Source of the DNA: a virus | IMG/VR virus record: IMGVR_UViG_3300035698_020241 | Coordinates: 62,241 to 126,240 of that record | Length of the DNA: 64,000 nucleotides | Direction: 5' to 3' (one strand) | Part shown: positions 1 through 64,000 of the stretch, in pieces | How the letters are laid out: each line of letters begins with the position of its first letter | Position numbering within the stretch: position 1 is the stretch's first letter | Notes under the pieces: model-generated | What the model saw: the letters and a program-made list of their open reading frames with translations, nothing else | Told to the model about the DNA's origin: nothing | Databases searched by the model: none | Program-made: the position numbers and the translations under genes

Positions 1-554
1 ATTCCATCGAAGAAATATCTCGGGCATGTATGGGATATAATGATATCCACATCAATATCCGGTAGCGCATCAACATCCGCTTGATCTATGACCTCAGTTT
101 TCCACCAGTCGAGACCTTGAGTTCTATATTCAAAGTCAATACTATGTCCACCGCCGATGAAAAGTACAACCCTTCCATCAGGTAGAGTCACATAGGACCC
201 TCTGGGACAATGCCACACATCACTGAAATTTGGCATAGGAAAAGGCTCACGTTTATCTATAAGAACCTTTAGTGAATCATGGTCGTCATGATTTCCATCA
301 CACCAGTAAAATCTTATATCATTACCATTTATGTCTCTATTCTTTAGACCAAACTGATCCCAAGGCTTACGTTTAACACAGCCATTCATATTCATTTCTG
401 TATTTTGATGGAGTTTAGGAAAATACCCAAAGTCACCGCACTGGAGTATCATGTGAGGTTTCCTGCTACTAATCAATTGATTAACAGGATACCAAACTCC
501 ATGTGTGTCACCGAGTACCATTATTCTATCTTTATTTGGTTTACTAATCTGCAT
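1..554 (-). CDS. Calcineurin-like metallophosphoesterase (3' end runs off the window)
   Basis: Hand translation from ATG at 554: MQISKPNKDRIMVLGDTHG...LQCGDFG...YWCDGNHDD (DxH, GD and GNH motifs). Confidence 0.8.
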   Translation of the reverse strand, partial: MQISKPNKDRIMVLGDTHGVWYPVNQLISSRKPHMILQCGDFGYFPKLHQNTEMNMNGCVKRKPWDQFGLKNRDINGNDIRFYWCDGNHDDHDSLKVLIDKREPFPMPNFSDVWHCPRGSYVTLPDGRVVLFIGGGHSIDFEYRTQGLDWWKTEVIDQADVDALPDIDVDIIISHTCPRYFFDG

Positions 555-568
555 TCTCTTTACTCCTT

Positions 569-1204
569 TTAAAACACTTTCAATAGGAAAAGATATAGTT
601 TTTCTTCTTTTCCTTCTTCTATTCTTTCCATTTCATAGGCTATACCAACATCAATCAATTTATTAACCTTCTTTTTTATAATTAAGAATGTTTCATAAAA
701 CCGTATATCATAGCCTATTGTATAATCTATATTTTTATAAATCCATATAACCTTTGTTGTGGGACATGGTTTTGAATCTTTAATATATAACGAAAAACCA
801 AAAGATAATCTATAATCATATTCATATTCATCAATTTTTCTATTGATATCACCTGGTAAATATAAATTTGCATTCTCTGAATTTCGTTTTTTACTATATT
901 CTATTCTACCATATGAGGTTAATACATCAAACTTTCGTAATGTATATTGACCTATTGGAGTCTTTTTAAATTTATTACCTATAAATTTTGTTGTATAATC
1001 TATTGCGGCATCCCTTCTTATATCCTCAAGTTCCTCTCTACCATATGAATTTTCAAGAAACTCCTCATCATAAGACAAGGCATAATAAGGACTATTATAA
1101 TTTGATTGTTCTTTTTCAAGGATATCAGCATTTGATGTGAACGTGAGCGCACAGAGAAACAAAGTAAAGAGGACGATTTTTAGAATATGGACCGTCGCCC
1201 TCAT
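569..1204 (-). CDS. Hypothetical exported or membrane protein
   Basis: 211-aa ORF with a hydrophobic N-terminal signal-like segment. Confidence 0.6.
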   Translation of the reverse strand: MRATVHILKIVLFTLFLCALTFTSNADILEKEQSNYNSPYYALSYDEEFLENSYGREELEDIRRDAAIDYTTKFIGNKFKKTPIGQYTLRKFDVLTSYGRIEYSKKRNSENANLYLPGDINRKIDEYEYDYRLSFGFSLYIKDSKPCPTTKVIWIYKNIDYTIGYDIRFYETFLIIKKKVNKLIDVGIAYEMERIEEGKEEKLYLFLLKVF

Positions 1205-1207
1205 AAA

Positions 1208-2161
1208 TTACAATGCTTCTTGTAACATTTTTACTATCCACTTGGCATGGTTATACACATATTGGGTTTCTTTTTTGTCAAGACTTTCCATATATCCGCT
1301 ATTGTCTTTAAGAAAATCTTTTTTAGCGTCTTTAAGCATATATTTTATATATTCTCCCAGTTGCTTATTTTCTTTCATCTCACCATATTTAGAGAATATT
1401 CCCTGTATCCGCATTGGTGTGAGATATGATCTAAATTCATCATGTAGGTCAAGGAGTTCCTGAGATATAGGGTCTTTTTGACTCTTAACTCTTTTCTTTC
1501 TTTTCATTTTTTCTATGAATTTTTCATTCTTTTTCTTCAAATATACTGTATGTCCGCCAGAATTTATGTAATATTCATAGTAAGGTTTAATAACCACACC
1601 TTCCATTATATTATCACCTTCTGCAATAGGATATATACAACTTTTAAGAACCACATCATACTCTATAGCTTTTCTTAATCCCGTTACCATATCAACCGTA
1701 GGACATAACAGGTATAACAGTCCTCTATCTCCAAAGAAACATTCCATTCCTTTATCAGAAAGCATATGTTTATCCAGTCTCATGTTAAAAAATAATAAAT
1801 GTTTTTTATCCCCATAATCAACACCCTTGTTTATACCAGGACCTATAAACTCTCCATAAAGGTTTACAAGAGAATCACTTTTATCAGAATATTTCTGCAT
1901 ATGCAGCATGAGTTCCTGCATATGAATATCATTATACAGGAAGTCACGAATTCCAAAGAAACTTTCACCTATAGGTATAACACGATTCCTAGAACCTACT
2001 TCCATAGGTTTATTTGGTTCGAATATCAACTGTATATTTGTTCCATGAAGTTTTTCCTTCAGTATGAACAAAGTATCCTTTAATTCAGGAAACTCTGAAA
2101 GGAACTGATCCACAGTTTTACTTTGATAATGGTTGTCTATTTCTGGAAATTTTATAAACAT
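1208..2161 (-). CDS. RNA ligase, Rnl2 family
   Basis: Nucleotidyltransferase motifs KEKLHGTN (I), YGEF (III), EGVVIKP (IV), LKKKNEKF (V). Confidence 0.85.
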   Translation of the reverse strand: MFIKFPEIDNHYQSKTVDQFLSEFPELKDTLFILKEKLHGTNIQLIFEPNKPMEVGSRNRVIPIGESFFGIRDFLYNDIHMQELMLHMQKYSDKSDSLVNLYGEFIGPGINKGVDYGDKKHLLFFNMRLDKHMLSDKGMECFFGDRGLLYLLCPTVDMVTGLRKAIEYDVVLKSCIYPIAEGDNIMEGVVIKPYYEYYINSGGHTVYLKKKNEKFIEKMKRKKRVKSQKDPISQELLDLHDEFRSYLTPMRIQGIFSKYGEMKENKQLGEYIKYMLKDAKKDFLKDNSGYMESLDKKETQYVYNHAKWIVKMLQEAL

Positions 2162-2183
2162 TTTCTTTACCCTTTCTATTGTT

Positions 2184-2257
2184 TGGCGGAGTATAGGGGA
2201 ATCGAACCCCTACTAATAGATCGACAATCTACCGTGCTGCCACTACACCAATACTCC
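2184..2257 (-). tRNA. tRNA-Asp(GTC)
   Basis: Cloverleaf, anticodon arm TAGAT-TGTCGA-TCTA, GTTCGATTC T-arm, encoded CCA. Confidence 0.92.
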
Positions 2258-2346
2258 ATATTTTCATTATACTTATATTATATCATTGTTTGATTGTGTT
2301 GTAAACTAATTCTTTGAAAGATTTTTTTGGTAAGTGTATTTCTATT

Positions 2347-2420
2347 TGGCAGGGGCACAGGGAATTGAACCCCGTCTTTGACCTTCAAAGGATCATGTGC
2401 AACCATCACACTCCACCCCT
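2347..2420 (-). tRNA. tRNA-Gln(TTG)
   Basis: Anticodon arm TGATC-CTTTGAA-GGTCA, T-arm, CCA. Confidence 0.88.
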
Positions 2421-2459
2421 ATATTTTTACATGTATATTCTCATTATTTCCTGTGACAA

Positions 2460-2825
2460 TCATGAGTCCATCATAAAATTCCATCCATCCTTTCCTTTTA
2501 CCCTTTTCTTATATTCATCCCATGATATTATCTTTTCTGTTGACCATTCATTCTCTGCATCTCTATGAAATTTATCACAATATACATCATAATGTTCAAC
2601 GATTTCATCATATGTCGGAGGTCTTTTCGAATTTATAACACCTACAGAAGAAGGTTCACAGGAAAATGTACCGGAATTAATAAAATTACTTTTGTGGTTG
2701 TAACTTGCTCCTCTTTTTCTTCCGCGATCAAAAACACTCTTAGCCTTTTTAACATAGGCCTTAACATAAAACTTTAAAGCTTTATAACTCAATACACCTA
2801 TTTCACATAAGTCTTTTATTAACAT
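2460..2825 (-). CDS. Hypothetical protein
   Basis: ORF between tRNAs; start moved to MLIKDL because the track start lies inside a tRNA. Confidence 0.6.
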   Translation of the reverse strand: MLIKDLCEIGVLSYKALKFYVKAYVKKAKSVFDRGRKRGASYNHKSNFINSGTFSCEPSSVGVINSKRPPTYDEIVEHYDVYCDKFHRDAENEWSTEKIISWDEYKKRVKGKDGWNFMMDS

Positions 2826-2841
2826 ATTATTCCTTTCTATT

Positions 2842-2921
2842 TGGTACCCCCGGAGGGAGTCGAACCCATCAAAATACACGGCGTCTAAGGCCGCAGCATA
2901 TACCAGTTCTGCTACAGGGGC
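2842..2921 (-). tRNA. tRNA-Leu(TAG)
   Basis: GCGGC-CTTAGAC-GCCGT anticodon arm, variable arm, A-CCA. Confidence 0.9.
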
Positions 2922-2941
2922 TTGATTTTACTATTTATGTT

Positions 2942-3024
2942 TGGTACCCCTGGGGGGACTCGAACCCCCACGTCCGAAAACACAGGGTTTAAACCTGACG
3001 ACTATACCATTCGCCTACAGGGGT
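2942..3024 (-). tRNA. tRNA-Leu(TAA)
   Basis: CAGG-TTTAAAC-CCTG anticodon arm, long variable arm, A-CCA. Confidence 0.9.
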
Positions 3025-3044
3025 TTAATTTTATAAAATGATGT

Positions 3045-3650
3045 TTGGAGAAACCGTTACTATATGTTACGGTCTCTCCAAGCGCAATTTTGTTTTAAAA
3101 TGAGAAAGGCTGCTTCCACACTCTTTTTCAGTCCACCCTATCTTCTTTTTTAAAGGACGGACCTTTTAGTTCCACAGCCCACTCGGTTTCTTCGTGCGCA
3201 AATGCTTCGTCCGGAACAAAACAAATTCACACTCTTTTTCTTTTAACCCAATCTAATTTACTACTAATCTATTAATTATACTTCATCTATTATTGGCAAA
3301 TTGTTATTTAGTTATAGGCTTTGCCTACGCCTTACTACCTTTCTTATGTAATGACAATCTATTTGTACTTGTCATTGCTATTAGTATACCTATATACACT
3401 AACCTTTTTCATCTTCGCGCCGGTAACAGCACTTTAACCGTCCAGAATGTTGGACCCAAAGTCTCTTGTCATTTCTGACCGTCGGTTCCTCAATAACCGG
3501 AATCTCCATTCCATTAACCTACACGGAGTTATTATCTATGGTTCCCTTTTATTAAAGTCTCTGATAACTGTGATTACCAGATGCTTTTAATGTGTGAGGG
3601 GAGTTGGCCGTTACAGAAATACTTTCAGTAGCGTGCTCCTCCTCCGTTTA
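3045..3650 (-). ncRNA. Candidate large structured ncRNA (unclassified)
   Basis: About 600 nt with no credible ORF; GTAACGGC/GCTGTTAC long-range helix, GNRA hairpin TACT-GAAA-GTA, GTCCA/TGGAC, ATGACAA/TTGTCAT, terminal TTGGAGA(A/G)ACCGT hairpin. Confidence 0.5.
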
Positions 3651-3652
3651 TT

Positions 3653-4288
3653 TTATTTGTTTAAAAACTTTAATCTTCTTCCTTTAAGCCATCCTTTAAT
3701 TTCATACTTAGGAAATTCTTCCTTTTTAATTTTCTTACATAATTTTCTTTTGAAATTATAAATCCACATAGTACCATACTGACTGTTTCCCTCTCCAGAT
3801 TGGTGTTTACTATTTTTTTCACCGATTATTCTTTTCGTTTCATCTGTATGTTTTTTTCCTCTAAATGTATTACCACATATCTCTCTAAATCTTTTATCAT
3901 ATTCAGGATCATTTTCTCTTTTATTCTTTATTATCTTATTAGTTTTAATAACACCTTTCTTACCACCTTTTGAACGATGCTCAAAGGTCAATACATTATA
4001 ATTGGTATGATCCCATCCACCATAACCACCTTCTTTGATATTATAAGTGTCTTTTCTTCTAATAAACTCTTTATTAACTATTTGACTTTCCATTTTAAAC
4101 ATATCTTCTGAATTATCAAATATTTCAATATATTCTTTCTCAAAGTTTTCTATTCCATACTTTTTTATAGCATTTCGTAAGATATCACTAGAACCCATAT
4201 AATTATCATCTAATTTAGATGTCTTATGAACTCCTATATAAATCTTACTATTGGTCAAATTTTTAATTTTATAAACCGTATATAACAT
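3653..4288 (-). CDS. GIY-YIG homing endonuclease (Seg-like, NUMOD3 motif)
   Basis: VYKIKNL...KIYIGVH...YMGS motif; FRGKKHTDETK NUMOD3-like segment. Confidence 0.9.
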   Translation of the reverse strand: MLYTVYKIKNLTNSKIYIGVHKTSKLDDNYMGSSDILRNAIKKYGIENFEKEYIEIFDNSEDMFKMESQIVNKEFIRRKDTYNIKEGGYGGWDHTNYNVLTFEHRSKGGKKGVIKTNKIIKNKRENDPEYDKRFREICGNTFRGKKHTDETKRIIGEKNSKHQSGEGNSQYGTMWIYNFKRKLCKKIKKEEFPKYEIKGWLKGRRLKFLNK

Positions 4289-4310
4289 TCCTCTATCCTT
4301 CTATTTAAAA

Positions 4311-4710
4311 GTGGAGGACGGCGGGAATCGAACCCGCGTCTTGAATAAAATCATACATAATTCATACGCCTATTTCCGTCAACGTACTTTGAAGAAAAGG
4401 ACGGATACCGTTCTACAAAGTTGTGATATTGTTTGTTTAAGTCAGTCGGTCAATATCCAAGCCAAACTTTCCGATCCTACTAATTTATGCCTCACTAAGA
4501 TGTAGGATGCCCTTTAGTGAAACATGCAACTATATAGCTGCAAATGCGGGAGTTGGAACAAGTGACTTGAAGAAGTCGCTTATCTTAGTTACCGCGTTTT
4601 TTATAAATGTTTTAGCATTTATCGTTTTGTAGTCATTTTAAGGTAGCCTACTACATTCTACCAGACGCAATTACATACTCATACTACCCAATCGAAACCT
4701 TTTCGCCCCC
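4311..4710 (-). ncRNA. ssrA: tmRNA
   Basis: 5' GGGGGCGAAAAGGTTTCGA; 3' GACGCGGGTTCGATTCCCGC...CTCCAC; G3:U70 pair; internal tag frame after ATAAAT encoding AKTFIKNAVTKISDFFKSLVPTPAFAAI* (4530-4616). Confidence 0.93.
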
Positions 4711-4859
4711 ATTGATTGTTTTAGGATCAACAGCCCATGAACAGCCCTGACAAACTTCCCTTGGGATTTCAACATCTACAATGATGTCTCTTGCCAGAAC
4801 AAAACCCATACACTCCTTGATCTCTGTTTTACATATTATACATTTTCTTTTCATAATTA

Positions 4860-4942
4860 TGGCGGAGGATAGATGAATTGAACACCCATGTTTCACCATG
4901 CCACCGGGTTCAAACCGGATTTGTCCCTTGACGGTACCCTCC
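4860..4942 (-). tRNA. tRNA-Ser(TGA)
   Basis: CCGG-TTTGAAC-CCGG anticodon arm, long variable arm, G-CCA, short D-loop. Confidence 0.85.
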
Positions 4943-4954
4943 ATGTTCTTTATA

Positions 4955-5043
4955 TGGTGAGGGATGATGGAATTGAACCACTCGTCGCCCTCCGAGATTT
5001 TTTATGACCACGACTTTACAGGCCGTTACCCGGAACATCCCCC
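4955..5043 (-). tRNA. tRNA-Tyr(GTA), D-arm largely missing
   Basis: 7-bp acceptor GGGGGAT/ATCCCTC, ACGGC-CTGTAAA-GTCGT, long variable arm, A-CCA; only 10 nt between acceptor and anticodon stems. Confidence 0.7.
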
Positions 5044-5103
5044 ATATATTTCTTTTATCTATATAATTCTAACACATTTTATCACTTGTGTCAAGATTAT
5101 AAT

Positions 5104-5337
5104 TTATTTCTCTCTCTCTCTCATTGCTTCTTTTATATTTGTACCTTCAAGACCGGACACGATTATTCGTGATCCATCAGGTCCATATAGAACTATATCA
5201 TTTTTTTCTACTTCTCCATTTTGTACTACATCTATATTTATACCAAACTGCTCCGCTTCTCCACGGAGTTCTCGAACAGCGTTTCTAAGTTTACGTTTTC
5301 TGTTCCATTGTATGATTCTTTTTATCCATTTCGGCAT
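5104..5337 (-). CDS. Hypothetical protein
   Basis: ORF from MPKWIK with an upstream AGGAG RBS. Confidence 0.55.
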   Translation of the reverse strand: MPKWIKRIIQWNRKRKLRNAVRELRGEAEQFGINIDVVQNGEVEKNDIVLYGPDGSRIIVSGLEGTNIKEAMREREK

Positions 5338-5462
5338 CTTTCTTCTCCTTATATAGCGTTTCGATACCGAAGGATAATACATATAAATCTGATACAATTA
5401 TACTGAAATTATGAAGTTCTTTTGCTGTATCTGATCTCTTATCAAACTTCTTCATTAAATCA

Positions 5463-5636
5463 TTAACATTCATTTTTATCTCCTTCAACATCGAAAGTTC
5501 CTATTTCTATAGGATAATATCTTGAACAATTTTTGTTTTTTTCATCTTTAACACAAGTACGACAATTTCCACTTCCATCATTTAAATCAACATCATGTTT
5601 AGGTCTTATAAACTGATATAAACAAATAGTTTCCAT
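5463..5636 (-). CDS. Small Cys-rich protein, paralog of 15948-16112
   Basis: Hand translation METICLYQFIRP...NDGSGNCRTCVKDEKNKNCS. Confidence 0.7.
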   Translation of the reverse strand: METICLYQFIRPKHDVDLNDGSGNCRTCVKDEKNKNCSRYYPIEIGTFDVEGDKNEC

Positions 5637-5660
5637 TAACTTCTCCCTGAATATATAATA

Positions 5661-5748
5661 TGGCGGCGAGACCCGGATTTGAACCGAGACAGGTTTGACC
5701 CTGGATAGATTAGCAATCTACTGCGATACCTGATTACGCCATCCCGCC
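5661..5748 (-). tRNA. tRNA-Ser(GCT)
   Basis: TAGAT-TGCTAA-TCTA anticodon arm, long variable arm, G-CCA. Confidence 0.92.
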
Positions 5749-6257
5749 ATTTGTTTTGTTATTTCATTTTTTTCATCATGTACATTAAAAATACTTAATT
5801 GCCCCTTCCATTGTATGGGGTTTTCAAACTCAATACCGTTATATAGTTTCCACCAAAAATTTACATTTGTTTTGGCCCACACGCTATCATAAACACCTAA
5901 AGTGGAATTACACGATCTAAATACCTCAGATATTTCCACAGCGCCGACTATATAACCTAAATGATAGTCCTCTGGTCGCATCAAATGATCATGAAAACCT
6001 TCATCTTGTAAACTTTTCCAATCATCTTTATTGAACTTCAATGGTGCCTGTATCAGTAAAGGTCCTCTATGATTTGTAAACCAATTTCTATTTTCTATAG
6101 ATTTTACACCTTTTACTATTAAATCAGCCCAAGGTTGACGAACAGATAAACACTTGTATGTGTAACCGAATTTACCAAGATTTAAATCCTCTTTCAAATT
6201 AATATCCGGATTTACCGAACATATTAGTTCATCAAACATTCTTGTTATAGAACTCAT
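5718..6257 (-). CDS. ASCH-domain protein
   Basis: LSVRQPWADLIVKGVKSIENR...RGPLLIQA signature. Confidence 0.8.
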   Translation of the reverse strand: MSSITRMFDELICSVNPDINLKEDLNLGKFGYTYKCLSVRQPWADLIVKGVKSIENRNWFTNHRGPLLIQAPLKFNKDDWKSLQDEGFHDHLMRPEDYHLGYIVGAVEISEVFRSCNSTLGVYDSVWAKTNVNFWWKLYNGIEFENPIQWKGQLSIFNVHDEKNEITKQMAGWRNQVSQ

Positions 6258-6481
6258 TTTTCGATTATCCTTTTTATAATATAAAGTATAAGACCTATGG
6301 TAAAATTTACTAATTTATACAATATAAATACTATAAGAATGTGCCAAACCTTCAATTCTACAACTGATTTGAGTAGAAACGGTAGTATTCCATGATACAC
6401 CATGGAAAATACCAAACATCCTACAAATACAACAACAAATGTTAATAACATCATTCCAAATAATTGTGTTTTACTTAACAT
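6254..6481 (-). CDS. Small membrane protein
   Basis: Two hydrophobic segments; overlaps the next gene by 4 nt. Confidence 0.55.
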   Translation of the reverse strand: MLSKTQLFGMMLLTFVVVFVGCLVFSMVYHGILPFLLKSVVELKVWHILIVFILYKLVNFTIGLILYIIKRIIEK

Positions 6482-6502
6482 ATTTTATCCTTTCTTTTTT
6501 AA

Positions 6503-6616
6503 TGTGTGCAGCTGTGTGGGTATCGAACCCACATGGCCCGTCAGCCAACCTATCCATCGGTTATTAAAAATAACCTTTCCCTAAATGTATGGAGGCTCTC
6601 ACCTGAGTCGCTACAT
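6503..6616 (-). ncRNA. tRNA-like RNA with an expanded anticodon domain
   Basis: Acceptor TGTAGC/GCTGCA, D hairpin CTC-AGGT-GAG, variable hairpin TGGC/GCCA, T-arm GTGGG-TTCGATA-CCCAC; anticodon loop replaced by about 30 nt containing GGTTATT/AATAACC. Confidence 0.55.
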
Positions 6617-6623
6617 ATAATTT

Positions 6624-6699
6624 TGGAGCGGATATCCGAATTCGAATCGGAACTGAAAGATTGGAAATCTTTCGTGCTGCCATTAAACACTATACCCGC
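6624..6699 (-). tRNA. tRNA-Gly(TCC)
   Basis: AAGAT-TTCCAA-TCTT anticodon arm, T-CCA. Confidence 0.92.
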
Positions 6700-6703
6700 T
6701 TAA

Positions 6704-7249
6704 TTATTTCTTTCTTTTATATTTTGGTACAAATATACCATAATTTTTGGCCCATTTCTTTACTGTACTATCGGATACTCCAAATAACAAACCTATAGAA
6801 GTATATGTATTATGTTCAATCAATTCTTTTAACTCCTCTTTTAAAGGCCACTTTACCCTTCTCAAATTCATATGAGAACATTTAACAGAACATGTCACAT
6901 AATTTACTAATTTTATATTACCACATATAGGACAATCGTTACAGAATGTTCTTTTTAATATGGAAAGATCATAGACAGGTGATTCGTTTATTTCAATAAG
7001 TCCACTTTCAACCTGTCTATGACAATTAGAACATAAAAGAACACATTTTTTCATTTCATCAATAAGATTAATGAAACTATTTAATGTCATTCTATTCAAA
7101 GTGGACATAATTCTACTTATTTCTACAACCTTTTTTTGTACATGATGAAAATCATATACACATAATGGATATGATTCACCACAATAAAAACACTTATTTC
7201 CTAACATATCAACTGCTACTTTTTTTATATTTTTCCTTGATAGATCCAT
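6704..7249 (-). CDS. HNH endonuclease with C-terminal HTH
   Basis: CxxC...YDFHH...CVLLCSNCHR; C-terminal GVSDSTVKKW; paralog of 30042-30578. Confidence 0.8.
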   Translation of the reverse strand: MDLSRKNIKKVAVDMLGNKCFYCGESYPLCVYDFHHVQKKVVEISRIMSTLNRMTLNSFINLIDEMKKCVLLCSNCHRQVESGLIEINESPVYDLSILKRTFCNDCPICGNIKLVNYVTCSVKCSHMNLRRVKWPLKEELKELIEHNTYTSIGLLFGVSDSTVKKWAKNYGIFVPKYKRKK

Positions 7250-7342
7250 GATATACTCCTTATTTCTAACTTCTATCTTTATTTATATCACTGGTTCTAT
7301 TTTTCTTATTTTATTTTTCATTGACGTATACCCGCTAATATT

Positions 7343-7654
7343 TTATTGCTCTATTCCTCTTGTTATGTCTATTAATTTATCACCCATGATTAAACACTCC
7401 TCACCACCGATAAATTTATCAATTTTTTTATCTTCACTTAATAGTATAACACTTCCACATGAAAAGTAAATCTCTTGTGGATCATATCCAACAACCCTTT
7501 TCAATGCTGGATAATCACAATTTGGACAAGGTGTCATTTCCCGATCTATATCATCATTAGTTTCATACACTTGGATTACTTCCTCAGAAGGTTGTAACCT
7601 CAATAATATCCATTTAAAAACGGTCATTGTTGTTTTATATAGAAATTTTTTCAT
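7343..7654 (-). CDS. Hypothetical protein (CxxC)
   Basis: ORF in a co-oriented cluster. Confidence 0.55.
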   Translation of the reverse strand: MKKFLYKTTMTVFKWILLRLQPSEEVIQVYETNDDIDREMTPCPNCDYPALKRVVGYDPQEIYFSCGSVILLSEDKKIDKFIGGEECLIMGDKLIDITRGIEQ

Positions 7655-8052
7655 ACAATTACCAAGTTACATATATTATCTGGATGAAATTTCTTCCATT
7701 TTTTAATTGTGTCCTCGGTACCGCCCTTCCTTGAAGGATCAACAACAGCTATTAAGATATCTGAATCTTTTGCTACTGTTGTATTTCTCTCATAGAACGC
7801 CTTTGCATATACATATTTAGGTGAATCTTTAGGAACAGGTTTCGGTCTATGTATAATGAGTTGTCCATTATCTTCGGTCAATCTTGTCCAATCCGCTATC
7901 TTCTCTGCGAATCTATCACCACCTTTTGGGCAACCTCCTGAACAAATCTTATCACCTGGTTCATAATATTTTCTGAACAATTCCATTACAAGTTTAAGAT
8001 CATCTTTACCGTCTCTTTTCCTTGAGCCGACTATACCTATTGTTTTTGACAT
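7651..8052 (-). CDS. SLOG/DprA-Smf-like nucleotide-binding protein
   Basis: IGIVGSR...SGGCPKGGDRFA...ERN...SDILIAV...GGTEDTI. Confidence 0.7.
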   Translation of the reverse strand: MSKTIGIVGSRKRDGKDDLKLVMELFRKYYEPGDKICSGGCPKGGDRFAEKIADWTRLTEDNGQLIIHRPKPVPKDSPKYVYAKAFYERNTTVAKDSDILIAVVDPSRKGGTEDTIKKWKKFHPDNICNLVIV

Positions 8053-8318
8053 TAATATTCCTTTTCAGACAGCCATGCACAATCTATCCATACAGCCACA
8101 GCTTCTAATTGTTTTGTAGAGAACACAATCTCCTCATTCTTAATAACAACATGATTTCTATCATCATCAATTGTTTCTACATACCAACATGAGTAACCTT
8201 TAGATTCTAAATTTTCAGATTTTTCTTTATTAAAATGGGTTTCCTGTCTCCACCATTTAGTACCAATATCATTGATAAAATCTGGGTCTCTTCCTTTTTT
8301 ATAAAAATCAAAATCCAT
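8052..8318 (-). CDS. Hypothetical protein
   Basis: Translationally coupled ORF with RBS. Confidence 0.6.
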   Translation of the reverse strand: MDFDFYKKGRDPDFINDIGTKWWRQETHFNKEKSENLESKGYSCWYVETIDDDRNHVVIKNEEIVFSTKQLEAVAVWIDCAWLSEKEY

Positions 8319-8341
8319 TGTATTATCCTTTCATTAAATTT

Positions 8342-8524
8342 TTAATTATGACATCCAGTTGAAAACTGATACCTAAATTTTTCAGGATGTTGTAAAAAAT
8401 ATTTACAATTATCATTTTTACACACCTTTACATAATCAAACGGCATAACCGCTTCTATATCAGTGCTATTACACTTAGGACATTTAATTATTTTACCGTT
8501 TTCCTTCATGATTTTTTCTTTCAT
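8342..8524 (-). CDS. Small Zn-ribbon protein
   Basis: CPKC...CKNDNC. Confidence 0.45.
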   Translation of the reverse strand: MKEKIMKENGKIIKCPKCNSTDIEAVMPFDYVKVCKNDNCKYFLQHPEKFRYQFSTGCHN

Positions 8525-8582
8525 CCAAAACTATCATTTTTCTTTAACATCTTTATTCCTTATTATATTATATCATTTTTTC

Positions 8583-9131
8583 TTATAAATGTAAATTATC
8601 AATCTTTAACATAAGGCTTGATAATCTAATAGGTCTGTAATCTATTTGTTCCACAGACACATTTACATGTATCACTTTCTTTGATTTATATATAAAATCA
8701 CCCTTATCATGTACATGTCCTGCTATTGATATTGTTCGTGGTGGAACATCAAGTTGTGGTCTATGTGAGAAATAAAATCTTATATCCTCATTTGGACAAT
8801 CAACTATAAAAGGATTTTTTATCAATGTTACTCCAACATCGTCAAACCATTTTATACCTTTTCTATCGTGGTTACCTTTGAGATTAAAAATCTTACCTGG
8901 TAACTGATCTATTACTTTTTTAGTCATTTCTTTACTACCAAATGATAAGTCTCCAAGATGAAGAACCGTATCATTCTTTTTTACTACCTGATTCCAATTG
9001 GTAATAATTTTTTCCTGCCAACCATGTGATCTATTAGCATATTCTGCTATATTTCTATGATATAGATGTAAATCTGATATCAAAAATATATCGTAAATCG
9101 TTTCTCCATTAAATATACAGTTTTCTTCCAC
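8583..9131 (-). CDS. Calcineurin-like metallophosphoesterase
   Basis: SDLH, HLGD, GNHD, FSH and GHVH motifs. Confidence 0.88.
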   Translation of the reverse strand: MEENCIFNGETIYDIFLISDLHLYHRNIAEYANRSHGWQEKIITNWNQVVKKNDTVLHLGDLSFGSKEMTKKVIDQLPGKIFNLKGNHDRKGIKWFDDVGVTLIKNPFIVDCPNEDIRFYFSHRPQLDVPPRTISIAGHVHDKGDFIYKSKKVIHVNVSVEQIDYRPIRLSSLMLKIDNLHL

Positions 9132-9230
9132 TTTTTTACCTTTATTAGAAATAAATCGTTTTACTCCAAATACTTTCTTTTCATTCCAGGAACTAACTTT
9201 GAATCACCTCCTGAACATTTGTTCTTTTAT

Positions 9231-10091
9231 TTATTTTACGAATTTTTTTATAAAATCTATACATGTGTTTTTGTTATTCATCCAGTCATTTTCTTTTATC
9301 ACTAACAGGTCAATATTTTTTTCTTTACATTGGACAACCTTCTGATGGTCTCTGTATTTTGTTTCAATATCATTGTGCCAATATTCGCCGTTAAACTCAA
9401 TGGCTTTATTAATGGAAGGTATGAAAATGTCTAATTCTAAATTCCATCCTGTTTTAGGATTTATAATTTGCGTTCTATCATTCTCCACAATATATTCAGG
9501 TGTTAATAATTTAACAACTTCTAATACTTCCTTCTCTGTTTTAGAAGTTGATGCTTCTTTCCAACATTCTGGACATCTGCTACCTTGTTGAAAATTATTC
9601 CATACCATTTCAAACTCATGGCCTTTAGGACACTTCATTCTCAATTTAACATGAGCATTTTTATACTCCTTACTCAAAAGTTTATAACCCTCTTTTTCTA
9701 TATTCTTTCTTACATATTCATTTCTTATACATTTAGAACATCTTCGTCCTTGTTTGAAATGACTCCATATCATTTCAAATTTATGACCTTTAGGACATTG
9801 AAATTCCAATTTAGTTTTACTATTTTTATATGTTTTACTTAAAAGTTTATAATCTTCTTGCTCTATTTGATCTTTTACATATGAATAAGACAATCTTTGT
9901 TTTTCTATACTACATATAGAACATCTATCACCTTGTTTCAAATGACTCCAATTCATTTCAAATCTATGACCTTTAGGACACATTAGTTTTAATTTAACAT
10001 GAGCATTTTTATACTCCTTACTCAAAAGTTTATAACCTTCAACATTCTCAATTTGTTCCTTTACATAATCATATGTTAATTTCTTAGGCAT
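9231..10091 (-). CDS. Putative homing endonuclease: CPKGH Zn-ribbon repeats plus a Vsr/DUF559-like PD-(D/E)XK domain
   Basis: Three KEQIE...YKLLSK.YKN...CPKGH.F repeats; ELDIFIP...AIEFNGEYWH; paralog of 59557-60603. Confidence 0.7.
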   Translation of the reverse strand: MPKKLTYDYVKEQIENVEGYKLLSKEYKNAHVKLKLMCPKGHRFEMNWSHLKQGDRCSICSIEKQRLSYSYVKDQIEQEDYKLLSKTYKNSKTKLEFQCPKGHKFEMIWSHFKQGRRCSKCIRNEYVRKNIEKEGYKLLSKEYKNAHVKLRMKCPKGHEFEMVWNNFQQGSRCPECWKEASTSKTEKEVLEVVKLLTPEYIVENDRTQIINPKTGWNLELDIFIPSINKAIEFNGEYWHNDIETKYRDHQKVVQCKEKNIDLLVIKENDWMNNKNTCIDFIKKFVK

Positions 10092-10263
10092 TTTTAATCT
10101 TTTATTTAATAATCTAAAATAATTAGTTTACTTTTTCCTCCAATATGTTATCCTATCTCCTGTAGCCAGCCGCGATATACCATTACCAATAATATATACC
10201 TATACCACCTATTATTATAATAGATATATACTATACTCCAATCATACATTACATTTCCTACTA

Positions 10264-10479
10264 TCAACATCCTTTTATAATATTATATATATTATTTACT
10301 ACCATATCTATTTTCCTATTATTATTTCCATATAATATCATCACTAATCTTCCTAATGAAACATCATAAACATATCCTTTTAATTCTATATCTTCACTTA
10401 TACAATATTTACCAATATTCTCTTCTAATCCTGGATGTGGTATTATATTAATGAGTACATCTATTATTTTTATATTCAT
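10264..10479 (-). CDS. Hypothetical protein
   Basis: ORF with RBS. Confidence 0.45.
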   Translation of the reverse strand: MNIKIIDVLINIIPHPGLEENIGKYCISEDIELKGYVYDVSLGRLVMILYGNNNRKIDMVVNNIYNIIKGC

Positions 10480-10509
10480 AATCTTATCCTTTCTATTCTA
10501 TTTATCATA

Positions 10510-10587
10510 TGGTCCCCCTGGCAGGATTCGAACCTGCGACTTTTTGATTCGTAATCAAACACTCTGATTCCGCTGAGCTACAGGGGG
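10510..10587 (-). tRNA. tRNA-Arg(ACG)
   Basis: TTGAT-TACGAA-TCAA anticodon arm, canonical D and T arms, A-CCA. Confidence 0.93.
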
Positions 10588-10600
10588 AAGTATTTTTAAT

Positions 10601-10671
10601 TGGCACACCGTCCAGGAATCGAACCCGGCACAACGAAGTTTGGAGCCTCATTTGATCCCAGATCACGATGC
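10601..10671 (-). tRNA. tRNA-Trp(CCA), minimal D-arm
   Basis: TGAGG-CTCCAAA-CTTCG anticodon arm; D-arm GATC-TGG-GATC; G-CCA. Confidence 0.8.
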
Positions 10672-10681
10672 TCATATAAAC

Positions 10682-10722
10682 AAAAAAGGGATTCTACACT
10701 CATTATTGGTAAAATCCCTTTC
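10682..10722 (-). terminator. Probable intrinsic terminator
   Basis: AAAGGGATT...AATCCCTTT hairpin followed by a T-run on the minus strand. Confidence 0.5.
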
Positions 10723-11099
10723 TAAATCTAACTATTTTTAATATGATTTTACCTATATGGAGTTTTCTCCTTGCCAATCTGAGCCTAGTAAATCGCTGGA
10801 ATAATTATCTAAACTGCGATATGCTGATACTATTTTCATTACTCTCCATCCTTAAAAATCATAATTTATTTTACTTTATCCTATTTATAACATATTTGGT
10901 TGATTTTGTAAATATATATTTTTATTTTAATCCGTTCATATTTAAAAAGTCAATAGGTAAGACGACCCCCAAAAGTGCTTTCGTTTAAGTCCGTGCTAGG
11001 TACTATAACCCTTTTCTGCATTTTAACGGACGGTATGTCTCTTTACTGCACATCAACCTATAAATTCATAATAACTATACAACTACATCATAGTTAAGT

Positions 11100-11339
11100 C
11101 TAATCAAATAATAACGACAATTCCATGAAATCATTTAACGAATCTTCAACATTTACCATGATATTATTTACATGTTCTTCCATTTCCTTAGTAGAATACT
11201 CTATCATTTCGATGCATTCATCAAATTCCATATAACCATCTTTCAGACCGTCAGTTGCAGCCCCAAGTTCTTCAGGAATATCCCTAAGTATTTTTATTGA
11301 TTTTGAACATTCCTCAACTAATTTTTCAATTTGTCTCAT
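11100..11339 (-). CDS. Hypothetical helical protein, paralog of 11489-11791
   Basis: LRDIPEEL versus LKEIPEEI; shared upstream sequence. Confidence 0.6.
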   Translation of the reverse strand: MRQIEKLVEECSKSIKILRDIPEELGAATDGLKDGYMEFDECIEMIEYSTKEMEEHVNNIMVNVEDSLNDFMELSLLFD

Positions 11340-11488
11340 TTTATCACACCTTTTTAATCTTACTGGTTATGTTACTTTTTGGTTTACGTTTCAAAGACTT
11401 ACCTCATTTGAAACCTTTATTCAAGGTTTCAGGTTTGGCTTTCCCTTGCCTATATTATTTGTACTTACCGTACATCAACCTATAAATT

Positions 11489-11791
11489 CTATCCTACTAT
11501 TATAGGTTCTGTTATATGACTCAATTCGTTTAAAAGTCCTACAGGTAAAGAAGTATCATTTAAGATTATTATACCGGCTTCATCTGAAAGAATTTCTAAC
11601 ATATCGTCAACCGTTTCATATATGATATCTAATTTAGCTGCCGTTTCTGCAGCAAGTTCTATGATATACTCACTTGCATCAATTCCTATGTCCATACGAA
11701 AAACCGCGTTATCAATTTCTTCAGGAATTTCTTTAAGTCTATTCTTTGCATCTTTATAATCCTTGTGTATTTCATCAAAATTTTTATCCAT
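11489..11791 (-). CDS. Hypothetical helical protein
   Basis: ORF with RBS. Confidence 0.65.
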   Translation of the reverse strand: MDKNFDEIHKDYKDAKNRLKEIPEEIDNAVFRMDIGIDASEYIIELAAETAAKLDIIYETVDDMLEILSDEAGIIILNDTSLPVGLLNELSHITEPIIVG

Positions 11792-11795
11792 TTTG

Positions 11796-12332
11796 TTACA
11801 CCTTTCTTATCTTACTGGTTATTTTACATTTTGGTTTTCGTTTTAAGGCCTTGCCTCTTTTAAATCCTTTATTCAAGGTTACTGATTTGGCTTTATTTCC
11901 TATATCATCATACGACTTTGTTGCTGTAGGATCATCATCTACGAAGTCCTCAGCCTCAAAAATTTGTTCATCTCCACTCAAAGCTCTTCCAAGATTTTCA
12001 AGATTTTCCCTTGGAAACCAACCATCAACACATAAGTCCCTCATGATACTTTTGAGTTTTTTAAGAACTATAGGAGATAAAGGACCGTCTTTCGCCTTTA
12101 CTCTTTTTGGAAGTTTTTCAAGTAATACAGTAGGCATACAACTTTCATGATTTGTAACCATGGTGAATCTACCAGTTTTACCATACTTAACTTTCTGTCT
12201 GGTTATACCATTGAAGGCAAACCATCTGAATCCTTTCCTTTTATCCTCAGTCAGTGTGCTGAAAATTAACTTATTGTTTTCATCTATCTGTATGAAGGGA
12301 CTATTACTTCCCTCAGAATATTTCAATATCAT
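11796..12332 (-). CDS. Hypothetical protein with basic tail
   Basis: 178-aa ORF. Confidence 0.7.
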   Translation of the reverse strand: MILKYSEGSNSPFIQIDENNKLIFSTLTEDKRKGFRWFAFNGITRQKVKYGKTGRFTMVTNHESCMPTVLLEKLPKRVKAKDGPLSPIVLKKLKSIMRDLCVDGWFPRENLENLGRALSGDEQIFEAEDFVDDDPTATKSYDDIGNKAKSVTLNKGFKRGKALKRKPKCKITSKIRKV

Positions 12333-12340
12333 TATATCTC

Positions 12341-12739
12341 CTATTCAAACTCAAAAGATTTACATTCAGGACAATTATATGTTTGTTTTATTCTATCATT
12401 TACAACAGGACAGTCATCCTCATTATATTTACACCCATGTTTAACACAACAATGAGTTTTATGGACACCCTCTCTTGCCTCTACAACATAATAATCAAGC
12501 CATGTTTCACGCTCTTCATTATATATCTCTATTGCTTCATCTTCATCAACTTTATCTTCCTCCATGATATCACCAACTTCCCTGAGACCGTGAAGTCCAC
12601 AATAACCTTCATAAGATTCTATGGCTGATTCCCAAGCTGCTTTACTTGCTTCATCTTCCGACTCAAATTCATCGGTATATGAATATGTTGCTCCACCGAA
12701 GCCGCCTCCGAGTCCTGCATATATTTTAAATTTTTTCAT
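12341..12739 (-). CDS. Acidic protein with HCCxxHGCKY...CP motif
   Basis: ORF; Cys/His cluster at the C-terminus. Confidence 0.7.
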   Translation of the reverse strand: MKKFKIYAGLGGGFGGATYSYTDEFESEDEASKAAWESAIESYEGYCGLHGLREVGDIMEEDKVDEDEAIEIYNEERETWLDYYVVEAREGVHKTHCCVKHGCKYNEDDCPVVNDRIKQTYNCPECKSFEFE

Positions 12740-12908
12740 TATTTTCCTTATTTTCTGGTTTTTTTGGTCTACTCATACATATAGTGCAGTTATGATCTGT
12801 ACAAGTATCCTCTATCCATATATTACATTCTTTACAGAATACGGAGTCATATTTTTCATTATATGTTCCTGGTTTTACACACTTAGGACATCTTTTATAT
12901 CTTTCCAT
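12726..12908 (-). CDS. Small Cys-rich protein, paralog of 53625-53834
   Basis: CxxC...YD..FCxxCNxW...C...C..C..RP pattern. Confidence 0.65.
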   Translation of the reverse strand: MERYKRCPKCVKPGTYNEKYDSVFCKECNIWIEDTCTDHNCTICMSRPKKPENKENNEKI

Positions 12909-12939
12909 ATCACATTATCTCCTTTGTATTTTAACATTT

Positions 12940-13791
12940 CTATACAACTACAAGAGCGCCAGTGTTTATTCCGTAAAGATCCGTAGCCAAACGATTCAGG
13001 GTCTTATGTCTCTGTGAAAAAACATTGGAACCCTTACGAGCCTTGGCAACATGTGTTGATAAATAAGTAAGGACATTGAATGCTCCCCACATAGTGTTAT
13101 CAAGTTTCTGCTCTATTAAAAGAGGCTCATAACTATCAATTATTGACTTGGCAACCTTTACACCAAGATACTGGTGTTTTTTAGCCTTGGTACCATCATC
13201 AGACTTTGTATGACCATTTACAAAATTCTCAAAAAGTCTTTTGTCCATGGGTATTTTTGACCAGTCTTTCCAGATTTCTGTATTTTTATGAAATGCATCA
13301 AACTTCATTTCAAAAGAATTACGCAATCTTTCAGGATTATTGACAAAATGGGCAAACGACTCTTTAAAAAGAGAAGATTTCCCCATAACCATACCATTGG
13401 TACATGCCCAACGATATCCCATTAACTCATAACCGAAAGCAGTTTTACCGTTATAACCGTTATGTATTTCTAACATAACACCTGTTGCGTCACCAGGTAA
13501 AACTTCGGAAGTAAGACGATCATCACCGAATATTACACGGCGTTTCCATCGTTTTGTCTCTGCGTCCATATGATCCTGAACTTCTTTAACCTCAAACGCT
13601 GTCATCGCCTCATTGAACATTTCATCAATATCAGAATTGGTAACAAGTTCATAACCAGGAGAAACAATACCAAGAACATCATCTGTATCATCATTGATAA
13701 GTGCTTCCTTATCAAGAATTATACCGGAATCAGTTTTTAATGTTTCCCGTCTAACACTGAAAAATGGATTTCTTTCTTCAATATATCCCAT
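12940..13791 (-). CDS. DUF932-family protein
   Basis: LGIVSPGYELVTN...IHNGYNGKTAF...RWACTNGMV...H...TMWGAFNVLT. Confidence 0.75.
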   Translation of the reverse strand: MGYIEERNPFFSVRRETLKTDSGIILDKEALINDDTDDVLGIVSPGYELVTNSDIDEMFNEAMTAFEVKEVQDHMDAETKRWKRRVIFGDDRLTSEVLPGDATGVMLEIHNGYNGKTAFGYELMGYRWACTNGMVMGKSSLFKESFAHFVNNPERLRNSFEMKFDAFHKNTEIWKDWSKIPMDKRLFENFVNGHTKSDDGTKAKKHQYLGVKVAKSIIDSYEPLLIEQKLDNTMWGAFNVLTYLSTHVAKARKGSNVFSQRHKTLNRLATDLYGINTGALVVV

Positions 13792-13809
13792 AATTACATT
13801 TCCTTTCTT

Positions 13810-13992
13810 TTAAGTTTTTCCAACTATTATTTTTTCATCATAATCATAGTCAAAAGATTTAACTCCTTCAGAACCATTAATATCCACACAATCAAAATAA
13901 TCCTGTTCACCACTATTACATAACCATTCAACAAAATACTTAGCTTGTGCTGAATTTTTAAAAATTAGTTTTACTTCGTTTTTTGTTTTCAC
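13810..13992 (-). CDS. Hypothetical protein
   Basis: Coupled ORF; WLCNSGEQDY motif. Confidence 0.55.
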   Translation of the reverse strand: MKTKNEVKLIFKNSAQAKYFVEWLCNSGEQDYFDCVDINGSEGVKSFDYDYDEKIIVGKT

Positions 13993-14327
13993 TATACTCC
14001 TTTATACCAAATTATAAATCTTTTATCATTATTTGGTAAAAACATTTCACTTACATTAATGATGTTTTCAACAGGTATACATTCCTTTTCTAACCACTCA
14101 TTCATAACATTCATTATATCTGTATTTTTAATAATTACCTGTCCAAAGGTAACTACCTTAAATGTTTTTCTTTTCAATTTCTTACCGGCTTTATAGAAGT
14201 CAATTTCTGATATAACTTCTCTATTGATCTTTGCTCTTTCCTCATTGAGACATTCTACATATTCAATATTAACCCTCATTATTATCTCCTTAATTTGGGG
14301 TTTTAAACTCATAATTATATTTTTCAA
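13992..14327 (-). CDS. Hypothetical protein
   Basis: ORF downstream of the promoter at 14339-14367. Confidence 0.55.
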   Translation of the reverse strand: MKNIIMSLKPQIKEIIMRVNIEYVECLNEERAKINREVISEIDFYKAGKKLKRKTFKVVTFGQVIIKNTDIMNVMNEWLEKECIPVENIINVSEMFLPNNDKRFIIWYKGV

Positions 14328-14338
14328 TCACTAAAATC

Positions 14339-14367
14339 ATTATATCAAAAATTGCACGCGATGTAAA
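14339..14367 (-). promoter_or_regulatory. Sigma70-type early promoter
   Basis: TTTACA-N17-TATAAT. Confidence 0.75.
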
Positions 14368-14542
14368 TTAAAAAATGCGTGATTTGTTTTCAAAACAAAA
14401 CAAGGGGTTAGATGATTCTAACCCCTTATGTATCTGATAAAATAATTTATACATCTCCAACATGTATGCTGGTTTTTAAATCCTGTAAAATAACTTCCAC
14501 ATTCTTTACAATGATGTACAAAGTCAATTCGTTTTTTCATTA

Positions 14543-15280
14543 TTATCTCCTCCCATTATACATACCATCACCTTTAACTGCGATAATATGTCTCACATCA
14601 ATTCTCCTCTGTTTTCCGATATCCTTGTGGAAATCACTTTCCCAGATAAAAACAGATTTTGGAGTGGTTCTAATAAGGTCTCTCCACTGCTTACCACCCT
14701 TGTAATTTATCTGTACCCTGTAATTATAATGATTTCTACTATAATCAAAATTCTTTTTAAGTCCAAGAGACACGAATTTTGCATTCGCTATCTGTTGTTT
14801 CATATTTTTTACAACTTTTTTATTTTCAGTGATTTTATCCTGAACTTCAAGTCCGATTTTAAGGTCGTCACTATCAGCCATTCCTACAATACCAAAAGTA
14901 TGTCTATAACACTGGATTTTCCAGATTCCTTGACTTTTGAAGTCAAAAACACTGTATTCTGTGGCTCCTGATAATCTACCGCGAGTTATAGGACGAACTT
15001 TTATAATAACTCCACGAATATTACCTTTTCTTGATGCCCATGTAACAATGGCACCAACCACAGCGTTATAAACTTTTTCATTAAAACTGCCGGCAGCCCT
15101 TTTAAATTTATCTTCATCAAAAGTTTTACCGTCAACAGAAAGACCCCATCTACGGGCTAAACTTAAAAGCATATCAGGATCATTTTTCCATTGATTAACT
15201 TTTTTCATCATATTTGTTGCATTAGGAACATTGGAGACATCGGGATGAACTTGTTTTGCTATATCTGTATATAAACTCAT
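14543..15280 (-). CDS. Protein with an N-terminal truncated J-domain-like HPD motif
   Basis: MSLYTDIAKQVHPDV...MKKVNQW resembles J-domain helices II-III. Confidence 0.6.
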   Translation of the reverse strand: MSLYTDIAKQVHPDVSNVPNATNMMKKVNQWKNDPDMLLSLARRWGLSVDGKTFDEDKFKRAAGSFNEKVYNAVVGAIVTWASRKGNIRGVIIKVRPITRGRLSGATEYSVFDFKSQGIWKIQCYRHTFGIVGMADSDDLKIGLEVQDKITENKKVVKNMKQQIANAKFVSLGLKKNFDYSRNHYNYRVQINYKGGKQWRDLIRTTPKSVFIWESDFHKDIGKQRRIDVRHIIAVKGDGMYNGRR

Positions 15281-15366
15281 CTTCAAAATCTCCTTTCGTT
15301 TTATTTTCAATCATTAAATACATTATACCAACTCAAGGGTATATCTATTGTATAGGTACACCCTTT

Positions 15367-15630
15367 TTATTTTGGACAGATATGTTCTCTTCGTAGTCTT
15401 GAACTTGCATTCATTTCTGTAATTAACTCACCACAATCTTTACATTTGTATATAGTGTTACAACCACTATTCATTTCATGTGTGAATTTATTACCATTCC
15501 ATAAATCAGAATCAACAGACCTTACTAATTCTAATTTTAACATCTTCATTTTTCTATTAACATTAATTTTACCGTGTAACAATATCCATGTGCCTAAACA
15601 CGCCATACCAGTTATTACAGTTATATACAT
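15367..15630 (-). CDS. Hypothetical protein (membrane anchor, CxxC)
   Basis: ORF filling the space between repeats 1 and 2. Confidence 0.6.
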   Translation of the reverse strand: MYITVITGMACLGTWILLHGKINVNRKMKMLKLELVRSVDSDLWNGNKFTHEMNSGCNTIYKCKDCGELITEMNASSRLRREHICPK

Positions 15631-15697
15631 TTTTTAATCTCCTTTTCTACCAACTCAAGGGCGTCCTATTGTATAGGTACGCCCTTAGACTTTGAGA

Positions 15698-15880
15698 CTA
15701 CATACTAAGATCAATAACATTAAAGTTTTTACGAGTGAGTCTATTGGAAACCTTGATCAAGTTGGTGATAAAAGCTCTAACATTTTTGAAGCTTTTGAAT
15801 TCACGAATTTTCTTGGCTCCTGCCATGATGGGATTACCATCTTTTTCAATTACAAATATTTTTGTACTCATAATAATCAA
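15698..15880 (-). CDS. Small basic protein, paralog of 17034-17207
   Basis: FKSFKNVRAFITNLIKVSNRLT versus FKSLGKARNFVRNIIKVSNGLT. Confidence 0.7.
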   Translation of the reverse strand: MIIMSTKIFVIEKDGNPIMAGAKKIREFKSFKNVRAFITNLIKVSNRLTRKNFNVIDLSM

Positions 15881-15912
15881 TCTCCTTTCGTTTTATTTTT
15901 CAATCTATAATT

Positions 15913-15941
15913 AGTATAACAAATTTCAAAACCGTTGTAAA
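15913..15941 (-). promoter_or_regulatory. Sigma70-type early promoter
   Basis: TTTACA-N17-TATACT. Confidence 0.75.
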
Positions 15942-15947
15942 TTACTT

Positions 15948-16112
15948 TTATTCTTTAATCTCAACATCAACAGTGGAAATCTTTATAGGATAAAATTTTG
16001 AACATTTTTTGTTGTTTTCATCCTTAACACAAGTACAACAATTACCACTTCCGTCGTTCATTGAAACATCCGAACATGGTCTTATAAACTGGTGTAAACA
16101 AATAGTTTCCAT
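15948..16112 (-). CDS. Small Cys-rich protein, paralog of 5463-5636
   Basis: METICLHQFIRP...NDGSGNCCTCVKDENNKKCS. Confidence 0.7.
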   Translation of the reverse strand: METICLHQFIRPCSDVSMNDGSGNCCTCVKDENNKKCSKFYPIKISTVDVEIKE

Positions 16113-16335
16113 TTCAATCTCCTTCACATTTTGAACATTTAGGTTTACCGGCTTGATAAATGCCACAAAATTCACAGGTATATTCTATGTTTCCTGGATG
16201 ATCTTTTACCCATTTACATGAACAATTAAATCCATAAATAACATTATCACAAGTACATTGTGTTTCCATTTCAATCTCCTTTTCTACCAACTCTAGGACG
16301 TCCTATTGAATAGGTACGCCCTGTGAGTCTAAAAT

Positions 16336-16560
16336 CTAACGTCTGCCACCTTTTTTTTGTTTCTGCTGACCGACACGTCTTTTGATTTTTACTGGAACTT
16401 TTGTTCTTTCGATTATTTCCCATGCAAAATGACAACCAGTTCCTATTTTTGGATTATCAACAAACCTGGTCTGTATGGCTGGATCTGGATAAACGGTACA
16501 TTTTTCAGTTTCCCAGTCAACTTTTTCACATTTTAAACAAGCGTAGGTTAAATTAGTCAT
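16336..16560 (-). CDS. Small Cys-containing basic protein
   Basis: ORF between repeats 3 and 4, with RBS. Confidence 0.65.
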   Translation of the reverse strand: MTNLTYACLKCEKVDWETEKCTVYPDPAIQTRFVDNPKIGTGCHFAWEIIERTKVPVKIKRRVGQQKQKKGGRR

Positions 16561-16640
16561 TTTATTATCTCCTTTATAGTTTAATTTTCTACCAACTCAA
16601 GGACGTACTATTATATAGGTACACCCTTTTGGGAGAGTTA

Positions 16641-16784
16641 TTAGTCATCTTTATGGTCTTTACCACATACGGTACAAGTATACTTGTATCTTCCTTTTTC
16701 ACCGCCTACAGTGTGTAAACGAATTTTTTTACCGTATCTTTTATCTTGAAAATCACTTTTACATGTGCATCTGAATTTCTTCAT
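16641..16784 (-). CDS. Small Zn-finger-like protein (47 aa)
   Basis: Hand translation MKKFRCTC...HT...YTCTVCG; AGGAG RBS. Confidence 0.6.
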   Translation of the reverse strand: MKKFRCTCKSDFQDKRYGKKIRLHTVGGEKGRYKYTCTVCGKDHKDD

Positions 16785-16823
16785 TTTATTGTCTCCTTTA
16801 TTGTTTAATTTGTTTATGTATCA

Positions 16824-16852
16824 ATAATAACAAATTCTAACATTCTTGTAAA
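16824..16852 (-). promoter_or_regulatory. Sigma70-type early promoter
   Basis: TTTACA-N17-TATTAT. Confidence 0.65.
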
Positions 16853-17033
16853 TCAAAAAAGATAGTGCCTTATATAGCGCTCTCGGATTTACATCCAAGA
16901 AGTTATTCTGGCATTGATAAAGGTTATGAATAACTCAACTAATCCCTTATCTATCATACAGGTGACTATCTTTTCTACCAACTCAAGGGCGTCCTATTGT
17001 ATAGGGACGCCCTGTATTTGTTGGAGATAAATC

Positions 17034-17207
17034 CTACAGACGGATCATTTCAAAATCTTTAATAGTGAGACCATTGGACACTTTGATTATGTTACGGACA
17101 AAATTTCTTGCTTTACCAAGGCTCTTGAAAACACGACATTTTGTACCCTCAGAATTAGCCATTAACAGACGTCCTTTTTTTGTTACTGCACACTTTTGAG
17201 CCTTCAT
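17034..17207 (-). CDS. Small basic protein (57 aa), paralog of 15698-15880
   Basis: Hand translation MKAQKCAVTKKGRLLMANSEG...; AGGAG RBS. Confidence 0.7.
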   Translation of the reverse strand: MKAQKCAVTKKGRLLMANSEGTKCRVFKSLGKARNFVRNIIKVSNGLTIKDFEMIRL

Positions 17208-17253
17208 ATTCTTATCTCCTTTATTTTTTGTTTGTTTGTTTGTTTATGTGTAC

Positions 17254-17282
17254 ATACTATCAAATCCGAACATTCTTGTAAA
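17254..17282 (-). promoter_or_regulatory. Sigma70-type early promoter
   Basis: TTTACA-N17-TAGTAT; spacer nearly identical to neighbouring promoters. Confidence 0.65.
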
Positions 17283-17528
17283 TCTTTTATTTAAAATCTT
17301 TTTAAAGACATACGGATCCAACTTTGATCCATAAACCTTTAGAAATACTTTAAACTTTGCAGTTTTAACTATTTGTTTTTACTCTGTTTTGTCTTGATTG
17401 ACACGCTAGCGTTTTAAGTGTTATTGTTAAGACCCTGATAATATTGTTAATTCACCTCGGCCGATGATGTTTCACAATACATGTAAGTACAACTTACATT
17501 GTGTCTGTTACCTCTTTGATCTGTATTC

Positions 17529-17557
17529 ATTATATCAAATCCGAAAGCCGTTGTAAA
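17529..17557 (-). promoter_or_regulatory. First leftward sigma70-type promoter
   Basis: TTTACA-N17-TATAAT. Confidence 0.8.
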
Positions 17558-18169
17558 TGAAAAATAATAACTAACGAATTCAACACTTTGTAACTTACTG
17601 ATTTTTCAAACTCAATCTCGATCACTGGAAAGATTATAACATACTGAAAACATTTTGTAAAGAGAAAAATAACCTGTAATGGTTTCAGTGGTTTACTCGA
17701 AGGGTGTGAATCTCCAGCGCAGAACCGATATGGTGTGTGGCTCAAAAACCGCCCCTGGAGCCACGGAGATTGCGGAGGATCGACGGAAAAATCTTCTGAA
17801 GGTCTCAGTAAGGGGTAAGGCAGCCTGCGCAAAATCCCAAAAGTAAAGATAATTTTATATAATGGCCATGACCCTTCAAGGTGTTGATATATCACTATCG
17901 AGATATGATGGTGTTGATACCACATGGTGTTGGGATATAAACACTCATAAGTCCGTGATATGATGATGCTCTGGTGCGGATTACCGTATAGGACCAACGG
18001 AGAGTGCGAGGACTGGGCGGAAATCTGATCTGAAGGTACTGACATCAACCTTAGATACCAAGATCAGTCTGCGCAAAATCCGTCAGACTGATAATGATTT
18101 CAGATAGTTACCTGAGCTGTTAGATACCAGATCGTCCAAGCCCTTGAAATCATTGAGAATAATTCTTTG

Positions 18170-18438
18170 TTTACATACCAGTGGCCGTTTGTTATAATGT
18201 ATACATTGATCGGGTAACACACTGAGTGAATTCAAAGAGTTACAAAGTTATAAAGTGTTGAAATTGTTCAGGAAATTTTTTGATTTACATTTGAGTTGAG
18301 ATTTGATATAATGGAAACAGATTGAGAAAGTAATACAACAAAAGTTGTAACAACAAAAGTTGTACAGTAAAAGTTGTTACACAATAAAAGTTGTAATTAA
18401 GATTTTTGATTTACAAGTAAAATGAAGTTTGTTATAAT
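18170..18438 (+). promoter_or_regulatory. Three tandem rightward sigma70-type promoters (18170, 18284, 18410)
   Basis: Each is TTTACA-N17-TATAAT with TTTG(A/T) before the -10 box. Confidence 0.8.
18340..18394 (+). repeat. Four AAAAGTTGT direct repeats
   Basis: Copies at 18340, 18355, 18369 and 18386. Confidence 0.8.
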
Positions 18439-19049
18439 GAGTATAAGAATAGAATTGACTATCACCAATTTCATTAATGGACTGCAGACCATAAATGGAA
18501 TTCAACAATAACTTTTAAAACGCTAGCGTGTCAATCACGATAAAACAAAAAAACAAATAATTGAAAAAATTATAAAGATTATAAAATGTTTAATTCAGGC
18601 TTAACGATAGAGTTAATATGTTGATAATGTACCTGTTTTTAGTATACCATTGTAAATTCAGACATAATTATCACCTTTGTACCTATCATACACCACGAGT
18701 AGTCACTGATAGCTCTACATTGCGGATTTTGTGATCTTGAAAAGTAACTGAGGAGAAAACAATCAAACAGTCATTTTATAATTTTTATAATTTTTTGAGT
18801 TAAAAGTAAATGGTTTCAATATGTTGATAATTTAATGTGGGTTATCTTGACGGAATAACTGGTTCGCAACCAAACATGGAAATGTCGAAAGTATAACGAG
18901 GTATTGCGCATCGTATCAGCTTTTGTCCAAAGTATCAGTTACTTTGGCGAGTTCGGTAAGGCAATAAATATCTTTTGATTATATCAATTCCTATTATCAA
19001 CATTTTAAAGTTATTTACTTAACAGTTTGAAATGTTTATGAATTATTTT

Positions 19050-19158
19050 ATACTGAGGCGAAAATGGTACACGTCCTGTTGAGAAGCAGAGTTGGTAAGG
19101 TTCGATTCCTTACAATTAATAAACTGGAGTCAAACGTGGGTTCGACCCCCACCAGTAT
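19050..19158 (+). ncRNA. tRNA-Leu-like element with two T-arms
   Basis: ATACTG/CAGTAT acceptor; Leu-like D-loop GGCGAAAATGGTACACG; GTAAGG-TTCGATT-CCTTAC and GTGGG-TTCGACC-CCCAC hairpins; no CCA. Confidence 0.55.
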
Positions 19159-19242
19159 ATTTTTTTTGTTTACAAACATTTCGTTTTTGTGTATAATGAA
19201 GTTGAGTTTGAATTTAACATTTAAAAAATAAAGGAAATTACG

Positions 19243-19500
19243 ATGGGCTTTGACAAAACAAAAGATAAAGAATTAATGTCGAAAGAGTTAGAAAGTGGTC
19301 TTCGCATTTCGGTTTTTTCTTATAACGGCGGCGAAGCCAAACTCCAGATCGGCCCCAGAGTTTTTGATAAAAGGGACGGATCCAAGGGTTACGGAAAAGC
19401 TGGCAGAATGTCTCTTAAAGAGGCTGTTGCTTTGGCTGGTCTTATGCCTCGTATATCAGAGGTTATGAACGGTCTTCCGGCTAATTCTCTTCCTGAATAA
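19243..19500 (+). CDS. PC4/YdbC-like ssDNA-binding-fold protein (putative)
   Basis: LRISVFSYNGGEAKLQI...GKAGRMSLKE pattern; own promoter at 19169-19197. Confidence 0.55.
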   Translation: MGFDKTKDKELMSKELESGLRISVFSYNGGEAKLQIGPRVFDKRDGSKGYGKAGRMSLKEAVALAGLMPRISEVMNGLPANSLPE

Positions 19501-19700
19501 CAGTTTACAAAAAACAAATCGCACTGTCACTGTGAGGATGGATAACATGGTCAAACGATGGACGACTATCTCTATGTAAAAAAACATGAATTTATGTGGA
19601 TTTCAAGATAGATACCGAAATCAGAGCGACCAGAAACCAGTAAACACATAGAAGATTCCAGGTTGTAAACCCTGGTCGATTTTTGAAAATAGTATAAATT

Positions 19701-19771
19701 AATGTGATAGCTTAATGAGAAAGCGCCTGCCGGTAAGGGCGGGAGATATCAGGATAGAGGCCTGAACATAT
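19701..19771 (+). ncRNA. tRNA-shaped RNA 1 (non-canonical anticodon and T loops)
   Basis: D-like TAGCTTAATGAGAAAGCG; CCTGCC/GGCGGG arm; TCAGG-ATAGAGG-CCTGA arm; ATGT/ACAT closing pairs. Confidence 0.45.
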
Positions 19772-19779
19772 TGATAACT

Positions 19780-19852
19780 AATGGTAGTTTAAAGCGGATA
19801 AAACACCGGCCCAATTTGGGGTCGGAGCTGTCGGAACCGGGCCTGACCCATT
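19780..19852 (+). ncRNA. tRNA-shaped RNA 2 (non-canonical anticodon and T loops)
   Basis: AATGG/CCATT closing stem; D-like TAGTTTAAAGCGGATAAAACA; CCGGCCC/GGGTCGG arm; GTCGG/CTGAC arm. Confidence 0.45.
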
Positions 19853-20306
19853 TAATTTATATTATTTTCTTAAAAATGAGTTGACATATCATATGTATGT
19901 TAACTTAACATACATGGGTATTTTAAAATTGACACACGTTAAGCGTCTTGCCCCCAAAGCGCTCCTATTACCTGCTTGAACTATGAAATCAGCGGGAAAA
20001 ACAGCCAAACCGGGCCCGAGATGTGAAACCATGTGAAAATTATGGTAGAAATCTATAGCAGCGAGCTGTTATAGTCACCGTTACCTTCAATTTTAAAATA
20101 TCAAAGTGCATGAAATCCGTGCACAGTGGATAAGAGTGAGTGGCAGGTGTTCGTTTCGGGCGCACAACCCCCCAATATTTTTATTCATTTGTTCAAATTG
20201 ACTATATTTTGATCCGAATATATACTTTATAGTCAATAGGGAACTCGGTAAAAATTTTGTTTGACATATCATGTTATACATGTTATACTCAAACCATAAT
20301 AATTGT

Positions 20307-20382
20307 TGCGGAGTAATGCAGAGGTCAGCAGCTAAGGCTCATAACCTTAGAGTCATGGGTTCGAATCCCATCTCCGCTACCA
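20307..20382 (+). tRNA. tRNA-Met(CAT), possibly initiator-like (1:72 mismatch)
   Basis: TAAGG-CTCATAA-CCTTA anticodon arm, A-CCA; TTGACA...TATACT promoter upstream. Confidence 0.85.
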
Positions 20383-20509
20383 CGATTTACAAGGTAATGC
20401 AGTCTATAACGGGAATACTTGAAATATAGTTGTAATGGCCAGACTGCCCCAGTTGGGTGCGTCCCGTTCCTTGTAATAATAACAGAAACCCTTATAAAGG
20501 AGTCTAAAA

Positions 20510-20761
20510 ATGAGTAAAGAGATAAGAGAAAAATTGAAGAAACCTGTTGTTGTTTTAAACACAGAATTTGCAGCTACGGATGTCGTATTTAAGAAGGCAT
20601 GTGAGTTGGCAAGCGCTGATTTGGAAGAGAAAACAGGCGGTAAGGTAAGAGATAGAATAAAACCTACCCAGCGTCAAGCTTCCAAATACCGTAACAAAAA
20701 AGGTTCTGCCTTTCTTTTCAAAGTAGAGGCAAGTGCCCACTTGGCAAGTGAAAAAGAATAA
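20510..20761 (+). CDS. Small basic protein, paralog of 21136-21372
   Basis: EFAATDVVFKKACELAS...KPTQRQASKYRNKKG shared with the paralog. Confidence 0.8.
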   Translation: MSKEIREKLKKPVVVLNTEFAATDVVFKKACELASADLEEKTGGKVRDRIKPTQRQASKYRNKKGSAFLFKVEASAHLASEKE

Positions 20762-20955
20762 TAGTTTTTTAGTTTACTTTATCCTGGCCATGTGTTAAGA
20801 TAGAGTTAAATTAAAAAGGAGAAAATATAATGAAAAACACATTTATTAAAGTACTGAAATATATCTTATTAGATCGGAAGATTTGGTATTATATTATAAT
20901 TGGTCTAATGTTTGGATATTTATTAGGTTTCTTAATTACATAAAAGGAGATTAAT

Positions 20956-21123
20956 ATGGCTTTTGATAATGATTATAAAGATTGGCGAAAATCTTATAGA
21001 GGATCAAAAAAATATGACAGAACTTGTAGAAATAACGGTTCATGTCAATACTGTAAAGGAAATCGACTTTACAATTCTCAAAAAAGGATTATAGAGATAA
21101 ATTCAAAAATTAACGATATTTAA
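20956..21123 (+). CDS. Small basic Cys protein
   Basis: Hand translation ...DRTCRNNGSCQYCKGNRLY; AGGAG RBS. Confidence 0.6.
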   Translation: MAFDNDYKDWRKSYRGSKKYDRTCRNNGSCQYCKGNRLYNSQKRIIEINSKINDI

Positions 21124-21135
21124 AGGAAATGAAAA

Positions 21136-21372
21136 ATGTTTGTAATAAGCAGAGAAAATAAAGATATCACAGATTTAGAATTTGCCAACACGGATGTAGT
21201 GTTTAGAAAGTCATGTGAGTTGGCAAGTAAAAAAATTGAAGTGAAAACAGACGGTAGAGTAAAGAATGGTGTAAAACCTACTGAAAATCAGGCATCCAAG
21301 TACCGTAACAAAAAAGGCTTGGCTTATCGTGTAAGAAAATATGATAGGGAGATTTTGAAATGGATGTTTTAA
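21136..21372 (+). CDS. Small basic protein, paralog of 20510-20761
   Basis: EFANTDVVFRKSCELAS...KPTENQASKYRNKKG. Confidence 0.8.
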   Translation: MFVISRENKDITDLEFANTDVVFRKSCELASKKIEVKTDGRVKNGVKPTENQASKYRNKKGLAYRVRKYDREILKWMF

Positions 21373-21636
21373 TCATAAAAAAAGACAATGGTAAACAATA
21401 TCTCATATATTCTGAAAAACAAAGAATTATAGAGACTTTGAAGCGTGAAAAAGAAACAAAGGAAATGATGAAAAACTTTATCTTCAAATAAATTCTTTTT
21501 TCAATTTACATTCTTCTGGCAGTGTGTTAGAATGGTGTAAATTGTGAAACGAAACATGAAATAAAAATTTTAATTTTTCATTTACAAAAAAGTAGGGATT
21601 TAGTATAATGACCTAAGTCGAAAATAACTTTAAACT

Positions 21637-21677
21637 GACGAATCAGAGTAGTCCATGGGGGACGAATCAGAGTAGTC
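21637..21677 (+). repeat. 17-bp perfect direct repeat in the HU leader
   Basis: GACGAATCAGAGTAGTC at 21637 and 21661. Confidence 0.85.
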
Positions 21678-21711
21678 AACTAAAATAGCCAAATATAAAG
21701 GAAAAAATATT

Positions 21712-22038
21712 ATGAATAAAGCTGATCTTATCAACTTCGTAGCAGGCGACACCGGCGTAACCAAGAAAGATGCCCGCACGATTATCAATGCAGTACTTGA
21801 GGGAATGACTGACGGTCTTTCCACAGACGGTAAAGTAACACTCGTTGGTTTCGGTACCTTTTCCGCAGTAGCTCGTAAGGCTCGTAAGGCTCGTAACCCT
21901 AAGACGGGTGAAGCAATTGACGTTCCAGCCAAGGTAGTTCCGAAGTTCAAAGCTTCTAAAGCTCTCAAAGAGGCCGTTGCCGATCTTGACCTCGACGCTC
22001 TCAAAGCAGATGTCGTAGTTGATGAAGTAACTGACTAG
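21712..22038 (+). CDS. hup: HU-family DNA-binding protein (copy 1, acidic tail)
   Basis: MNKADLI...GFGTF...RKARNPKTGEAI.VPAKVVPKFKASKALKEAV. Confidence 0.95.
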   Translation: MNKADLINFVAGDTGVTKKDARTIINAVLEGMTDGLSTDGKVTLVGFGTFSAVARKARKARNPKTGEAIDVPAKVVPKFKASKALKEAVADLDLDALKADVVVDEVTD

Positions 22039-22045
22039 ATTTTAT

Positions 22046-22075
22046 GAAGTGGGGAGACAACAATCTCCCCACTTC
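22046..22075 (+). terminator. Hairpin terminator after HU
   Basis: GAAGTGGGGAGA/TCTCCCCACTTC perfect stem. Confidence 0.7.
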
Positions 22076-22080
22076 ACTGT

Positions 22081-22301
22081 TTCAAAAGTTTATTGAGGTA
22101 TATACTCAAATAATGAGTATACAAGGTTTTGTCCGTCGTCCAGTTAACTTTATGCGAGATAACAATTCTATTTGTACTATAGAAGGAGGCTACCTTTAGT
22201 GATTATGCTGTCACCACTCTATTGATTAGTCATAAGAACAAAACGCGGAAAAATTGTGAATGAGGCACAAGTTTGTGTGTATATCTCAATAAGCTTTTGA
22301 A
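22081..22301 (+). ncRNA. Candidate structured ncRNA closed by a stem of about 25 bp
   Basis: TTCAAAAGTTTATTGAGGTATATAC pairs with GTGTATATCTCAATAAGCTTTTGAA; internal hairpins; no ORF. Confidence 0.55.
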
Positions 22302-22607
22302 AAAAGAAAAGGGTAATAGACAACAAATCTATTCCCTTTTTTAGGTTTACAGTACTTGATATCTATGGTATAATGGAGGTATAAAATAAACGAAAGGAAA
22401 TTAAATATGTTTTTTATTAGTGATTTAGGATATGGTTATGTGGCAAAAGGGAAAAAATTTGACACATACCAGGAGGTAATTGATTACAAGAATAAAAATT
22501 ATCCTAATGATTCTCTTTATATCTGTCAATATAGTGAAGTTGATGAGGAAACAAAGGCATATTGGAGAAGTCACTGGGAAGATTAAAATAAACGAAAGGA
22601 GTGTGTC

Positions 22608-22754
22608 ATGGCTAAGATAAAATTTACAATAATTATTACAGCGTCAACGGTAAAGAAAGCACAAGGACGCATTCCTATTGCGAAACCTGGTCACTTTTTT
22701 AAAGACAAGAAACACTATAACAGAACCATTAAACACAAGAAAGGCTTGGTGTAA
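22608..22754 (+). CDS. Small basic protein (48 aa)
   Basis: Hand translation ...FKDKKHYNRTIKHKKG; AGGAG RBS. Confidence 0.55.
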   Translation: MAKIKFTIIITASTVKKAQGRIPIAKPGHFFKDKKHYNRTIKHKKGLV

Positions 22755-22821
22755 AATTAAAGAAACATTGACAATCATTAGATAAGAAACCTTAACCTTA
22801 AAATAAGAAAGTTTATATAAA

Positions 22822-23301
22822 ATGAAATATACAACAAAAGTTCCTACGAAATATAGAAATAAACTAACAAGAGGTATTATTCATATATTAAATAATGAGC
22901 AGTATGAATATATATGGAAATGTGTTGATAAAGTAAATGATAAATTTGACTCATTTTTATATGATTTAAAAGATGAACTTATAGGACCTGTTGAATTTAA
23001 GACATCACATAATGGCACCTTTGAACTTAGAAGAAGTGGTACATATGCTAATAGAATAAGGGACTATAGTAAAAATAAATTCCTTGTATGTGTAAGTTTT
23101 AAAACTCGTTATTTTTATATGGTACCAACAAAAATAATAGAAGGTAAATGTTCAATATCAGAAGTTTGTTTGAAAAAAAATAAATGTGCAAATTTTAAAT
23201 TATCTTTTTCTAAATTTAAAGAACTGATCTATGTAGGATGTTATCCTATTGAATGGGCCGTTAAAACATATAAAAATCACAGATATCTGGAGAAAATATA
23301 A
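22822..23301 (+). CDS. Putative PD-(D/E)XK-type endonuclease
   Basis: VEFKT...F...YS...FLVCV...FYMVP pattern; weak. Confidence 0.4.
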   Translation: MKYTTKVPTKYRNKLTRGIIHILNNEQYEYIWKCVDKVNDKFDSFLYDLKDELIGPVEFKTSHNGTFELRRSGTYANRIRDYSKNKFLVCVSFKTRYFYMVPTKIIEGKCSISEVCLKKNKCANFKLSFSKFKELIYVGCYPIEWAVKTYKNHRYLEKI

Positions 23302-23485
23302 TTTAAAGGAGAAGTTCAATTTGAAAGATTTTATAGGAAAAGGAGAAACATGAGATATATTATAGTGGCAGAGGACAGTTCCATTTACAAAACAGATACA
23401 ATAACCGATAGTGAAAGGAATGCAGTTGAATCCGGAATTCTTGATGTTATTGATACTAAATATATGACCCAAATGACATCTGAGG

Positions 23486-23803
23486 ATGGATGGGTTGAAC
23501 TTGAGAAATGGGGATACTAAAATGGGATATAAACAATGTAAACAATGTAATAAAGTGTTCTATCATCATGAATCATGTGGTTCTGAAAGGTGTTGTGATA
23601 ATGGCTTTTGTTCCGATAAGTGTATGAAGGAATCAGATGTATACAAATCTATGATGAAAAATGCTGAGGAGTTTTACGATTCCCTTTCTATGACACAAAG
23701 GAAAAGATTTAATAAACTAATGGATGTTTATACTGACTATGAGGATGAAATTGATGCTTTAATATATGAAGTGGACACTTTCTTAAATAGTAAAGGAAAA
23801 TAA
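23486..23803 (+). CDS. Hypothetical Cys-rich protein
   Basis: ORF; likely true start MGYKQC. Confidence 0.6.
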   Translation: MDGLNLRNGDTKMGYKQCKQCNKVFYHHESCGSERCCDNGFCSDKCMKESDVYKSMMKNAEEFYDSLSMTQRKRFNKLMDVYTDYEDEIDALIYEVDTFLNSKGK

Positions 23804-23804
23804 A

Positions 23805-24143
23805 ATGACTATAAAACTGATTCCTACAAAGAACATAATGAAACGAATCCAAAAATTTACCATAGATAATGACCTGAGTAGTGATTTACATGATTCGGGA
23901 ACTGCGAAGATGAGTAAAGGTAAGGGTACATATAAATATGTTGAATTCGGTAAAGGTAGTGTTTATGGTAAAGTAAGAATATATGGACAGAATTTTATAA
24001 GTGTTCAATATAGCACAAAATCTAATGGAAATATGCGACTTTTTAAATCTGAAAAGGATGCTATAATGTTTTTAAGTCTGGTGTTTGTACAAACACCAGA
24101 CTACAAGGAAGCAATGAAAGTGAGGACTCTACATGAATCATAA
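23805..24143 (+). CDS. Hypothetical protein
   Basis: Coupled ORF. Confidence 0.65.
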   Translation: MTIKLIPTKNIMKRIQKFTIDNDLSSDLHDSGTAKMSKGKGTYKYVEFGKGSVYGKVRIYGQNFISVQYSTKSNGNMRLFKSEKDAIMFLSLVFVQTPDYKEAMKVRTLHES

Positions 24144-24513
24144 TAGAATATGTAAGATTAAATGTGATGATTATAATAAAGGACCGTTTATTCCTGAGTC
24201 GTTTGAACCTAAACTCATATGGACAATAACAGAGTCATATTTTGAGGAACATCCAAATCCAAAAGGATTGCCAAAATATATAAAAATTGTGGCTTATGTT
24301 GGTGATAGTAAATTGTGTGTTTATTCACATCCTTATAGTTACGGTCAATTTACCGCTTCTGGTTATAATTGGGGATTCGGTGGAAAGGCCTTCTGGCTTG
24401 ATACAAATGACCCTGAGGAAGCAATTTATATAACAGAACATAAGTTATTTGACTGGGCAGACACGAAACGATGGTATTATGAACAAATAGCAGATTTAGT
24501 TAATCCATATTAA
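24133..24513 (+). CDS. Hypothetical protein
   Basis: Coupled ORF. Confidence 0.65.
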   Translation: MNHNRICKIKCDDYNKGPFIPESFEPKLIWTITESYFEEHPNPKGLPKYIKIVAYVGDSKLCVYSHPYSYGQFTASGYNWGFGGKAFWLDTNDPEEAIYITEHKLFDWADTKRWYYEQIADLVNPY

Positions 24514-24524
24514 GGAGAATATAA

Positions 24525-24866
24525 ATGATTAATAATCCACAACTTATAGTATTAAGTAAGGATGAATTTAAACATATGAAAAAAACCTTAGCTGGCCAAG
24601 GTATAAATGTGGTTAATGAGGAAATTGCTGTTACAGTTTTATTAGAAAATAAATCATGGATAGCAGTAAACGGTGACACATGGTCTGATTTAGACGATGA
24701 TGAACAGCATATAGTATTAGCACATGAATCAGCACATACAACGGGTATAATAGACGAGGAAGAAGCGGATATATGGGCATTAGATGTCCTAAATCCAAAA
24801 CAAAAAACAATGTTAATAAATATGTGGGGGGTAAGACATGGACACGATTTCAAGAATAATTCATAG
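24525..24866 (+). CDS. HExxH metallopeptidase-like protein
   Basis: LAHESAH...EEEADIWA. Confidence 0.55.
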   Translation: MINNPQLIVLSKDEFKHMKKTLAGQGINVVNEEIAVTVLLENKSWIAVNGDTWSDLDDDEQHIVLAHESAHTTGIIDEEEADIWALDVLNPKQKTMLINMWGVRHGHDFKNNS

Positions 24867-25064
24867 AATAACAGACGAATATATTTACCTGAATGTACTT
24901 AGATTTTATGTCTGGGTGCTTTTTTCCATTTAATAGTCGGAAAAACAGATCAAGATGTATAAATAATTTCGTAAAGAGATTTTTAAGAAAAATAATTAGT
25001 TTACATTATATATAATTTATAGTATAATTATTATATAAAATAATGTAGGAGGAAAAAAGTTTAG

Positions 25065-25355
25065 ATGAATAAAAAAGAGTTGGTAAATTATGTTGCCGCT
25101 AACACGGAACTAACAAAAAAGGATGCAAACACATTGCTTAATTCTGTTATAGAAGGAATTAAACATGGCCTTACAAGTGACGGAAAAGTTGGTCTTGTAG
25201 GTTTTGGTACCTTTTCTCTAGTAAAGAGAAATGCTAGAACGGCTAGGAACCCACAAACTGGTGAGCCTATTGCCGTGCCAAAGAAAGTGGTTCCCACTTT
25301 TAAAGCAAGTAATACACTTAAAAATACAGTTGAACATATGGAACTGGATGATTAA
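25065..25355 (+). CDS. hup: HU-family DNA-binding protein (copy 2)
   Basis: MNKKELV...GFGTF...RTARNPQTGE...PTFKAS. Confidence 0.95.
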   Translation: MNKKELVNYVAANTELTKKDANTLLNSVIEGIKHGLTSDGKVGLVGFGTFSLVKRNARTARNPQTGEPIAVPKKVVPTFKASNTLKNTVEHMELDD

Positions 25356-25429
25356 CGCCTAAAGGTAAAAAAATTAATAGGGCGTTGGTCATGAGATCAA
25401 CGCCCTTTTTTATTGGAGAATATGAGTTT

Positions 25430-25792
25430 ATGAGTTTATTTAAAAAAGTGGATATGATAGGACATTCAGGTAAGAAACTTAAATGGAAGATTGAATGTGA
25501 CGCTCTAACAAATAGTGATTGGATGGCATTAGCCTTCATGATATCAGAAAGAATAACATTTAATAAAGTCGTTGGTATACCAAGAGGTGGTACCAAACTG
25601 GCTAATGAATTAAAAAAATATACGGACCCCGAAAGTAAAACAATCTTGATGGTAGATGATGTTTTAACAACTGGCGGTTCAATGGAAGATGCAAAGAGAG
25701 GTTGGCAGGAACAGAAAAATATTGTTGGTTATGTTATATTTGCAAGACAGAAACCAGCAGATTGGATAAAATCATTATTTACAATGGAGTAA
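25430..25792 (+). CDS. Type I phosphoribosyltransferase (orotate PRT-like)
   Basis: VGIPRGG and PRPP loop LMVDDVLTTGGS. Confidence 0.8.
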   Translation: MSLFKKVDMIGHSGKKLKWKIECDALTNSDWMALAFMISERITFNKVVGIPRGGTKLANELKKYTDPESKTILMVDDVLTTGGSMEDAKRGWQEQKNIVGYVIFARQKPADWIKSLFTME

Positions 25793-25797
25793 AGAAA

Positions 25798-25974
25798 ATG
25801 AAAGTAAAAATGTATGTAGGAACAAATGTTGTAGGTAGTATGTGTGAAAAGGTTATTGATATTCCTGATAAAGACTTTGAAGGATTAACAAAAATTCAAA
25901 CACATCAACTCATAGAAGAATATGTAAACGAGTGGATATGGGAACATATAGAAAGCGGTTACGAAATAATATAG
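25798..25974 (+). CDS. Small hypothetical protein
   Basis: MKVKMYVGT... ORF. Confidence 0.55.
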   Translation: MKVKMYVGTNVVGSMCEKVIDIPDKDFEGLTKIQTHQLIEEYVNEWIWEHIESGYEII

Positions 25975-26049
25975 GGTGATTAGCTTAATTGGTCGAGCGG
26001 GAAGCTGTTAACTTCCGAGATCCGGGTTCGAGTCCCGGGTTGCCCTCCA
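25974..26049 (+). tRNA. tRNA-Asn(GTT)
   Basis: GGAAG-CTGTTAA-CTTCC anticodon arm, CCA. Confidence 0.88.
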
Positions 26050-26060
26050 CAAAAAAATAT

Positions 26061-26136
26061 AGCGGGAAGGTTGCTGGTTACCCATCAGGTTTCATAAGCC
26101 TTGACCACGTCGGTTCGATTCCGATTCCCGTTTCCA
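26061..26136 (+). tRNA. tRNA-Met/Ile2(CAT)
   Basis: TTCATAA anticodon loop, imperfect stem, T-arm, CCA. Confidence 0.75.
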
Positions 26137-26158
26137 AATTAAAAAGGAGAGATTAAAT

Positions 26159-26434
26159 ATGTCGTATTGTAGATGGAGTGATGATAGTGATGTTTACATG
26201 TATCCAACAAGAAGTCCGGGTGGTGTAGATGGTATATGTTGTCAGGGTTGTGAATTACAACCAGAAGGAACAACCTCTATACACTTTGACAGTCCAGGAG
26301 ACGCTCTTGTCCACTTATATGAACATAAAGAAGCTGGTCATAAGGTTGATAGTCACGCAATTAAGAGATTGCAGGTAGAGATAGGAAATGTAAGAGAACC
26401 TTTACCAAAGGAAATGTTTGAAATAAAAGAATAA
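26159..26434 (+). CDS. Hypothetical protein (MSYCRWS motif)
   Basis: ORF with AGGAG RBS. Confidence 0.7.
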   Translation: MSYCRWSDDSDVYMYPTRSPGGVDGICCQGCELQPEGTTSIHFDSPGDALVHLYEHKEAGHKVDSHAIKRLQVEIGNVREPLPKEMFEIKE

Positions 26435-26441
26435 AAATTAT

Positions 26442-26517
26442 GGTGGGATTGGCGAAATGGGAACGCGAGGGGTTGTGGCCCCCTTATGAACGGGATCATA
26501 ACCCGTATCTCACCCCA
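26442..26517 (+). tRNA. tRNA-His(GTG)
   Basis: G-1:C73, GGGGG-TTGTGGC-CCCCT, atypical T-loop ATCATAA, CCA. Confidence 0.85.
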
Positions 26518-26524
26518 AAAATTA

Positions 26525-26598
26525 CGGGGGACGATCAAGATGACAAGTGTGGTTTGGATCCATGCGATAGGTCGGTTTAATTCCGGCTCCCCTGACCA
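26525..26598 (+). tRNA. tRNA-Pro(TGG), degenerate D-arm
   Basis: CGGGGGA/TCCCCTG acceptor, TGTGG-TTTGGAT-CCATG, A-CCA. Confidence 0.75.
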
Positions 26599-26605
26599 AA
26601 ACTAA

Positions 26606-26688
26606 GCCCTTGTAGGCGAATGGTATAGTCAGCAGCCCGAGTAGCTGTGTCTTCGGACGTGGAGGTTCGAATCCTCTCAAGGGCACCA
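26606..26688 (+). tRNA. tRNA-Leu(GAG)
   Basis: GCAGC-CCGAGTA-GCTGT (C33), long variable arm, A-CCA. Confidence 0.85.
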
Positions 26689-26712
26689 ATTAATAAATAA
26701 TAAAGGTAAAAT

Positions 26713-35193: not shown

Positions 35194-35793
35194 ATGTCAA
35201 TCGTTTATGAAAGACAAGATTTAATTGAAGGTATAGATAAAAAGCAAACCATAACTGTAGTTGGTTGTGGTGGTATTGGATACTGGGTAGCAAAGTTGGC
35301 AGCAATGAGTGGAATTGAAAAGATGTATATCTTTGACGATGATATACTTGAAGAAGGTAATCTTAACAGGCTTGATGTGCCGGATAAATTTGTAGGTAAA
35401 AACAAGGCAGATGTGGTGAAGATTGTTATAAACACACTTCGTCCTGAATGTACTGTTTATGCTTTTCCTTATCGTCTTACTGAAAACCATATGATAGATG
35501 GTTCATTTCTGGTTGATTGTACGGATGAAATCCAATCTCAAATAGACAATCAAAAAATTGCTCGTAAAAAAGGAATGACCTATTTGAAGGCTGGATATAA
35601 TGGGGAGGATTTCTCCATACATAACTCTGTTGCAGAATGGGGTGAAGCACCTGATGGTTATACAAAAACTCCATCGTGGGTTGTTCCAGCATCTATAATT
35701 GCAGCACTTACCGTTGCAAAAATCATGAAGTATAAAAAACTTGAGGTAATATCAAATATAAGAGGACTCTTTGATGCACAAAGACATTCTTAA
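35194..35793 (+). CDS. E1/ThiF-family adenylating enzyme
   Basis: VVGCGGIG, FDDDILEEGNLNR, GKNKA, VDCTD. Confidence 0.92.
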   Translation: MSIVYERQDLIEGIDKKQTITVVGCGGIGYWVAKLAAMSGIEKMYIFDDDILEEGNLNRLDVPDKFVGKNKADVVKIVINTLRPECTVYAFPYRLTENHMIDGSFLVDCTDEIQSQIDNQKIARKKGMTYLKAGYNGEDFSIHNSVAEWGEAPDGYTKTPSWVVPASIIAALTVAKIMKYKKLEVISNIRGLFDAQRHS

Positions 35794-35813
35794 ATTGGAA
35801 GAGATTAAATAAT

Positions 35814-37256
35814 ATGAGTAAAGCGAGTAGAAAAAAGAGAAAGAAAAACAGGAAAAATAAACAACGATTTAATAGAAAGGGTCAGAATATGGTAGTACAT
35901 GCAGATAGTAATATATTTAATAGTAATGTAGCCGATGAATGGGAAGTTGAATTGGACATGGTAAAAGAATGTGATAAAGCTCCGAAAAAATTAGTAGTGT
36001 GGATATTACCTGAAGCAAAAGTAAAGGTTGACGCTTTGATGGAAAAATATCCAAATATTGAGTGGCTTGCATATTTACTTGGAGAGAATCAAACTATTAC
36101 AGATATATGGATTCCTGGACAGGAAATAACAGCAACAAGCGTTGATAATATTGTATGTCCTGAATTCAACGATCTTAATACAATAGGTGTTATACATTCA
36201 CATCATGGCATGGGAAACGGGTTCTCAGGTACAGATCATGAATGGATAAACCAAAACCATAATATATCTCTTTGTATAGCAAAAAACGGTATAGCAGGAC
36301 AAGTAAGATGGAGTACACCTTGTGGATCAATGAAGATAATTGAATGTACAGTACAACTTAAACTTGATGTTAAATTTGACAAGGGTGAGTTCTTAAAAAT
36401 GTCTGAACATAACATTAAAAGAAAAGTAGTACAAGTTACTCCTAATGCATATAATGGTTATGGTTATAATTTTAATCATCCTGGTCAGCAAAGTAAAGGT
36501 ACTGATAAGGACCCATTCCCTGGATCATGTTTATCAAAACATGCAGGAGAAACAAATGAAAAAACCTTAATTGATGAGTTGTCCGAACTTGATGGTAATA
36601 CAGTTGAAGAATGTGGAGATTGTATATATTTCCTTGAAACCTCTGATCAATGTCAAAGAAGTTGGCAAAATGTTACATTACATGGAACTATTTGTGATGA
36701 GTTTGATCCTGGTGATGTAGTGCCTACATGTGGATTATGTAAAGCATATAATGCTGATACACCAACACCTGATACAGGTAAATGTACAGACCCCGATGTA
36801 AGTTTTGATGATGTTACATTTGACGAAGCTGTTTGTATAAATTTTAAGGAAGTTGAGAAGGAAGTTGAGAAGGAAGTTGAGAAGGAAGTTGAGAAGGAAG
36901 TTGAGAAGGAAGTTGATATTGAAAAATGTTGTTTTAATTGTCACCATTTCGTACCAACAAATCATAATGTGGGAAAATGTGGTAATGAGAATACACATTT
37001 TGGAATCGTTGGTTACGGACAAAAATGTGAACAACATAAGGAAAAAGCTGTTGAGCCTGTAAAGAGAGAACAAAATATAGTTGTAAACAAAGGACAGATT
37101 GTTTTTTGTAAAAACTGTAATTCGTTTGAACCAACATCTTATGTTGAAGGAAAATGTTCAAATAATAAGATACTTTCAGATACAGTGTCAAATGTTTCCA
37201 ACTGTAGAGAATTTGTATTACGAGATCCTGTAAAGACAAAGGATATTACAAAATAA
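35814..37256 (+). CDS. JAB/JAMM metalloprotease (DUB-like) with Cys-rich C-terminal repeats
   Basis: E(WLAYL)...IHSHHGMGNGFSGTD = E-HxH-x7-S-xx-D; about five CxxC...C...C modules. Confidence 0.88.
   Translation: MSKASRKKRKKNRKNKQRFNRKGQNMVVHADSNIFNSNVADEWEVELDMVKECDKAPKKLVVWILPEAKVKVDALMEKYPNIEWLAYLLGENQTITDIWIPGQEITATSVDNIVCPEFNDLNTIGVIHSHHGMGNGFSGTDHEWINQNHNISLCIAKNGIAGQVRWSTPCGSMKIIECTVQLKLDVKFDKGEFLKMSEHNIKRKVVQVTPNAYNGYGYNFNHPGQQSKGTDKDPFPGSCLSKHAGETNEKTLIDELSELDGNTVEECGDCIYFLETSDQCQRSWQNVTLHGTICDEFDPGDVVPTCGLCKAYNADTPTPDTGKCTDPDVSFDDVTFDEAVCINFKEVEKEVEKEVEKEVEKEVEKEVDIEKCCFNCHHFVPTNHNVGKCGNENTHFGIVGYGQKCEQHKEKAVEPVKREQNIVVNKGQIVFCKNCNSFEPTSYVEGKCSNNKILSDTVSNVSNCREFVLRDPVKTKDITK
36846..36917 (+). 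repeat. 12-bp tandem repeat x6 (KEVE)
   Basis: AAGGAAGTTGAG x5 plus AAGGAAGTTGAT. Confidence 0.95.
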
Positions 37257-37283
37257 GAAAAATTGACCGATTGTAAATGACCG

Positions 37284-37291
37284 TATAAATA
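37284..37291 (+). promoter_or_regulatory. T4-type late promoter TATAAATA
   Basis: Exact T4 late consensus upstream of a structured non-coding segment. Confidence 0.5.
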
Positions 37292-37313
37292 ATAGAAGTA
37301 TAATAGGAATAAT

Positions 37314-37433
37314 GTTGTGGATCGTAGTTTGGAGTATTTTAAATCCGTATATTTCCTTAGGGCCATCGTCCAGGTCGGAACGCTTTTGCGATACCAAGGA
37401 AGGATAGGAAAATTCTAGATGAAAGTCCACAAC
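37314..37433 (+). ncRNA. Candidate small structured RNA
   Basis: GTTGTGGA/TCCACAAC closing stem; inner TTCCTT(A)GG/CCAAGGAA. Confidence 0.45.
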
Positions 37434-37652
37434 TTTATATATAATTTCAAGGTCTCGGGGTGTAAATGACCTAAGGTTTGGGAAATTAAAGAATAGATGA
37501 TATATACATGAATCATTAAGTTATCTTTTAGGCGCCTTAATGTAAAAGATTGTTATTGACAATAAGGTATGTTATGATTTATTAAAAATTTATATCCATT
37601 AACCGAAAACCCTTTCTCAAAAAACAACGGCTAAAGCGTAGCCTTAACAAGA

Positions 37653-37674
37653 GCCGGGCAGAAATGTCCGGCTT
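37653..37674. terminator. Terminator between convergent units
   Basis: AGCCGGGCA-GAAA-TGTCCGGCT hairpin followed by Ts. Confidence 0.7.
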
Positions 37675-38319
37675 TTATATTGCTCTAATGTATTTGTATA
37701 ATTTTTTAATGAATTTTTTATATGTTGGATGGTTTGTTTCAAAAGAATCTTGATAATCTTTCATTATGTTTGATTCTCCACGATCTAATAACTCTATAGC
37801 AGCACCTTGAGCAAAAGCGTCCAGTTCCATAGGATCCGAAAGGTAAATGTCCTTATCAGCATTAGGATCAAATTCATCTGGACCAAAAGATTTTCCTCTG
37901 GAAACTATATTTTGAGTAACATGTATTAATTCATGTGCCAATATAGTTGTTAATTCTTTAAAGAATTCATTATTTTGTATTTTAAAAAAATTTTCTCTTT
38001 TACCAGGTTTAGTAAATCGTCTGAAATAAGAACTTGATCCTTGTTTAACTTTTATAACTATTGGAAGATGAGGATTATCAAATGTAAATGCTGATGTTAT
38101 ATGTCTTCCTAATGATAACGCTCCTCTTTTATCAAATGAAAAATATAAATTATCATTTTTGAAAGCCGCATTGAGTGTCTTTATTAATGCTGTATCGGAA
38201 ATCTGCCAACCATTTTTTTCAAACACTCTACCTATCTCACCAAGGCGTTTATTCACCATTCTTATTGCGTTTTTTATAGTTGGTTTTGTTATCTCGTTTA
38301 TATATTGTTTAAATCTCAT
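37675..38319 (-). CDS. Zincin metallopeptidase-like head-tagged protein 1
   Basis: MRFKQYINE start; LAHELIH...PMELDAFA. Confidence 0.75.
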   Translation of the reverse strand: MRFKQYINEITKPTIKNAIRMVNKRLGEIGRVFEKNGWQISDTALIKTLNAAFKNDNLYFSFDKRGALSLGRHITSAFTFDNPHLPIVIKVKQGSSSYFRRFTKPGKRENFFKIQNNEFFKELTTILAHELIHVTQNIVSRGKSFGPDEFDPNADKDIYLSDPMELDAFAQGAAIELLDRGESNIMKDYQDSFETNHPTYKKFIKKLYKYIRAI

Positions 38320-38963
38320 TTCAATTTCTCCACATACTTTATTACTTTCTTTATAAATCTATTCTTTGCTTTCATATCTTTAACTAAGGTGAACGCATTT
38401 AAAAGATTATCAAATGTTTTTGATACTCCAAATCTTTTCATTTCTACGGCTGCCATTTGTGCAAATGCTTCCATTTCTACTGGATCTTTAAGATAGTTTA
38501 TAAATTCATACTTAGATGATTCTGGTGACATTTCAAATGATTTACCTTTAGATGCTTTAAATTGTCTTTTGTGTAATAATTCATGTGATATGGCATCCAA
38601 AAGATTTCTGAAAAACTCATTTTTATCTATATCATAAAATATTTGTTGTCTTTTAGGCTTAGCAAATTGTTTAAATGCTTTACCTACACCAGGAGATACT
38701 ATAATCATTATTAATAAACCTTCAGCGGCTATATTACCACCTTCAATATATTTACTATGCCTATCTTTACCTTTACCCAAAATGAACAGTATACCATCTT
38801 TCTTGAACATACTGGTCAACATAGATACTATAGCATTATCATTCATTATCCAATTATTTTTATTAAGTATACGAAACATTTCAGCCATATGACTTTCTAT
38901 CATCTTCTTAGTTTTACTAACAGTTGGTTTTGTTATCTCATTTATATATTGTTTAAACCTCAT
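38316..38963 (-). CDS. Zincin metallopeptidase-like head-tagged protein 2
   Basis: MRFKQYINE start; ISHELLH...PVEMEAFA. Confidence 0.75.
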   Translation of the reverse strand: MRFKQYINEITKPTVSKTKKMIESHMAEMFRILNKNNWIMNDNAIVSMLTSMFKKDGILFILGKGKDRHSKYIEGGNIAAEGLLIMIIVSPGVGKAFKQFAKPKRQQIFYDIDKNEFFRNLLDAISHELLHKRQFKASKGKSFEMSPESSKYEFINYLKDPVEMEAFAQMAAVEMKRFGVSKTFDNLLNAFTLVKDMKAKNRFIKKVIKYVEKLK

Positions 38964-38965
38964 TA

Positions 38966-39634
38966 TTAATCCTTTTTAGCATATTTGAAAAAATTAGATA
39001 TTCTTTTCTTAACAACTCTATCATGGCTTGAGTATTGGTAAAGTTTTTTTATGAAGACCTTTCTCATTTTTTGATTGCCTTTCAATATTTTAAGGACTTC
39101 CCTTAATCTATTATACTTACCATTCTTTAAATCTAGATATATAGTATGAGCCCAAGCCTCTGTTTCGTTTGGATCGGAGAAATATCTAATATTTAATAAC
39201 CAGTCTGGAGCATCTGGGTCGTCTTCTGTTCCTTTCTCTTTTTTATCATCATCATCAGGAAATTTTTCCCATTGTTTTCTATGTATCAACTCATGAGAGA
39301 TTATATCAGTCAAATCTTTAATAAAAACTCTTATACTAAACTTCTTATCCAACATCTTTGATGTTAATACTATTTCAATTTCATCTTGAAGTGATTGTCC
39401 AAAGCATACATATGTTGAATACGGCACAACGCATTCCTTATCTTTTCCGGTATGTGTGAATCCTATTTTATCATTTTTAAATATATTATACAAAGCTTTT
39501 GTTACTTGATCCATATCCTTTGCTTGTCTTATAGCTTTGGACATTTTACCTTTTTTCTGGCTCAACATATTCTTTACATGTTTAAGTGGTGATCCTGTTA
39601 TTTCAGTTATAACATATGTTTCAAGTCTACTCAT
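38966..39634 (-). CDS. Zincin metallopeptidase-like protein 3
   Basis: ISHELIH...PNETEAWA. Confidence 0.75.
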   Translation of the reverse strand: MSRLETYVITEITGSPLKHVKNMLSQKKGKMSKAIRQAKDMDQVTKALYNIFKNDKIGFTHTGKDKECVVPYSTYVCFGQSLQDEIEIVLTSKMLDKKFSIRVFIKDLTDIISHELIHRKQWEKFPDDDDKKEKGTEDDPDAPDWLLNIRYFSDPNETEAWAHTIYLDLKNGKYNRLREVLKILKGNQKMRKVFIKKLYQYSSHDRVVKKRISNFFKYAKKD

Positions 39635-39663
39635 TATTAATCCCTTTTATATTTTACTATTGA

Positions 39664-39710
39664 TATTTATACAAAAAATCACTACTTAAACTATTTACAA
39701 AGCATAAATA
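39664..39710. promoter_or_regulatory. Divergent T4-type late promoters
   Basis: TATAAATA on - (39664-39671) and CATAAATA on + (39703-39710). Confidence 0.55.
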
Positions 39711-39713
39711 ATA

Positions 39714-40340
39714 ATGTATAATAGGAGTGAATGTATAGGAGGATTGATGAACTTTTCATTAAAAGATATACTTAATAGTTTCAATAAAGTCACAGAAAAG
39801 GAAAACGAATTTACAATAGAAATACCAACTATAATTCCTATAGTTGATGAAAATTTAAGAGACCTGGATTCTAAAATACCAGGAGCTCCAAATTTTAGGT
39901 ATAAAGAAGTTGTAAAATCAGATACGGCCTTGAGACTTGGTATTGAAAATATTCCCAACGAGAAGCAATGGCAGTGTATAGAAAAGACCGCTAAACTTAT
40001 AGTCCAACCTGTTAGAGAGAAATTCGGAGGTATCAAGATAACATCTGGATTTAGAAGTGTTCAATTATGTATTGAAATAGGTAGTTCCCGCACATCAAAC
40101 CACACCAGAGGCCAAGCAATAGATTTTGAGCCTGTAAACCCTAAAATAAAACTGTTTGATATATTAGAATGGATTCACAATAACTTGAAATATAGGGAGC
40201 TTATAGCGGAATTCCTACCCTCAGGGTGGATACATTGTGCCTATAGAGAAGGAGACAATAGTAGAATTTTGAAATTGAAAGATAATAACCATCATTATAA
40301 GAGGGTTAACTTGGAGTATATAAGAAAAATATACGGATAA
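39714..40340 (+). CDS. Peptidase M15A-family endolysin
   Basis: ITSGFRS...SNHTRGQAIDF...WIHCAY. Confidence 0.85.
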   Translation: MYNRSECIGGLMNFSLKDILNSFNKVTEKENEFTIEIPTIIPIVDENLRDLDSKIPGAPNFRYKEVVKSDTALRLGIENIPNEKQWQCIEKTAKLIVQPVREKFGGIKITSGFRSVQLCIEIGSSRTSNHTRGQAIDFEPVNPKIKLFDILEWIHNNLKYRELIAEFLPSGWIHCAYREGDNSRILKLKDNNHHYKRVNLEYIRKIYG

Positions 40341-40356
40341 TATAAGGGAGGACGTA

Positions 40357-40599
40357 ATGGATAAGAAATTTAAAGATGCGGCAAAGAAAAAGTTTATAGA
40401 GAATATACTTAGTGTTAAGGTATGGGTAATTTTTATTTTACTAATCATATCAACATTAGCATTGTTTCATGGAATGTTAGCAGGAGATGTATGGGCTGGT
40501 CTAAACGGCGGTGTTATTTCAACCGTGTTTGCACTAAGAGAAGGATTTAAAGTTGCTAAGGTAAGATCAGAAGATGATACCGAAAATATGATGCCATAA
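40357..40599 (+). CDS. Holin-like small membrane protein
   Basis: Two hydrophobic helices; follows the endolysin. Confidence 0.55.
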   Translation: MDKKFKDAAKKKFIENILSVKVWVIFILLIISTLALFHGMLAGDVWAGLNGGVISTVFALREGFKVAKVRSEDDTENMMP

Positions 40600-40603
40600 G
40601 GAG

Positions 40604-40954
40604 GTGGATGTTATGATGAATACAGGAGTAATGATATTTCTTAGTTGTGGAGGCTTGGCTGGTCTTGCTTTTCTATTTACCAAATTTATGGGTAAAGGAA
40701 AAAAGTCAGATATAATGTCTGCTGTACATAAAGTCAATCAAAAGAACACACTAAATGAAATCAATGAGATTAATAAGAAACAAAACGTAGTGAAGGTAGA
40801 AATAAAGAAGGGTGAAAAGGTGGCCGAAGAAACAAAAACCAGAATCAAAAAGATTCAAAATAAGGCCGCTGAGGATATAAAAGAAGTGTTGAGTGAAGAT
40901 AAAGCGGTTGCTGATACACTGAACGATTTTAACGATGGTATGGAGGACTGGTAA
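40604..40954 (+). CDS. Inner-membrane spanin-like protein
   Basis: N-terminal TM segment plus coiled coil. Confidence 0.5.
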   Translation: MDVMMNTGVMIFLSCGGLAGLAFLFTKFMGKGKKSDIMSAVHKVNQKNTLNEINEINKKQNVVKVEIKKGEKVAEETKTRIKKIQNKAAEDIKEVLSEDKAVADTLNDFNDGMEDW

Positions 40955-41474
40955 GATGAAAAAATATGTAATAATGTTTATGATGATGTTGATAATGTTA
41001 ACAGGTTGCTATTCTGGTAAAGCATTCAAACCAGCAGGAGTAGATGTATATAATCCAAAGGCTCTAACAGAGTATGTTTATGACTTCTCAAAAGATGAGA
41101 AACCTCAAAAACTTATACCAATTTTCTTAGATGCTAATTTTGAAGAATGTACTGCGAATGAAGCAAGATATTTAGCTTTTGATGGTAAAGAGTTTAGCAA
41201 GATCAAACATCTACAAAAAATTGCTAAATACTATAAGGATCAAGTTGGTGAACATGTGGTTCTTATAAACAATTATATAAAGATCGCAAACTCCGAAAGA
41301 GAATATACAAAACTTGAAAATCAAAAACTTATTAAGTATCGTGAATTATGGATACAATCAGAAGAAGCATATAGACAAGAAAAATGGTGGCATAAAATTG
41401 ATAACTGGGTTAATAGAATATCAAGTTGTATAATGGGTGCCGGACTTGTTTATGTAGTTGTAATAGCTTTATAG
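40935..41474 (+). CDS. Lipoprotein (outer-membrane spanin-like)
   Basis: Signal peptide with lipobox LTGC; follows the i-spanin candidate. Confidence 0.55.
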   Translation: MVWRTGKMKKYVIMFMMMLIMLTGCYSGKAFKPAGVDVYNPKALTEYVYDFSKDEKPQKLIPIFLDANFEECTANEARYLAFDGKEFSKIKHLQKIAKYYKDQVGEHVVLINNYIKIANSEREYTKLENQKLIKYRELWIQSEEAYRQEKWWHKIDNWVNRISSCIMGAGLVYVVVIAL

Positions 41475-41481
41475 GAGAAAT

Positions 41482-41826
41482 ATGGAACAACAAATAATGA
41501 CAATTCTTACCGCTGTAACACCTGCTATGTATTGGATGTTCGCCAAAGTTGTTGTGGCGTTCTTTTTAGTAAAAATATTAAATGATATTCTAACTAATGG
41601 CACAGCATGGTTTATGTTCAAGAGTAATAAGAAATTAAGTCCTGGTGTTAAAGTACAAGTAAATGGAGATATAGGAATTATAACAGATTATGATTGGAAT
41701 TTTATTCATATAGATACTGAAAATGGTGATGAAATGTTAGTTCCTATAGCAAGATGGAAAATTCTAACATGGAAAGTAAAAAATCTTAAAAAGGAACTAT
41801 ACAGAGGGAATAAAGATGAAATTTAG
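41482..41826 (+). CDS. MscS beta-domain-like membrane protein
   Basis: TM helix then PGVKVQVNGDIGIITDYDW..IHI.TENG..MLVP. Confidence 0.55.
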   Translation: MEQQIMTILTAVTPAMYWMFAKVVVAFFLVKILNDILTNGTAWFMFKSNKKLSPGVKVQVNGDIGIITDYDWNFIHIDTENGDEMLVPIARWKILTWKVKNLKKELYRGNKDEI

Positions 41827-42109
41827 AAAATATATAAGTGAAGAAAGTCCTTCTAAGATGGTATCAATAAAGGATATTATTAAAAAGGTTAAATCACATA
41901 AAGGGAAATTTATTGCATATGCCGCTGGTTTTGGAATGTTTAATGGAAATGGTGAAATGCCGATAGATAAAAAAAGATTACTAAAAAGATTAGAAAGTAG
42001 TAATAAGAGTTCATTTTTAGAACTACATATTAATGGTAAAATATTAAGAATAGGATATGCTTTATCGTTCTTAAATAGTAAAAATTTTGATAAGTTCTTT
42101 CCTAAATAA
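41816..42109 (+). CDS. Head-tagged hypothetical protein
   Basis: MKFRKYISE start. Confidence 0.65.
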   Translation: MKFRKYISEESPSKMVSIKDIIKKVKSHKGKFIAYAAGFGMFNGNGEMPIDKKRLLKRLESSNKSSFLELHINGKILRIGYALSFLNSKNFDKFFPK

Positions 42110-42126
42110 TAAATCAGAGGTATAAT

Positions 42127-42594
42127 ATGAAATTTGGAAAATATATGAACATCTGTGAAAGTAGTAAAGAATTCATAATGGATGTTTTAACAATAGATGA
42201 TCCTATTAATAAGGATTATATTGAGGATGAAGATAATAAAAAAGAGGCTGAAAAGAATCTAAGAGAATTAAGGAAAGCTATAAGATTTCAAAAGAAAGAT
42301 ATTAAGTCTTGGGAAATGAAACGATTCTCGGAAGATAATGTTGAAGCCGCTGAGGCAATTCTTGATGATCTTCAAGTATCCTTAAAGAAATGGGAGGAAT
42401 CATTAGTGGCTCCTCCACCTGAACCAGTTAAAGAACCTGACGAAGAACCTAAACCAGAACAACCTATTCCTGGTGAAGAACCAAAGGATAAACCCGAAGA
42501 AAAACCAAAAGATAAAGAAGATAAACCAAAAGATGATGGTAAACCGGAAGAGGAAGAGGAAGAAAGAGGAGCAGGACTAGTAAATGAAATTTAG
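42127..42594 (+). CDS. Head-tagged acidic, Pro-rich protein
   Basis: MKFGKYMNICE start; PEEKPKD repeats. Confidence 0.7.
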   Translation: MKFGKYMNICESSKEFIMDVLTIDDPINKDYIEDEDNKKEAEKNLRELRKAIRFQKKDIKSWEMKRFSEDNVEAAEAILDDLQVSLKKWEESLVAPPPEPVKEPDEEPKPEQPIPGEEPKDKPEEKPKDKEDKPKDDGKPEEEEEERGAGLVNEI

Positions 42595-43432
42595 TGATTA
42601 CATAGTTGAAAAGGATACAGAAAATCCTTTTTTGAATTCATGGTCTAAAATAAAAAAAGATTGTGGTCCGTTTCTCAAAGAGTTAAAGAGTTTAGGACTT
42701 AAAAAAGGATCTTTATTTTATAGAGGATCACAGACAAGTGTTGCTCACATTAAAAAAGTAGTTCCTAGAAAAGGTAGAAAACCTAAAGATACCCCAATAG
42801 AGATACACAAAATACTTGATGATGCCTTTAATAAAAAGTTTGGATGGCGTGCAAGAAGTAATGGTGTATTTGCTGTTTCTGATTATATGGACGCAAGTTC
42901 ATATGGACGCGCATATGTCTTCTTTCCTATAGGAAAATACAAATATGTATGGTCACCAAGAGTTGAAGATTTATATACCAAAGTTAGGGATGAAATAGGA
43001 TTTTCTTTAGATTCTGATAATAGAGAAGTTTGGGATGATTTATATGGACCAAATAATGCCAAAGATGGCGGTACATGGGTATATGATGGTAAAATACTAC
43101 ATTACTCTAACTTTTTTGATCATGCCAGGGATCTTGTAATTGAAGATATATTAAAAGGTGATGAAAGTAAATTTGATGAAGATTTGATGAAGTGGAAACC
43201 AGAGAAAAAATTTAAAGAATGGGTAAAAACGGCAAAGAATGATGAAATGAATGAGATAAAAGATGATATAGAAAAATTGATGCATTTTTATATTACCGAT
43301 AATATGAAAAAAGCCATAACAACACAATATGAAGTAATGTTTTCATGTGCATCCTACTATCTTGTACCTGCTACATGGAGATTTTTACTTGAAGACGCTG
43401 TATATAAAAACAAATTACCTAATATAGGATAA
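42584..43432 (+). CDS. Head-tagged protein, possible ADP-ribosyltransferase fold; paralog of 44855-45517
   Basis: MKFSDYIVE start; FYRG...GVFAVS...YEVMF (R-S-E-like). Confidence 0.55.
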   Translation: MKFSDYIVEKDTENPFLNSWSKIKKDCGPFLKELKSLGLKKGSLFYRGSQTSVAHIKKVVPRKGRKPKDTPIEIHKILDDAFNKKFGWRARSNGVFAVSDYMDASSYGRAYVFFPIGKYKYVWSPRVEDLYTKVRDEIGFSLDSDNREVWDDLYGPNNAKDGGTWVYDGKILHYSNFFDHARDLVIEDILKGDESKFDEDLMKWKPEKKFKEWVKTAKNDEMNEIKDDIEKLMHFYITDNMKKAITTQYEVMFSCASYYLVPATWRFLLEDAVYKNKLPNIG

Positions 43433-43434
43433 TA

Positions 43435-44139
43435 ATGAGACTTAAACAATATATAAATGAAGGTATAGAAGATAAAGGAATACTAAAGGCTGTATTTATA
43501 GTAGGCCATCCTGGTAGTGGCAAGAGTTATGTGTTATCAAAAATTAAATCAGGACAAATAGAACCAAGAGTTGTAAATACGGATAAGGTTTTTCCTTTAT
43601 ACTCTAAAGATGAATGGGATAAATGGGTAGATATAAAAACCAAAGTAAAAACAATTAATAAAAATCAGTTAGCAAATTATATAAATTCTATGTTACCATT
43701 GGCTGTTGATGGTACAGGCACAGAACCAAGTGTTATATTAAGAAGAGTTGGTATACTTGAATCATTTGGATATGATGTTGGAATGGTATTTATTAACACT
43801 TCTCTTGAAACCGCACTTGAAAGGGCTGGAAAAAGAGATAGACCTGTAGATCCAGACTTTATCAAAAGAGTATATAAAAGAATACAAGATGCAAAACAAT
43901 TCTATCGTAGTAAATTTAGTGATTGGCAGGAGATACAAAATGATAAAGGAGAACTTACAGAAAAGGTAATTATTGATGCTTTTAAACATATGACATCATT
44001 CTATAATTCTCCAATGGTAAATCCTGTTGGTAAAGAGATTATACAAAAGATGAAAGAAAATAAGTGGAAATATTTAAGTCCTAATATAAAGGATATAAAA
44101 GAAATACAGAATATGATGAGTGCATGGTATAGAATGTAA
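43435..44139 (+). CDS. Head-tagged P-loop kinase (zeta-toxin/AAA_33-like)
   Basis: MRLKQYINE start; GHPGSGKS; VDGTG; GMVFINTSLETALER. Confidence 0.8.
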   Translation: MRLKQYINEGIEDKGILKAVFIVGHPGSGKSYVLSKIKSGQIEPRVVNTDKVFPLYSKDEWDKWVDIKTKVKTINKNQLANYINSMLPLAVDGTGTEPSVILRRVGILESFGYDVGMVFINTSLETALERAGKRDRPVDPDFIKRVYKRIQDAKQFYRSKFSDWQEIQNDKGELTEKVIIDAFKHMTSFYNSPMVNPVGKEIIQKMKENKWKYLSPNIKDIKEIQNMMSAWYRM

Positions 44140-44638
44140 AGGAGATAAAATGTTTGAGATTTTTTGTGATATGGACGGAGTGTTATGTGATTTATGTAAA
44201 GGTGCTGTCAAAATACATCCTAATATAAATGAGATTTATGAACAGAGTCATAGTGATGCATGGATATTACTTTTAACAAAAGGTGTAAAATTCTGGAGAG
44301 ATTTAGAATGGAATCCAGGTGGTAAAGAACTTTGGAGTTATATTGTTAAATATAACCCAAGAATACTTTCTGCTGGAGCTAAGAATTTTCCCACAACAAT
44401 TCCTGATGAAGGTAAAAGACAATGGTTACGAAAAAATGTTGGTGAGAATTTTGCCACTACAGCGATCATTGTTAATGGTGCTATATTTAAACAAAGATAT
44501 TCTGGTAAAAACAAAATACTTATTGATGATGTTATAAGAAATATTAATCAGTGGGAAGAAAAAGGTGGTATAGGAATACATCATACCAATACAAGAAAAA
44601 CACTGGAGATTTTATATGGACATATTAAAGAAAATTAA
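44120..44638 (+). CDS. HAD-family 5'(3')-deoxyribonucleotidase-like protein
   Basis: FCDMDGVLCD...ILSA...K...ILIDD. Confidence 0.85.
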   Translation: MHGIECKGDKMFEIFCDMDGVLCDLCKGAVKIHPNINEIYEQSHSDAWILLLTKGVKFWRDLEWNPGGKELWSYIVKYNPRILSAGAKNFPTTIPDEGKRQWLRKNVGENFATTAIIVNGAIFKQRYSGKNKILIDDVIRNINQWEEKGGIGIHHTNTRKTLEILYGHIKEN

Positions 44639-44855
44639 TAACCTCTTAGTAGAAAAGAGCACTCTTTTCAAAAGAAATTTTAAGAAGGTAGGACCTGCTT
44701 GGATTGAAAACAAAATGAGTAAAGTCGTAAAAATAAAAAAGATTGGAGATATATGGGAAGGCTATCATAAAGGAAAACATGTTCTTAATTATGATAGTGA
44801 TGATTATGTTTTATATTCAAATATGTCCATGATACAATTAGAGGACCTTAAATAA
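44616..44855 (+). CDS. Hypothetical protein
   Basis: MDILKKINNLLVE start. Confidence 0.6.
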   Translation: MDILKKINNLLVEKSTLFKRNFKKVGPAWIENKMSKVVKIKKIGDIWEGYHKGKHVLNYDSDDYVLYSNMSMIQLEDLK

Positions 44856-45517
44856 TGAAATTCAAAAAGTTTTTAAATGAGGCCACACTTGAAAAAATAG
44901 AAGAAGCTGCAAAAATGATTGCAAGAGATTGTAAGCCTTATCTTAAAGAGAATACTATTGTAAAAACTTCCGTAGGATATATTTTTAAAAGTAACGGAAC
45001 ACTTTATAGAGGATGTAAGGGTAAAGTTGATGTATTTAAAAAGATAACACCTCGTAGTAATAGAATACCTGTGGATATTACAGTAGATATACATAAAAGA
45101 CTTGATGTGTTATTTAAAGAAAAGTTTGGATGGAAAGTTAGAAGTGAAGGTGTATTTACAACTGGAAGTAAATTTGTCGCTGGTTGTTATGGTGGTGATG
45201 ATGGTGGATATATTGTATTTCCTATAGGAAAATACAAATTTGTATGGAGTCCTAAAGTATATGATATGTGGGACACATTAAGATATACATATAATCTTAC
45301 TGCTGGTGAGTCAGGAGGTAAAAAGCAAAGTCTTTATACAATAGGACTCACAACTCATGAAAAAATTTTAAAGGATATTGTAAATTCATTTATAGATAAA
45401 AATTTAGAAAAAGGAATAGAATCAGGAAATGAAATAACATTAAAAGTAGGATCATATTATTTAGTTGAACATATTAATATGGGTGCAATTTTACAGGAAT
45501 TAGGTAAATTGATATGA
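44855..45517 (+). CDS. Head-tagged protein, paralog of 42584-43432
   Basis: MKFKKFLNE start; LYRG...FGWKVRSEGVF...FPIGKYKFVWSP. Confidence 0.7.
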   Translation: MKFKKFLNEATLEKIEEAAKMIARDCKPYLKENTIVKTSVGYIFKSNGTLYRGCKGKVDVFKKITPRSNRIPVDITVDIHKRLDVLFKEKFGWKVRSEGVFTTGSKFVAGCYGGDDGGYIVFPIGKYKFVWSPKVYDMWDTLRYTYNLTAGESGGKKQSLYTIGLTTHEKILKDIVNSFIDKNLEKGIESGNEITLKVGSYYLVEHINMGAILQELGKLI

Positions 45518-46923
45518 GACTAACTCAATATATAAATGAAGAAAAAGAAATGCTTAAACAATGGAAACAATATATAGTGCGTAACAAAATGCTATTTAAC
45601 GCGGTTAAGATTCTTGATAATATAAACAAGAAAGGATATTCTGCGTATGTGGTCGGCGGATCAGTGCGTGATATTATACTTGGTGTAAATCCACATGATG
45701 TTGATATAGCTACAAACATGCCAATAAAAGAACTAGAGAAATTATATAGAGTTCATGATATAGGTAAATCTAAAGATTTTGGAATAGTTACCATAAAACA
45801 AGGAGGATTTAATTATGAAATTGCGCAGTTTAGGACCGATGGATTATATAAAGATGGTAGGAGACCTGATAAAGTGCGAATCGCCGTTTCATTTGAGGAT
45901 GATGCTTCTCGCCGCGATTTTACTATTAATGCTATGGCGATTGACTCAAAAGGTAACATCTTGGATTTCTTTAATGGTAGAAAAGATATTAAGAATAAAA
46001 CACTCAAAACTGTGGGTGATCCTACGAAACGCTTTAAAGAAGATCATTTAAGAATGATGAGAGCTGCAAGGTTCTCATCTAAGTTAGACCTCAAAGTAGA
46101 TAAGGCTACAGAAAAAGCAGCACAAAAACTTTCAAGTAATATACAAAAATTGTCACCAGAAAGATTGCGTGACGAACTAATGAAGTCTGCGGCTCAAAGT
46201 GGAGATAGATTTGCCACATATATCAGAATACTTGATAATTTCAAAATTCTAAAATATGTATTACCAGAACTTATACAACTTAAATATATGAAACACCAAT
46301 TAAAACATCACCCGGAGGGACCCACCGTATGGGATCATGTAATGGCTGCACTTGAGGTTAGTCAAACAAAAGATCCTATAAAAAATTTGGCAATAATTTT
46401 ACATGATATAGGTAAGGGTATATCTTTAACATACAAAGACGGATTGCCAAAATATCTTGGTCATGCTCATGCTGGTATCAGTATGGTCAATGCAATTGCT
46501 GATAGACTTAAATTTTCAAAGAAAGATAGACTGGCGCTTACATTTGCAATTAGTAATCATATGAAAATGCACGATGTTTTAAAGATGAAACCAAGTAAGA
46601 TCGCAAAATTAGTAAACGATGAAAATTGGGATGTATTAGTTGCCGTTGCTCATGCAGATGAGTATTCAAGAGGTGAGACATTCATGCATGCTGGTCAATT
46701 TGAAAAAATTATTGATAAGTGTATTAAAATCAAAGAAAAATATGGTATTAGGGATGTTGAAAAGAAATTAAAATTAGTGGATGGTCATCACGCAATGACA
46801 ATAACTGGATTGAAATCTGGTAAAAAACTTGGTGATATTATAAGGAAAACTACAACTTGGATAATAGATCAAGATATAGAAAAACAAGAAGAAATTGATA
46901 AATATATGAAGAAATTGGTTTAA
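45514..46923 (+). CDS. cca: CCA-adding tRNA nucleotidyltransferase with HD domain (head-tagged)
   Basis: YVVGGSVRD...DVDIAT...RRDFTINAMA...EDHLRMMRAARF...HHPEG...LHDIGK. Confidence 0.9.
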   Translation: MRLTQYINEEKEMLKQWKQYIVRNKMLFNAVKILDNINKKGYSAYVVGGSVRDIILGVNPHDVDIATNMPIKELEKLYRVHDIGKSKDFGIVTIKQGGFNYEIAQFRTDGLYKDGRRPDKVRIAVSFEDDASRRDFTINAMAIDSKGNILDFFNGRKDIKNKTLKTVGDPTKRFKEDHLRMMRAARFSSKLDLKVDKATEKAAQKLSSNIQKLSPERLRDELMKSAAQSGDRFATYIRILDNFKILKYVLPELIQLKYMKHQLKHHPEGPTVWDHVMAALEVSQTKDPIKNLAIILHDIGKGISLTYKDGLPKYLGHAHAGISMVNAIADRLKFSKKDRLALTFAISNHMKMHDVLKMKPSKIAKLVNDENWDVLVAVAHADEYSRGETFMHAGQFEKIIDKCIKIKEKYGIRDVEKKLKLVDGHHAMTITGLKSGKKLGDIIRKTTTWIIDQDIEKQEEIDKYMKKLV

Positions 46924-46934
46924 TAGGAGAAATA

Positions 46935-47135
46935 ATGAATACAGTAACAACTACATATACTAATAGTAAAGGAGTGTCAGGTAATGTAACAATAGTTGAT
47001 ATAAGCGTAAGCGGCAGAGATACTTATGTAACATATATTGATGCATCTGGAGATTTACAAAGGGATACATTAACAATGACACCAGCATCCGCAGGTTTCC
47101 CATTTCAAATAGGCTCTAGTGCCATAGCAACATAG
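46935..47135 (+). CDS. Small Thr/Ser-rich beta protein
   Basis: ORF with GGAG RBS. Confidence 0.55.
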   Translation: MNTVTTTYTNSKGVSGNVTIVDISVSGRDTYVTYIDASGDLQRDTLTMTPASAGFPFQIGSSAIAT

Positions 47136-47143
47136 GAGAATTT

Positions 47144-47425
47144 ATGAAATTAAAAAAATACTTAATAGAATCCAAGATAGCAGGATCAGAAAGGAAAAAG
47201 TTAATTGAAATTTTTAAGAGTAAACCAAAAAAGGCCACCTTTTACTTCAAAAACTTTGGTCCAATGGATATACGATCATCAAAAGGTGTTACGATTTTTA
47301 CATATGATACAGCTGAATATAATTTGACAATGGAATTAATTAATCTTGTGGATTCTTTAGATGAATTTGAATTTGAAACAAAAATTAAAGGTAATGAAAT
47401 AAAATTTCGGGTAATTCCAGTTTAG
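47144..47425 (+). CDS. Head-tagged hypothetical protein
   Basis: MKLKKYLIE start. Confidence 0.65.
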   Translation: MKLKKYLIESKIAGSERKKLIEIFKSKPKKATFYFKNFGPMDIRSSKGVTIFTYDTAEYNLTMELINLVDSLDEFEFETKIKGNEIKFRVIPV

Positions 47426-47466
47426 ATGAAAGGGGTTAAGCCCCTTTATTCTACAAATCTTCTCTC

Positions 47467-48927
47467 CTAATTTATATCCGAAAAAAGTGGATTGTTTTCT
47501 ATTTTAGATCCTTCTTCAAAAAGATACTCATCAACTCTAAATTTCTCAGCATCATAATGTCTCAATCTTAAATTTCCATGTTTATGGAAAAATCTTATAT
47601 GGTCGTGTATATCAAATATAACGGCTCCATTCATCTTATCAGTATGTTTTCTCAATGCTCTACCCACTGATTGTAATACTCTTACTTTACTTTTGAAAGG
47701 TGATGCCAATAAGATATACTTTAAATTAGGAATATTAATTCCTTGTTGAAAGATTCCGTAAGTGGCTATGAGTATAATATTTTTCTTCTTAGTACATTTT
47801 TTTCTCCAACCCTCTCTTACTTCCACATCATCCCGTCCAGATATGAATCCTATATCTTTCCCCGCTATATATTCATTTAGATAATCCTCAAGATACTCTC
47901 CTTCTTTTTCAACTTTACCGGTCAAAACAAGAATATTATGATCTAGATTTTCAACTAAACTTCCTATAAGTTTTAACCTGTAATCTTTCTTGAACATATC
48001 ATCTTTGACTTCATCGTAAGTGCCTTCCCATTCCTCCTGACCATATTCAACATTTAACATTTTCACATTACACTTAGAGATATAGCCTTGTTCAGCTAAA
48101 AATCCACTCGAATATTCTCTCATTATAGGACCAAGATAGGACTTAACATTCCAATCATCTAATTTACCACCTGGCATTGTACCTGTAAATCCTAATCTAT
48201 ATTCTGCCGTATCTGATTTAGAAAGGATTTTCTTTAACTCATGTGCTTTGGCGCCGTGGACTTCATCAACTATTATAGCATTATATTCAGGCACCTTTTT
48301 GAGGTTTTTTGCTAATGTTTGCCATGTTGAAATAACAACTTGTTTATCCCATTCTTTCTTTTTTGAATACACACGGCCTATGAATAGTTTATCCATACCA
48401 TATTCCATCATATCGTCATAAAACTGTGATACTAATTGAACACTTGGAACTATTATAATTACTTTATTTGTACTATCTTCAATCAAAGTTTTTACAATAT
48501 ATGATATAACAAGACTTTTACCAGATGCGGTAGCCGATCTTATTATCCCTTTAGAAGTTTTCAATGCCGCTTTTATACAATCTTCCTGATATGGATAAGG
48601 ATAATGTTTTAAATTATATACAGGTTTTAAACCTTTATTATTAAACATCTTCTTTACTTCGGGGTCTATTGATAGTTTTGTTCTTGGACACTTTCTCTTA
48701 TGAATTTTTATAAGATCGAATAGTAATCCATAAGGTAAGGTATAATTAGTTTTATGCATCATACATATTTGTCCGTTCCAACCACCTGATTTATATGCTG
48801 GCATAAATCTAAACCCATCCACATATGCAGTAAACTCATCCTTCATAAGTTTTACATAATCTTCATCCTCTGTTACTATCTGTATACTCATTGGAGAGTA
48901 TAATTTTATTGTTACATCGTTTCCCAT
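47467..48927 (-). CDS. uvsW: UvsW-like SF2 DNA helicase
   Basis: ATASGKS, DEVH, GFTGT, QQGINIP, QSVGRALR. Confidence 0.9.
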   Translation of the reverse strand: MGNDVTIKLYSPMSIQIVTEDEDYVKLMKDEFTAYVDGFRFMPAYKSGGWNGQICMMHKTNYTLPYGLLFDLIKIHKRKCPRTKLSIDPEVKKMFNNKGLKPVYNLKHYPYPYQEDCIKAALKTSKGIIRSATASGKSLVISYIVKTLIEDSTNKVIIIVPSVQLVSQFYDDMMEYGMDKLFIGRVYSKKKEWDKQVVISTWQTLAKNLKKVPEYNAIIVDEVHGAKAHELKKILSKSDTAEYRLGFTGTMPGGKLDDWNVKSYLGPIMREYSSGFLAEQGYISKCNVKMLNVEYGQEEWEGTYDEVKDDMFKKDYRLKLIGSLVENLDHNILVLTGKVEKEGEYLEDYLNEYIAGKDIGFISGRDDVEVREGWRKKCTKKKNIILIATYGIFQQGINIPNLKYILLASPFKSKVRVLQSVGRALRKHTDKMNGAVIFDIHDHIRFFHKHGNLRLRHYDAEKFRVDEYLFEEGSKIENNPLFSDIN

Positions 48928-48941
48928 TTTACCTTCCCACT

Positions 48942-50156
48942 TTACTTTCTTGGTATATCCTTTAAAGCATTATTTATATCTTTAGTTAAATCACCTATAT
49001 TTTCAATACCTACAGATAATCTAACAAGGCCATCATTTATTCCTGCTTTTTTTCTTTCTTCGGGTGTATATGTACTATGTGTCATACTTGCTGGGTGTTG
49101 TGCTAACGACTCAACATCACCGAGACTTATAGTTCTTGTTATTAAGTTCAAACCATCAAGAAATCTTTTACCGCCTTTGATACCACCGTTAACTTCAAAT
49201 GCTACCATAGCTCCAGGTTTTTTCATTTGACGATTAAATTTCTCTATGCCTATTTGATTTTCAAGTCCTGGATAATAAACTTTTTTTATTCTATCATCTC
49301 CATCAAGCATTTTTGAAATATATTCTGCGGACCCACACTGTCTATCCATTCTAACGGCTAATGTTTTTAAACCTCTTAATATTAACCAAGCATTATATGG
49401 ACTCATTATAGGACCCATATGAAAACAAAATTCTTTTATTTTTTTTATATATGGATTTTTACCAGCTATAATACCTGCGATCAAATCACCATGACCATTT
49501 AAATATTTAGTTGCAGAGTGAACAACTACACTTGCTCCTAATTCTAAAGGTTTTTGTAAATATGGTGTCGCAAATGTATTATCAACTACTAATGGTATAT
49601 TATTAAACTGTGCAATATCTGCTAACATTTTTATATCAAGTATTGATAATATAGGATTAGCAGGTGTTTCAACATATATAAATTTTGTTTTATCATCAAT
49701 ATTTTTTTCTACAATCTTTCTATCATTACACTTTTCAGCACTCAAAAATTTAGCATGTATATTAAATCTTTTTACTTCATTTGTAAAGTAAGCATATGTT
49801 CCTCCATATACTGTTGAACATGCAATAAAATTATCATCTGGATTTGCTAATGTCATTACTACAGATGAAATTGCTGACATACCTGAACTTGTAGCAATAG
49901 CATCATCACCTCTTTCAAGGTCTGCCATTTTCCTTTGTAATTGATCTATCGTGGGATTATTAGCCCTAGTATATAAGAATGACTCTCCTACTGGCTCTCC
50001 TTTAAACAACTTAGAACCATCATCGGCTGTATCAAATCTATATATACTTGTCATATGACATGGAGCAACATGATCTTTAGTAGGATAATCATATTTAACT
50101 CCGTGTACTACCTCAGTCTCATCACTATACTTTCTCATCATAACCTCCTTTTTCAT
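48942..50156 (-). CDS. PLP-dependent methionine gamma-lyase / cystathionine gamma-lyase-family enzyme
   Basis: YTRANNPT, SSGMSAI, ETPANP, VDNTFATP, HSATKYLNGHGD, LGDVESL..HPASMTH. Confidence 0.92.
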   Translation of the reverse strand: MKKEVMMRKYSDETEVVHGVKYDYPTKDHVAPCHMTSIYRFDTADDGSKLFKGEPVGESFLYTRANNPTIDQLQRKMADLERGDDAIATSSGMSAISSVVMTLANPDDNFIACSTVYGGTYAYFTNEVKRFNIHAKFLSAEKCNDRKIVEKNIDDKTKFIYVETPANPILSILDIKMLADIAQFNNIPLVVDNTFATPYLQKPLELGASVVVHSATKYLNGHGDLIAGIIAGKNPYIKKIKEFCFHMGPIMSPYNAWLILRGLKTLAVRMDRQCGSAEYISKMLDGDDRIKKVYYPGLENQIGIEKFNRQMKKPGAMVAFEVNGGIKGGKRFLDGLNLITRTISLGDVESLAQHPASMTHSTYTPEERKKAGINDGLVRLSVGIENIGDLTKDINNALKDIPRK

Positions 50157-50408
50157 TCATAACTGCTTTTAATCTTCTATAAACAAGCTCCGAACTTATG
50201 TATCCAAGTACAAGTCTTAAAACTAAAAATATTAAGGCTGTAAATATTTCACTCTTCCCAAGAAACAAACCACAAAGAAAAAGTAATATATCACCACCTC
50301 TACCTGTTACTTGTAAAATTCTTTGATAATATTTTGAACTTTTCAATTATAACACCCTCACTTCGTAATACCCACAACCAGGTATCTTTTTCCATATTTT
50401 TTATACCT

Positions 50409-51175
50409 TTAAAAGAAATATTCTATTTTTTCTTCCTTTTTAAGTTTTTCCTTTATTCGTTTCTCAGACATTTTAAAATATTTCTCAATCTTTTCAATTA
50501 AAATAAATTTTCTATTTAAATTTTGGCATGCAACGCCTGTTGTTCCACTACCAGCACAAAAATCTAAAACTATTTCACCTTCATTAGTATATGTTTTTAT
50601 AAAATACTCCATTAAAGCTACTGGTTTTTGAGTAGGGTGAACGCTGTCTTGTCTTCTTCCTGTTGAAACTTTTTGTATATTCTTGGGATTTTTTAAATCT
50701 TTATCAAAAAATTTTGGATTATCAACAATCTTAACATTATCAGATTTTCTATTAGAATTATCAACTATATATTTAAATCTTTTTTTTCCGCTACCCTCTC
50801 TCGGTTCCATAATCTTGTTATAACGGCATTGTTTTTTATAAAAAATTGAAATATTTTCAGAATAACGCATAGGTTGCTTATTTGATAATTGAGGATTAGA
50901 AGGTTTATCCTTCTCCCAGATCCAATCATATTTATAATTTTTTATATTTGAAATTCTTAAAAAACTACTAAATGGCTCAACTCCAAACAAAGCAATAGCG
51001 CCATTATCTTTTATAATCCTTTCCAATTGCTCCCACATTGGTTCAATTGGTATAACACTATCCCACTTATGAGCCGTTTTTCCATATGGTGGATCTGTTA
51101 AAACTAAATCAATAGATTTATCAGGAATATCTTTCATTTTCTCTAAGCAGTCGCCATGTATTAAATTTATCATTA
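50409..51175 (-). CDS. DNA methyltransferase (N4-C/N6-A, beta class)
   Basis: GDCLE, TDPPY, HPTQKP, DFCAGSGTTG. Confidence 0.92.
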
Positions 51176-51586
51176 CATCCTCATACTTTCGTAAAACCCC
51201 TTCATACGCCATCCTTGACTCTCCATTCCTTTTACACACATTTCAAAAAATTTCACTCTGATATCCTGTCTTCGTAATATCCTTTTCATTTTCAAAACTT
51301 TTTTATCAGCCGGTAGACAATATTTTTCAATTTCAACTTTTGTCCATTCTTCTGGAGCATTGAATCGGTAATATTTATATTGTTGACCTGTCAATTTTTC
51401 CATCAAAGTTTCCAATCTTTGATATTCCATCTGTTCTCTAATCAATAAGTCCCTATATTTGACAACCATAAAAGTATTGTCCTTTTGCTTTTCGGCCATA
51501 TCCAAATCCGAAAATTTCACTTCTTCCTCAATCGGATACTTCACAAGCAGGTCATCAAGTATTTTATTTTCATCTTGTTTATTCAT
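51173..51586 (-). CDS. UvsY-like recombination mediator
   Basis: Helical 137 aa, AD....K...FFE..VKGMESQGWRMK tail; near uvsW. Confidence 0.65.
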   Translation of the reverse strand: MNKQDENKILDDLLVKYPIEEEVKFSDLDMAEKQKDNTFMVVKYRDLLIREQMEYQRLETLMEKLTGQQYKYYRFNAPEEWTKVEIEKYCLPADKKVLKMKRILRRQDIRVKFFEMCVKGMESQGWRMKGFYESMRM

Positions 51587-51711
51587 AATAACTTAATATT
51601 CTCCCATTATTAATTATAACATATTTAAAATTTTTGTAAACTACATTTACTTTTTTACTTTAATGATGTATAATAAATGTATGGATAAAAAAAAATGAAG
51701 GGAGAACAAGA

Positions 51712-52080
51712 ATGGCGTTAAATGAATCCGTAGTCGTCCGAAGAGGTAAAGAGTGGCTTGTTGGTAGTATAAATAAAAACACATTTGTTGAATCGGGTCG
51801 AATAAAGAGATTAAAAGATGTAAAACATGTGGTGGATTATATAAGCCTCTCACAATATCTCAAAAGAGAAGATATGCCAATGACACTTGAGAAAACGATA
51901 CTCAAGGAAACAGAACTTAGTAAAATTTACATACTTTCAAAACCTATCAATCCCACAGCCGCAGAGTTTGAACAATATTGGTGGAAGGGTCACAATAGGA
52001 AATGTAAAAAATGTGTAATGAAATGCAAACAAAGTTCAAAGACAGAGGTGTATTATTGTAATCAGTTTAAGGCAAAGTAA
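51712..52080 (+). CDS. Hypothetical protein with C-terminal CxxCxxxC motif
   Basis: ORF. Confidence 0.65.
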   Translation: MALNESVVVRRGKEWLVGSINKNTFVESGRIKRLKDVKHVVDYISLSQYLKREDMPMTLEKTILKETELSKIYILSKPINPTAAEFEQYWWKGHNRKCKKCVMKCKQSSKTEVYYCNQFKAK

Positions 52081-52227
52081 CCATGAAAAAATTTAGAAAA
52101 GAAATTGACTATGCACTTATAGATACCTTTTTAAGAAAATGTGGATCAAATTTAGTTGGTAAATCAATTGAGGAAATAGTTATTAGTTTTGTATCCTATT
52201 TAGAGGAGATAACTGTAGAGGATATTA

Positions 52228-53625
52228 ATGGAGAGGCTTGACAGCGAGTATGTTGAAAAATTAATCACCAAAGCTATGCTTTGTGATAAGAATTTTCTGG
52301 TTCTTATATCAGGCGTATTTGAAAAGGAATATTTTAATGATACGGCGGTAAGTACCATATTTGATTTTTCTAAAAACCATATGGAGGAATATAAAACTAT
52401 ACCTCCACGAGACGCAATAGTACATTCCATACAAGACGAATCTATACAAAAAGATGTTGAGGATTTATTTGTAGATATTGATTCTATAGAGTTTAATATA
52501 TCTTCAAATTATGATTATCTCTTAAAGGAAACCAATGAATATTTAAAAGAACAGGCAATAAAAAAGGCTATTGTAGAATCTGTTGATATTGTTGATAATC
52601 GTGATCAACGAGAACAGATAAGAGAAAAAATTGAGTCAGCATTATGTAAGGATATAAAGGTCGATCTTGGACTTAGTTATTTTGAAGACCTAGGAACAAG
52701 ACTAACGAGAATTTTTACCGCATCTGATTATCGTGTGCCTACATACTTCCCAAAATTTGATGAATATATAAATGGCGGTTTTCCACCATTCACACTTTCT
52801 GTAATCGTTGCCAGGATACATGGGATGAAAAGTAATACAATGGCTAACATGGCAATGAGACAGGTATTAAATGGTCATAATGTTGCCCTTTTATCTCTTG
52901 AAATGGCACAAGATGCATTTGCACAAAGATTTGATTCCATGTACTCAAAGATGGATATAAATAGAATGTATTTTGGAGATACTAACAAAAGAAATTTGAT
53001 GACCAAATTGAAAGTTGTTAAAGAACAAGAAGGTCGAGGTGAATTATTCATAAAACAATTCCCAACTGGTGGAGCATCAGTAAGGGATTTTAGAACTTAT
53101 CTGAGGGAATTGATAATTAGAGGTACAAAGATAAGTATAATTTATGTTGATTATATTAATCTTATGAAGGCCGCCTCTGATGTCAATGGCGGTAACATGT
53201 ATCAATCAGTAAAAATGATAGCAGAAGAATTAAGAGCTTTATCATTTGAGTTTGAAGTTCCTGTTGTGTCTGTTAGCCAATTAAATCGTGAAGGATCATT
53301 TGTTGGTTTTGAACAACTTGATTTCACATACATCGCAGAGAGTATGGGTCTACCAGCAACATCTGATTTTATGGGTATATATGGTGTAGATGAAGATGCA
53401 ATGGTTTATCAAAATGAAGTTCATTACAAGATTGTAAAGAACAGACTTGGTGGACAAGTAGGTGCGATAGATAAACTATACTATGATGCAAGAACATTAG
53501 CCATGTATGACTCAACTGAAATGGATTTATGGTTAGCTGATTCTCAAATCACAGGTGATAGTAGAGATGCCGCTGAACCAAGAGAGAGAAATGATAATGA
53601 TAATAGAAGAGGCGGCAGAAGATAA
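52228..53625 (+). CDS. Replicative DnaB-family helicase (gp41-like)
   Basis: LSLEM, KQFPTG, YVDYINL, ELRAL...VSQLNR, ESMGLPATSD, KNR. Confidence 0.92.
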   Translation: MERLDSEYVEKLITKAMLCDKNFLVLISGVFEKEYFNDTAVSTIFDFSKNHMEEYKTIPPRDAIVHSIQDESIQKDVEDLFVDIDSIEFNISSNYDYLLKETNEYLKEQAIKKAIVESVDIVDNRDQREQIREKIESALCKDIKVDLGLSYFEDLGTRLTRIFTASDYRVPTYFPKFDEYINGGFPPFTLSVIVARIHGMKSNTMANMAMRQVLNGHNVALLSLEMAQDAFAQRFDSMYSKMDINRMYFGDTNKRNLMTKLKVVKEQEGRGELFIKQFPTGGASVRDFRTYLRELIIRGTKISIIYVDYINLMKAASDVNGGNMYQSVKMIAEELRALSFEFEVPVVSVSQLNREGSFVGFEQLDFTYIAESMGLPATSDFMGIYGVDEDAMVYQNEVHYKIVKNRLGGQVGAIDKLYYDARTLAMYDSTEMDLWLADSQITGDSRDAAEPRERNDNDNRRGGRR

Positions 53626-53834
53626 TGAGAAGGGGAGAAAAACATATATTATGTGAAAAGTGTGGAAAGGCAGGAGTATATAGTAAAAAACATGACGCTA
53701 TGTTCTGTAAAAATTGTAATATATGGTTACAAAAGAGTTGTGGATCCAACTATTGTGATTTATGTAATACCAGACCAGAAAGGCCTATAGATGAAATAGA
53801 AATTATGATTGATGGTTTATTGGAGAAATTATAA
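53625..53834 (+). CDS. Small Cys-rich protein
   Basis: CEKC...FCKNCNIWLQKSC...C..C..RPERP. Confidence 0.7.
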   Translation: MRRGEKHILCEKCGKAGVYSKKHDAMFCKNCNIWLQKSCGSNYCDLCNTRPERPIDEIEIMIDGLLEKL

Positions 53835-54040
53835 TGAGTAGACAAAAAGATATGGTATGTAGAAAGTGTGGAAAACAAGGAGCATATAGTAAAGAATATG
53901 ACTCTATGTTCTGCAGAAAGTGTAATACATAGTTACAAACCACCTGTAGTGCTGTGGATTGTTTATGGTGTCGTACCAGACCAGAAAGACCTATAGCTGA
54001 AATAGAAAATATGTTTGATAATTTATTAGAGGAGTTATAA
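53834..54040 (+). pseudogene. Tandem paralog of 53625-53834 with an in-frame TAG at 53930-53932
   Basis: MSRQKDMVCRKCG...FCRKCNT*LQTTC...RPERPIAEIE; the TAG aligns with Trp in the paralog. Confidence 0.75.
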
Positions 54041-54041
54041 T

Positions 54042-54722
54042 ATGGATGAAGTAAAAGTGTTTATGTCTTTAAAAGACAAATGTAGAATAGCCATTGGAAA
54101 TGGTGGTAAAAATAAAGGAAGGATGGAATTACAAATTCCTATAGTAGGAGGGTGGTTCAAAAGACTTATAAAATGTTTTCATATATTTATTGGTGAAGAT
54201 GAGGTAATATCCGAGGAATTTGAATTTACAAGTAATGAACAAATAGAAAGGTTTATTGGTGAATTGAAAAAACGAAACTTTAGTAGATCTGATGTAGTTT
54301 TTAATGTTGAACGGATGAATCCTTCAGCCTACTTACCAATAAAAGGAACTCTAGCATCATCAGGATTTGATATAAGAAGTCCTTATGATTTTGAAATAAG
54401 ACCAGCAGAGCAACGAATGATACCTATGCAATTTAAGATGAAAATAGATCCTGGTTATGAAGTTCAGATCAGAAGTAGATCAAGTATTCCTTACAAATAT
54501 AACTGTATGATACCTAATGGTATCGGAACAGTTGATGAAGACTACAGAGGTGAATTTAAAGTTATATTGTTTAATTATGGTAGAGATATAATGTCTTTTA
54601 AACGAGGAGATAAAATTGCTCAAATAGTTATAAAGAAAACAGAAAATGTTGAATTGATTGCCGGTAAAGTGCCTGTAGATACTGAAAGAGGTGCTGGAGG
54701 TATAGGATCAACAGGGAGATAA
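54042..54722 (+). CDS. dut: Trimeric dUTPase with N-terminal extension
   Basis: SSGFDI, RSRSS, GTVDEDYRGE, KIAQ, ERGAGGIGSTG. Confidence 0.9.
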   Translation: MDEVKVFMSLKDKCRIAIGNGGKNKGRMELQIPIVGGWFKRLIKCFHIFIGEDEVISEEFEFTSNEQIERFIGELKKRNFSRSDVVFNVERMNPSAYLPIKGTLASSGFDIRSPYDFEIRPAEQRMIPMQFKMKIDPGYEVQIRSRSSIPYKYNCMIPNGIGTVDEDYRGEFKVILFNYGRDIMSFKRGDKIAQIVIKKTENVELIAGKVPVDTERGAGGIGSTGR

Positions 54723-54836
54723 TATTATGAAAATTTTTAAAAAATTATTTACTATTAAATGTCCTAAATGTAAAGGAAGATTACATGCGGAATTTTTTGA
54801 CATACAATTTGACAAACTTGTATGGAAATGTAATAG

Positions 54837-55199
54837 TTGTGGAGGAGAATATATATGATAAGTGATAATGTTATGAAACTTAAAGAGTTTGGAGATTCTA
54901 TATATTATAGAGTTGGTTGTGATTGTATGGATAAAAGATGTGAGTTAACCATGGAACTAGAACTTGATGAAGATGATAAAATGATATATTTAAATCTATA
55001 TAAGGACTTAGTATGGGATGAATACTATAATAATGATAATAGATTTACAAGATTTTGGAGACGAATAAAATGTACATTAAGAATGTTATTTACAGGTCGT
55101 ATTGAACTTGAAAGTTGTCTTGTATTAAAAAATAATAATATGATGGCCCTCCGTGATGCAATTGATGAAGGTATATCAATAATGGAGGAAAAGAAATAG
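54837..55199 (+). CDS. Hypothetical protein
   Basis: ORF; YRVGCDC motif. Confidence 0.6.
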   Translation: MWRRIYMISDNVMKLKEFGDSIYYRVGCDCMDKRCELTMELELDEDDKMIYLNLYKDLVWDEYYNNDNRFTRFWRRIKCTLRMLFTGRIELESCLVLKNNNMMALRDAIDEGISIMEEKK

Positions 55200-56482
55200 T
55201 GAAAAAAAAGGTAAATCCTGAAAGGGATGCTAGATTAAAAAAGGAGTATGAGGAGTGGTTAGACACAGAAACATTTGATCCAGAAGGTATGGGAACAGAC
55301 GAGTTAGAAAGAGACCTAACTAAAGAACTAACATTTCTCCATAAAATGAGTGCAGAGGAATACACTCTGTATCGTAAGTGGCAGGAGATACAATTAAAAT
55401 ACCCACCAAAAGTTTCAAAGAAGAAAAATCCATTTTTTAATGTAGGACAAAAGAGTTCTGGTTATCCAAAACTTGATGAAATAAAAAATAACCTTTGGAT
55501 GCCAGAGTCACCAGAGGATTATCTTAAACTTGAACCAGTTGTTCTATGGACAATGGTTGGTACAAAAAAGGAAGTACAACAGAAAACAAAAACTTGGTCA
55601 ATGTTGAGAACATTTACATCTACAATGTTGAACAATTCAAATATAGGTAGAAATCTTAGATTTATAATACATGATAATGTTACTGGTAAATATCTTGGTG
55701 TGATATGTGCATCATCTGATTTTATGGACTTAACACCCCGTGATAAGTACATTGGTTGGACAAGAGAAGTAAAGACCACTAAAAAGATGATAAATCATAC
55801 ATCTATTGGATCATCAATAGTTCCAACACAACCACTAGGTTACAACTTTGTAGGTGGTAAATTATTAGCATTACTCACATTATCAAGGACTATTGAAAAT
55901 GCATGGGATAGTAGATATAAAGATAAATTAGTGGCAATGACCACAACATCTTTATATGGATCATTTTCTCAGTATAACGGATTAAAGTTCTGGAATAAAA
56001 GAGGTCATTCAGCCGGTAGTATTAAATTTGAACCATCAAAAAAGATTGTAATGAGAATGAGAGAATGGTTAAAAAATAATCATACATTACGATATTGGGA
56101 ATGGTATCATGCCCAAAACGATCAAAATATGCCACTCAAAAGAGATCATAAACAAAGGTCTCTATCATTTATATACAGACAATTGGATATTCCAAAAGAA
56201 TTATACCAGGCATCACATACAAGAGGTATTTACTTTTGTCCATTGTTTAATAATTCTTGTGATTTCTTACGGAAAGAGATAGAAGTAGGTAAACTTGTAA
56301 GACGATTCGATAATTCTACTCATACTCTTGTTGATCTGTGGAAAAATAGATATGCTAAAAAACGAGTTGAAAAACTTGTGAAAGATGAGAAATATAATAC
56401 AACTTCTTTATTCTATGATGATTTGATAGGAGTATCATGGGAAGAAGCTAAAGAAAAATATCTTAAAGATGTAGGGAGATAA
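55199..56482 (+). CDS. DUF4338/DruA-domain protein (copy 1)
   Basis: GRNLRF...YLGVI..SSDF....RD..IGW...IVPTQPLGYNFVGGKLLAL...TTTSLYG. Confidence 0.7.
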   Translation: MKKKVNPERDARLKKEYEEWLDTETFDPEGMGTDELERDLTKELTFLHKMSAEEYTLYRKWQEIQLKYPPKVSKKKNPFFNVGQKSSGYPKLDEIKNNLWMPESPEDYLKLEPVVLWTMVGTKKEVQQKTKTWSMLRTFTSTMLNNSNIGRNLRFIIHDNVTGKYLGVICASSDFMDLTPRDKYIGWTREVKTTKKMINHTSIGSSIVPTQPLGYNFVGGKLLALLTLSRTIENAWDSRYKDKLVAMTTTSLYGSFSQYNGLKFWNKRGHSAGSIKFEPSKKIVMRMREWLKNNHTLRYWEWYHAQNDQNMPLKRDHKQRSLSFIYRQLDIPKELYQASHTRGIYFCPLFNNSCDFLRKEIEVGKLVRRFDNSTHTLVDLWKNRYAKKRVEKLVKDEKYNTTSLFYDDLIGVSWEEAKEKYLKDVGR

Positions 56483-56483
56483 T

Positions 56484-57590
56484 ATGAAAGCATTAAAAAA
56501 GAAGATCATTGGAGACTTTGATTTTCTACAAAAAATGACCATACCGGAGTATACACTATATGCAAAATGGGTGGAAATAAACAAAAAGAAATACACATCA
56601 ACTGAACAATCTAGACTTTGGGAAATAAAGAATAGTTTATGGTATCCAAATAAACCAGAGGACTATTTGAAAGTTCAACCAAAAGTGATTGTGGTTAAAA
56701 CTAAAGAGGACTCACAGACTTGGACACTATTGAGAACATTCATTTCAACCATGAAATGGAATCAAAATGTTGGAAGAATTATAAGATATACTATTATGGA
56801 TAAAAAAACCATGACATATCTTGGTGTAATTTCTCTTGCATCTGATTTTATATCATTAGGCCCCAGGGACTCTGAAATAGGATGGGATTATACTAACAGA
56901 ATAAAACAAAAGATGTTAGCTTATACAGCAATGGGTTCTTCAATAGTTCCCACACAACCATTAGGTTACAACTTTGTAGGTGGTAAATTGATATCATTAA
57001 TTGTTAGTTCTGATAAAGTTGTTGATCCATGGAATGAAAAATATAAAGAGAACTTGGCTGGTATTACAACCACAAGTCTTTATGGTGGATTCTCACAATA
57101 TAATAGATTGAAACATTGGAAGAAATGTGGTACTACTACAGGTAAGATACCAATGGAACCATCAGAGGATAGCTACTTAGCAATCAGAGAGTGGGTGAAA
57201 AAAACACATCCAAAAGATTTTTTGAAACTCACACAAAATAAGAATGGTAAAATACTATCAAGACCAAAGGCAAAGATGTTATCATTTGCTTATACAAAAC
57301 TACAAATAAAACCGCCTGTGAATAACGCCCCAAGAGGTGTATATTATTGTAACCTCAATACGAAAGGAAACGAGTTTTTAAGGAAAGACAGTGATGATAT
57401 GGGTGAGAGTTTATTTGATAACAAACTCCAAACATTGGTTGATTTGTGGAAAACAAAGTATGCTAAAAAACGGGTTGAGAACTTGTTAAAGACTGATAGA
57501 TATAATACTGATTCTTTATTCTATGATACTTTGATAGGTAAGAGCTGGGAAGAAACACGGGAAATGTATCTAGCTAAAGTAAAGAGTTAA
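56484..57590 (+). CDS. DUF4338/DruA-domain protein (copy 2)
   Basis: Same motifs; SSIVPTQPLGYNFVGGKL identical to copy 1. Confidence 0.7.
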   Translation: MKALKKKIIGDFDFLQKMTIPEYTLYAKWVEINKKKYTSTEQSRLWEIKNSLWYPNKPEDYLKVQPKVIVVKTKEDSQTWTLLRTFISTMKWNQNVGRIIRYTIMDKKTMTYLGVISLASDFISLGPRDSEIGWDYTNRIKQKMLAYTAMGSSIVPTQPLGYNFVGGKLISLIVSSDKVVDPWNEKYKENLAGITTTSLYGGFSQYNRLKHWKKCGTTTGKIPMEPSEDSYLAIREWVKKTHPKDFLKLTQNKNGKILSRPKAKMLSFAYTKLQIKPPVNNAPRGVYYCNLNTKGNEFLRKDSDDMGESLFDNKLQTLVDLWKTKYAKKRVENLLKTDRYNTDSLFYDTLIGKSWEETREMYLAKVKS

Positions 57591-57787
57591 TATTTACATG
57601 ACCCATTAACTATGTTATAATATATATTATGAAAGTTATAACAAAATGTAAAAAATGTGGTTCAATAATGAAGAAAGAAAATCTTAAATTTTCATCATAT
57701 GAAGGACCTTATAAATTTGCATTCTTTTGTCCAAATAACTGTGATTATAAAAAGAAAAAATAGAGGTGTATTAAAATTTTTAGAAAT

Positions 57788-59536
57788 GTGTTTTACCATA
57801 CGAAAAGAAGTCAGATTCATTTATGGGAAACGATCAACGGTGTTAATGATTATACCGTTATTGATTGGGTTCCATATGTGTTTATAAAAGCACCCGAATC
57901 TGATATACATACAATTGATGGAGTTCCAGTTATAAAAAGGGAATTCATTGATTATAGGGACTATTATGAGTTCTGTAAGTTCAATAACCATATGCTTGAA
58001 AATAAGGTCAAGCCTGAGATTCAATTTCTTGCTGAGAGGTATCATGGAATACCAGATGCGGATATGGAAGTACCTCAACTTAAAATATATACGATAGATA
58101 TTGAGATTAACTATAAGGATAAGTTTCCTGATCCTCTATTGGCAGAGGAACCTATATGTCTTATATCTATAAAAGATTATATAACAAAAAAGGTTGTAAC
58201 ATTTGGAGAAAAGGAATATAGTGGTAACAAAACCGACTATAATCATTATCCAAATGAAATAGAAATGATAAAACGATTTCTTACATTCATGCACAGGAAT
58301 CCACCAGATATAATAACTGGTTGGAATGTTCAAGGTTTTGATATGCCTTATATAATTAACCGTGTAAAAGTATTGTTTGGTGAAAAAACACAAGCTTATA
58401 ATTTTCTTTCCCCTATTAGAGTTGTAAGGACATGGATGTCCAAGAAAGAGAAAGTGATGAATGTTGATATAGGAGGAGTAACGGTACTCGACTATATGAA
58501 AATATATAAATGGTATACACCGAGAAATCTTGAGTCATATGGTTTAGGTTTTGTATCAAAGGTTGAGTTGAATAAAGGCAAACTTGATTACTCTGAATAT
58601 GAAGACCTTAGAGAGTTGTATATTAAAGATTGGGATAAGTATGTTGATTATAATGTAGATGATGTCCATAGAGTTGATGAACTTGAGGAGAAACTTGGTT
58701 ATATTCGCCTTATTCAATCACTATCACTTTTAACAAAAGTGTCTATGAAGTTCTATGATGGTATGACACACCTTATTGAGGGTGCCATGTTAACCCACTA
58801 TAGACGAAATAAATTATGTGCTCCTTATATGGCAGGCGGTGTTCAAGAAGGATTTCCAGCAGCATTTGTAAAAGAACCTCAAAAGGGTATGCATGAGTGG
58901 GTTTCAGAGGTTGATATTACATCTTCTTATCCATTCCATATTATAACACTGAATATGTCTGTAGAAACATATATTGGTCGTATAATGGGCCTGAAAGATT
59001 CAGAGATTATATATCATACAAAAAATAGAGAATTTCCAAAATTTGATATGTACAAGGAAGATGGACTTGCAAAGTTTAGAGATAGAAAATTGAAAAGTTT
59101 CAACATGGCATTAGATAGAGGTTTAATAGCAATTGCTCCTTGTGGTTCTGTTTTCTCAACTAAAGAACCAGGTGTATTGGCCGCAGTTGAAAAACAAATT
59201 TTCTCTAAGAGAAAAGAAGTGAAAGGTATGATGAAAGATATTAGGATTAATGAACTTCCTAATCTAACGAAAGATTCTCCAGAATGGCAAAGTAGAAAGG
59301 ATAGAGCAGATGAATTATTCTCCTTACAATGGGCAATCAAAATTCTATTAAATGCTATGTTCGGAATCCTTGCTGTACCTTATTCACGGTATTTTAATGT
59401 TAATATAGCAGAGGCTATTACATCATGTGGTAAGCATACCATTAAACAAGGAGAATATTTTATAAATCATTTACTTAATGATATAAATAAGGTTGGTGAG
59501 TTAAAAAATATTATCAAGGAGATAGAAAATAATTAA
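57788..59536 (+). CDS. Family B DNA polymerase, N-terminal part (exonuclease plus motifs A and B)
   Basis: DIE, GWNVQGFD, YNVDDV, DITSSYP, KILLNAMFG. Confidence 0.92.
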   Translation: MFYHTKRSQIHLWETINGVNDYTVIDWVPYVFIKAPESDIHTIDGVPVIKREFIDYRDYYEFCKFNNHMLENKVKPEIQFLAERYHGIPDADMEVPQLKIYTIDIEINYKDKFPDPLLAEEPICLISIKDYITKKVVTFGEKEYSGNKTDYNHYPNEIEMIKRFLTFMHRNPPDIITGWNVQGFDMPYIINRVKVLFGEKTQAYNFLSPIRVVRTWMSKKEKVMNVDIGGVTVLDYMKIYKWYTPRNLESYGLGFVSKVELNKGKLDYSEYEDLRELYIKDWDKYVDYNVDDVHRVDELEEKLGYIRLIQSLSLLTKVSMKFYDGMTHLIEGAMLTHYRRNKLCAPYMAGGVQEGFPAAFVKEPQKGMHEWVSEVDITSSYPFHIITLNMSVETYIGRIMGLKDSEIIYHTKNREFPKFDMYKEDGLAKFRDRKLKSFNMALDRGLIAIAPCGSVFSTKEPGVLAAVEKQIFSKRKEVKGMMKDIRINELPNLTKDSPEWQSRKDRADELFSLQWAIKILLNAMFGILAVPYSRYFNVNIAEAITSCGKHTIKQGEYFINHLLNDINKVGELKNIIKEIENN

Positions 59537-59556
59537 GAAGTTACCTATATTATATT

Positions 59557-60603
59557 ATGAAAAAATTAACATACGAATATGTAAAAGAACAAATTGAGAA
59601 GGAAGGTTATGAACTTTTATCTAAAGAATATAAAAATAGTAACACTAAATTAAAAGTTAAGTGTCCTAAAGACCATGAATATGAAGTAAGATATAATAAT
59701 TGGTATAATAAATCAAGATGTTCTATATGTTATGGAAATTCTAAAAAAACATTAGTCGAAGTTAAAGATAGTTTTTATAGAAAGGGTTTAATATTATTAG
59801 ATGATGTATATATAAACAGACAACAATTATTAAGTGTGAAATGTATAAAATGTGGTAACATTTTTAAATCATCTATATGGAAAATTAATAGAAATATGGA
59901 TTGTAAAAAATGCTCAAACATAAAATATACCGAATCTTTTGTTAAAGAAGAATTACTAAAATATAACTATATTTTAGTATCGCCGTATAGAAAAACAAGA
60001 GATAGTATTAAAATTAAATGTAATAAAGGACATATATATAACTCCACATTCTCTCAATTTATGAGAAAAAGTAGATGTTATATTTGTTCAGGTAATCATA
60101 AATTAAAATATTCTTATGTTAAGGAACAAATTGAAAATGTTGAAGGTTATGAACTTTTATCTAAAGAATATAAAAATAACGTAACTAAATTAAAGTTATT
60201 GTGTCCTAAAGACCATGTATGTAAAATATCATATAGTAATTTTTCAAAAGGAAGAAGATGTAAAAAATGTTATGATGGTAAAAATCACTCTAATCAAGAA
60301 AAAGAAATATTAAAAATTGTTGAAAACCTTTTACCTGATAAAAAAATTATTCCTAATGATAGGACACAAATTATAAATCCTAAAACTGGAAAGAATCTAG
60401 AATTAGATATATGGATTCCTGAATTAAATAAGGCAATTGAATTTAATGGCGAATACTGGCATTTAAACAGAAAGGATATAGATGAAATTAAAATAAATGA
60501 ATGTATTAAAAATAATATCAATTTATTAGTAATATGGGATTATGAATGGATAAAAAATAAAGAAAAATGTATTAAAAATATAAGGGAGTTTGTAAATGTC
60601 TAA
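59557..60603 (+). mobile_element. Free-standing endonuclease gene splitting the DNA polymerase
   Basis: CPKDH/CNKGH repeats plus ELDIWIP...AIEFNGEYWH; paralog of 9231-10091. Confidence 0.75.
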
Positions 60604-61471
60604 GGATTATGTTTGTTATATTGACACGGATAGTTGTTATATAGATTTAGGTAAATTTATACTTGATAATATAAAATATAAAGAAAAGTGGAATGATTTA
60701 AATGATGATTCAAAAATAGAATATATAATAAAAATATCCAAAATCATTGAGGATTATATAAATGAAAGTGTGTTTCATGAAGTTCAGCTTGGTGATTATA
60801 ATTCACAGGTACATGATTTTAAGATAGAATTTAAACGAGAAATTATAGCAAAAACAGCTTTATTTATTAAAAAGAAAAAATATGCCTATTGGGTAGTAAA
60901 TGAAGAAGGTGCTCCATGTGATGAATTAGTCGTTAAGGGCCTTGAGATAGTAAGATCAGATAGTTCGGAAGCTGTTAGATCACGATTAAAGAAAATAATG
61001 GAAATGATAATGAGAGGAACTTCCGATGATGAATTATTATTAAAAATTCAACAATATAAAAGGGAGTTGAAAAAGGTATATCCAGAAGAAATAGCAGCCA
61101 ACATCGGTGTAAACAATATTGATAAATACATAATTGATGGAAAATCCACTAAAGGCACACCTTGGCATGTAAAGGGTGTAGCAAATTATAGAATGTTATT
61201 AAAACATTTTAAGTTGGAAGATCAATATGAGGATATATATGAAGGTAATAAATGTAGAGTATTTTATGTTAAAAAGAATAGATTTGACATAGAGACAATA
61301 ACATTTACCAGATGGCCAAAAGAATTTGAGGAAGTTCTTGAGGTTGATTTTGAAACAATGATTGATAAGTTTTTTATAAAAAAGATAGGATTTTTATTAG
61401 ACCCTATGGGTAAAATGTCTTTACTCAAAAGTGGTCAAGCAGATAAACAATTAGGATTGTTTTTTAGTTAA
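60596..61471 (+). CDS. Family B DNA polymerase, C-terminal part (motif C, thumb)
   Basis: YIDTDS, KKKYA, KGLEIVRSD. Confidence 0.92.
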   Translation: MSKDYVCYIDTDSCYIDLGKFILDNIKYKEKWNDLNDDSKIEYIIKISKIIEDYINESVFHEVQLGDYNSQVHDFKIEFKREIIAKTALFIKKKKYAYWVVNEEGAPCDELVVKGLEIVRSDSSEAVRSRLKKIMEMIMRGTSDDELLLKIQQYKRELKKVYPEEIAANIGVNNIDKYIIDGKSTKGTPWHVKGVANYRMLLKHFKLEDQYEDIYEGNKCRVFYVKKNRFDIETITFTRWPKEFEEVLEVDFETMIDKFFIKKIGFLLDPMGKMSLLKSGQADKQLGLFFS

Positions 61472-61485
61472 GAAAGGATATTAAG

Positions 61486-61959
61486 ATGAAAGATTTAAAA
61501 ACTATTGAGGACATAAAGAAAGCAATGAAGGATATTATATCTTTTCATCTTTCTAATATAAAGAAAGCAGAAGCCTTAGAGTTAATTGATATCACTTATG
61601 ATTTTGGAATAGATGATGGTCAAGATGAAGGTGAAACAACTGGTTTCAAGAAAGGTTGTCTTGCCGGTGGTGATGGTAGTGGTTATGATGATGCCTACGA
61701 TGATGGTCGAAGTAGGGGTCACAGCGAAGGATATGCAGAAGGTCATAGGGATGGTGTTGGTGAAGGTAGTGATTTTTCATTTGAGTCAGGAAAAGATTCT
61801 GGTATTAAAATAGGATATTCTAATGGAGTTAAAGAAGGTCATGAGGTTGGATATAATGAAGGTCTTGAGATAGGATATAGAGAAGGTTATGAAACATCTG
61901 AGGAATTACATGAACATGATGAAGAACTTGGAGGAATAGAAGATGAGCAGATTGGTTGA
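61486..61959 (+). CDS. Acidic protein with GxxxG repeats
   Basis: GYAEGHRDG...GYNEG...GYREG repeats. Confidence 0.7.
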   Translation: MKDLKTIEDIKKAMKDIISFHLSNIKKAEALELIDITYDFGIDDGQDEGETTGFKKGCLAGGDGSGYDDAYDDGRSRGHSEGYAEGHRDGVGEGSDFSFESGKDSGIKIGYSNGVKEGHEVGYNEGLEIGYREGYETSEELHEHDEELGGIEDEQIG

Positions 61960-62464
61960 ATTGTTTAATACACTTTTCAGGATATATTTTATGACTCCTG
62001 CTATTATTATACTTACATGTATTGCTTGTTTTGTATCAACGTTTTTCTATGGTAATCATTTGGAAACCATTTACAGTACAAAAATAAATGCATGTAATAC
62101 TTATATTGATAAACAAACAAGTTCCATAAAAATTCTTATGAGTAATGATTTTTCAATGCCAGTAAAATTAACAGCTTATAATGCCGAAGAGTCGCAAACA
62201 GATTCTACACCAAATATAACAGCCAGTAATAGAAAGATTAGAAAGGGTTGGTGTGCTCTATCAAGAGATATTGAAAAAACGCTTAGTCTTAAATTCGGGG
62301 ATTTTATAATTGTAAGTATAGATGGACGATATTACGGTAAGTATGAATTCCAGGATAGAATGCATAAAAGGAAAACAAAACAAGTGGATTTATATATGGT
62401 TAAGAAGAAGGAAGCGTTGAAATTTGGTGTTAAGAAAGGTAGTATACAAATAAAAAGATATTAA
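61943..62464 (+). CDS. 3D-domain cell-wall hydrolase-like protein with membrane anchor
   Basis: LTAYN...TD.TP.ITAS...ALSRD...FGD...QDRM...VDLYM. Confidence 0.75.
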   Translation: MSRLVELFNTLFRIYFMTPAIIILTCIACFVSTFFYGNHLETIYSTKINACNTYIDKQTSSIKILMSNDFSMPVKLTAYNAEESQTDSTPNITASNRKIRKGWCALSRDIEKTLSLKFGDFIIVSIDGRYYGKYEFQDRMHKRKTKQVDLYMVKKKEALKFGVKKGSIQIKRY

Positions 62465-62892
62465 GATACATCTTTCGCAAAATCAATAGCCATCTGTCTT
62501 GATTGTTTATCATTCTTAATTGTGAATTCCCTGCCATTACTACCACAAGTATCCTTTGTTACTTTATCTCCAGGTTTAAATCCTGCTACAGCTCTATGTG
62601 ACCAACCGTACCATTTCCCGTCCGCCTCTGATCTACCAATAGAATGTGAACAATGATCAGGACTTCTTTTTTCACCTTTAATCAATAACCAATCCTGAAA
62701 TCTGACCTTTACTTTACCATCAGCATATCGTGGTAGATTTTTAAATGTTCTATCACTATGTTCTATGTCTGTTTTCACATATCTGGTTTTCTTGAAGTTT
62801 TTCATCCTGTTTGTTCTAGGATTCATCTTTCTTATTTTTTGTTTATCAGCCATCGGAACCTTATGAAGGTCTACGAATTTATCAAATTTCAT
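62461..62892 (-). CDS. Hypothetical protein
   Basis: MKFDKFVD start; WYGWSHRA motif. Confidence 0.7.
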   Translation of the reverse strand: MKFDKFVDLHKVPMADKQKIRKMNPRTNRMKNFKKTRYVKTDIEHSDRTFKNLPRYADGKVKVRFQDWLLIKGEKRSPDHCSHSIGRSEADGKWYGWSHRAVAGFKPGDKVTKDTCGSNGREFTIKNDKQSRQMAIDFAKDVS

Positions 62893-63086
62893 TTTACAGT
62901 TTTATCCTTTTCTAATTTTTTCTCTAAATATTTTATATGTTTTATGAGGTCTTGAAATACTGGCTTACATCTATAAGGTAACCATATATCAGCCGCAATT
63001 GAGGTTTGAGATAGAATCTCATAATATTTCACATCTTTCTTTGACATCTTTTTTGGGTTTAAAGGATTGAGATTCTTCATTTCCAT
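62889..63086 (-). CDS. Hypothetical protein
   Basis: Coupled ORF. Confidence 0.5.
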   Translation of the reverse strand: MEMKNLNPLNPKKMSKKDVKYYEILSQTSIAADIWLPYRCKPVFQDLIKHIKYLEKKLEKDKTVK

Positions 63087-63235
63087 CCTTGTGCATTTTA
63101 TTTATTAACCAATTATATCATCTAATGTTTGTACTAAATTATCTACATATATACCGACTTCTTTTAATTTTCTTTTCCATTGTAACTTTCTTACAGATCC
63201 TACTTCTACACTATAAAGATCATTTTTAAGTCTCA

Positions 63236-63445
63236 TTATTTTATCCTTTTAAGGTTTTTTATTCTTTTGAACATTGATAGTTTCATACTTAATTGTTTAC
63301 TATTCCGTGGCTGGTAAATTGTATACTCTACAAAGCCATCCTTAGTTATATTATTTACAGTATATGATGGATAAGTATCATTTACTTCGTAAGATTTTCC
63401 AACTTCAATTTTTACTTCATTTATATATTGTTTAAGTCTCATTAC
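63236..63445 (-). CDS. Head-tagged small protein
   Basis: MRLKQYINE start with an AGGAG RBS. Confidence 0.65.
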   Translation of the reverse strand, partial: VMRLKQYINEVKIEVGKSYEVNDTYPSYTVNNITKDGFVEYTIYQPRNSKQLSMKLSMFKRIKNLKRIK

Positions 63446-63452
63446 TATCTCC

Positions 63453-63998
63453 TTATTTTGGATGTCCAAAAATTCTTTCTTGTATAGTTATACTTGTACC
63501 GAATAATGTTCTTCTATACTCTCCATCTCCAACCCACTCAATATCACTACCAGTGGTACCTTTAATGATCTTTCTAACTTTTTCTTCATCTTTAACAATA
63601 GGAACACTTGAACTTACCAATATATCAGCAATTTTAAGACCAGCCTCTATAAACCAACCTTTCTTTTTTACAAGACTAATCAGTTTTTTCACTAATAATT
63701 TCTTTGCTAACGGTCCATTATCGGTTCCTAATGCTGTTATTTTATTACCAAACTTAGAATCCCAATAAGTTAAGAATGCATCAGGTAAATCATCTTTATC
63801 CACATCTATAAGCCATAAAGATTTATACTTCTTTTGAAAATGTTCTTTACTATTAGCATTGAAACCTAACTTCTTATATGTGTTTACATACATATCCTAC
63901 AATTTTTGTAATGTAGGTGTATCAATAGTAGATGTATCAAATGAAGACCATTTCTTCTTTGGCATGGTTATTTCATTTAAATATTTCTTAAATTTCAT
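63453..63998 (-). CDS. Head-tagged protein interrupted by an in-frame TAG at 63897-63899
   Basis: MKFKKYLNEITMPKKKWSSFDTSTIDTPTLQKL*DMYVNTY... continues in frame into the track ORF 63453-63893. Confidence 0.65.
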
Positions 63999-64000
63999 TC

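Follow-up and report, generated by a model that had tools for sequence, protein, structure and literature searches.

A repeated promoter-less hairpin unit in the early gene array of a large phage from salt lakes

The early region of a large phage from salt-lake metagenomes contains five copies of a short hairpin unit (37-38 nt) at positions 15326-17013, all on the minus (coding) strand. The window, which is the whole stretch of 64,000 nucleotides that was analysed, belongs to a 126-kb viral contig that is estimated to be 53% complete. We propose with moderate confidence that the unit is a lineage-specific, promoter-less 'half-PeSL' linker, which would punctuate the early RNA and would also provide portable homology for the exchange of gene cassettes.

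The unit is composed of a GC-rich hairpin of 12-13 bp, interrupted by a single bulge or mismatch, followed by a tail, TTGAGTTGGTA(GAAAAG), that is almost invariant among the units, and usually by a strong Shine-Dalgarno site. HP5 (16976..17013) consists of the hairpin AGGGCGTCCCTAT-ACA-ATAGGACGCCCT and the tail TGAGTTGGTA (-16.3 kcal/mol, 75.7 bits), with 57-aa gene A on its 5' side and a structured non-coding segment on its 3' side. HP4 (16590..16627) lies between a 47-aa and a 74-aa gene; it is a weak copy (-6.6 kcal/mol, 70.8 bits) with G.U pairs and a shifted bulge, and the Shine-Dalgarno site is displaced by 11 nt. HP3 (16285..16322, -13.6 kcal/mol) separates the 74-aa gene from a pair of 51-aa and 54-aa genes, and its tail continues directly into GAAAAGGAGATTGAAATG. 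HP2 (15648..15685, -16.3 kcal/mol, 77.2 bits) is found between 57-aa gene B and an 87-aa ORFan, its tail continuing into GAAAAGGAGATTAAAAAATG. The most degenerate copy is HP1 (15326..15364, 38 nt), a weak hairpin (-7.4 kcal/mol) with a 12-nt 3' arm, in which the arms carry a C-G to U-A compensatory change and a C x A mismatch. In HP1 the tail is joined to TATAAT, which creates an extended -10 (TGGTATAAT, 15330-15322) for a 245-aa gene, and the -35 box found here in relatives has no counterpart.

HP2 and HP3 are 93% identical over 54 nt, a length that includes the Shine-Dalgarno site. HP2 and HP5 differ at 1/37 positions, while the paralogous genes that precede them are only 42% identical. A search with the full 37-mer allowing up to 3 mismatches found 3 copies against 0.00 expected, and a search of the 126-kb contig with the 13-nt tail recovered all five copies and nothing more, so the unit is confined to this array, as a scan of the rest of the contig for further units also indicates.

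All five copies are in sense orientation in the intercistronic gaps, each starting 3-24 nt after a stop codon. The 3' side of HP2, HP3 and HP4 is an RBS, that of HP5 is the structured stretch and then a promoter, and that of HP1 is the -10 box. The original prediction had described five near-identical intergenic hairpin repeats just after stop codons and before an RBS, promoter or stem, in an array of small Cys-rich or basic ORFs with two paralogs among them, and this description holds for the measured copies. The start-to-start distances are 322, 637, 305 and 386 bp, which shifts the predicted spacing of about 270-600 bp to 305-637 bp.

The genes of the array are all on the minus strand. Gene A (17034..17207) is promoter-proximal, with a promoter at 17282-17254, and its family is conserved in the relatives L151, L008 and L146. 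The structured segment after HP5 (16855..16975; -33.1 kcal/mol, z -3.64) is closed by the stem GAAAAGAUAGU / ACUAUCUUUUUU and is absent from L151. The 47-aa Cys-rich gene (16641..16784) has homologs elsewhere in the gene order of L006, where it is downstream of the 245-aa gene, and of L008 and L146. The 74-aa gene (16336..16560) is flanked by HP4 and HP3; members of its family are also present in one contig of an unrelated phage and in one cellular contig, both without the hairpin unit. The 51-aa and 54-aa Cys-rich genes occupy 15948..16269 (16269-16114 and 16112-15948), and the 54-aa gene is paralogous (74%) to a gene at 5470-5636, while L007 has a homolog of it at a different position. Gene B (15698..15871) is the paralog of gene A, and the 87-aa ORFan (15367..15630), flanked by HP2 and HP1, has a zinc-ribbon-like motif at its C-terminus. 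The conserved 245-aa gene (14543..15280) encodes a hypothetical protein, which was the anchor in finding relatives.

Two relatives (L151, ENA ERZ23498475, and L006, SRR3715733), at 84% and 56% protein identity and both short contigs, carry the unit. Both retain it better than the neighbouring genes, and different genes adjoin it: the L151 unit is about 93% identical compared with 80% for the adjacent gene, and the L006 tail matches at 26/28 positions next to a protein that is 56% identical. Three homology breakpoints were found, all at the tail end, with one side of each seen in these short contigs. In L151 an HP5-type upstream flank is followed by a different gene with an HP2-type RBS, in L006 the unit precedes an unrelated 69-aa gene, and a TTGAG(T/C)TG microhomology joins HP1 to the promoter of the 245-aa gene. 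The order of genes is also variable, the 47-aa and 54-aa families being at other positions in L006 and L007. Both the content and the order of the small early genes therefore differ between relatives, in agreement with the shuffling that had been predicted. Breakpoints of phage mosaics lie in intergenic DNA anyway. Relatives found by profile search at 38-47% lack the unit.

Within the population the picture is more uniform. The stretch is present in eight salt-lake DNA runs and the gene order is constant in 4 contigs. Logan contigs from 4 runs have the same arrangement, in fragments. The circular cassettes expected from the original prediction did not appear: there were no deletion or circle joints in the Logan contigs of these 4 runs, a search at a depth of about 3-6x that is blind to rare circles and deletions. 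Comparison of 14500-17600 with 50,697 deposited phage genomes by blastn, at near and distant settings, gave no match. In IMG/VR an exact 22-mer had no match, a 17-mer of the tail had 17 matches, all by chance within coding DNA, and a hairpin-only pattern found 16 unrelated, high-GC, terminator-like hairpins. In a pattern scan of metagenomes the matches listed were chance matches within genes of high GC content. Searches of IMG/VR for the locus with single proteins (the 245-aa protein and DUF932) found no close relative, and exact look-up of the L151 and L006 cargo genes found no longer contigs.

The closest known systems are the PeSL and PmSL regulatory cassettes of T4-type phages (Arbiol et al. 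2010, PMC2839356; Comeau et al. 2014, PMC4122927). Degraded 'half' PeSLs have been reported (PMC4122927), and mini-circles and terminator activity have been demonstrated for PeSLs (PMC2839356; PMC4122927). Like these, the unit is a repeated intergenic motif concentrated in a hyperplastic early region rich in small ORFans. It contains a stem-loop, and in HP2, HP3, L151 and L006 it ends, at a fixed distance, with the Shine-Dalgarno site and start codon that serve the gene after it. Genes are replaced at the motifs between close relatives without a dedicated recombinase, as judged from three junctions in short contigs. More distant relatives of this phage have, at equivalent positions, the full PeSL design, in which hairpin and sigma-70 promoter overlap at the -35 box (PMC2839356). 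The PeSL motif includes a sigma-70-type early promoter, whereas the unit described here has no -35 and -10 promoter within it. PeSLs conserve the promoter and the Shine-Dalgarno site and their stems vary, but here the hairpin and a non-promoter tail of 11-17 nt are nearly invariant. There are also just 5 copies, in a single 1.7-kb array, and the phage may lie outside the T4-type myoviruses.

As a half-PeSL linker the unit would comprise, from 5' to 3', a terminator-type hairpin, an invariant spacer in place of the U tract, a strong Shine-Dalgarno site and a start codon. No promoter was found between HP4, HP3 or HP2 and the respective downstream genes. With neither a U tract in the unit nor promoters for the genes behind these three copies, the host RNA polymerase would have to read largely through the units. 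We infer that the hairpin punctuates the polycistronic early RNA, where it could be a barrier at the 3' end of the cistron before it, a structure at the 5' end of the one after it, or both; weak attenuation or cleavage near the hairpin is possible. Each small gene would in this way carry its own stability and translation signals.

The comparison of relatives goes part of the way to establishing that cassettes are exchanged through portable homology in the units. These are direct repeats, nearly identical over 37-54 bp, at which the general recombination of the phage (RecA/UvsX-like, UvsW) would make crossovers; genes would then be swapped, lost or acquired, the joins falling in register between a stop codon and an RBS. 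The original prediction that no recombinase is visible nearby holds in the 126 kb for integrases, resolvases and Y1 transposases; the phage does encode a RecA/UvsX-like recombinase and UvsW, and ordinary homologous recombination therefore suffices, as for PeSLs. If the half-PeSL reading is true, the idea that short regulatory cassettes provide portable homology for in-register swaps of small host-takeover genes would no longer be limited to T4-type coliphages and vibriophages but would include a large uncultured phage of salt lakes, in which the conserved module is a promoter-less hairpin-RBS linker and not a promoter. The combination of hairpin, fixed spacer and strong RBS would also be a compact natural intercistronic insulator, and a possible genetic part.

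Standard pairs make up 95.8% of the pair cells in the alignment of units, and the variation in the stem consists of one compensatory change and four G.U changes. The predicted tendency of variants to preserve pairing holds weakly, as the conservation of pairing is not distinguishable from shuffles (161/500) and the covariation is not significant with 6 sequences. Four of the five one-sided stem transitions lead to G.U on the sense strand and the sense folds are slightly more stable than the antisense folds, which gives weak support to a role at the level of RNA. Strict conservation of the tail is unexplained by the role of a generic stabiliser; it may mean a specific factor or concerted evolution of the copies. 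A likeness of the tail (AGUUGGUAGA) to the tRNA D-loop was considered and dropped, with no supporting stem and no link to phage tRNAs.

The strongest alternative, which we consider unlikely, is that the unit is a site on RNA for a dedicated trans-acting factor. Such a factor could be an endoribonuclease of the phage or the host, or an antiterminator or attenuator that binds RNA; it would recognise the lower stem, bulge and tail and would cut or regulate the early RNA at each copy. This would account for the tail and lower stem being nearly invariant across 7 copies and in phages as divergent as 56% protein identity, against a variable loop and upper stem, and for the bulge or mismatch that is retained in the helix of all copies. 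The arrangement is also suggestive: the promoter-proximal genes 57A, 47 and 57B are each followed by a copy, and HP5 divides an ORF from a structured 120-nt RNA. However, no candidate factor was identified, gene conversion could also give the conservation, and the units have no match to an Rfam family at the gathering threshold or at E <= 1. It is a tentative proposal that a dedicated phage factor, either a structure-specific endoribonuclease or an RNA-binding regulator, reads these elements, processes the early RNA into gene-sized units, frees the 120-nt structured RNA after HP5 and sets the cassette boundaries. If a specific factor does read the tail, this would point to RNA processing or attenuation of a new kind in the early expression of phages.

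The early genes of T7 have RNase III processing sites in between. RNase III sites are also located between early genes of Bacillus phage SP82, according to the account of Panganiban and Whiteley (1983) given in PMC4838370. These sites resemble the unit in that they are conserved hairpins of early polycistronic RNA made by the host polymerase and lie in the gap from a stop codon to the RBS that follows; in T7 and SP82 they are cut to give stable RNA units, as the unit described here might conceivably be. The known sites have a helix of about 20 bp or more with internal loops, about two helical turns of double-stranded RNA, whereas the stem of the unit, at 12-13 bp, is short for RNase III. RNAalifold found the hairpin alone in the units, with 12-13 pairs and no conserved extension, and conserved pairing of the upstream flank with the tail to lengthen the lower stem is not above chance (P = 0.17). 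There is no RNase III gene in the 126-kb contig.

The units might instead be ordinary, partly efficient intrinsic terminators or attenuators that were spread by recent local duplication, in which case the conservation of the tail would reflect youth. We regard this as distinctly unlikely. The hairpins are GC-rich and three copies fold at -13 to -16 kcal/mol, the tail starts with UU, and similar GGGCGT..ACGCCC hairpins are terminator-like elements in other phages. The lower stem is also the same as that of a canonical terminator on the plus strand (25379..25406), AGGGCGT...ACGCCCT followed by TTTTTATT (a tract of seven T). A second canonical intrinsic terminator (14400..14429, minus strand), a 13-bp stem followed by TTTGTTTTG, marks the end of the leftward early operon; it makes up a composite with the promoter at 14367-14339, and L006 and L007 retain this terminator-promoter arrangement. 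Both of these terminators pass a T-tract criterion of at least 5 T in 8 bases. The unit has the hairpin, but its tail has 4 T in the first 8 bases and fails the criterion, the spacer UUGAGUUGGUA(GAAAAG) standing where the U tract of a terminator would be. Nor are the copies young, because the unit is conserved across phages of 56-84% protein identity and between old paralogous units.

The array is part of a multi-promoter early operon, with separate promoters at 17282, 16852 and 15941. The latter two are sigma-70-type promoters on the minus strand (16824..16852 and 15913..15941), with TTTACA, a 17-nt spacer and TATTAT in the first and TTTACA, a 17-nt spacer and TATACT in the second, both with TG. 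Since the unit has no T tract and lies inside this operon upstream of promoter-less genes, it is not a plain terminator; plain termination at the units is unlikely, which tells against the termination signals of the original prediction. A role in RNA processing or stabilisation is plausible.

It is very unlikely that the unit is a promoter (middle-mode or PmSL) used by an RNA polymerase that the phage modifies or encodes. The palindrome would be an activator site and TAGAAA (TATAAT in HP1) the -10 box; every gene without a sigma-70 promoter does have a copy before it, and TAGAAA, with TG before it, takes the place of the functional TATAAT of HP1. However, a start about 7 nt after TAGAAA falls at or behind the conserved strong Shine-Dalgarno site AAGGAGAT, and the transcript would therefore be without a Shine-Dalgarno site. 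In addition the -7 position is A and not T, and there is no conserved -35 box. A sigma-70 promoter within the unit was rejected, there being no -35/-10 pair in HP2-HP5 and only an extended -10 in HP1.

It is highly improbable that a protein binds the palindrome in double-stranded DNA, the copies then being operator, partition or origin-associated sites that cluster by a strand-switch region. The unit does contain an imperfect palindrome of 26 bp, and the five copies are located <2 kb from the divergent control region and the turn in GC skew at about 18000. Set against this, every copy lies exactly between a stop codon and an RBS, in strict sense orientation and with the RBS fused at a fixed distance, and the asymmetric bulge and G.U changes would be meaningless in duplex DNA.

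Bacterial REP elements (repetitive extragenic palindromes) stabilise upstream mRNA, attenuate transcription and promote rearrangements. A genome has hundreds of copies, dispersed and in either orientation, and they are associated with RAYT transposases. Like the unit, they are imperfect palindromes (about 35-40 nt) located between cistrons or at 3' positions, but the unit is in a single orientation, is fused to the RBS and occurs as 5 clustered copies, and the Y1 (HUH) transposase family PF01797 is absent. Integron-like (attC-type) or HUH-type single-strand recombination sites with an unseen site-specific recombinase, the mode of shuffling that had been proposed, are hardly credible: the short, promoter-less, same-orientation cassettes each end in an imperfect palindrome with an extrahelical base, as in integrons, but the unit is 26+11 nt compared with 57-141 nt for attC, GTTGGTA misfits GTTRRRY and no conserved inverse core (RYYYAAC) lies upstream, there is no integrase, resolvase or Y1 transposase in the 126-kb contig (53% of the genome; PF00589 is absent, and with it any adjacent IntI with attI and Pc), several cassettes have their own promoters, and the junctions resemble homologous or microhomology crossovers.

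The repeat unit is present in five copies, all on the minus (coding) strand: HP1 (15364-15326), HP2 (15685-15648), HP3 (16322-16285), HP4 (16627-16590) and HP5 (17013-16976). This agrees with the original prediction of five hairpin copies at 15326-17012. Shuffled sequences contain no match to the unit, and a scan of the rest of the record with the 13-nt tail and a covariance model found no further copy in 126 kb. The coding-strand sequence of the unit is A-GGGCGTACCTAT-ACA-ATAGGACGCCC-T-TGAGTTGGTA. It comprises a hairpin of 12-13 bp with one bulged base, for which HP1 has a mismatch instead, and an invariant tail, GAGTTGGTA. The stability of the hairpin is -16.3 kcal/mol in HP2 and HP5 and -13.6 in HP3, but only about -7 in HP1 and HP4. 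The unit is fused to a ribosome-binding site, and HP2 and HP3 are 93% identical across 54 nt, via GAAAAGGAGATT up to the start codon. The original prediction also had variants tending to preserve pairing. Stem variation does include one compensatory C-G to U-A change and four changes to G.U, but there are also three mismatched cells, and among the six sequences compared the pattern is indistinguishable from shuffles (161/500). No conserved extended helix was found between the unit and its flanks, and no Rfam family matches the unit.

Reading leftward, with genes named by protein length, the order is promoter, 57aaA, HP5, a structured 120-nt segment, promoter, 47aa, HP4, 74aa, HP3, 51aa/54aa, promoter, 57aaB, HP2, 87aa, HP1, 245aa, 40aa and terminator. 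Minus-strand consensus promoters (TTTACA, a 17-nt spacer with TG, TATAAT-like) are found at 17282, 16852, 15941 and 14367. A strong Shine-Dalgarno site but no promoter precedes each of the genes 3' of HP4, HP3 and HP2, so transcription must traverse these hairpins. The sole canonical minus-strand terminator (14429-14400) has a 13-bp stem followed by TTTGTTTTG; it passes a T-tract test which the units fail. A canonical plus-strand terminator at 25379-25406 has the same lower stem as the units, AGGGCGT/ACGCCCT, followed by T7. The unit is a terminator-type hairpin without a U tract, and it thus looks like one of the phage's own terminator hairpins with the U tract swapped for a fixed non-U sequence.

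The small cassette genes have no informative matches in Pfam or PHROG, though some are homologous to genes of relatives. In other samples, contigs of the same phage have identical gene order. Three contigs of related phages are informative, L151, L006 and L007. In L151 a 57aaA homolog (84% protein identity) is followed by the upstream flank of HP5 and by a unit that has the identical tail and lacks 2 nt in the loop region of its hairpin. Homology to the window ends directly after GAAAAG; beyond the unit come an RBS of HP2 type and a different Cys-rich gene, of 51 aa. L006 begins within a unit (GGGACGCCCTTGAGGTGGTAGAAAGGGAGG..ATG) 5' of an unrelated 69-aa gene; it encodes a homolog of the 245-aa protein (56% identical), and the 47-aa family member follows the 245-aa gene there, whereas in the window it precedes that gene. 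At the position of HP1, L007 (77% identity) and L006 each carry a complete promoter (TTTACT, 17-nt spacer, TATAAT). In the window the HP1 tail is fused to TATAAT at a TTGAG(T/C)TG microhomology, the extended -10 is kept and the -35 box is lost. Gene order and content thus vary among relatives, as a shuffling model would expect, and three breakpoints between the window and relatives fall at the unit end.

Conservation is higher in the unit than in the neighbouring coding DNA. In L151 it is about 93% identical, compared with 80% for the surrounding coding DNA, and the L006 unit matches at 26/28 positions. HP2 and HP5 differ at 1/37 positions, the paralogous genes preceding them are 42% identical.

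Promoter-early stem-loop (PeSL) cassettes are regulatory elements of T4-type phages in which the 3' arm of a hairpin overlaps the -35 box of a sigma-70 promoter (PMC2839356; PMC4122927). The distant relatives L008 and L146-L150 (38-47% identity) lack the unit and have this same PeSL design at the equivalent positions, whereas the window unit is promoter-less and conserved in sequence. The best description of the element is as a variant PeSL-type cassette, promoter-less and conserved in sequence: an intercistronic linker of hairpin, spacer and RBS. The transcribed hairpin may stabilise or delimit the cistrons on both sides, or mildly attenuate transcription. The identity between copies could be used by general recombination; a RecA/UvsX-like gene and UvsW are present. 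A true PeSL-type junction within the region is the terminator-promoter composite at 14318-14429 (-), which is kept at 80-83% identity in L007 (1346-1455) and L006 (1755-1852) and is followed by different genes in relatives. In L007 a 54-aa-family gene comes next (composite 14427-14318, 80% identity), versus a 111-aa gene in the window. This L007 gene is the third member of its family; a second copy of the 54-aa Cys-rich gene lies at 5470-5636 (-), directly downstream of tRNA-Ser, with 74% amino-acid identity. In the distant relative L148 a terminator-like hairpin (1199-1253; 21.4 bits with the model) lies directly 5' of TTGTGTTGTTATAAT, an arrangement of hairpin and extended -10 similar to HP1.

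Given the strict conservation of the tail and the persistence of the helix irregularity, a specific factor that binds or cuts RNA might read the unit, although we consider this rather improbable; the 126 kb contain no RNase III gene. A promoter within the unit is unlikely, the -35 box is not conserved and a start downstream of TAGAAA would exclude the conserved Shine-Dalgarno site. The integron-like shuffling sites of the original prediction are rejected on size, core sequences and the missing recombinase: none had been visible nearby, and no tyrosine integrase, serine resolvase or Y1 transposase is encoded in 126 kb.

Between HP5 and the next promoter lies the 120-nt non-coding segment, 16975-16855 (-), with a fold of -33.1 kcal/mol (z -3.64). 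It forms a long closed structure with closing stem GAAAAGAUAGU/ACUAUCUUUUUU and a U run at its end, is missing from L151, and may represent a small RNA or a complex terminator. The array is on the leftward, minus-strand early arm, adjoining the point at about 18000 where GC skew and coding direction both flip. The skew turn is located in a divergent control region (17300-19250) with no credible ORF. At least seven near-consensus promoters (TTTACA, 17-nt spacer with TG, TATAAT) face outward there, among them minus-strand promoters at 17661 and 17557 and plus-strand promoters at 18170, 18284, 18410 and 19169; a promoter scan confirmed several of this kind. Two 90-nt stretches of the region (17339-17428 / 18504-18593) form an inverted repeat, and AAAAGTTGT repeats occur at 18330-18396.

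The window makes up the right half of an IMG/VR virus record of 126,240 bp, estimated by CheckV to be 53% complete. It has a GC content of about 32%, and the same DNA is found in salt-lake metagenome runs. Two clusters totalling 23 tRNA genes flank the strand switch (2184-31088), and a tmRNA gene is present at 4309-4710 (-; Rfam, 108.6 bits). Encoded proteins include a UvsW-type helicase, a DnaB-like helicase, a family-B polymerase, RNA ligase 2, RtcB and a CCA-adding enzyme. Beside the DNA polymerase is an adjacent paralogous gene pair, 55199-57590 (+), with internal repeats (55782/56908 and 56321/57429), the first gene of which matches the Druantia DruA domain (PF14236, 1.4e-18). A 480-aa ORF (35814-37256) with a weak match to the JAB domain contains about eight copies of a 12-nt tandem repeat, AAGGAAGTTGAG (36834-36929, +), encoding a KEVE repeat. 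Several genes have a near-identical start region, ATGAGACTTAAACAATATATAAATGAA (MRLKQYINE...), at 38286-38351, 38930-38995 and 63409-63474 (-) and at 43435 and 45514 (+), the last of these genes being CCA-adding / poly(A) polymerase-like.

Follow-up and report, generated by a model that had tools for sequence, protein, structure and literature searches.

An N-terminal tag resembling the T4 capsid targeting sequence on unrelated proteins of an uncultured T4-like giant phage

Known head-targeting systems and the shared N-terminus

The capsid targeting sequence (CTS) of phage T4 reportedly goes back to Mullaney and Black in 1996. It is carried by the internal proteins IPI, IPII, IPIII, and Alt and is removed by the prohead protease gp21 (PMC9026906, PMC3012670), and mutagenesis assigned residues 4 and 7 to targeting and residues 8 and 10 to processing (PMC9026906). 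In the T4 record, ipII and ipIII start with MKTYQEFIAE/A (slash, cleavage after Glu), gp23 is cut at LTE65/A, and gp24 starts with MAKINELLRE/S. Outside the T4-core group, the giant phages phiKZ, 201phi2-1, and SPN3US have ejection (inner body) proteins: many head-internal proteins are processed by a prohead protease related to that of T4 (gp21), which cuts after Glu, and then reach the host; these proteins have an S/A/G-x-Glu motif and long propeptides, and no single short tag is shared among them (PMC5694885).

We analyzed a window of 64,000 nucleotides from the 126-kb record of an uncultured T4-like giant phage. The motif M-[KR]-[FL]-x-x-Y-[IL]-x-E forms the N-terminus of 12 ORFs in the window and of one ORF upstream in the same record (Table 1). 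As in T4, a short N-terminal peptide is thus common to otherwise unrelated proteins, with the layout hydrophobic-x-x-aromatic-[IL]-x-Glu, often followed by Ala. The genes also resemble T4 ipI, ipII, and ipIII in lying beside tRNA genes and an endolysin gene, outside the head gene cluster, and the mature forms are mostly basic, like those of the T4 internal proteins. The tag itself differs from the T4 CTS in sequence and is one residue shorter (MRLKQYINE versus MKTYQEFIAE), and half a genome already contains at least 13 carriers, compared with about five in T4.

Table 1. Tagged genes and neighboring features (window coordinates unless a contig is given; slash, predicted cleavage after Glu)
Feature	Position	Strand	Description
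Tagged ORF outside the window, 373 aa	L002:15597-16718	-	MSRFNDYINE; same record
Family A paralogue 1, 214 aa	37675..38319	-	MRFKQYINE/ITKPT; HELIH at residue 129; mature pI 9.5
Family A paralogue 2, 215 aa	38316..38963	-	MRFKQYINE/ITKPT; HELLH at residue 127
Family A paralogue 3, 222 aa	38966..39634	-	variant MSRLETYVITE/ITG; HELIH at residue 114
Divergent control region, 112 nt	39635..39746		separates the two sets of tagged genes
Exact T4-type late box TATAAATA	39664-39671	-	29-30 nt before the 39634 start
Sigma-70-like promoter	39694-39722	+	TTTACA-17-TATAAT; 11/12 consensus matches, strong
One-mismatch late box CATAAATA	39703-39710	+	in the divergent control region
Untagged operon head	39747..41826	+	M15 endolysin (197 aa, PF08291; actual start at 39747), then four small membrane/lipoprotein-like proteins
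97-aa protein	41816..42109	+	MKFRKYISE/E; mature 10 kDa, pI 10.2
155-aa protein	42127..42594	+	variant MKFGKYMNICE/S; pI 4.5; Pro/Glu/Lys-rich low-complexity tail
Family B paralogue 1, 282 aa	42584..43432	+	MKFSDYIVE/K; phrog_11975
P-loop kinase, 234 aa	43435..44139	+	MRLKQYINE/G; Walker A GHPGSGKS
Family B paralogue 2, 220 aa	44855..45517	+	MKFKKFLNE/A
Class II nucleotidyltransferase with HD domain, 469 aa	45514..46923	+	MRLTQYINE/E; CCA-adding/poly(A) polymerase type
93-aa protein	47144..47425	+	MKLKKYLIE/S; mature 9.7 kDa, pI 9.2; last operon gene
Doubtful member, 143 aa	62461..62892	-	MKFDKFVD; Tad6-like (anti-Thoeris, PF25188); lacks the [IL]-x-Glu site
68-aa protein	63236..63442	-	MRLKQYINE/V; mature 7 kDa, pI 9.9
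Interrupted tagged gene	63453..63998	-	33 codons from MKFKKYLNE/ITMP, TAG, then a 146-aa ORF in frame

Conservation of the tag and its carriers

All N-termini listed in the original prediction were found at ORF starts. MKFDKFVD is a doubtful member because it lacks the terminal Glu, and the tagged ORF starting at 63998 is interrupted early; its TAG codon aligns with a Trp of an uninterrupted 179-aa tagged homologue (L005:2818-3354). The carriers had been described as otherwise unrelated, which is accurate for about nine families among the 13 proteins, while the 214-, 215-, and 222-aa proteins (family A) are paralogues of one another, as are the 282- and 220-aa proteins (family B).

A genome-wide motif scan had also been called for. 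In six frames of the 126-kb record, a loose form of the motif gave 14 matches, compared with 2.4 ± 1.7 in first-order Markov sequences, and for 13 of the 14 the nearest upstream stop was at most 15 codons away, which places them at ORF starts. With a position matrix, the ten training 9-mers scored 25.6–33.3 and everything else 15.4 or less; this gap is in part circular, since the ten 9-mers themselves had gone into the matrix. None of the recognized replication and nucleotide-metabolism proteins of the record carries the tag, in agreement with a capsid-targeting role.

It is conceivable that the tag has no peptide function and is a recombination-junction remnant or a favored translation start copied among genes of a hyperplastic region; shuffling at conserved 5' ends is generally known from T-even internal-protein loci, and AT-rich genomes favor Lys- and Phe-rich starts. 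However, the DNA upstream of the ATG and the ribosome sites of the tagged genes are dissimilar, several of these genes are translationally coupled, and the conserved residues are encoded by varied codons (AGA/AGG, TTT/TTC/CTT/CTA/TTA, AAT/AAC, and GAA/GAG). The unlike upstream DNA and the varied codon usage argue for selection on the peptide, and the tag is conserved as a peptide and not as DNA. Conservation is also specific to amino-acid positions: in 115 homologues of the CCA-type enzyme, positions 1, 3, 6, 7, 9, and 10 were conserved (entropy ≤1.0 bit), position 2 was R or K, and positions 4, 5, and 8 were free (2.5–2.75 bits). The tag was present in 112 of the 120 closest homologues of this enzyme, and the position-specific conservation extends over more than 100 CCA clusters and, for family A, about 47 of the 64 representatives. 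In addition, one relative (L021) has its CCA gene split into two ORFs, and both halves have gained their own tag. An origin without peptide function is thus very improbable.

Among the carriers, the three family A genes form a minus-strand set headed by the gene starting at 39634. H127, E128, H131, and E163 of paralogue 2 were invariant in 52 aligned homologues; the peptidase activity that had been proposed for these proteins rests on this HExxH...E motif. The AlphaFold2 model of paralogue 2 (pLDDT 92) was disordered at residues 1–7 only, and that of the 282-aa family B protein (pLDDT 85) at residues 1–11, so that the tag was the sole disordered part in both. Fold matches of the family B model were weak and mostly to ADP-ribosyltransferases, which leaves the suggested ADP-ribosyltransferases as possible members of the cargo. 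The predicted kinase and CCA enzyme were both confirmed at the family level, the kinase by matches to AAA_33/Zeta_toxin and the polynucleotide kinase family phrog_505, and weakly to PSTK. Its orthologue in the relative G001 starts with the tag MKFKQYINE. The 97-aa protein had no match to a known family, and the 68-aa protein is similar in size to the small T4 internal proteins. The untagged head of the plus-strand operon is likely a lysis cassette and represents context rather than cargo.

The original prediction placed late promoters upstream of tagged genes. One exact TATAAATA precedes the gene starting at 39634, and no second exact copy upstream of a tagged gene was found in the window; the plus-strand operon, which contains most of the tagged genes, is preceded by the sigma-70-like promoter and only the one-mismatch late box. 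Among 53 tagged ORFs, 10 had TATAAATA in the 80 nt upstream, versus 42 among 582 untagged ones (p = 0.007), and in G001 and G005 the box also lies ahead of the gene for the gp22 scaffold. Late expression of the tagged genes is thus only partly supported.

Putative cleavage sites in relatives and virion proteins of Atu_ph07

The early-type promoter, which may drive part of the tagged operon, would also fit a leader for another phage or host machine (a modifying enzyme, a chaperone, timed degradation, or a membrane route), with a coincidental likeness to T4. We consider this unlikely. No radical-SAM gene was found in the 126-kb record, whereas the control genomes all matched, and the hydrophobicity of the tag is too low for a secretion signal. 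Furthermore, the consensus from 203 canonical tags, M[RK][LF]xxY[LI]xE, has an invariant Glu after [IL]-x, followed by Ala in 51% of cases, which is the gp21 site type. Such sites were also found in the capsid proteins of relatives. The strict pattern occurred in 21 IMG/VR contigs, at ORF starts in all 21 and often in tandem. Of five tag-bearing relatives that were checked, three have a Peptidase_S77 (gp21-type prohead protease), and the same three encode gp23, with SINE/A, MNE/T, or LME/T directly before the conserved mature N-terminus; the position of these putative cleavage sites comes from an alignment to T4 in which a 7-residue gap can be moved. The end of the tag is thus, as in T4, of the same type as a protease site in the capsid protein. 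One family B homologue starts with MKSFQEFIVE, near the T4 sequence. Neither gp21 nor gp23 was found in the 126-kb record, a fragment covering half a genome (CheckV 53%) without head genes.

The cultured Agrobacterium jumbo phage Atu_ph07, which encodes T4-type gp21 and gp23, has a tag of the same style ending in L-x-Glu, M[RK]WxQLxE, although it has eight residues, with Trp and no Tyr, and most of its carriers belong to one paralogous family. This pattern matched gp54-62 and gp408 (10 matches versus 0 in the control), and looser variants were found in gp43, gp47, gp53, and gp63. All of these proteins (gp43, gp47, gp53-63, and gp408) are in the virion proteome published from mass spectrometry, in a paper that neither discusses the tag nor reports N-terminal processing (PMC6102473). 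Among gp1-63, no non-virion protein carries the tag (Fisher p = 5e-7, with most tagged proteins being paralogues). Since gp55-63 show homology to family B (30.6% identity and E 3e-5 in tblastn), similarly tagged homologues of a carrier are virion proteins, which speaks against a leader for another machine. In Atu_ph07, the CCA enzyme has no tag and is not in the virion proteome; its GGxVRD motif lies at residue 24, versus residue 48 in the 469-aa enzyme. Together with the split CCA gene of L021, this suggests that the tag behaves as a module.

Tagged proteins could also enter the prohead for assembly only, as core or scaffold, and be degraded or expelled at maturation like T4 gp22, gp67, and gp68, with nothing functional injected. 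T4 core proteins are likewise cut at [LI]-x-E and then cleared (PMC5694885), a 184-aa protein at the gp67/68 position of the relative G002 starts with MNIEKIYTKYLNE, and the 155-aa protein, the only acidic tagged protein, looks scaffold-like with its low complexity. In contrast, folded enzymes and basic proteins make up the majority of the carriers (pI >8.5 in 11 of 12 tagged versus 86 of 171 remaining proteins, p = 0.0045), and the tag is kept on its carriers across hundreds of clusters. In T4, the internal proteins and Alt, with a tag of this kind, do remain in the head and reach the host by injection (PMC3012670), and the family B homologues of Atu_ph07 were detected in mature virions with 12–46% sequence coverage (PMC6102473). 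An assembly-only role is therefore quite unlikely.

Predicted packaging and its consequences

The T4-type capsid-targeting reading of the original prediction is the best supported one, with indirect evidence from the T4 layout of the tag, the gp21 protease and gp23 sites of relatives, and the Atu_ph07 virion homologues. In our judgment, the nine-residue N-terminus is likely to serve as a T4-type capsid targeting sequence on proteins destined for packaging and injection. The tag would dock its carrier onto the prohead scaffolding core during head assembly, a gp21-type prohead protease would cut after the Glu of [IL]-x-E, and the mature, mostly basic protein would remain inside the head alongside the DNA, with which it would enter the host cell.

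While this mechanism is already known from T4, the new part is the enzyme-rich cargo: CCA-type nucleotidyltransferase, P-loop kinase, and HExxH proteins are not known as T4 cargo. The CCA-type enzyme and the kinase are also unusual as virion cargo in general, neither being listed in any virion proteome in the literature searched. Because the tag closely resembles the T4 head-loading signal, ready-made enzymes, one of them of a tRNA-repair type, are probably injected along with the phage DNA. The putative cargo comprises three HExxH proteins, two possible ADP-ribosyltransferase folds, the P-loop kinase, and the enzyme of CCA-adding type, as well as several small basic proteins, and, if this is true, would constitute a pre-made tool kit active before the expression of any phage gene.

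The N-terminal peptide and the genome that encodes it

The original prediction listed about 13 late proteins sharing a short N-terminal peptide, and each of the listed N-termini was found at the start of an open reading frame (ORF). In a motif scan of the record, a loose regular expression applied to the six-frame translation returned 14 matches, compared with 2.4 +/- 1.7 for a first-order Markov model, and 13 of the 14 lay at most 15 codons after the previous stop, that is, at ORF starts. A position matrix derived from ten 9-residue tags scored those tags at 25.6-33.3 and all other sequences at 15.4 or below. One additional tagged ORF was located upstream of the window (see the table). All 13 tags ended in I/L-x-E (INE, ISE, IVE, LNE, LIE, ICE, ITE), and the consensus of 203 canonical tags was M-[RK]-[LF]-x-x-Y-[LI]-x-E, followed by Ala in 51%. 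Among the homologue sets, Glu9 was conserved in 99-100% and position 10 was Ala in 51-86%; in 115 homologues of the tagged CCA-type nucleotidyltransferase, positions 1, 3, 6, 7, 9, and 10 were conserved, and positions 4, 5, and 8 were free.

The 70 nt located 5' of the tagged ATGs were dissimilar, several tagged genes overlapped their upstream neighbours, and the conserved tag residues were encoded by alternative codons, indicating that the peptide is the conserved unit. A nucleotide-level origin of the tag, for instance as a recombination scar, is contradicted by this codon variation, by the position-specific amino-acid conservation, and by a naturally split gene in a relative. As for the alternative of a leader peptide linked to radical-SAM/SPASM proteins, PF04055 was absent from the 126-kb record, which represents about half a genome, and the control genomes were matched in 14 of 14 cases. 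BLASTP with the tags removed joined the 214-, 215-, and 222-aa proteins (family A) and the 282- and 220-aa proteins (family B) and left the remainder as singletons; the carriers, described originally as unrelated, are therefore unrelated as about nine families, not as 13 proteins. Isoelectric points above 8.5 were found for 11 of 12 tagged proteins vs 86 of 171 other ORFs (p = 0.0045). The tag was the sole low-confidence segment of the AlphaFold2 models of families A and B, as would be expected for a flexible address peptide.

The window covers bases 62,241-126,240, the second half, of an IMG/VR virus record (126,240 bp, 31% G+C, 53% complete according to CheckV). Products of the record include a T4-type family B DNA polymerase, helicases (DnaB-like and others), a primase, a gp32-like single-stranded DNA-binding protein, UvsX, a gp46-like SbcC, and ribonucleotide reductase, and it has 25 tRNA genes. 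Neither gp21 (PF03420) nor gp23 (PF07068) was found in this fragment, which contains no head gene. Based on its replication and accessory gene content, we regard the record as the replication/accessory half of the genome of an uncultured T4-like jumbo phage, which accounts for the lack of gp21 and gp23 matches. The DNA polymerase gene is present in two pieces separated by a homing-endonuclease gene. No match was obtained when the tagged region was compared with 50,697 phage records by Megablast.

Three further observations concerned tags or tag-like sequences. The peptide MRLPKYAIELMISLLKD, a tag-like repeated segment, occurred twice in the upstream part of the record, internal to long ORFs (1012 aa and 265 aa) and not at their starts. 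One tagged gene is broken by an in-frame TAG, which aligned with a Trp codon (TGG) of an uninterrupted tagged homologue; an ATG two codons past the TAG could restart an untagged 146-aa form, and no suppressor tRNA was found among the tRNA genes of the record. The Tad6-like protein begins with MKFDKFVD, which resembles the tag but is without the [IL]-x-Glu site.

Locations of features in the window, in the upstream part of the record (L002), and in other loci
Feature	Source	Position	Strand	Details
Spacer between the two main tagged gene sets	Window	39635-39746		112 nt
Likely lysis cassette	Window	39747-41826	+	M15 endolysin (PF08291), then four small membrane/lipoprotein-like proteins
Endolysin start	Window	39747	+	Real start, with ribosome-binding site; mechanical ORF start (39714) lies inside the -10 box
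NT5C-like 5'-nucleotidase	Window	44150-44638	+	HAD; weak Pfam match below cut-off; untagged
DNA polymerase gene, two pieces	Window	57788-61471	+	
Homing-endonuclease gene	Window	59557-60603		HNH type
Tad6-like protein	Window	62461-62892	-	143 aa; Pfam Tad6 (type I Thoeris inhibitor; PF25188, E 9.8e-21)
Interrupted tagged gene	Window	63453-63998	-	One in-frame TAG after codon 33
Uninterrupted tagged homologue	L005	2818-3354		179 aa; 41% identity over full length
Additional tagged ORF	L002	15597-16718	-	373 aa; begins MSRFNDYINE
First MRLPKYAIELMISLLKD copy	L002	10990 (record 30990)	-	
Second MRLPKYAIELMISLLKD copy	L002	11808 (record 31808)	-	
Split CCA-type gene	L021 (relative)	3185-4761	+	Split at residue 268
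Prohead protease	L028 (relative G001)	1378-3060	-	560 aa
Protein between portal and protease	L027 (relative G002)	616-1170	+	184 aa

Predicted functions of the tagged proteins

The 469-aa tagged protein is a class II nucleotidyltransferase carrying an HD domain; it matched the PolyA_pol head domain (PF01743, E 2.5e-33), with the GGSVRD motif at residue 48, and an RNA-binding domain (PF12627, E 9.5e-11). Its best NCBIfam match, NF009814, scored 256 bits, below the cut-off of 290, and PcnB-type models also matched; the earlier designation as a CCA enzyme thus holds for the family, and the score falls below the curated cut-off for a choice between CCA-adding enzyme and poly(A) polymerase. The tag was present on 112 of the best 120 of 7,312 homologue matches; these 120 sequences were all metagenomic, showed 60-81% identity, and each represented a separate 90% cluster. 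In tblastn searches against 50,697 GenBank phage records, no close homologue was found: identity was at most 44%, or at most 36% among hits with a query coverage of two-thirds or more, and the alignments began at residue 16 or later, with none of the listed matches reaching the tag.

In one relative, the CCA-type gene was split into a head-domain ORF and an HD-domain ORF that overlap by one base. The N-terminal half (64% identical) kept the original tag, and the C-terminal half (56% identical) possessed a new 48-residue N-terminus beginning with a tag of its own, MRLMNFINE. With a copy on each half of the split enzyme, the tag appears to be modular. The 234-aa tagged protein, in line with the kinase originally proposed, is a P-loop kinase, with matches to AAA_33, Zeta_toxin, and a phrog polynucleotide kinase and a weak match to PSTK.

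Regarding the HExxH proteins of family A, residues H127, E128, H131, and E163 were invariant in 52 aligned homologues, the Glu lying 32 residues past HExxH, and HExxH was kept in 62 of 64 representatives. HExxH followed by a third zinc ligand is the motif arrangement of zincin metallopeptidases, and family A is a candidate for this class. The predicted structure (pLDDT 92) gave weak Foldseek matches to SprT-type, PprI/IrrE, and a putative zinc peptidase (E about 1, probability <=0.2), and an Atlas search gave M78 neighbours, also weak (query-normalised TM 0.37-0.42); the C-terminal helical bundle dominated the list of the VIA wide fold search, which was hence uninformative. About 47 of the 64 representatives carried the tag, and most of the untagged remainder look like start-codon miscalls.

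Family B (phrog_11975; model pLDDT 85) showed invariant residues R47 (in YRG), R65, R91, and E250. Its top structural neighbours were almost all ADP-ribosyltransferases with low scores: a protein of unknown function (Z 5.6) was followed by transferases (Z 4.6-2.6), and the best Foldseek E-value was 0.14 (Arr). Neighbours with this fold included a PE-like toxin, Arr, cholix, exotoxin A, diphtheria toxin, DarT, and PARPs. All 14 family B homologues had tag-like starts, one of them, MKSFQEFIVE, being nearly the T4 sequence. Families A and B and the small proteins had no hits in Pfam or NCBIfam, and neither family gave a meaningful match in profile searches against PDB sequences, where family B had no sequence match. 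The 97-, 93-, and 68-aa tagged proteins are small and basic, and the 155-aa tagged protein has an acidic, low-complexity sequence.

Comparison with T4, tag-bearing relatives, and the Atu_ph07 virion

The capsid targeting sequence (CTS) of T4 is the textbook route by which a phage delivers ready-made proteins, and its known natural cargoes are a handful, chiefly anti-restriction proteins and Alt. In the T4 record, ipII and ipIII begin with MKTYQEFIAE/A (the slash marks the junction), ipI has a 19-residue leader ending in ITE/A, gp23 is cleaved after LTE65 (LTE/A), and gp24 begins with MAKINELLRE/S. The tag shares this layout (F/L3, Y/F6, I/L7, and E9) in a form shorter by one residue, and its [LI]-x-Glu end is of the gp21 cleavage motif type. 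Mutagenesis of the T4 CTS assigned capsid targeting to residues 4 and 7 and processing to residues 8 and 10 (PMC9026906); F/L3 and Y/F6, both conserved here, are spaced from [IL]-x-E in the same manner as Y4 and F7 of T4. The ip genes flank the tRNA cluster and the lysozyme gene in T4, and the tagged genes here come after the tRNA region, in an operon that also encodes small membrane proteins and an M15 endolysin.

When the tag was searched as a degenerate DNA pattern, 21 IMG/VR contigs matched, always at ORF starts, and these contigs often contained several tagged ORFs in tandem. Peptidase_S77 (gp21) and gp23 were both found in three of the five longest tagged contigs, the other two being fragments. 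The capsid proteins of the relatives contained SINE/A (G002), MNE/T (G001), and LME/T (G005) directly before the conserved mature N-terminus, with the register of this site relative to T4 hinging on a movable 7-residue gap in the alignment. The prohead protease ORF of G001 was much longer than those of G002 and G005 (about 205 aa), with a large intein-like insert directly after GHPPC and a Pfam match in two pieces. In G002, the protein at the T4 gp67/68 position begins with MNIEKIYTKYLNE/S and contains a tag-like KYLNE four residues further inward.

Independent experimental support came from the virion proteome of a cultured jumbo phage. Family B has homologues in Agrobacterium phage Atu_ph07 (30.6% identity across 85% of the query in tblastn, E 3e-5), which encodes T4-type gp21 and gp23 (PMC6102473, Table S3). 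The tandem array gp54-gp63 of this phage starts with MRWEQLTE, MKWHQLTE, MRWHQLIE, MRLFQLLE, and similar peptides, and the pattern M[KR]WxQLxE occurred 10 times in the 490-kb genome (gp54-62 and gp408), compared with 0 for a reversed-pattern control. With gene numbers matched to the proteome via protein masses, all of gp54-62 and gp408 were present in the ESI-MS/MS virion proteome, with 2-31 unique peptides and 12-57% sequence coverage for the tagged proteins (PMC6102473, Table S5), as were the looser carriers gp43 (MRLIDLLE), gp47, gp53 (MKWNDLNE), and gp63 (PMC6102473). Within gp1-63, 13 of 13 tagged proteins were virion proteins and 0 of 38 non-virion proteins were tagged (Fisher p = 5e-7), although most of the tagged proteins are paralogues and therefore do not represent 13 independent events. 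The CCA enzyme of Atu_ph07 differs from that described here: it bears no tag, its GGxVRD motif lies at residue 24 (residue 48 here), and the virion list does not contain it.

A purely morphogenetic role, in which tagged proteins are targeted to the head and then degraded, may apply to the acidic 155-aa protein, but fits poorly with enzymes conserved together with their tags and with the presence of the Atu_ph07 homologues in virions. The reading originally proposed, that the tag directs proteins into the capsid, best explains the tag ends, the T4-like layout, the gp21 and gp23 of the relatives, and the Atu_ph07 proteome, and we consider the tag to be probably a T4-type CTS. The mechanism as such is known, and the tag described here represents a variant of it.

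Transcriptional context and implications

The two main sets of tagged genes diverge from a short spacer. On the (-) strand, the family A operon is preceded, at a distance of 29-30 nt, by an exact T4-type late-promoter box, TATAAATA; the sequence around this box, TGTATAAATAT, is identical to that upstream of the G001 scaffold gene, and TATAAATA precedes the scaffold gene in both G001 and G005. On the (+) strand, CATAAATA is located 36 nt before the endolysin start, together with an 11/12 sigma-70-like promoter, and 15 genes are tightly coupled with gaps of at most 17 nt. In the record and relatives combined, 19% of tagged vs 7% of untagged ORFs had TATAAATA in the 80 nt before their start (p = 0.007). 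The exact box was not enriched genome-wide (32 sites vs about 50 expected from a composition estimate), and its count alone therefore gives no argument for late promoters. Late expression, as originally claimed for the whole set, is no more than plausible for part of it given the box enrichment and the family A operon, and constitutes the weakest part of the claim.

The likely lysis cassette belongs to the same tightly coupled operon as most of the tagged genes. The NT5C-like nucleotidase gene lies in the middle of the tagged operon, as do untagged ORFs of 79 and 66 aa, so that only some of the operon's products are tagged.

What distinguishes this system is its cargo and the chain of evidence, comprising a near-constant tag on the CCA-type enzyme in a widespread uncultured clade, a natural split gene, and the fitting Atu_ph07 proteome. 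We tentatively propose, with somewhat more doubt than confidence, that the T4-like jumbo phages of a large uncultured clade carry a tRNA repair kit in their capsids, to be injected along with the DNA. This kit would consist of the HD-domain CCA-adding-type enzyme and the Pnk/PSTK-like kinase, beside HExxH hydrolases and ADP-ribosyltransferase-like enzymes, and tRNAs of the host or the phage that tRNA-targeting defences have damaged could then be repaired before phage gene expression.

The tag is also a possible packaging handle for T4-based delivery vectors. If the targeting role is correct, this short peptide would allow virion cargo in metagenomes to be predicted from sequence alone, and hundreds of "hypothetical" phage proteins could be placed in an arsenal injected in the first minute. 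In distant T4-like giant phages, the CTS mechanism would then serve a cargo that is far larger and richer in enzymes, and tRNA repair packaged in advance would introduce a new form of timing in counter-defence.
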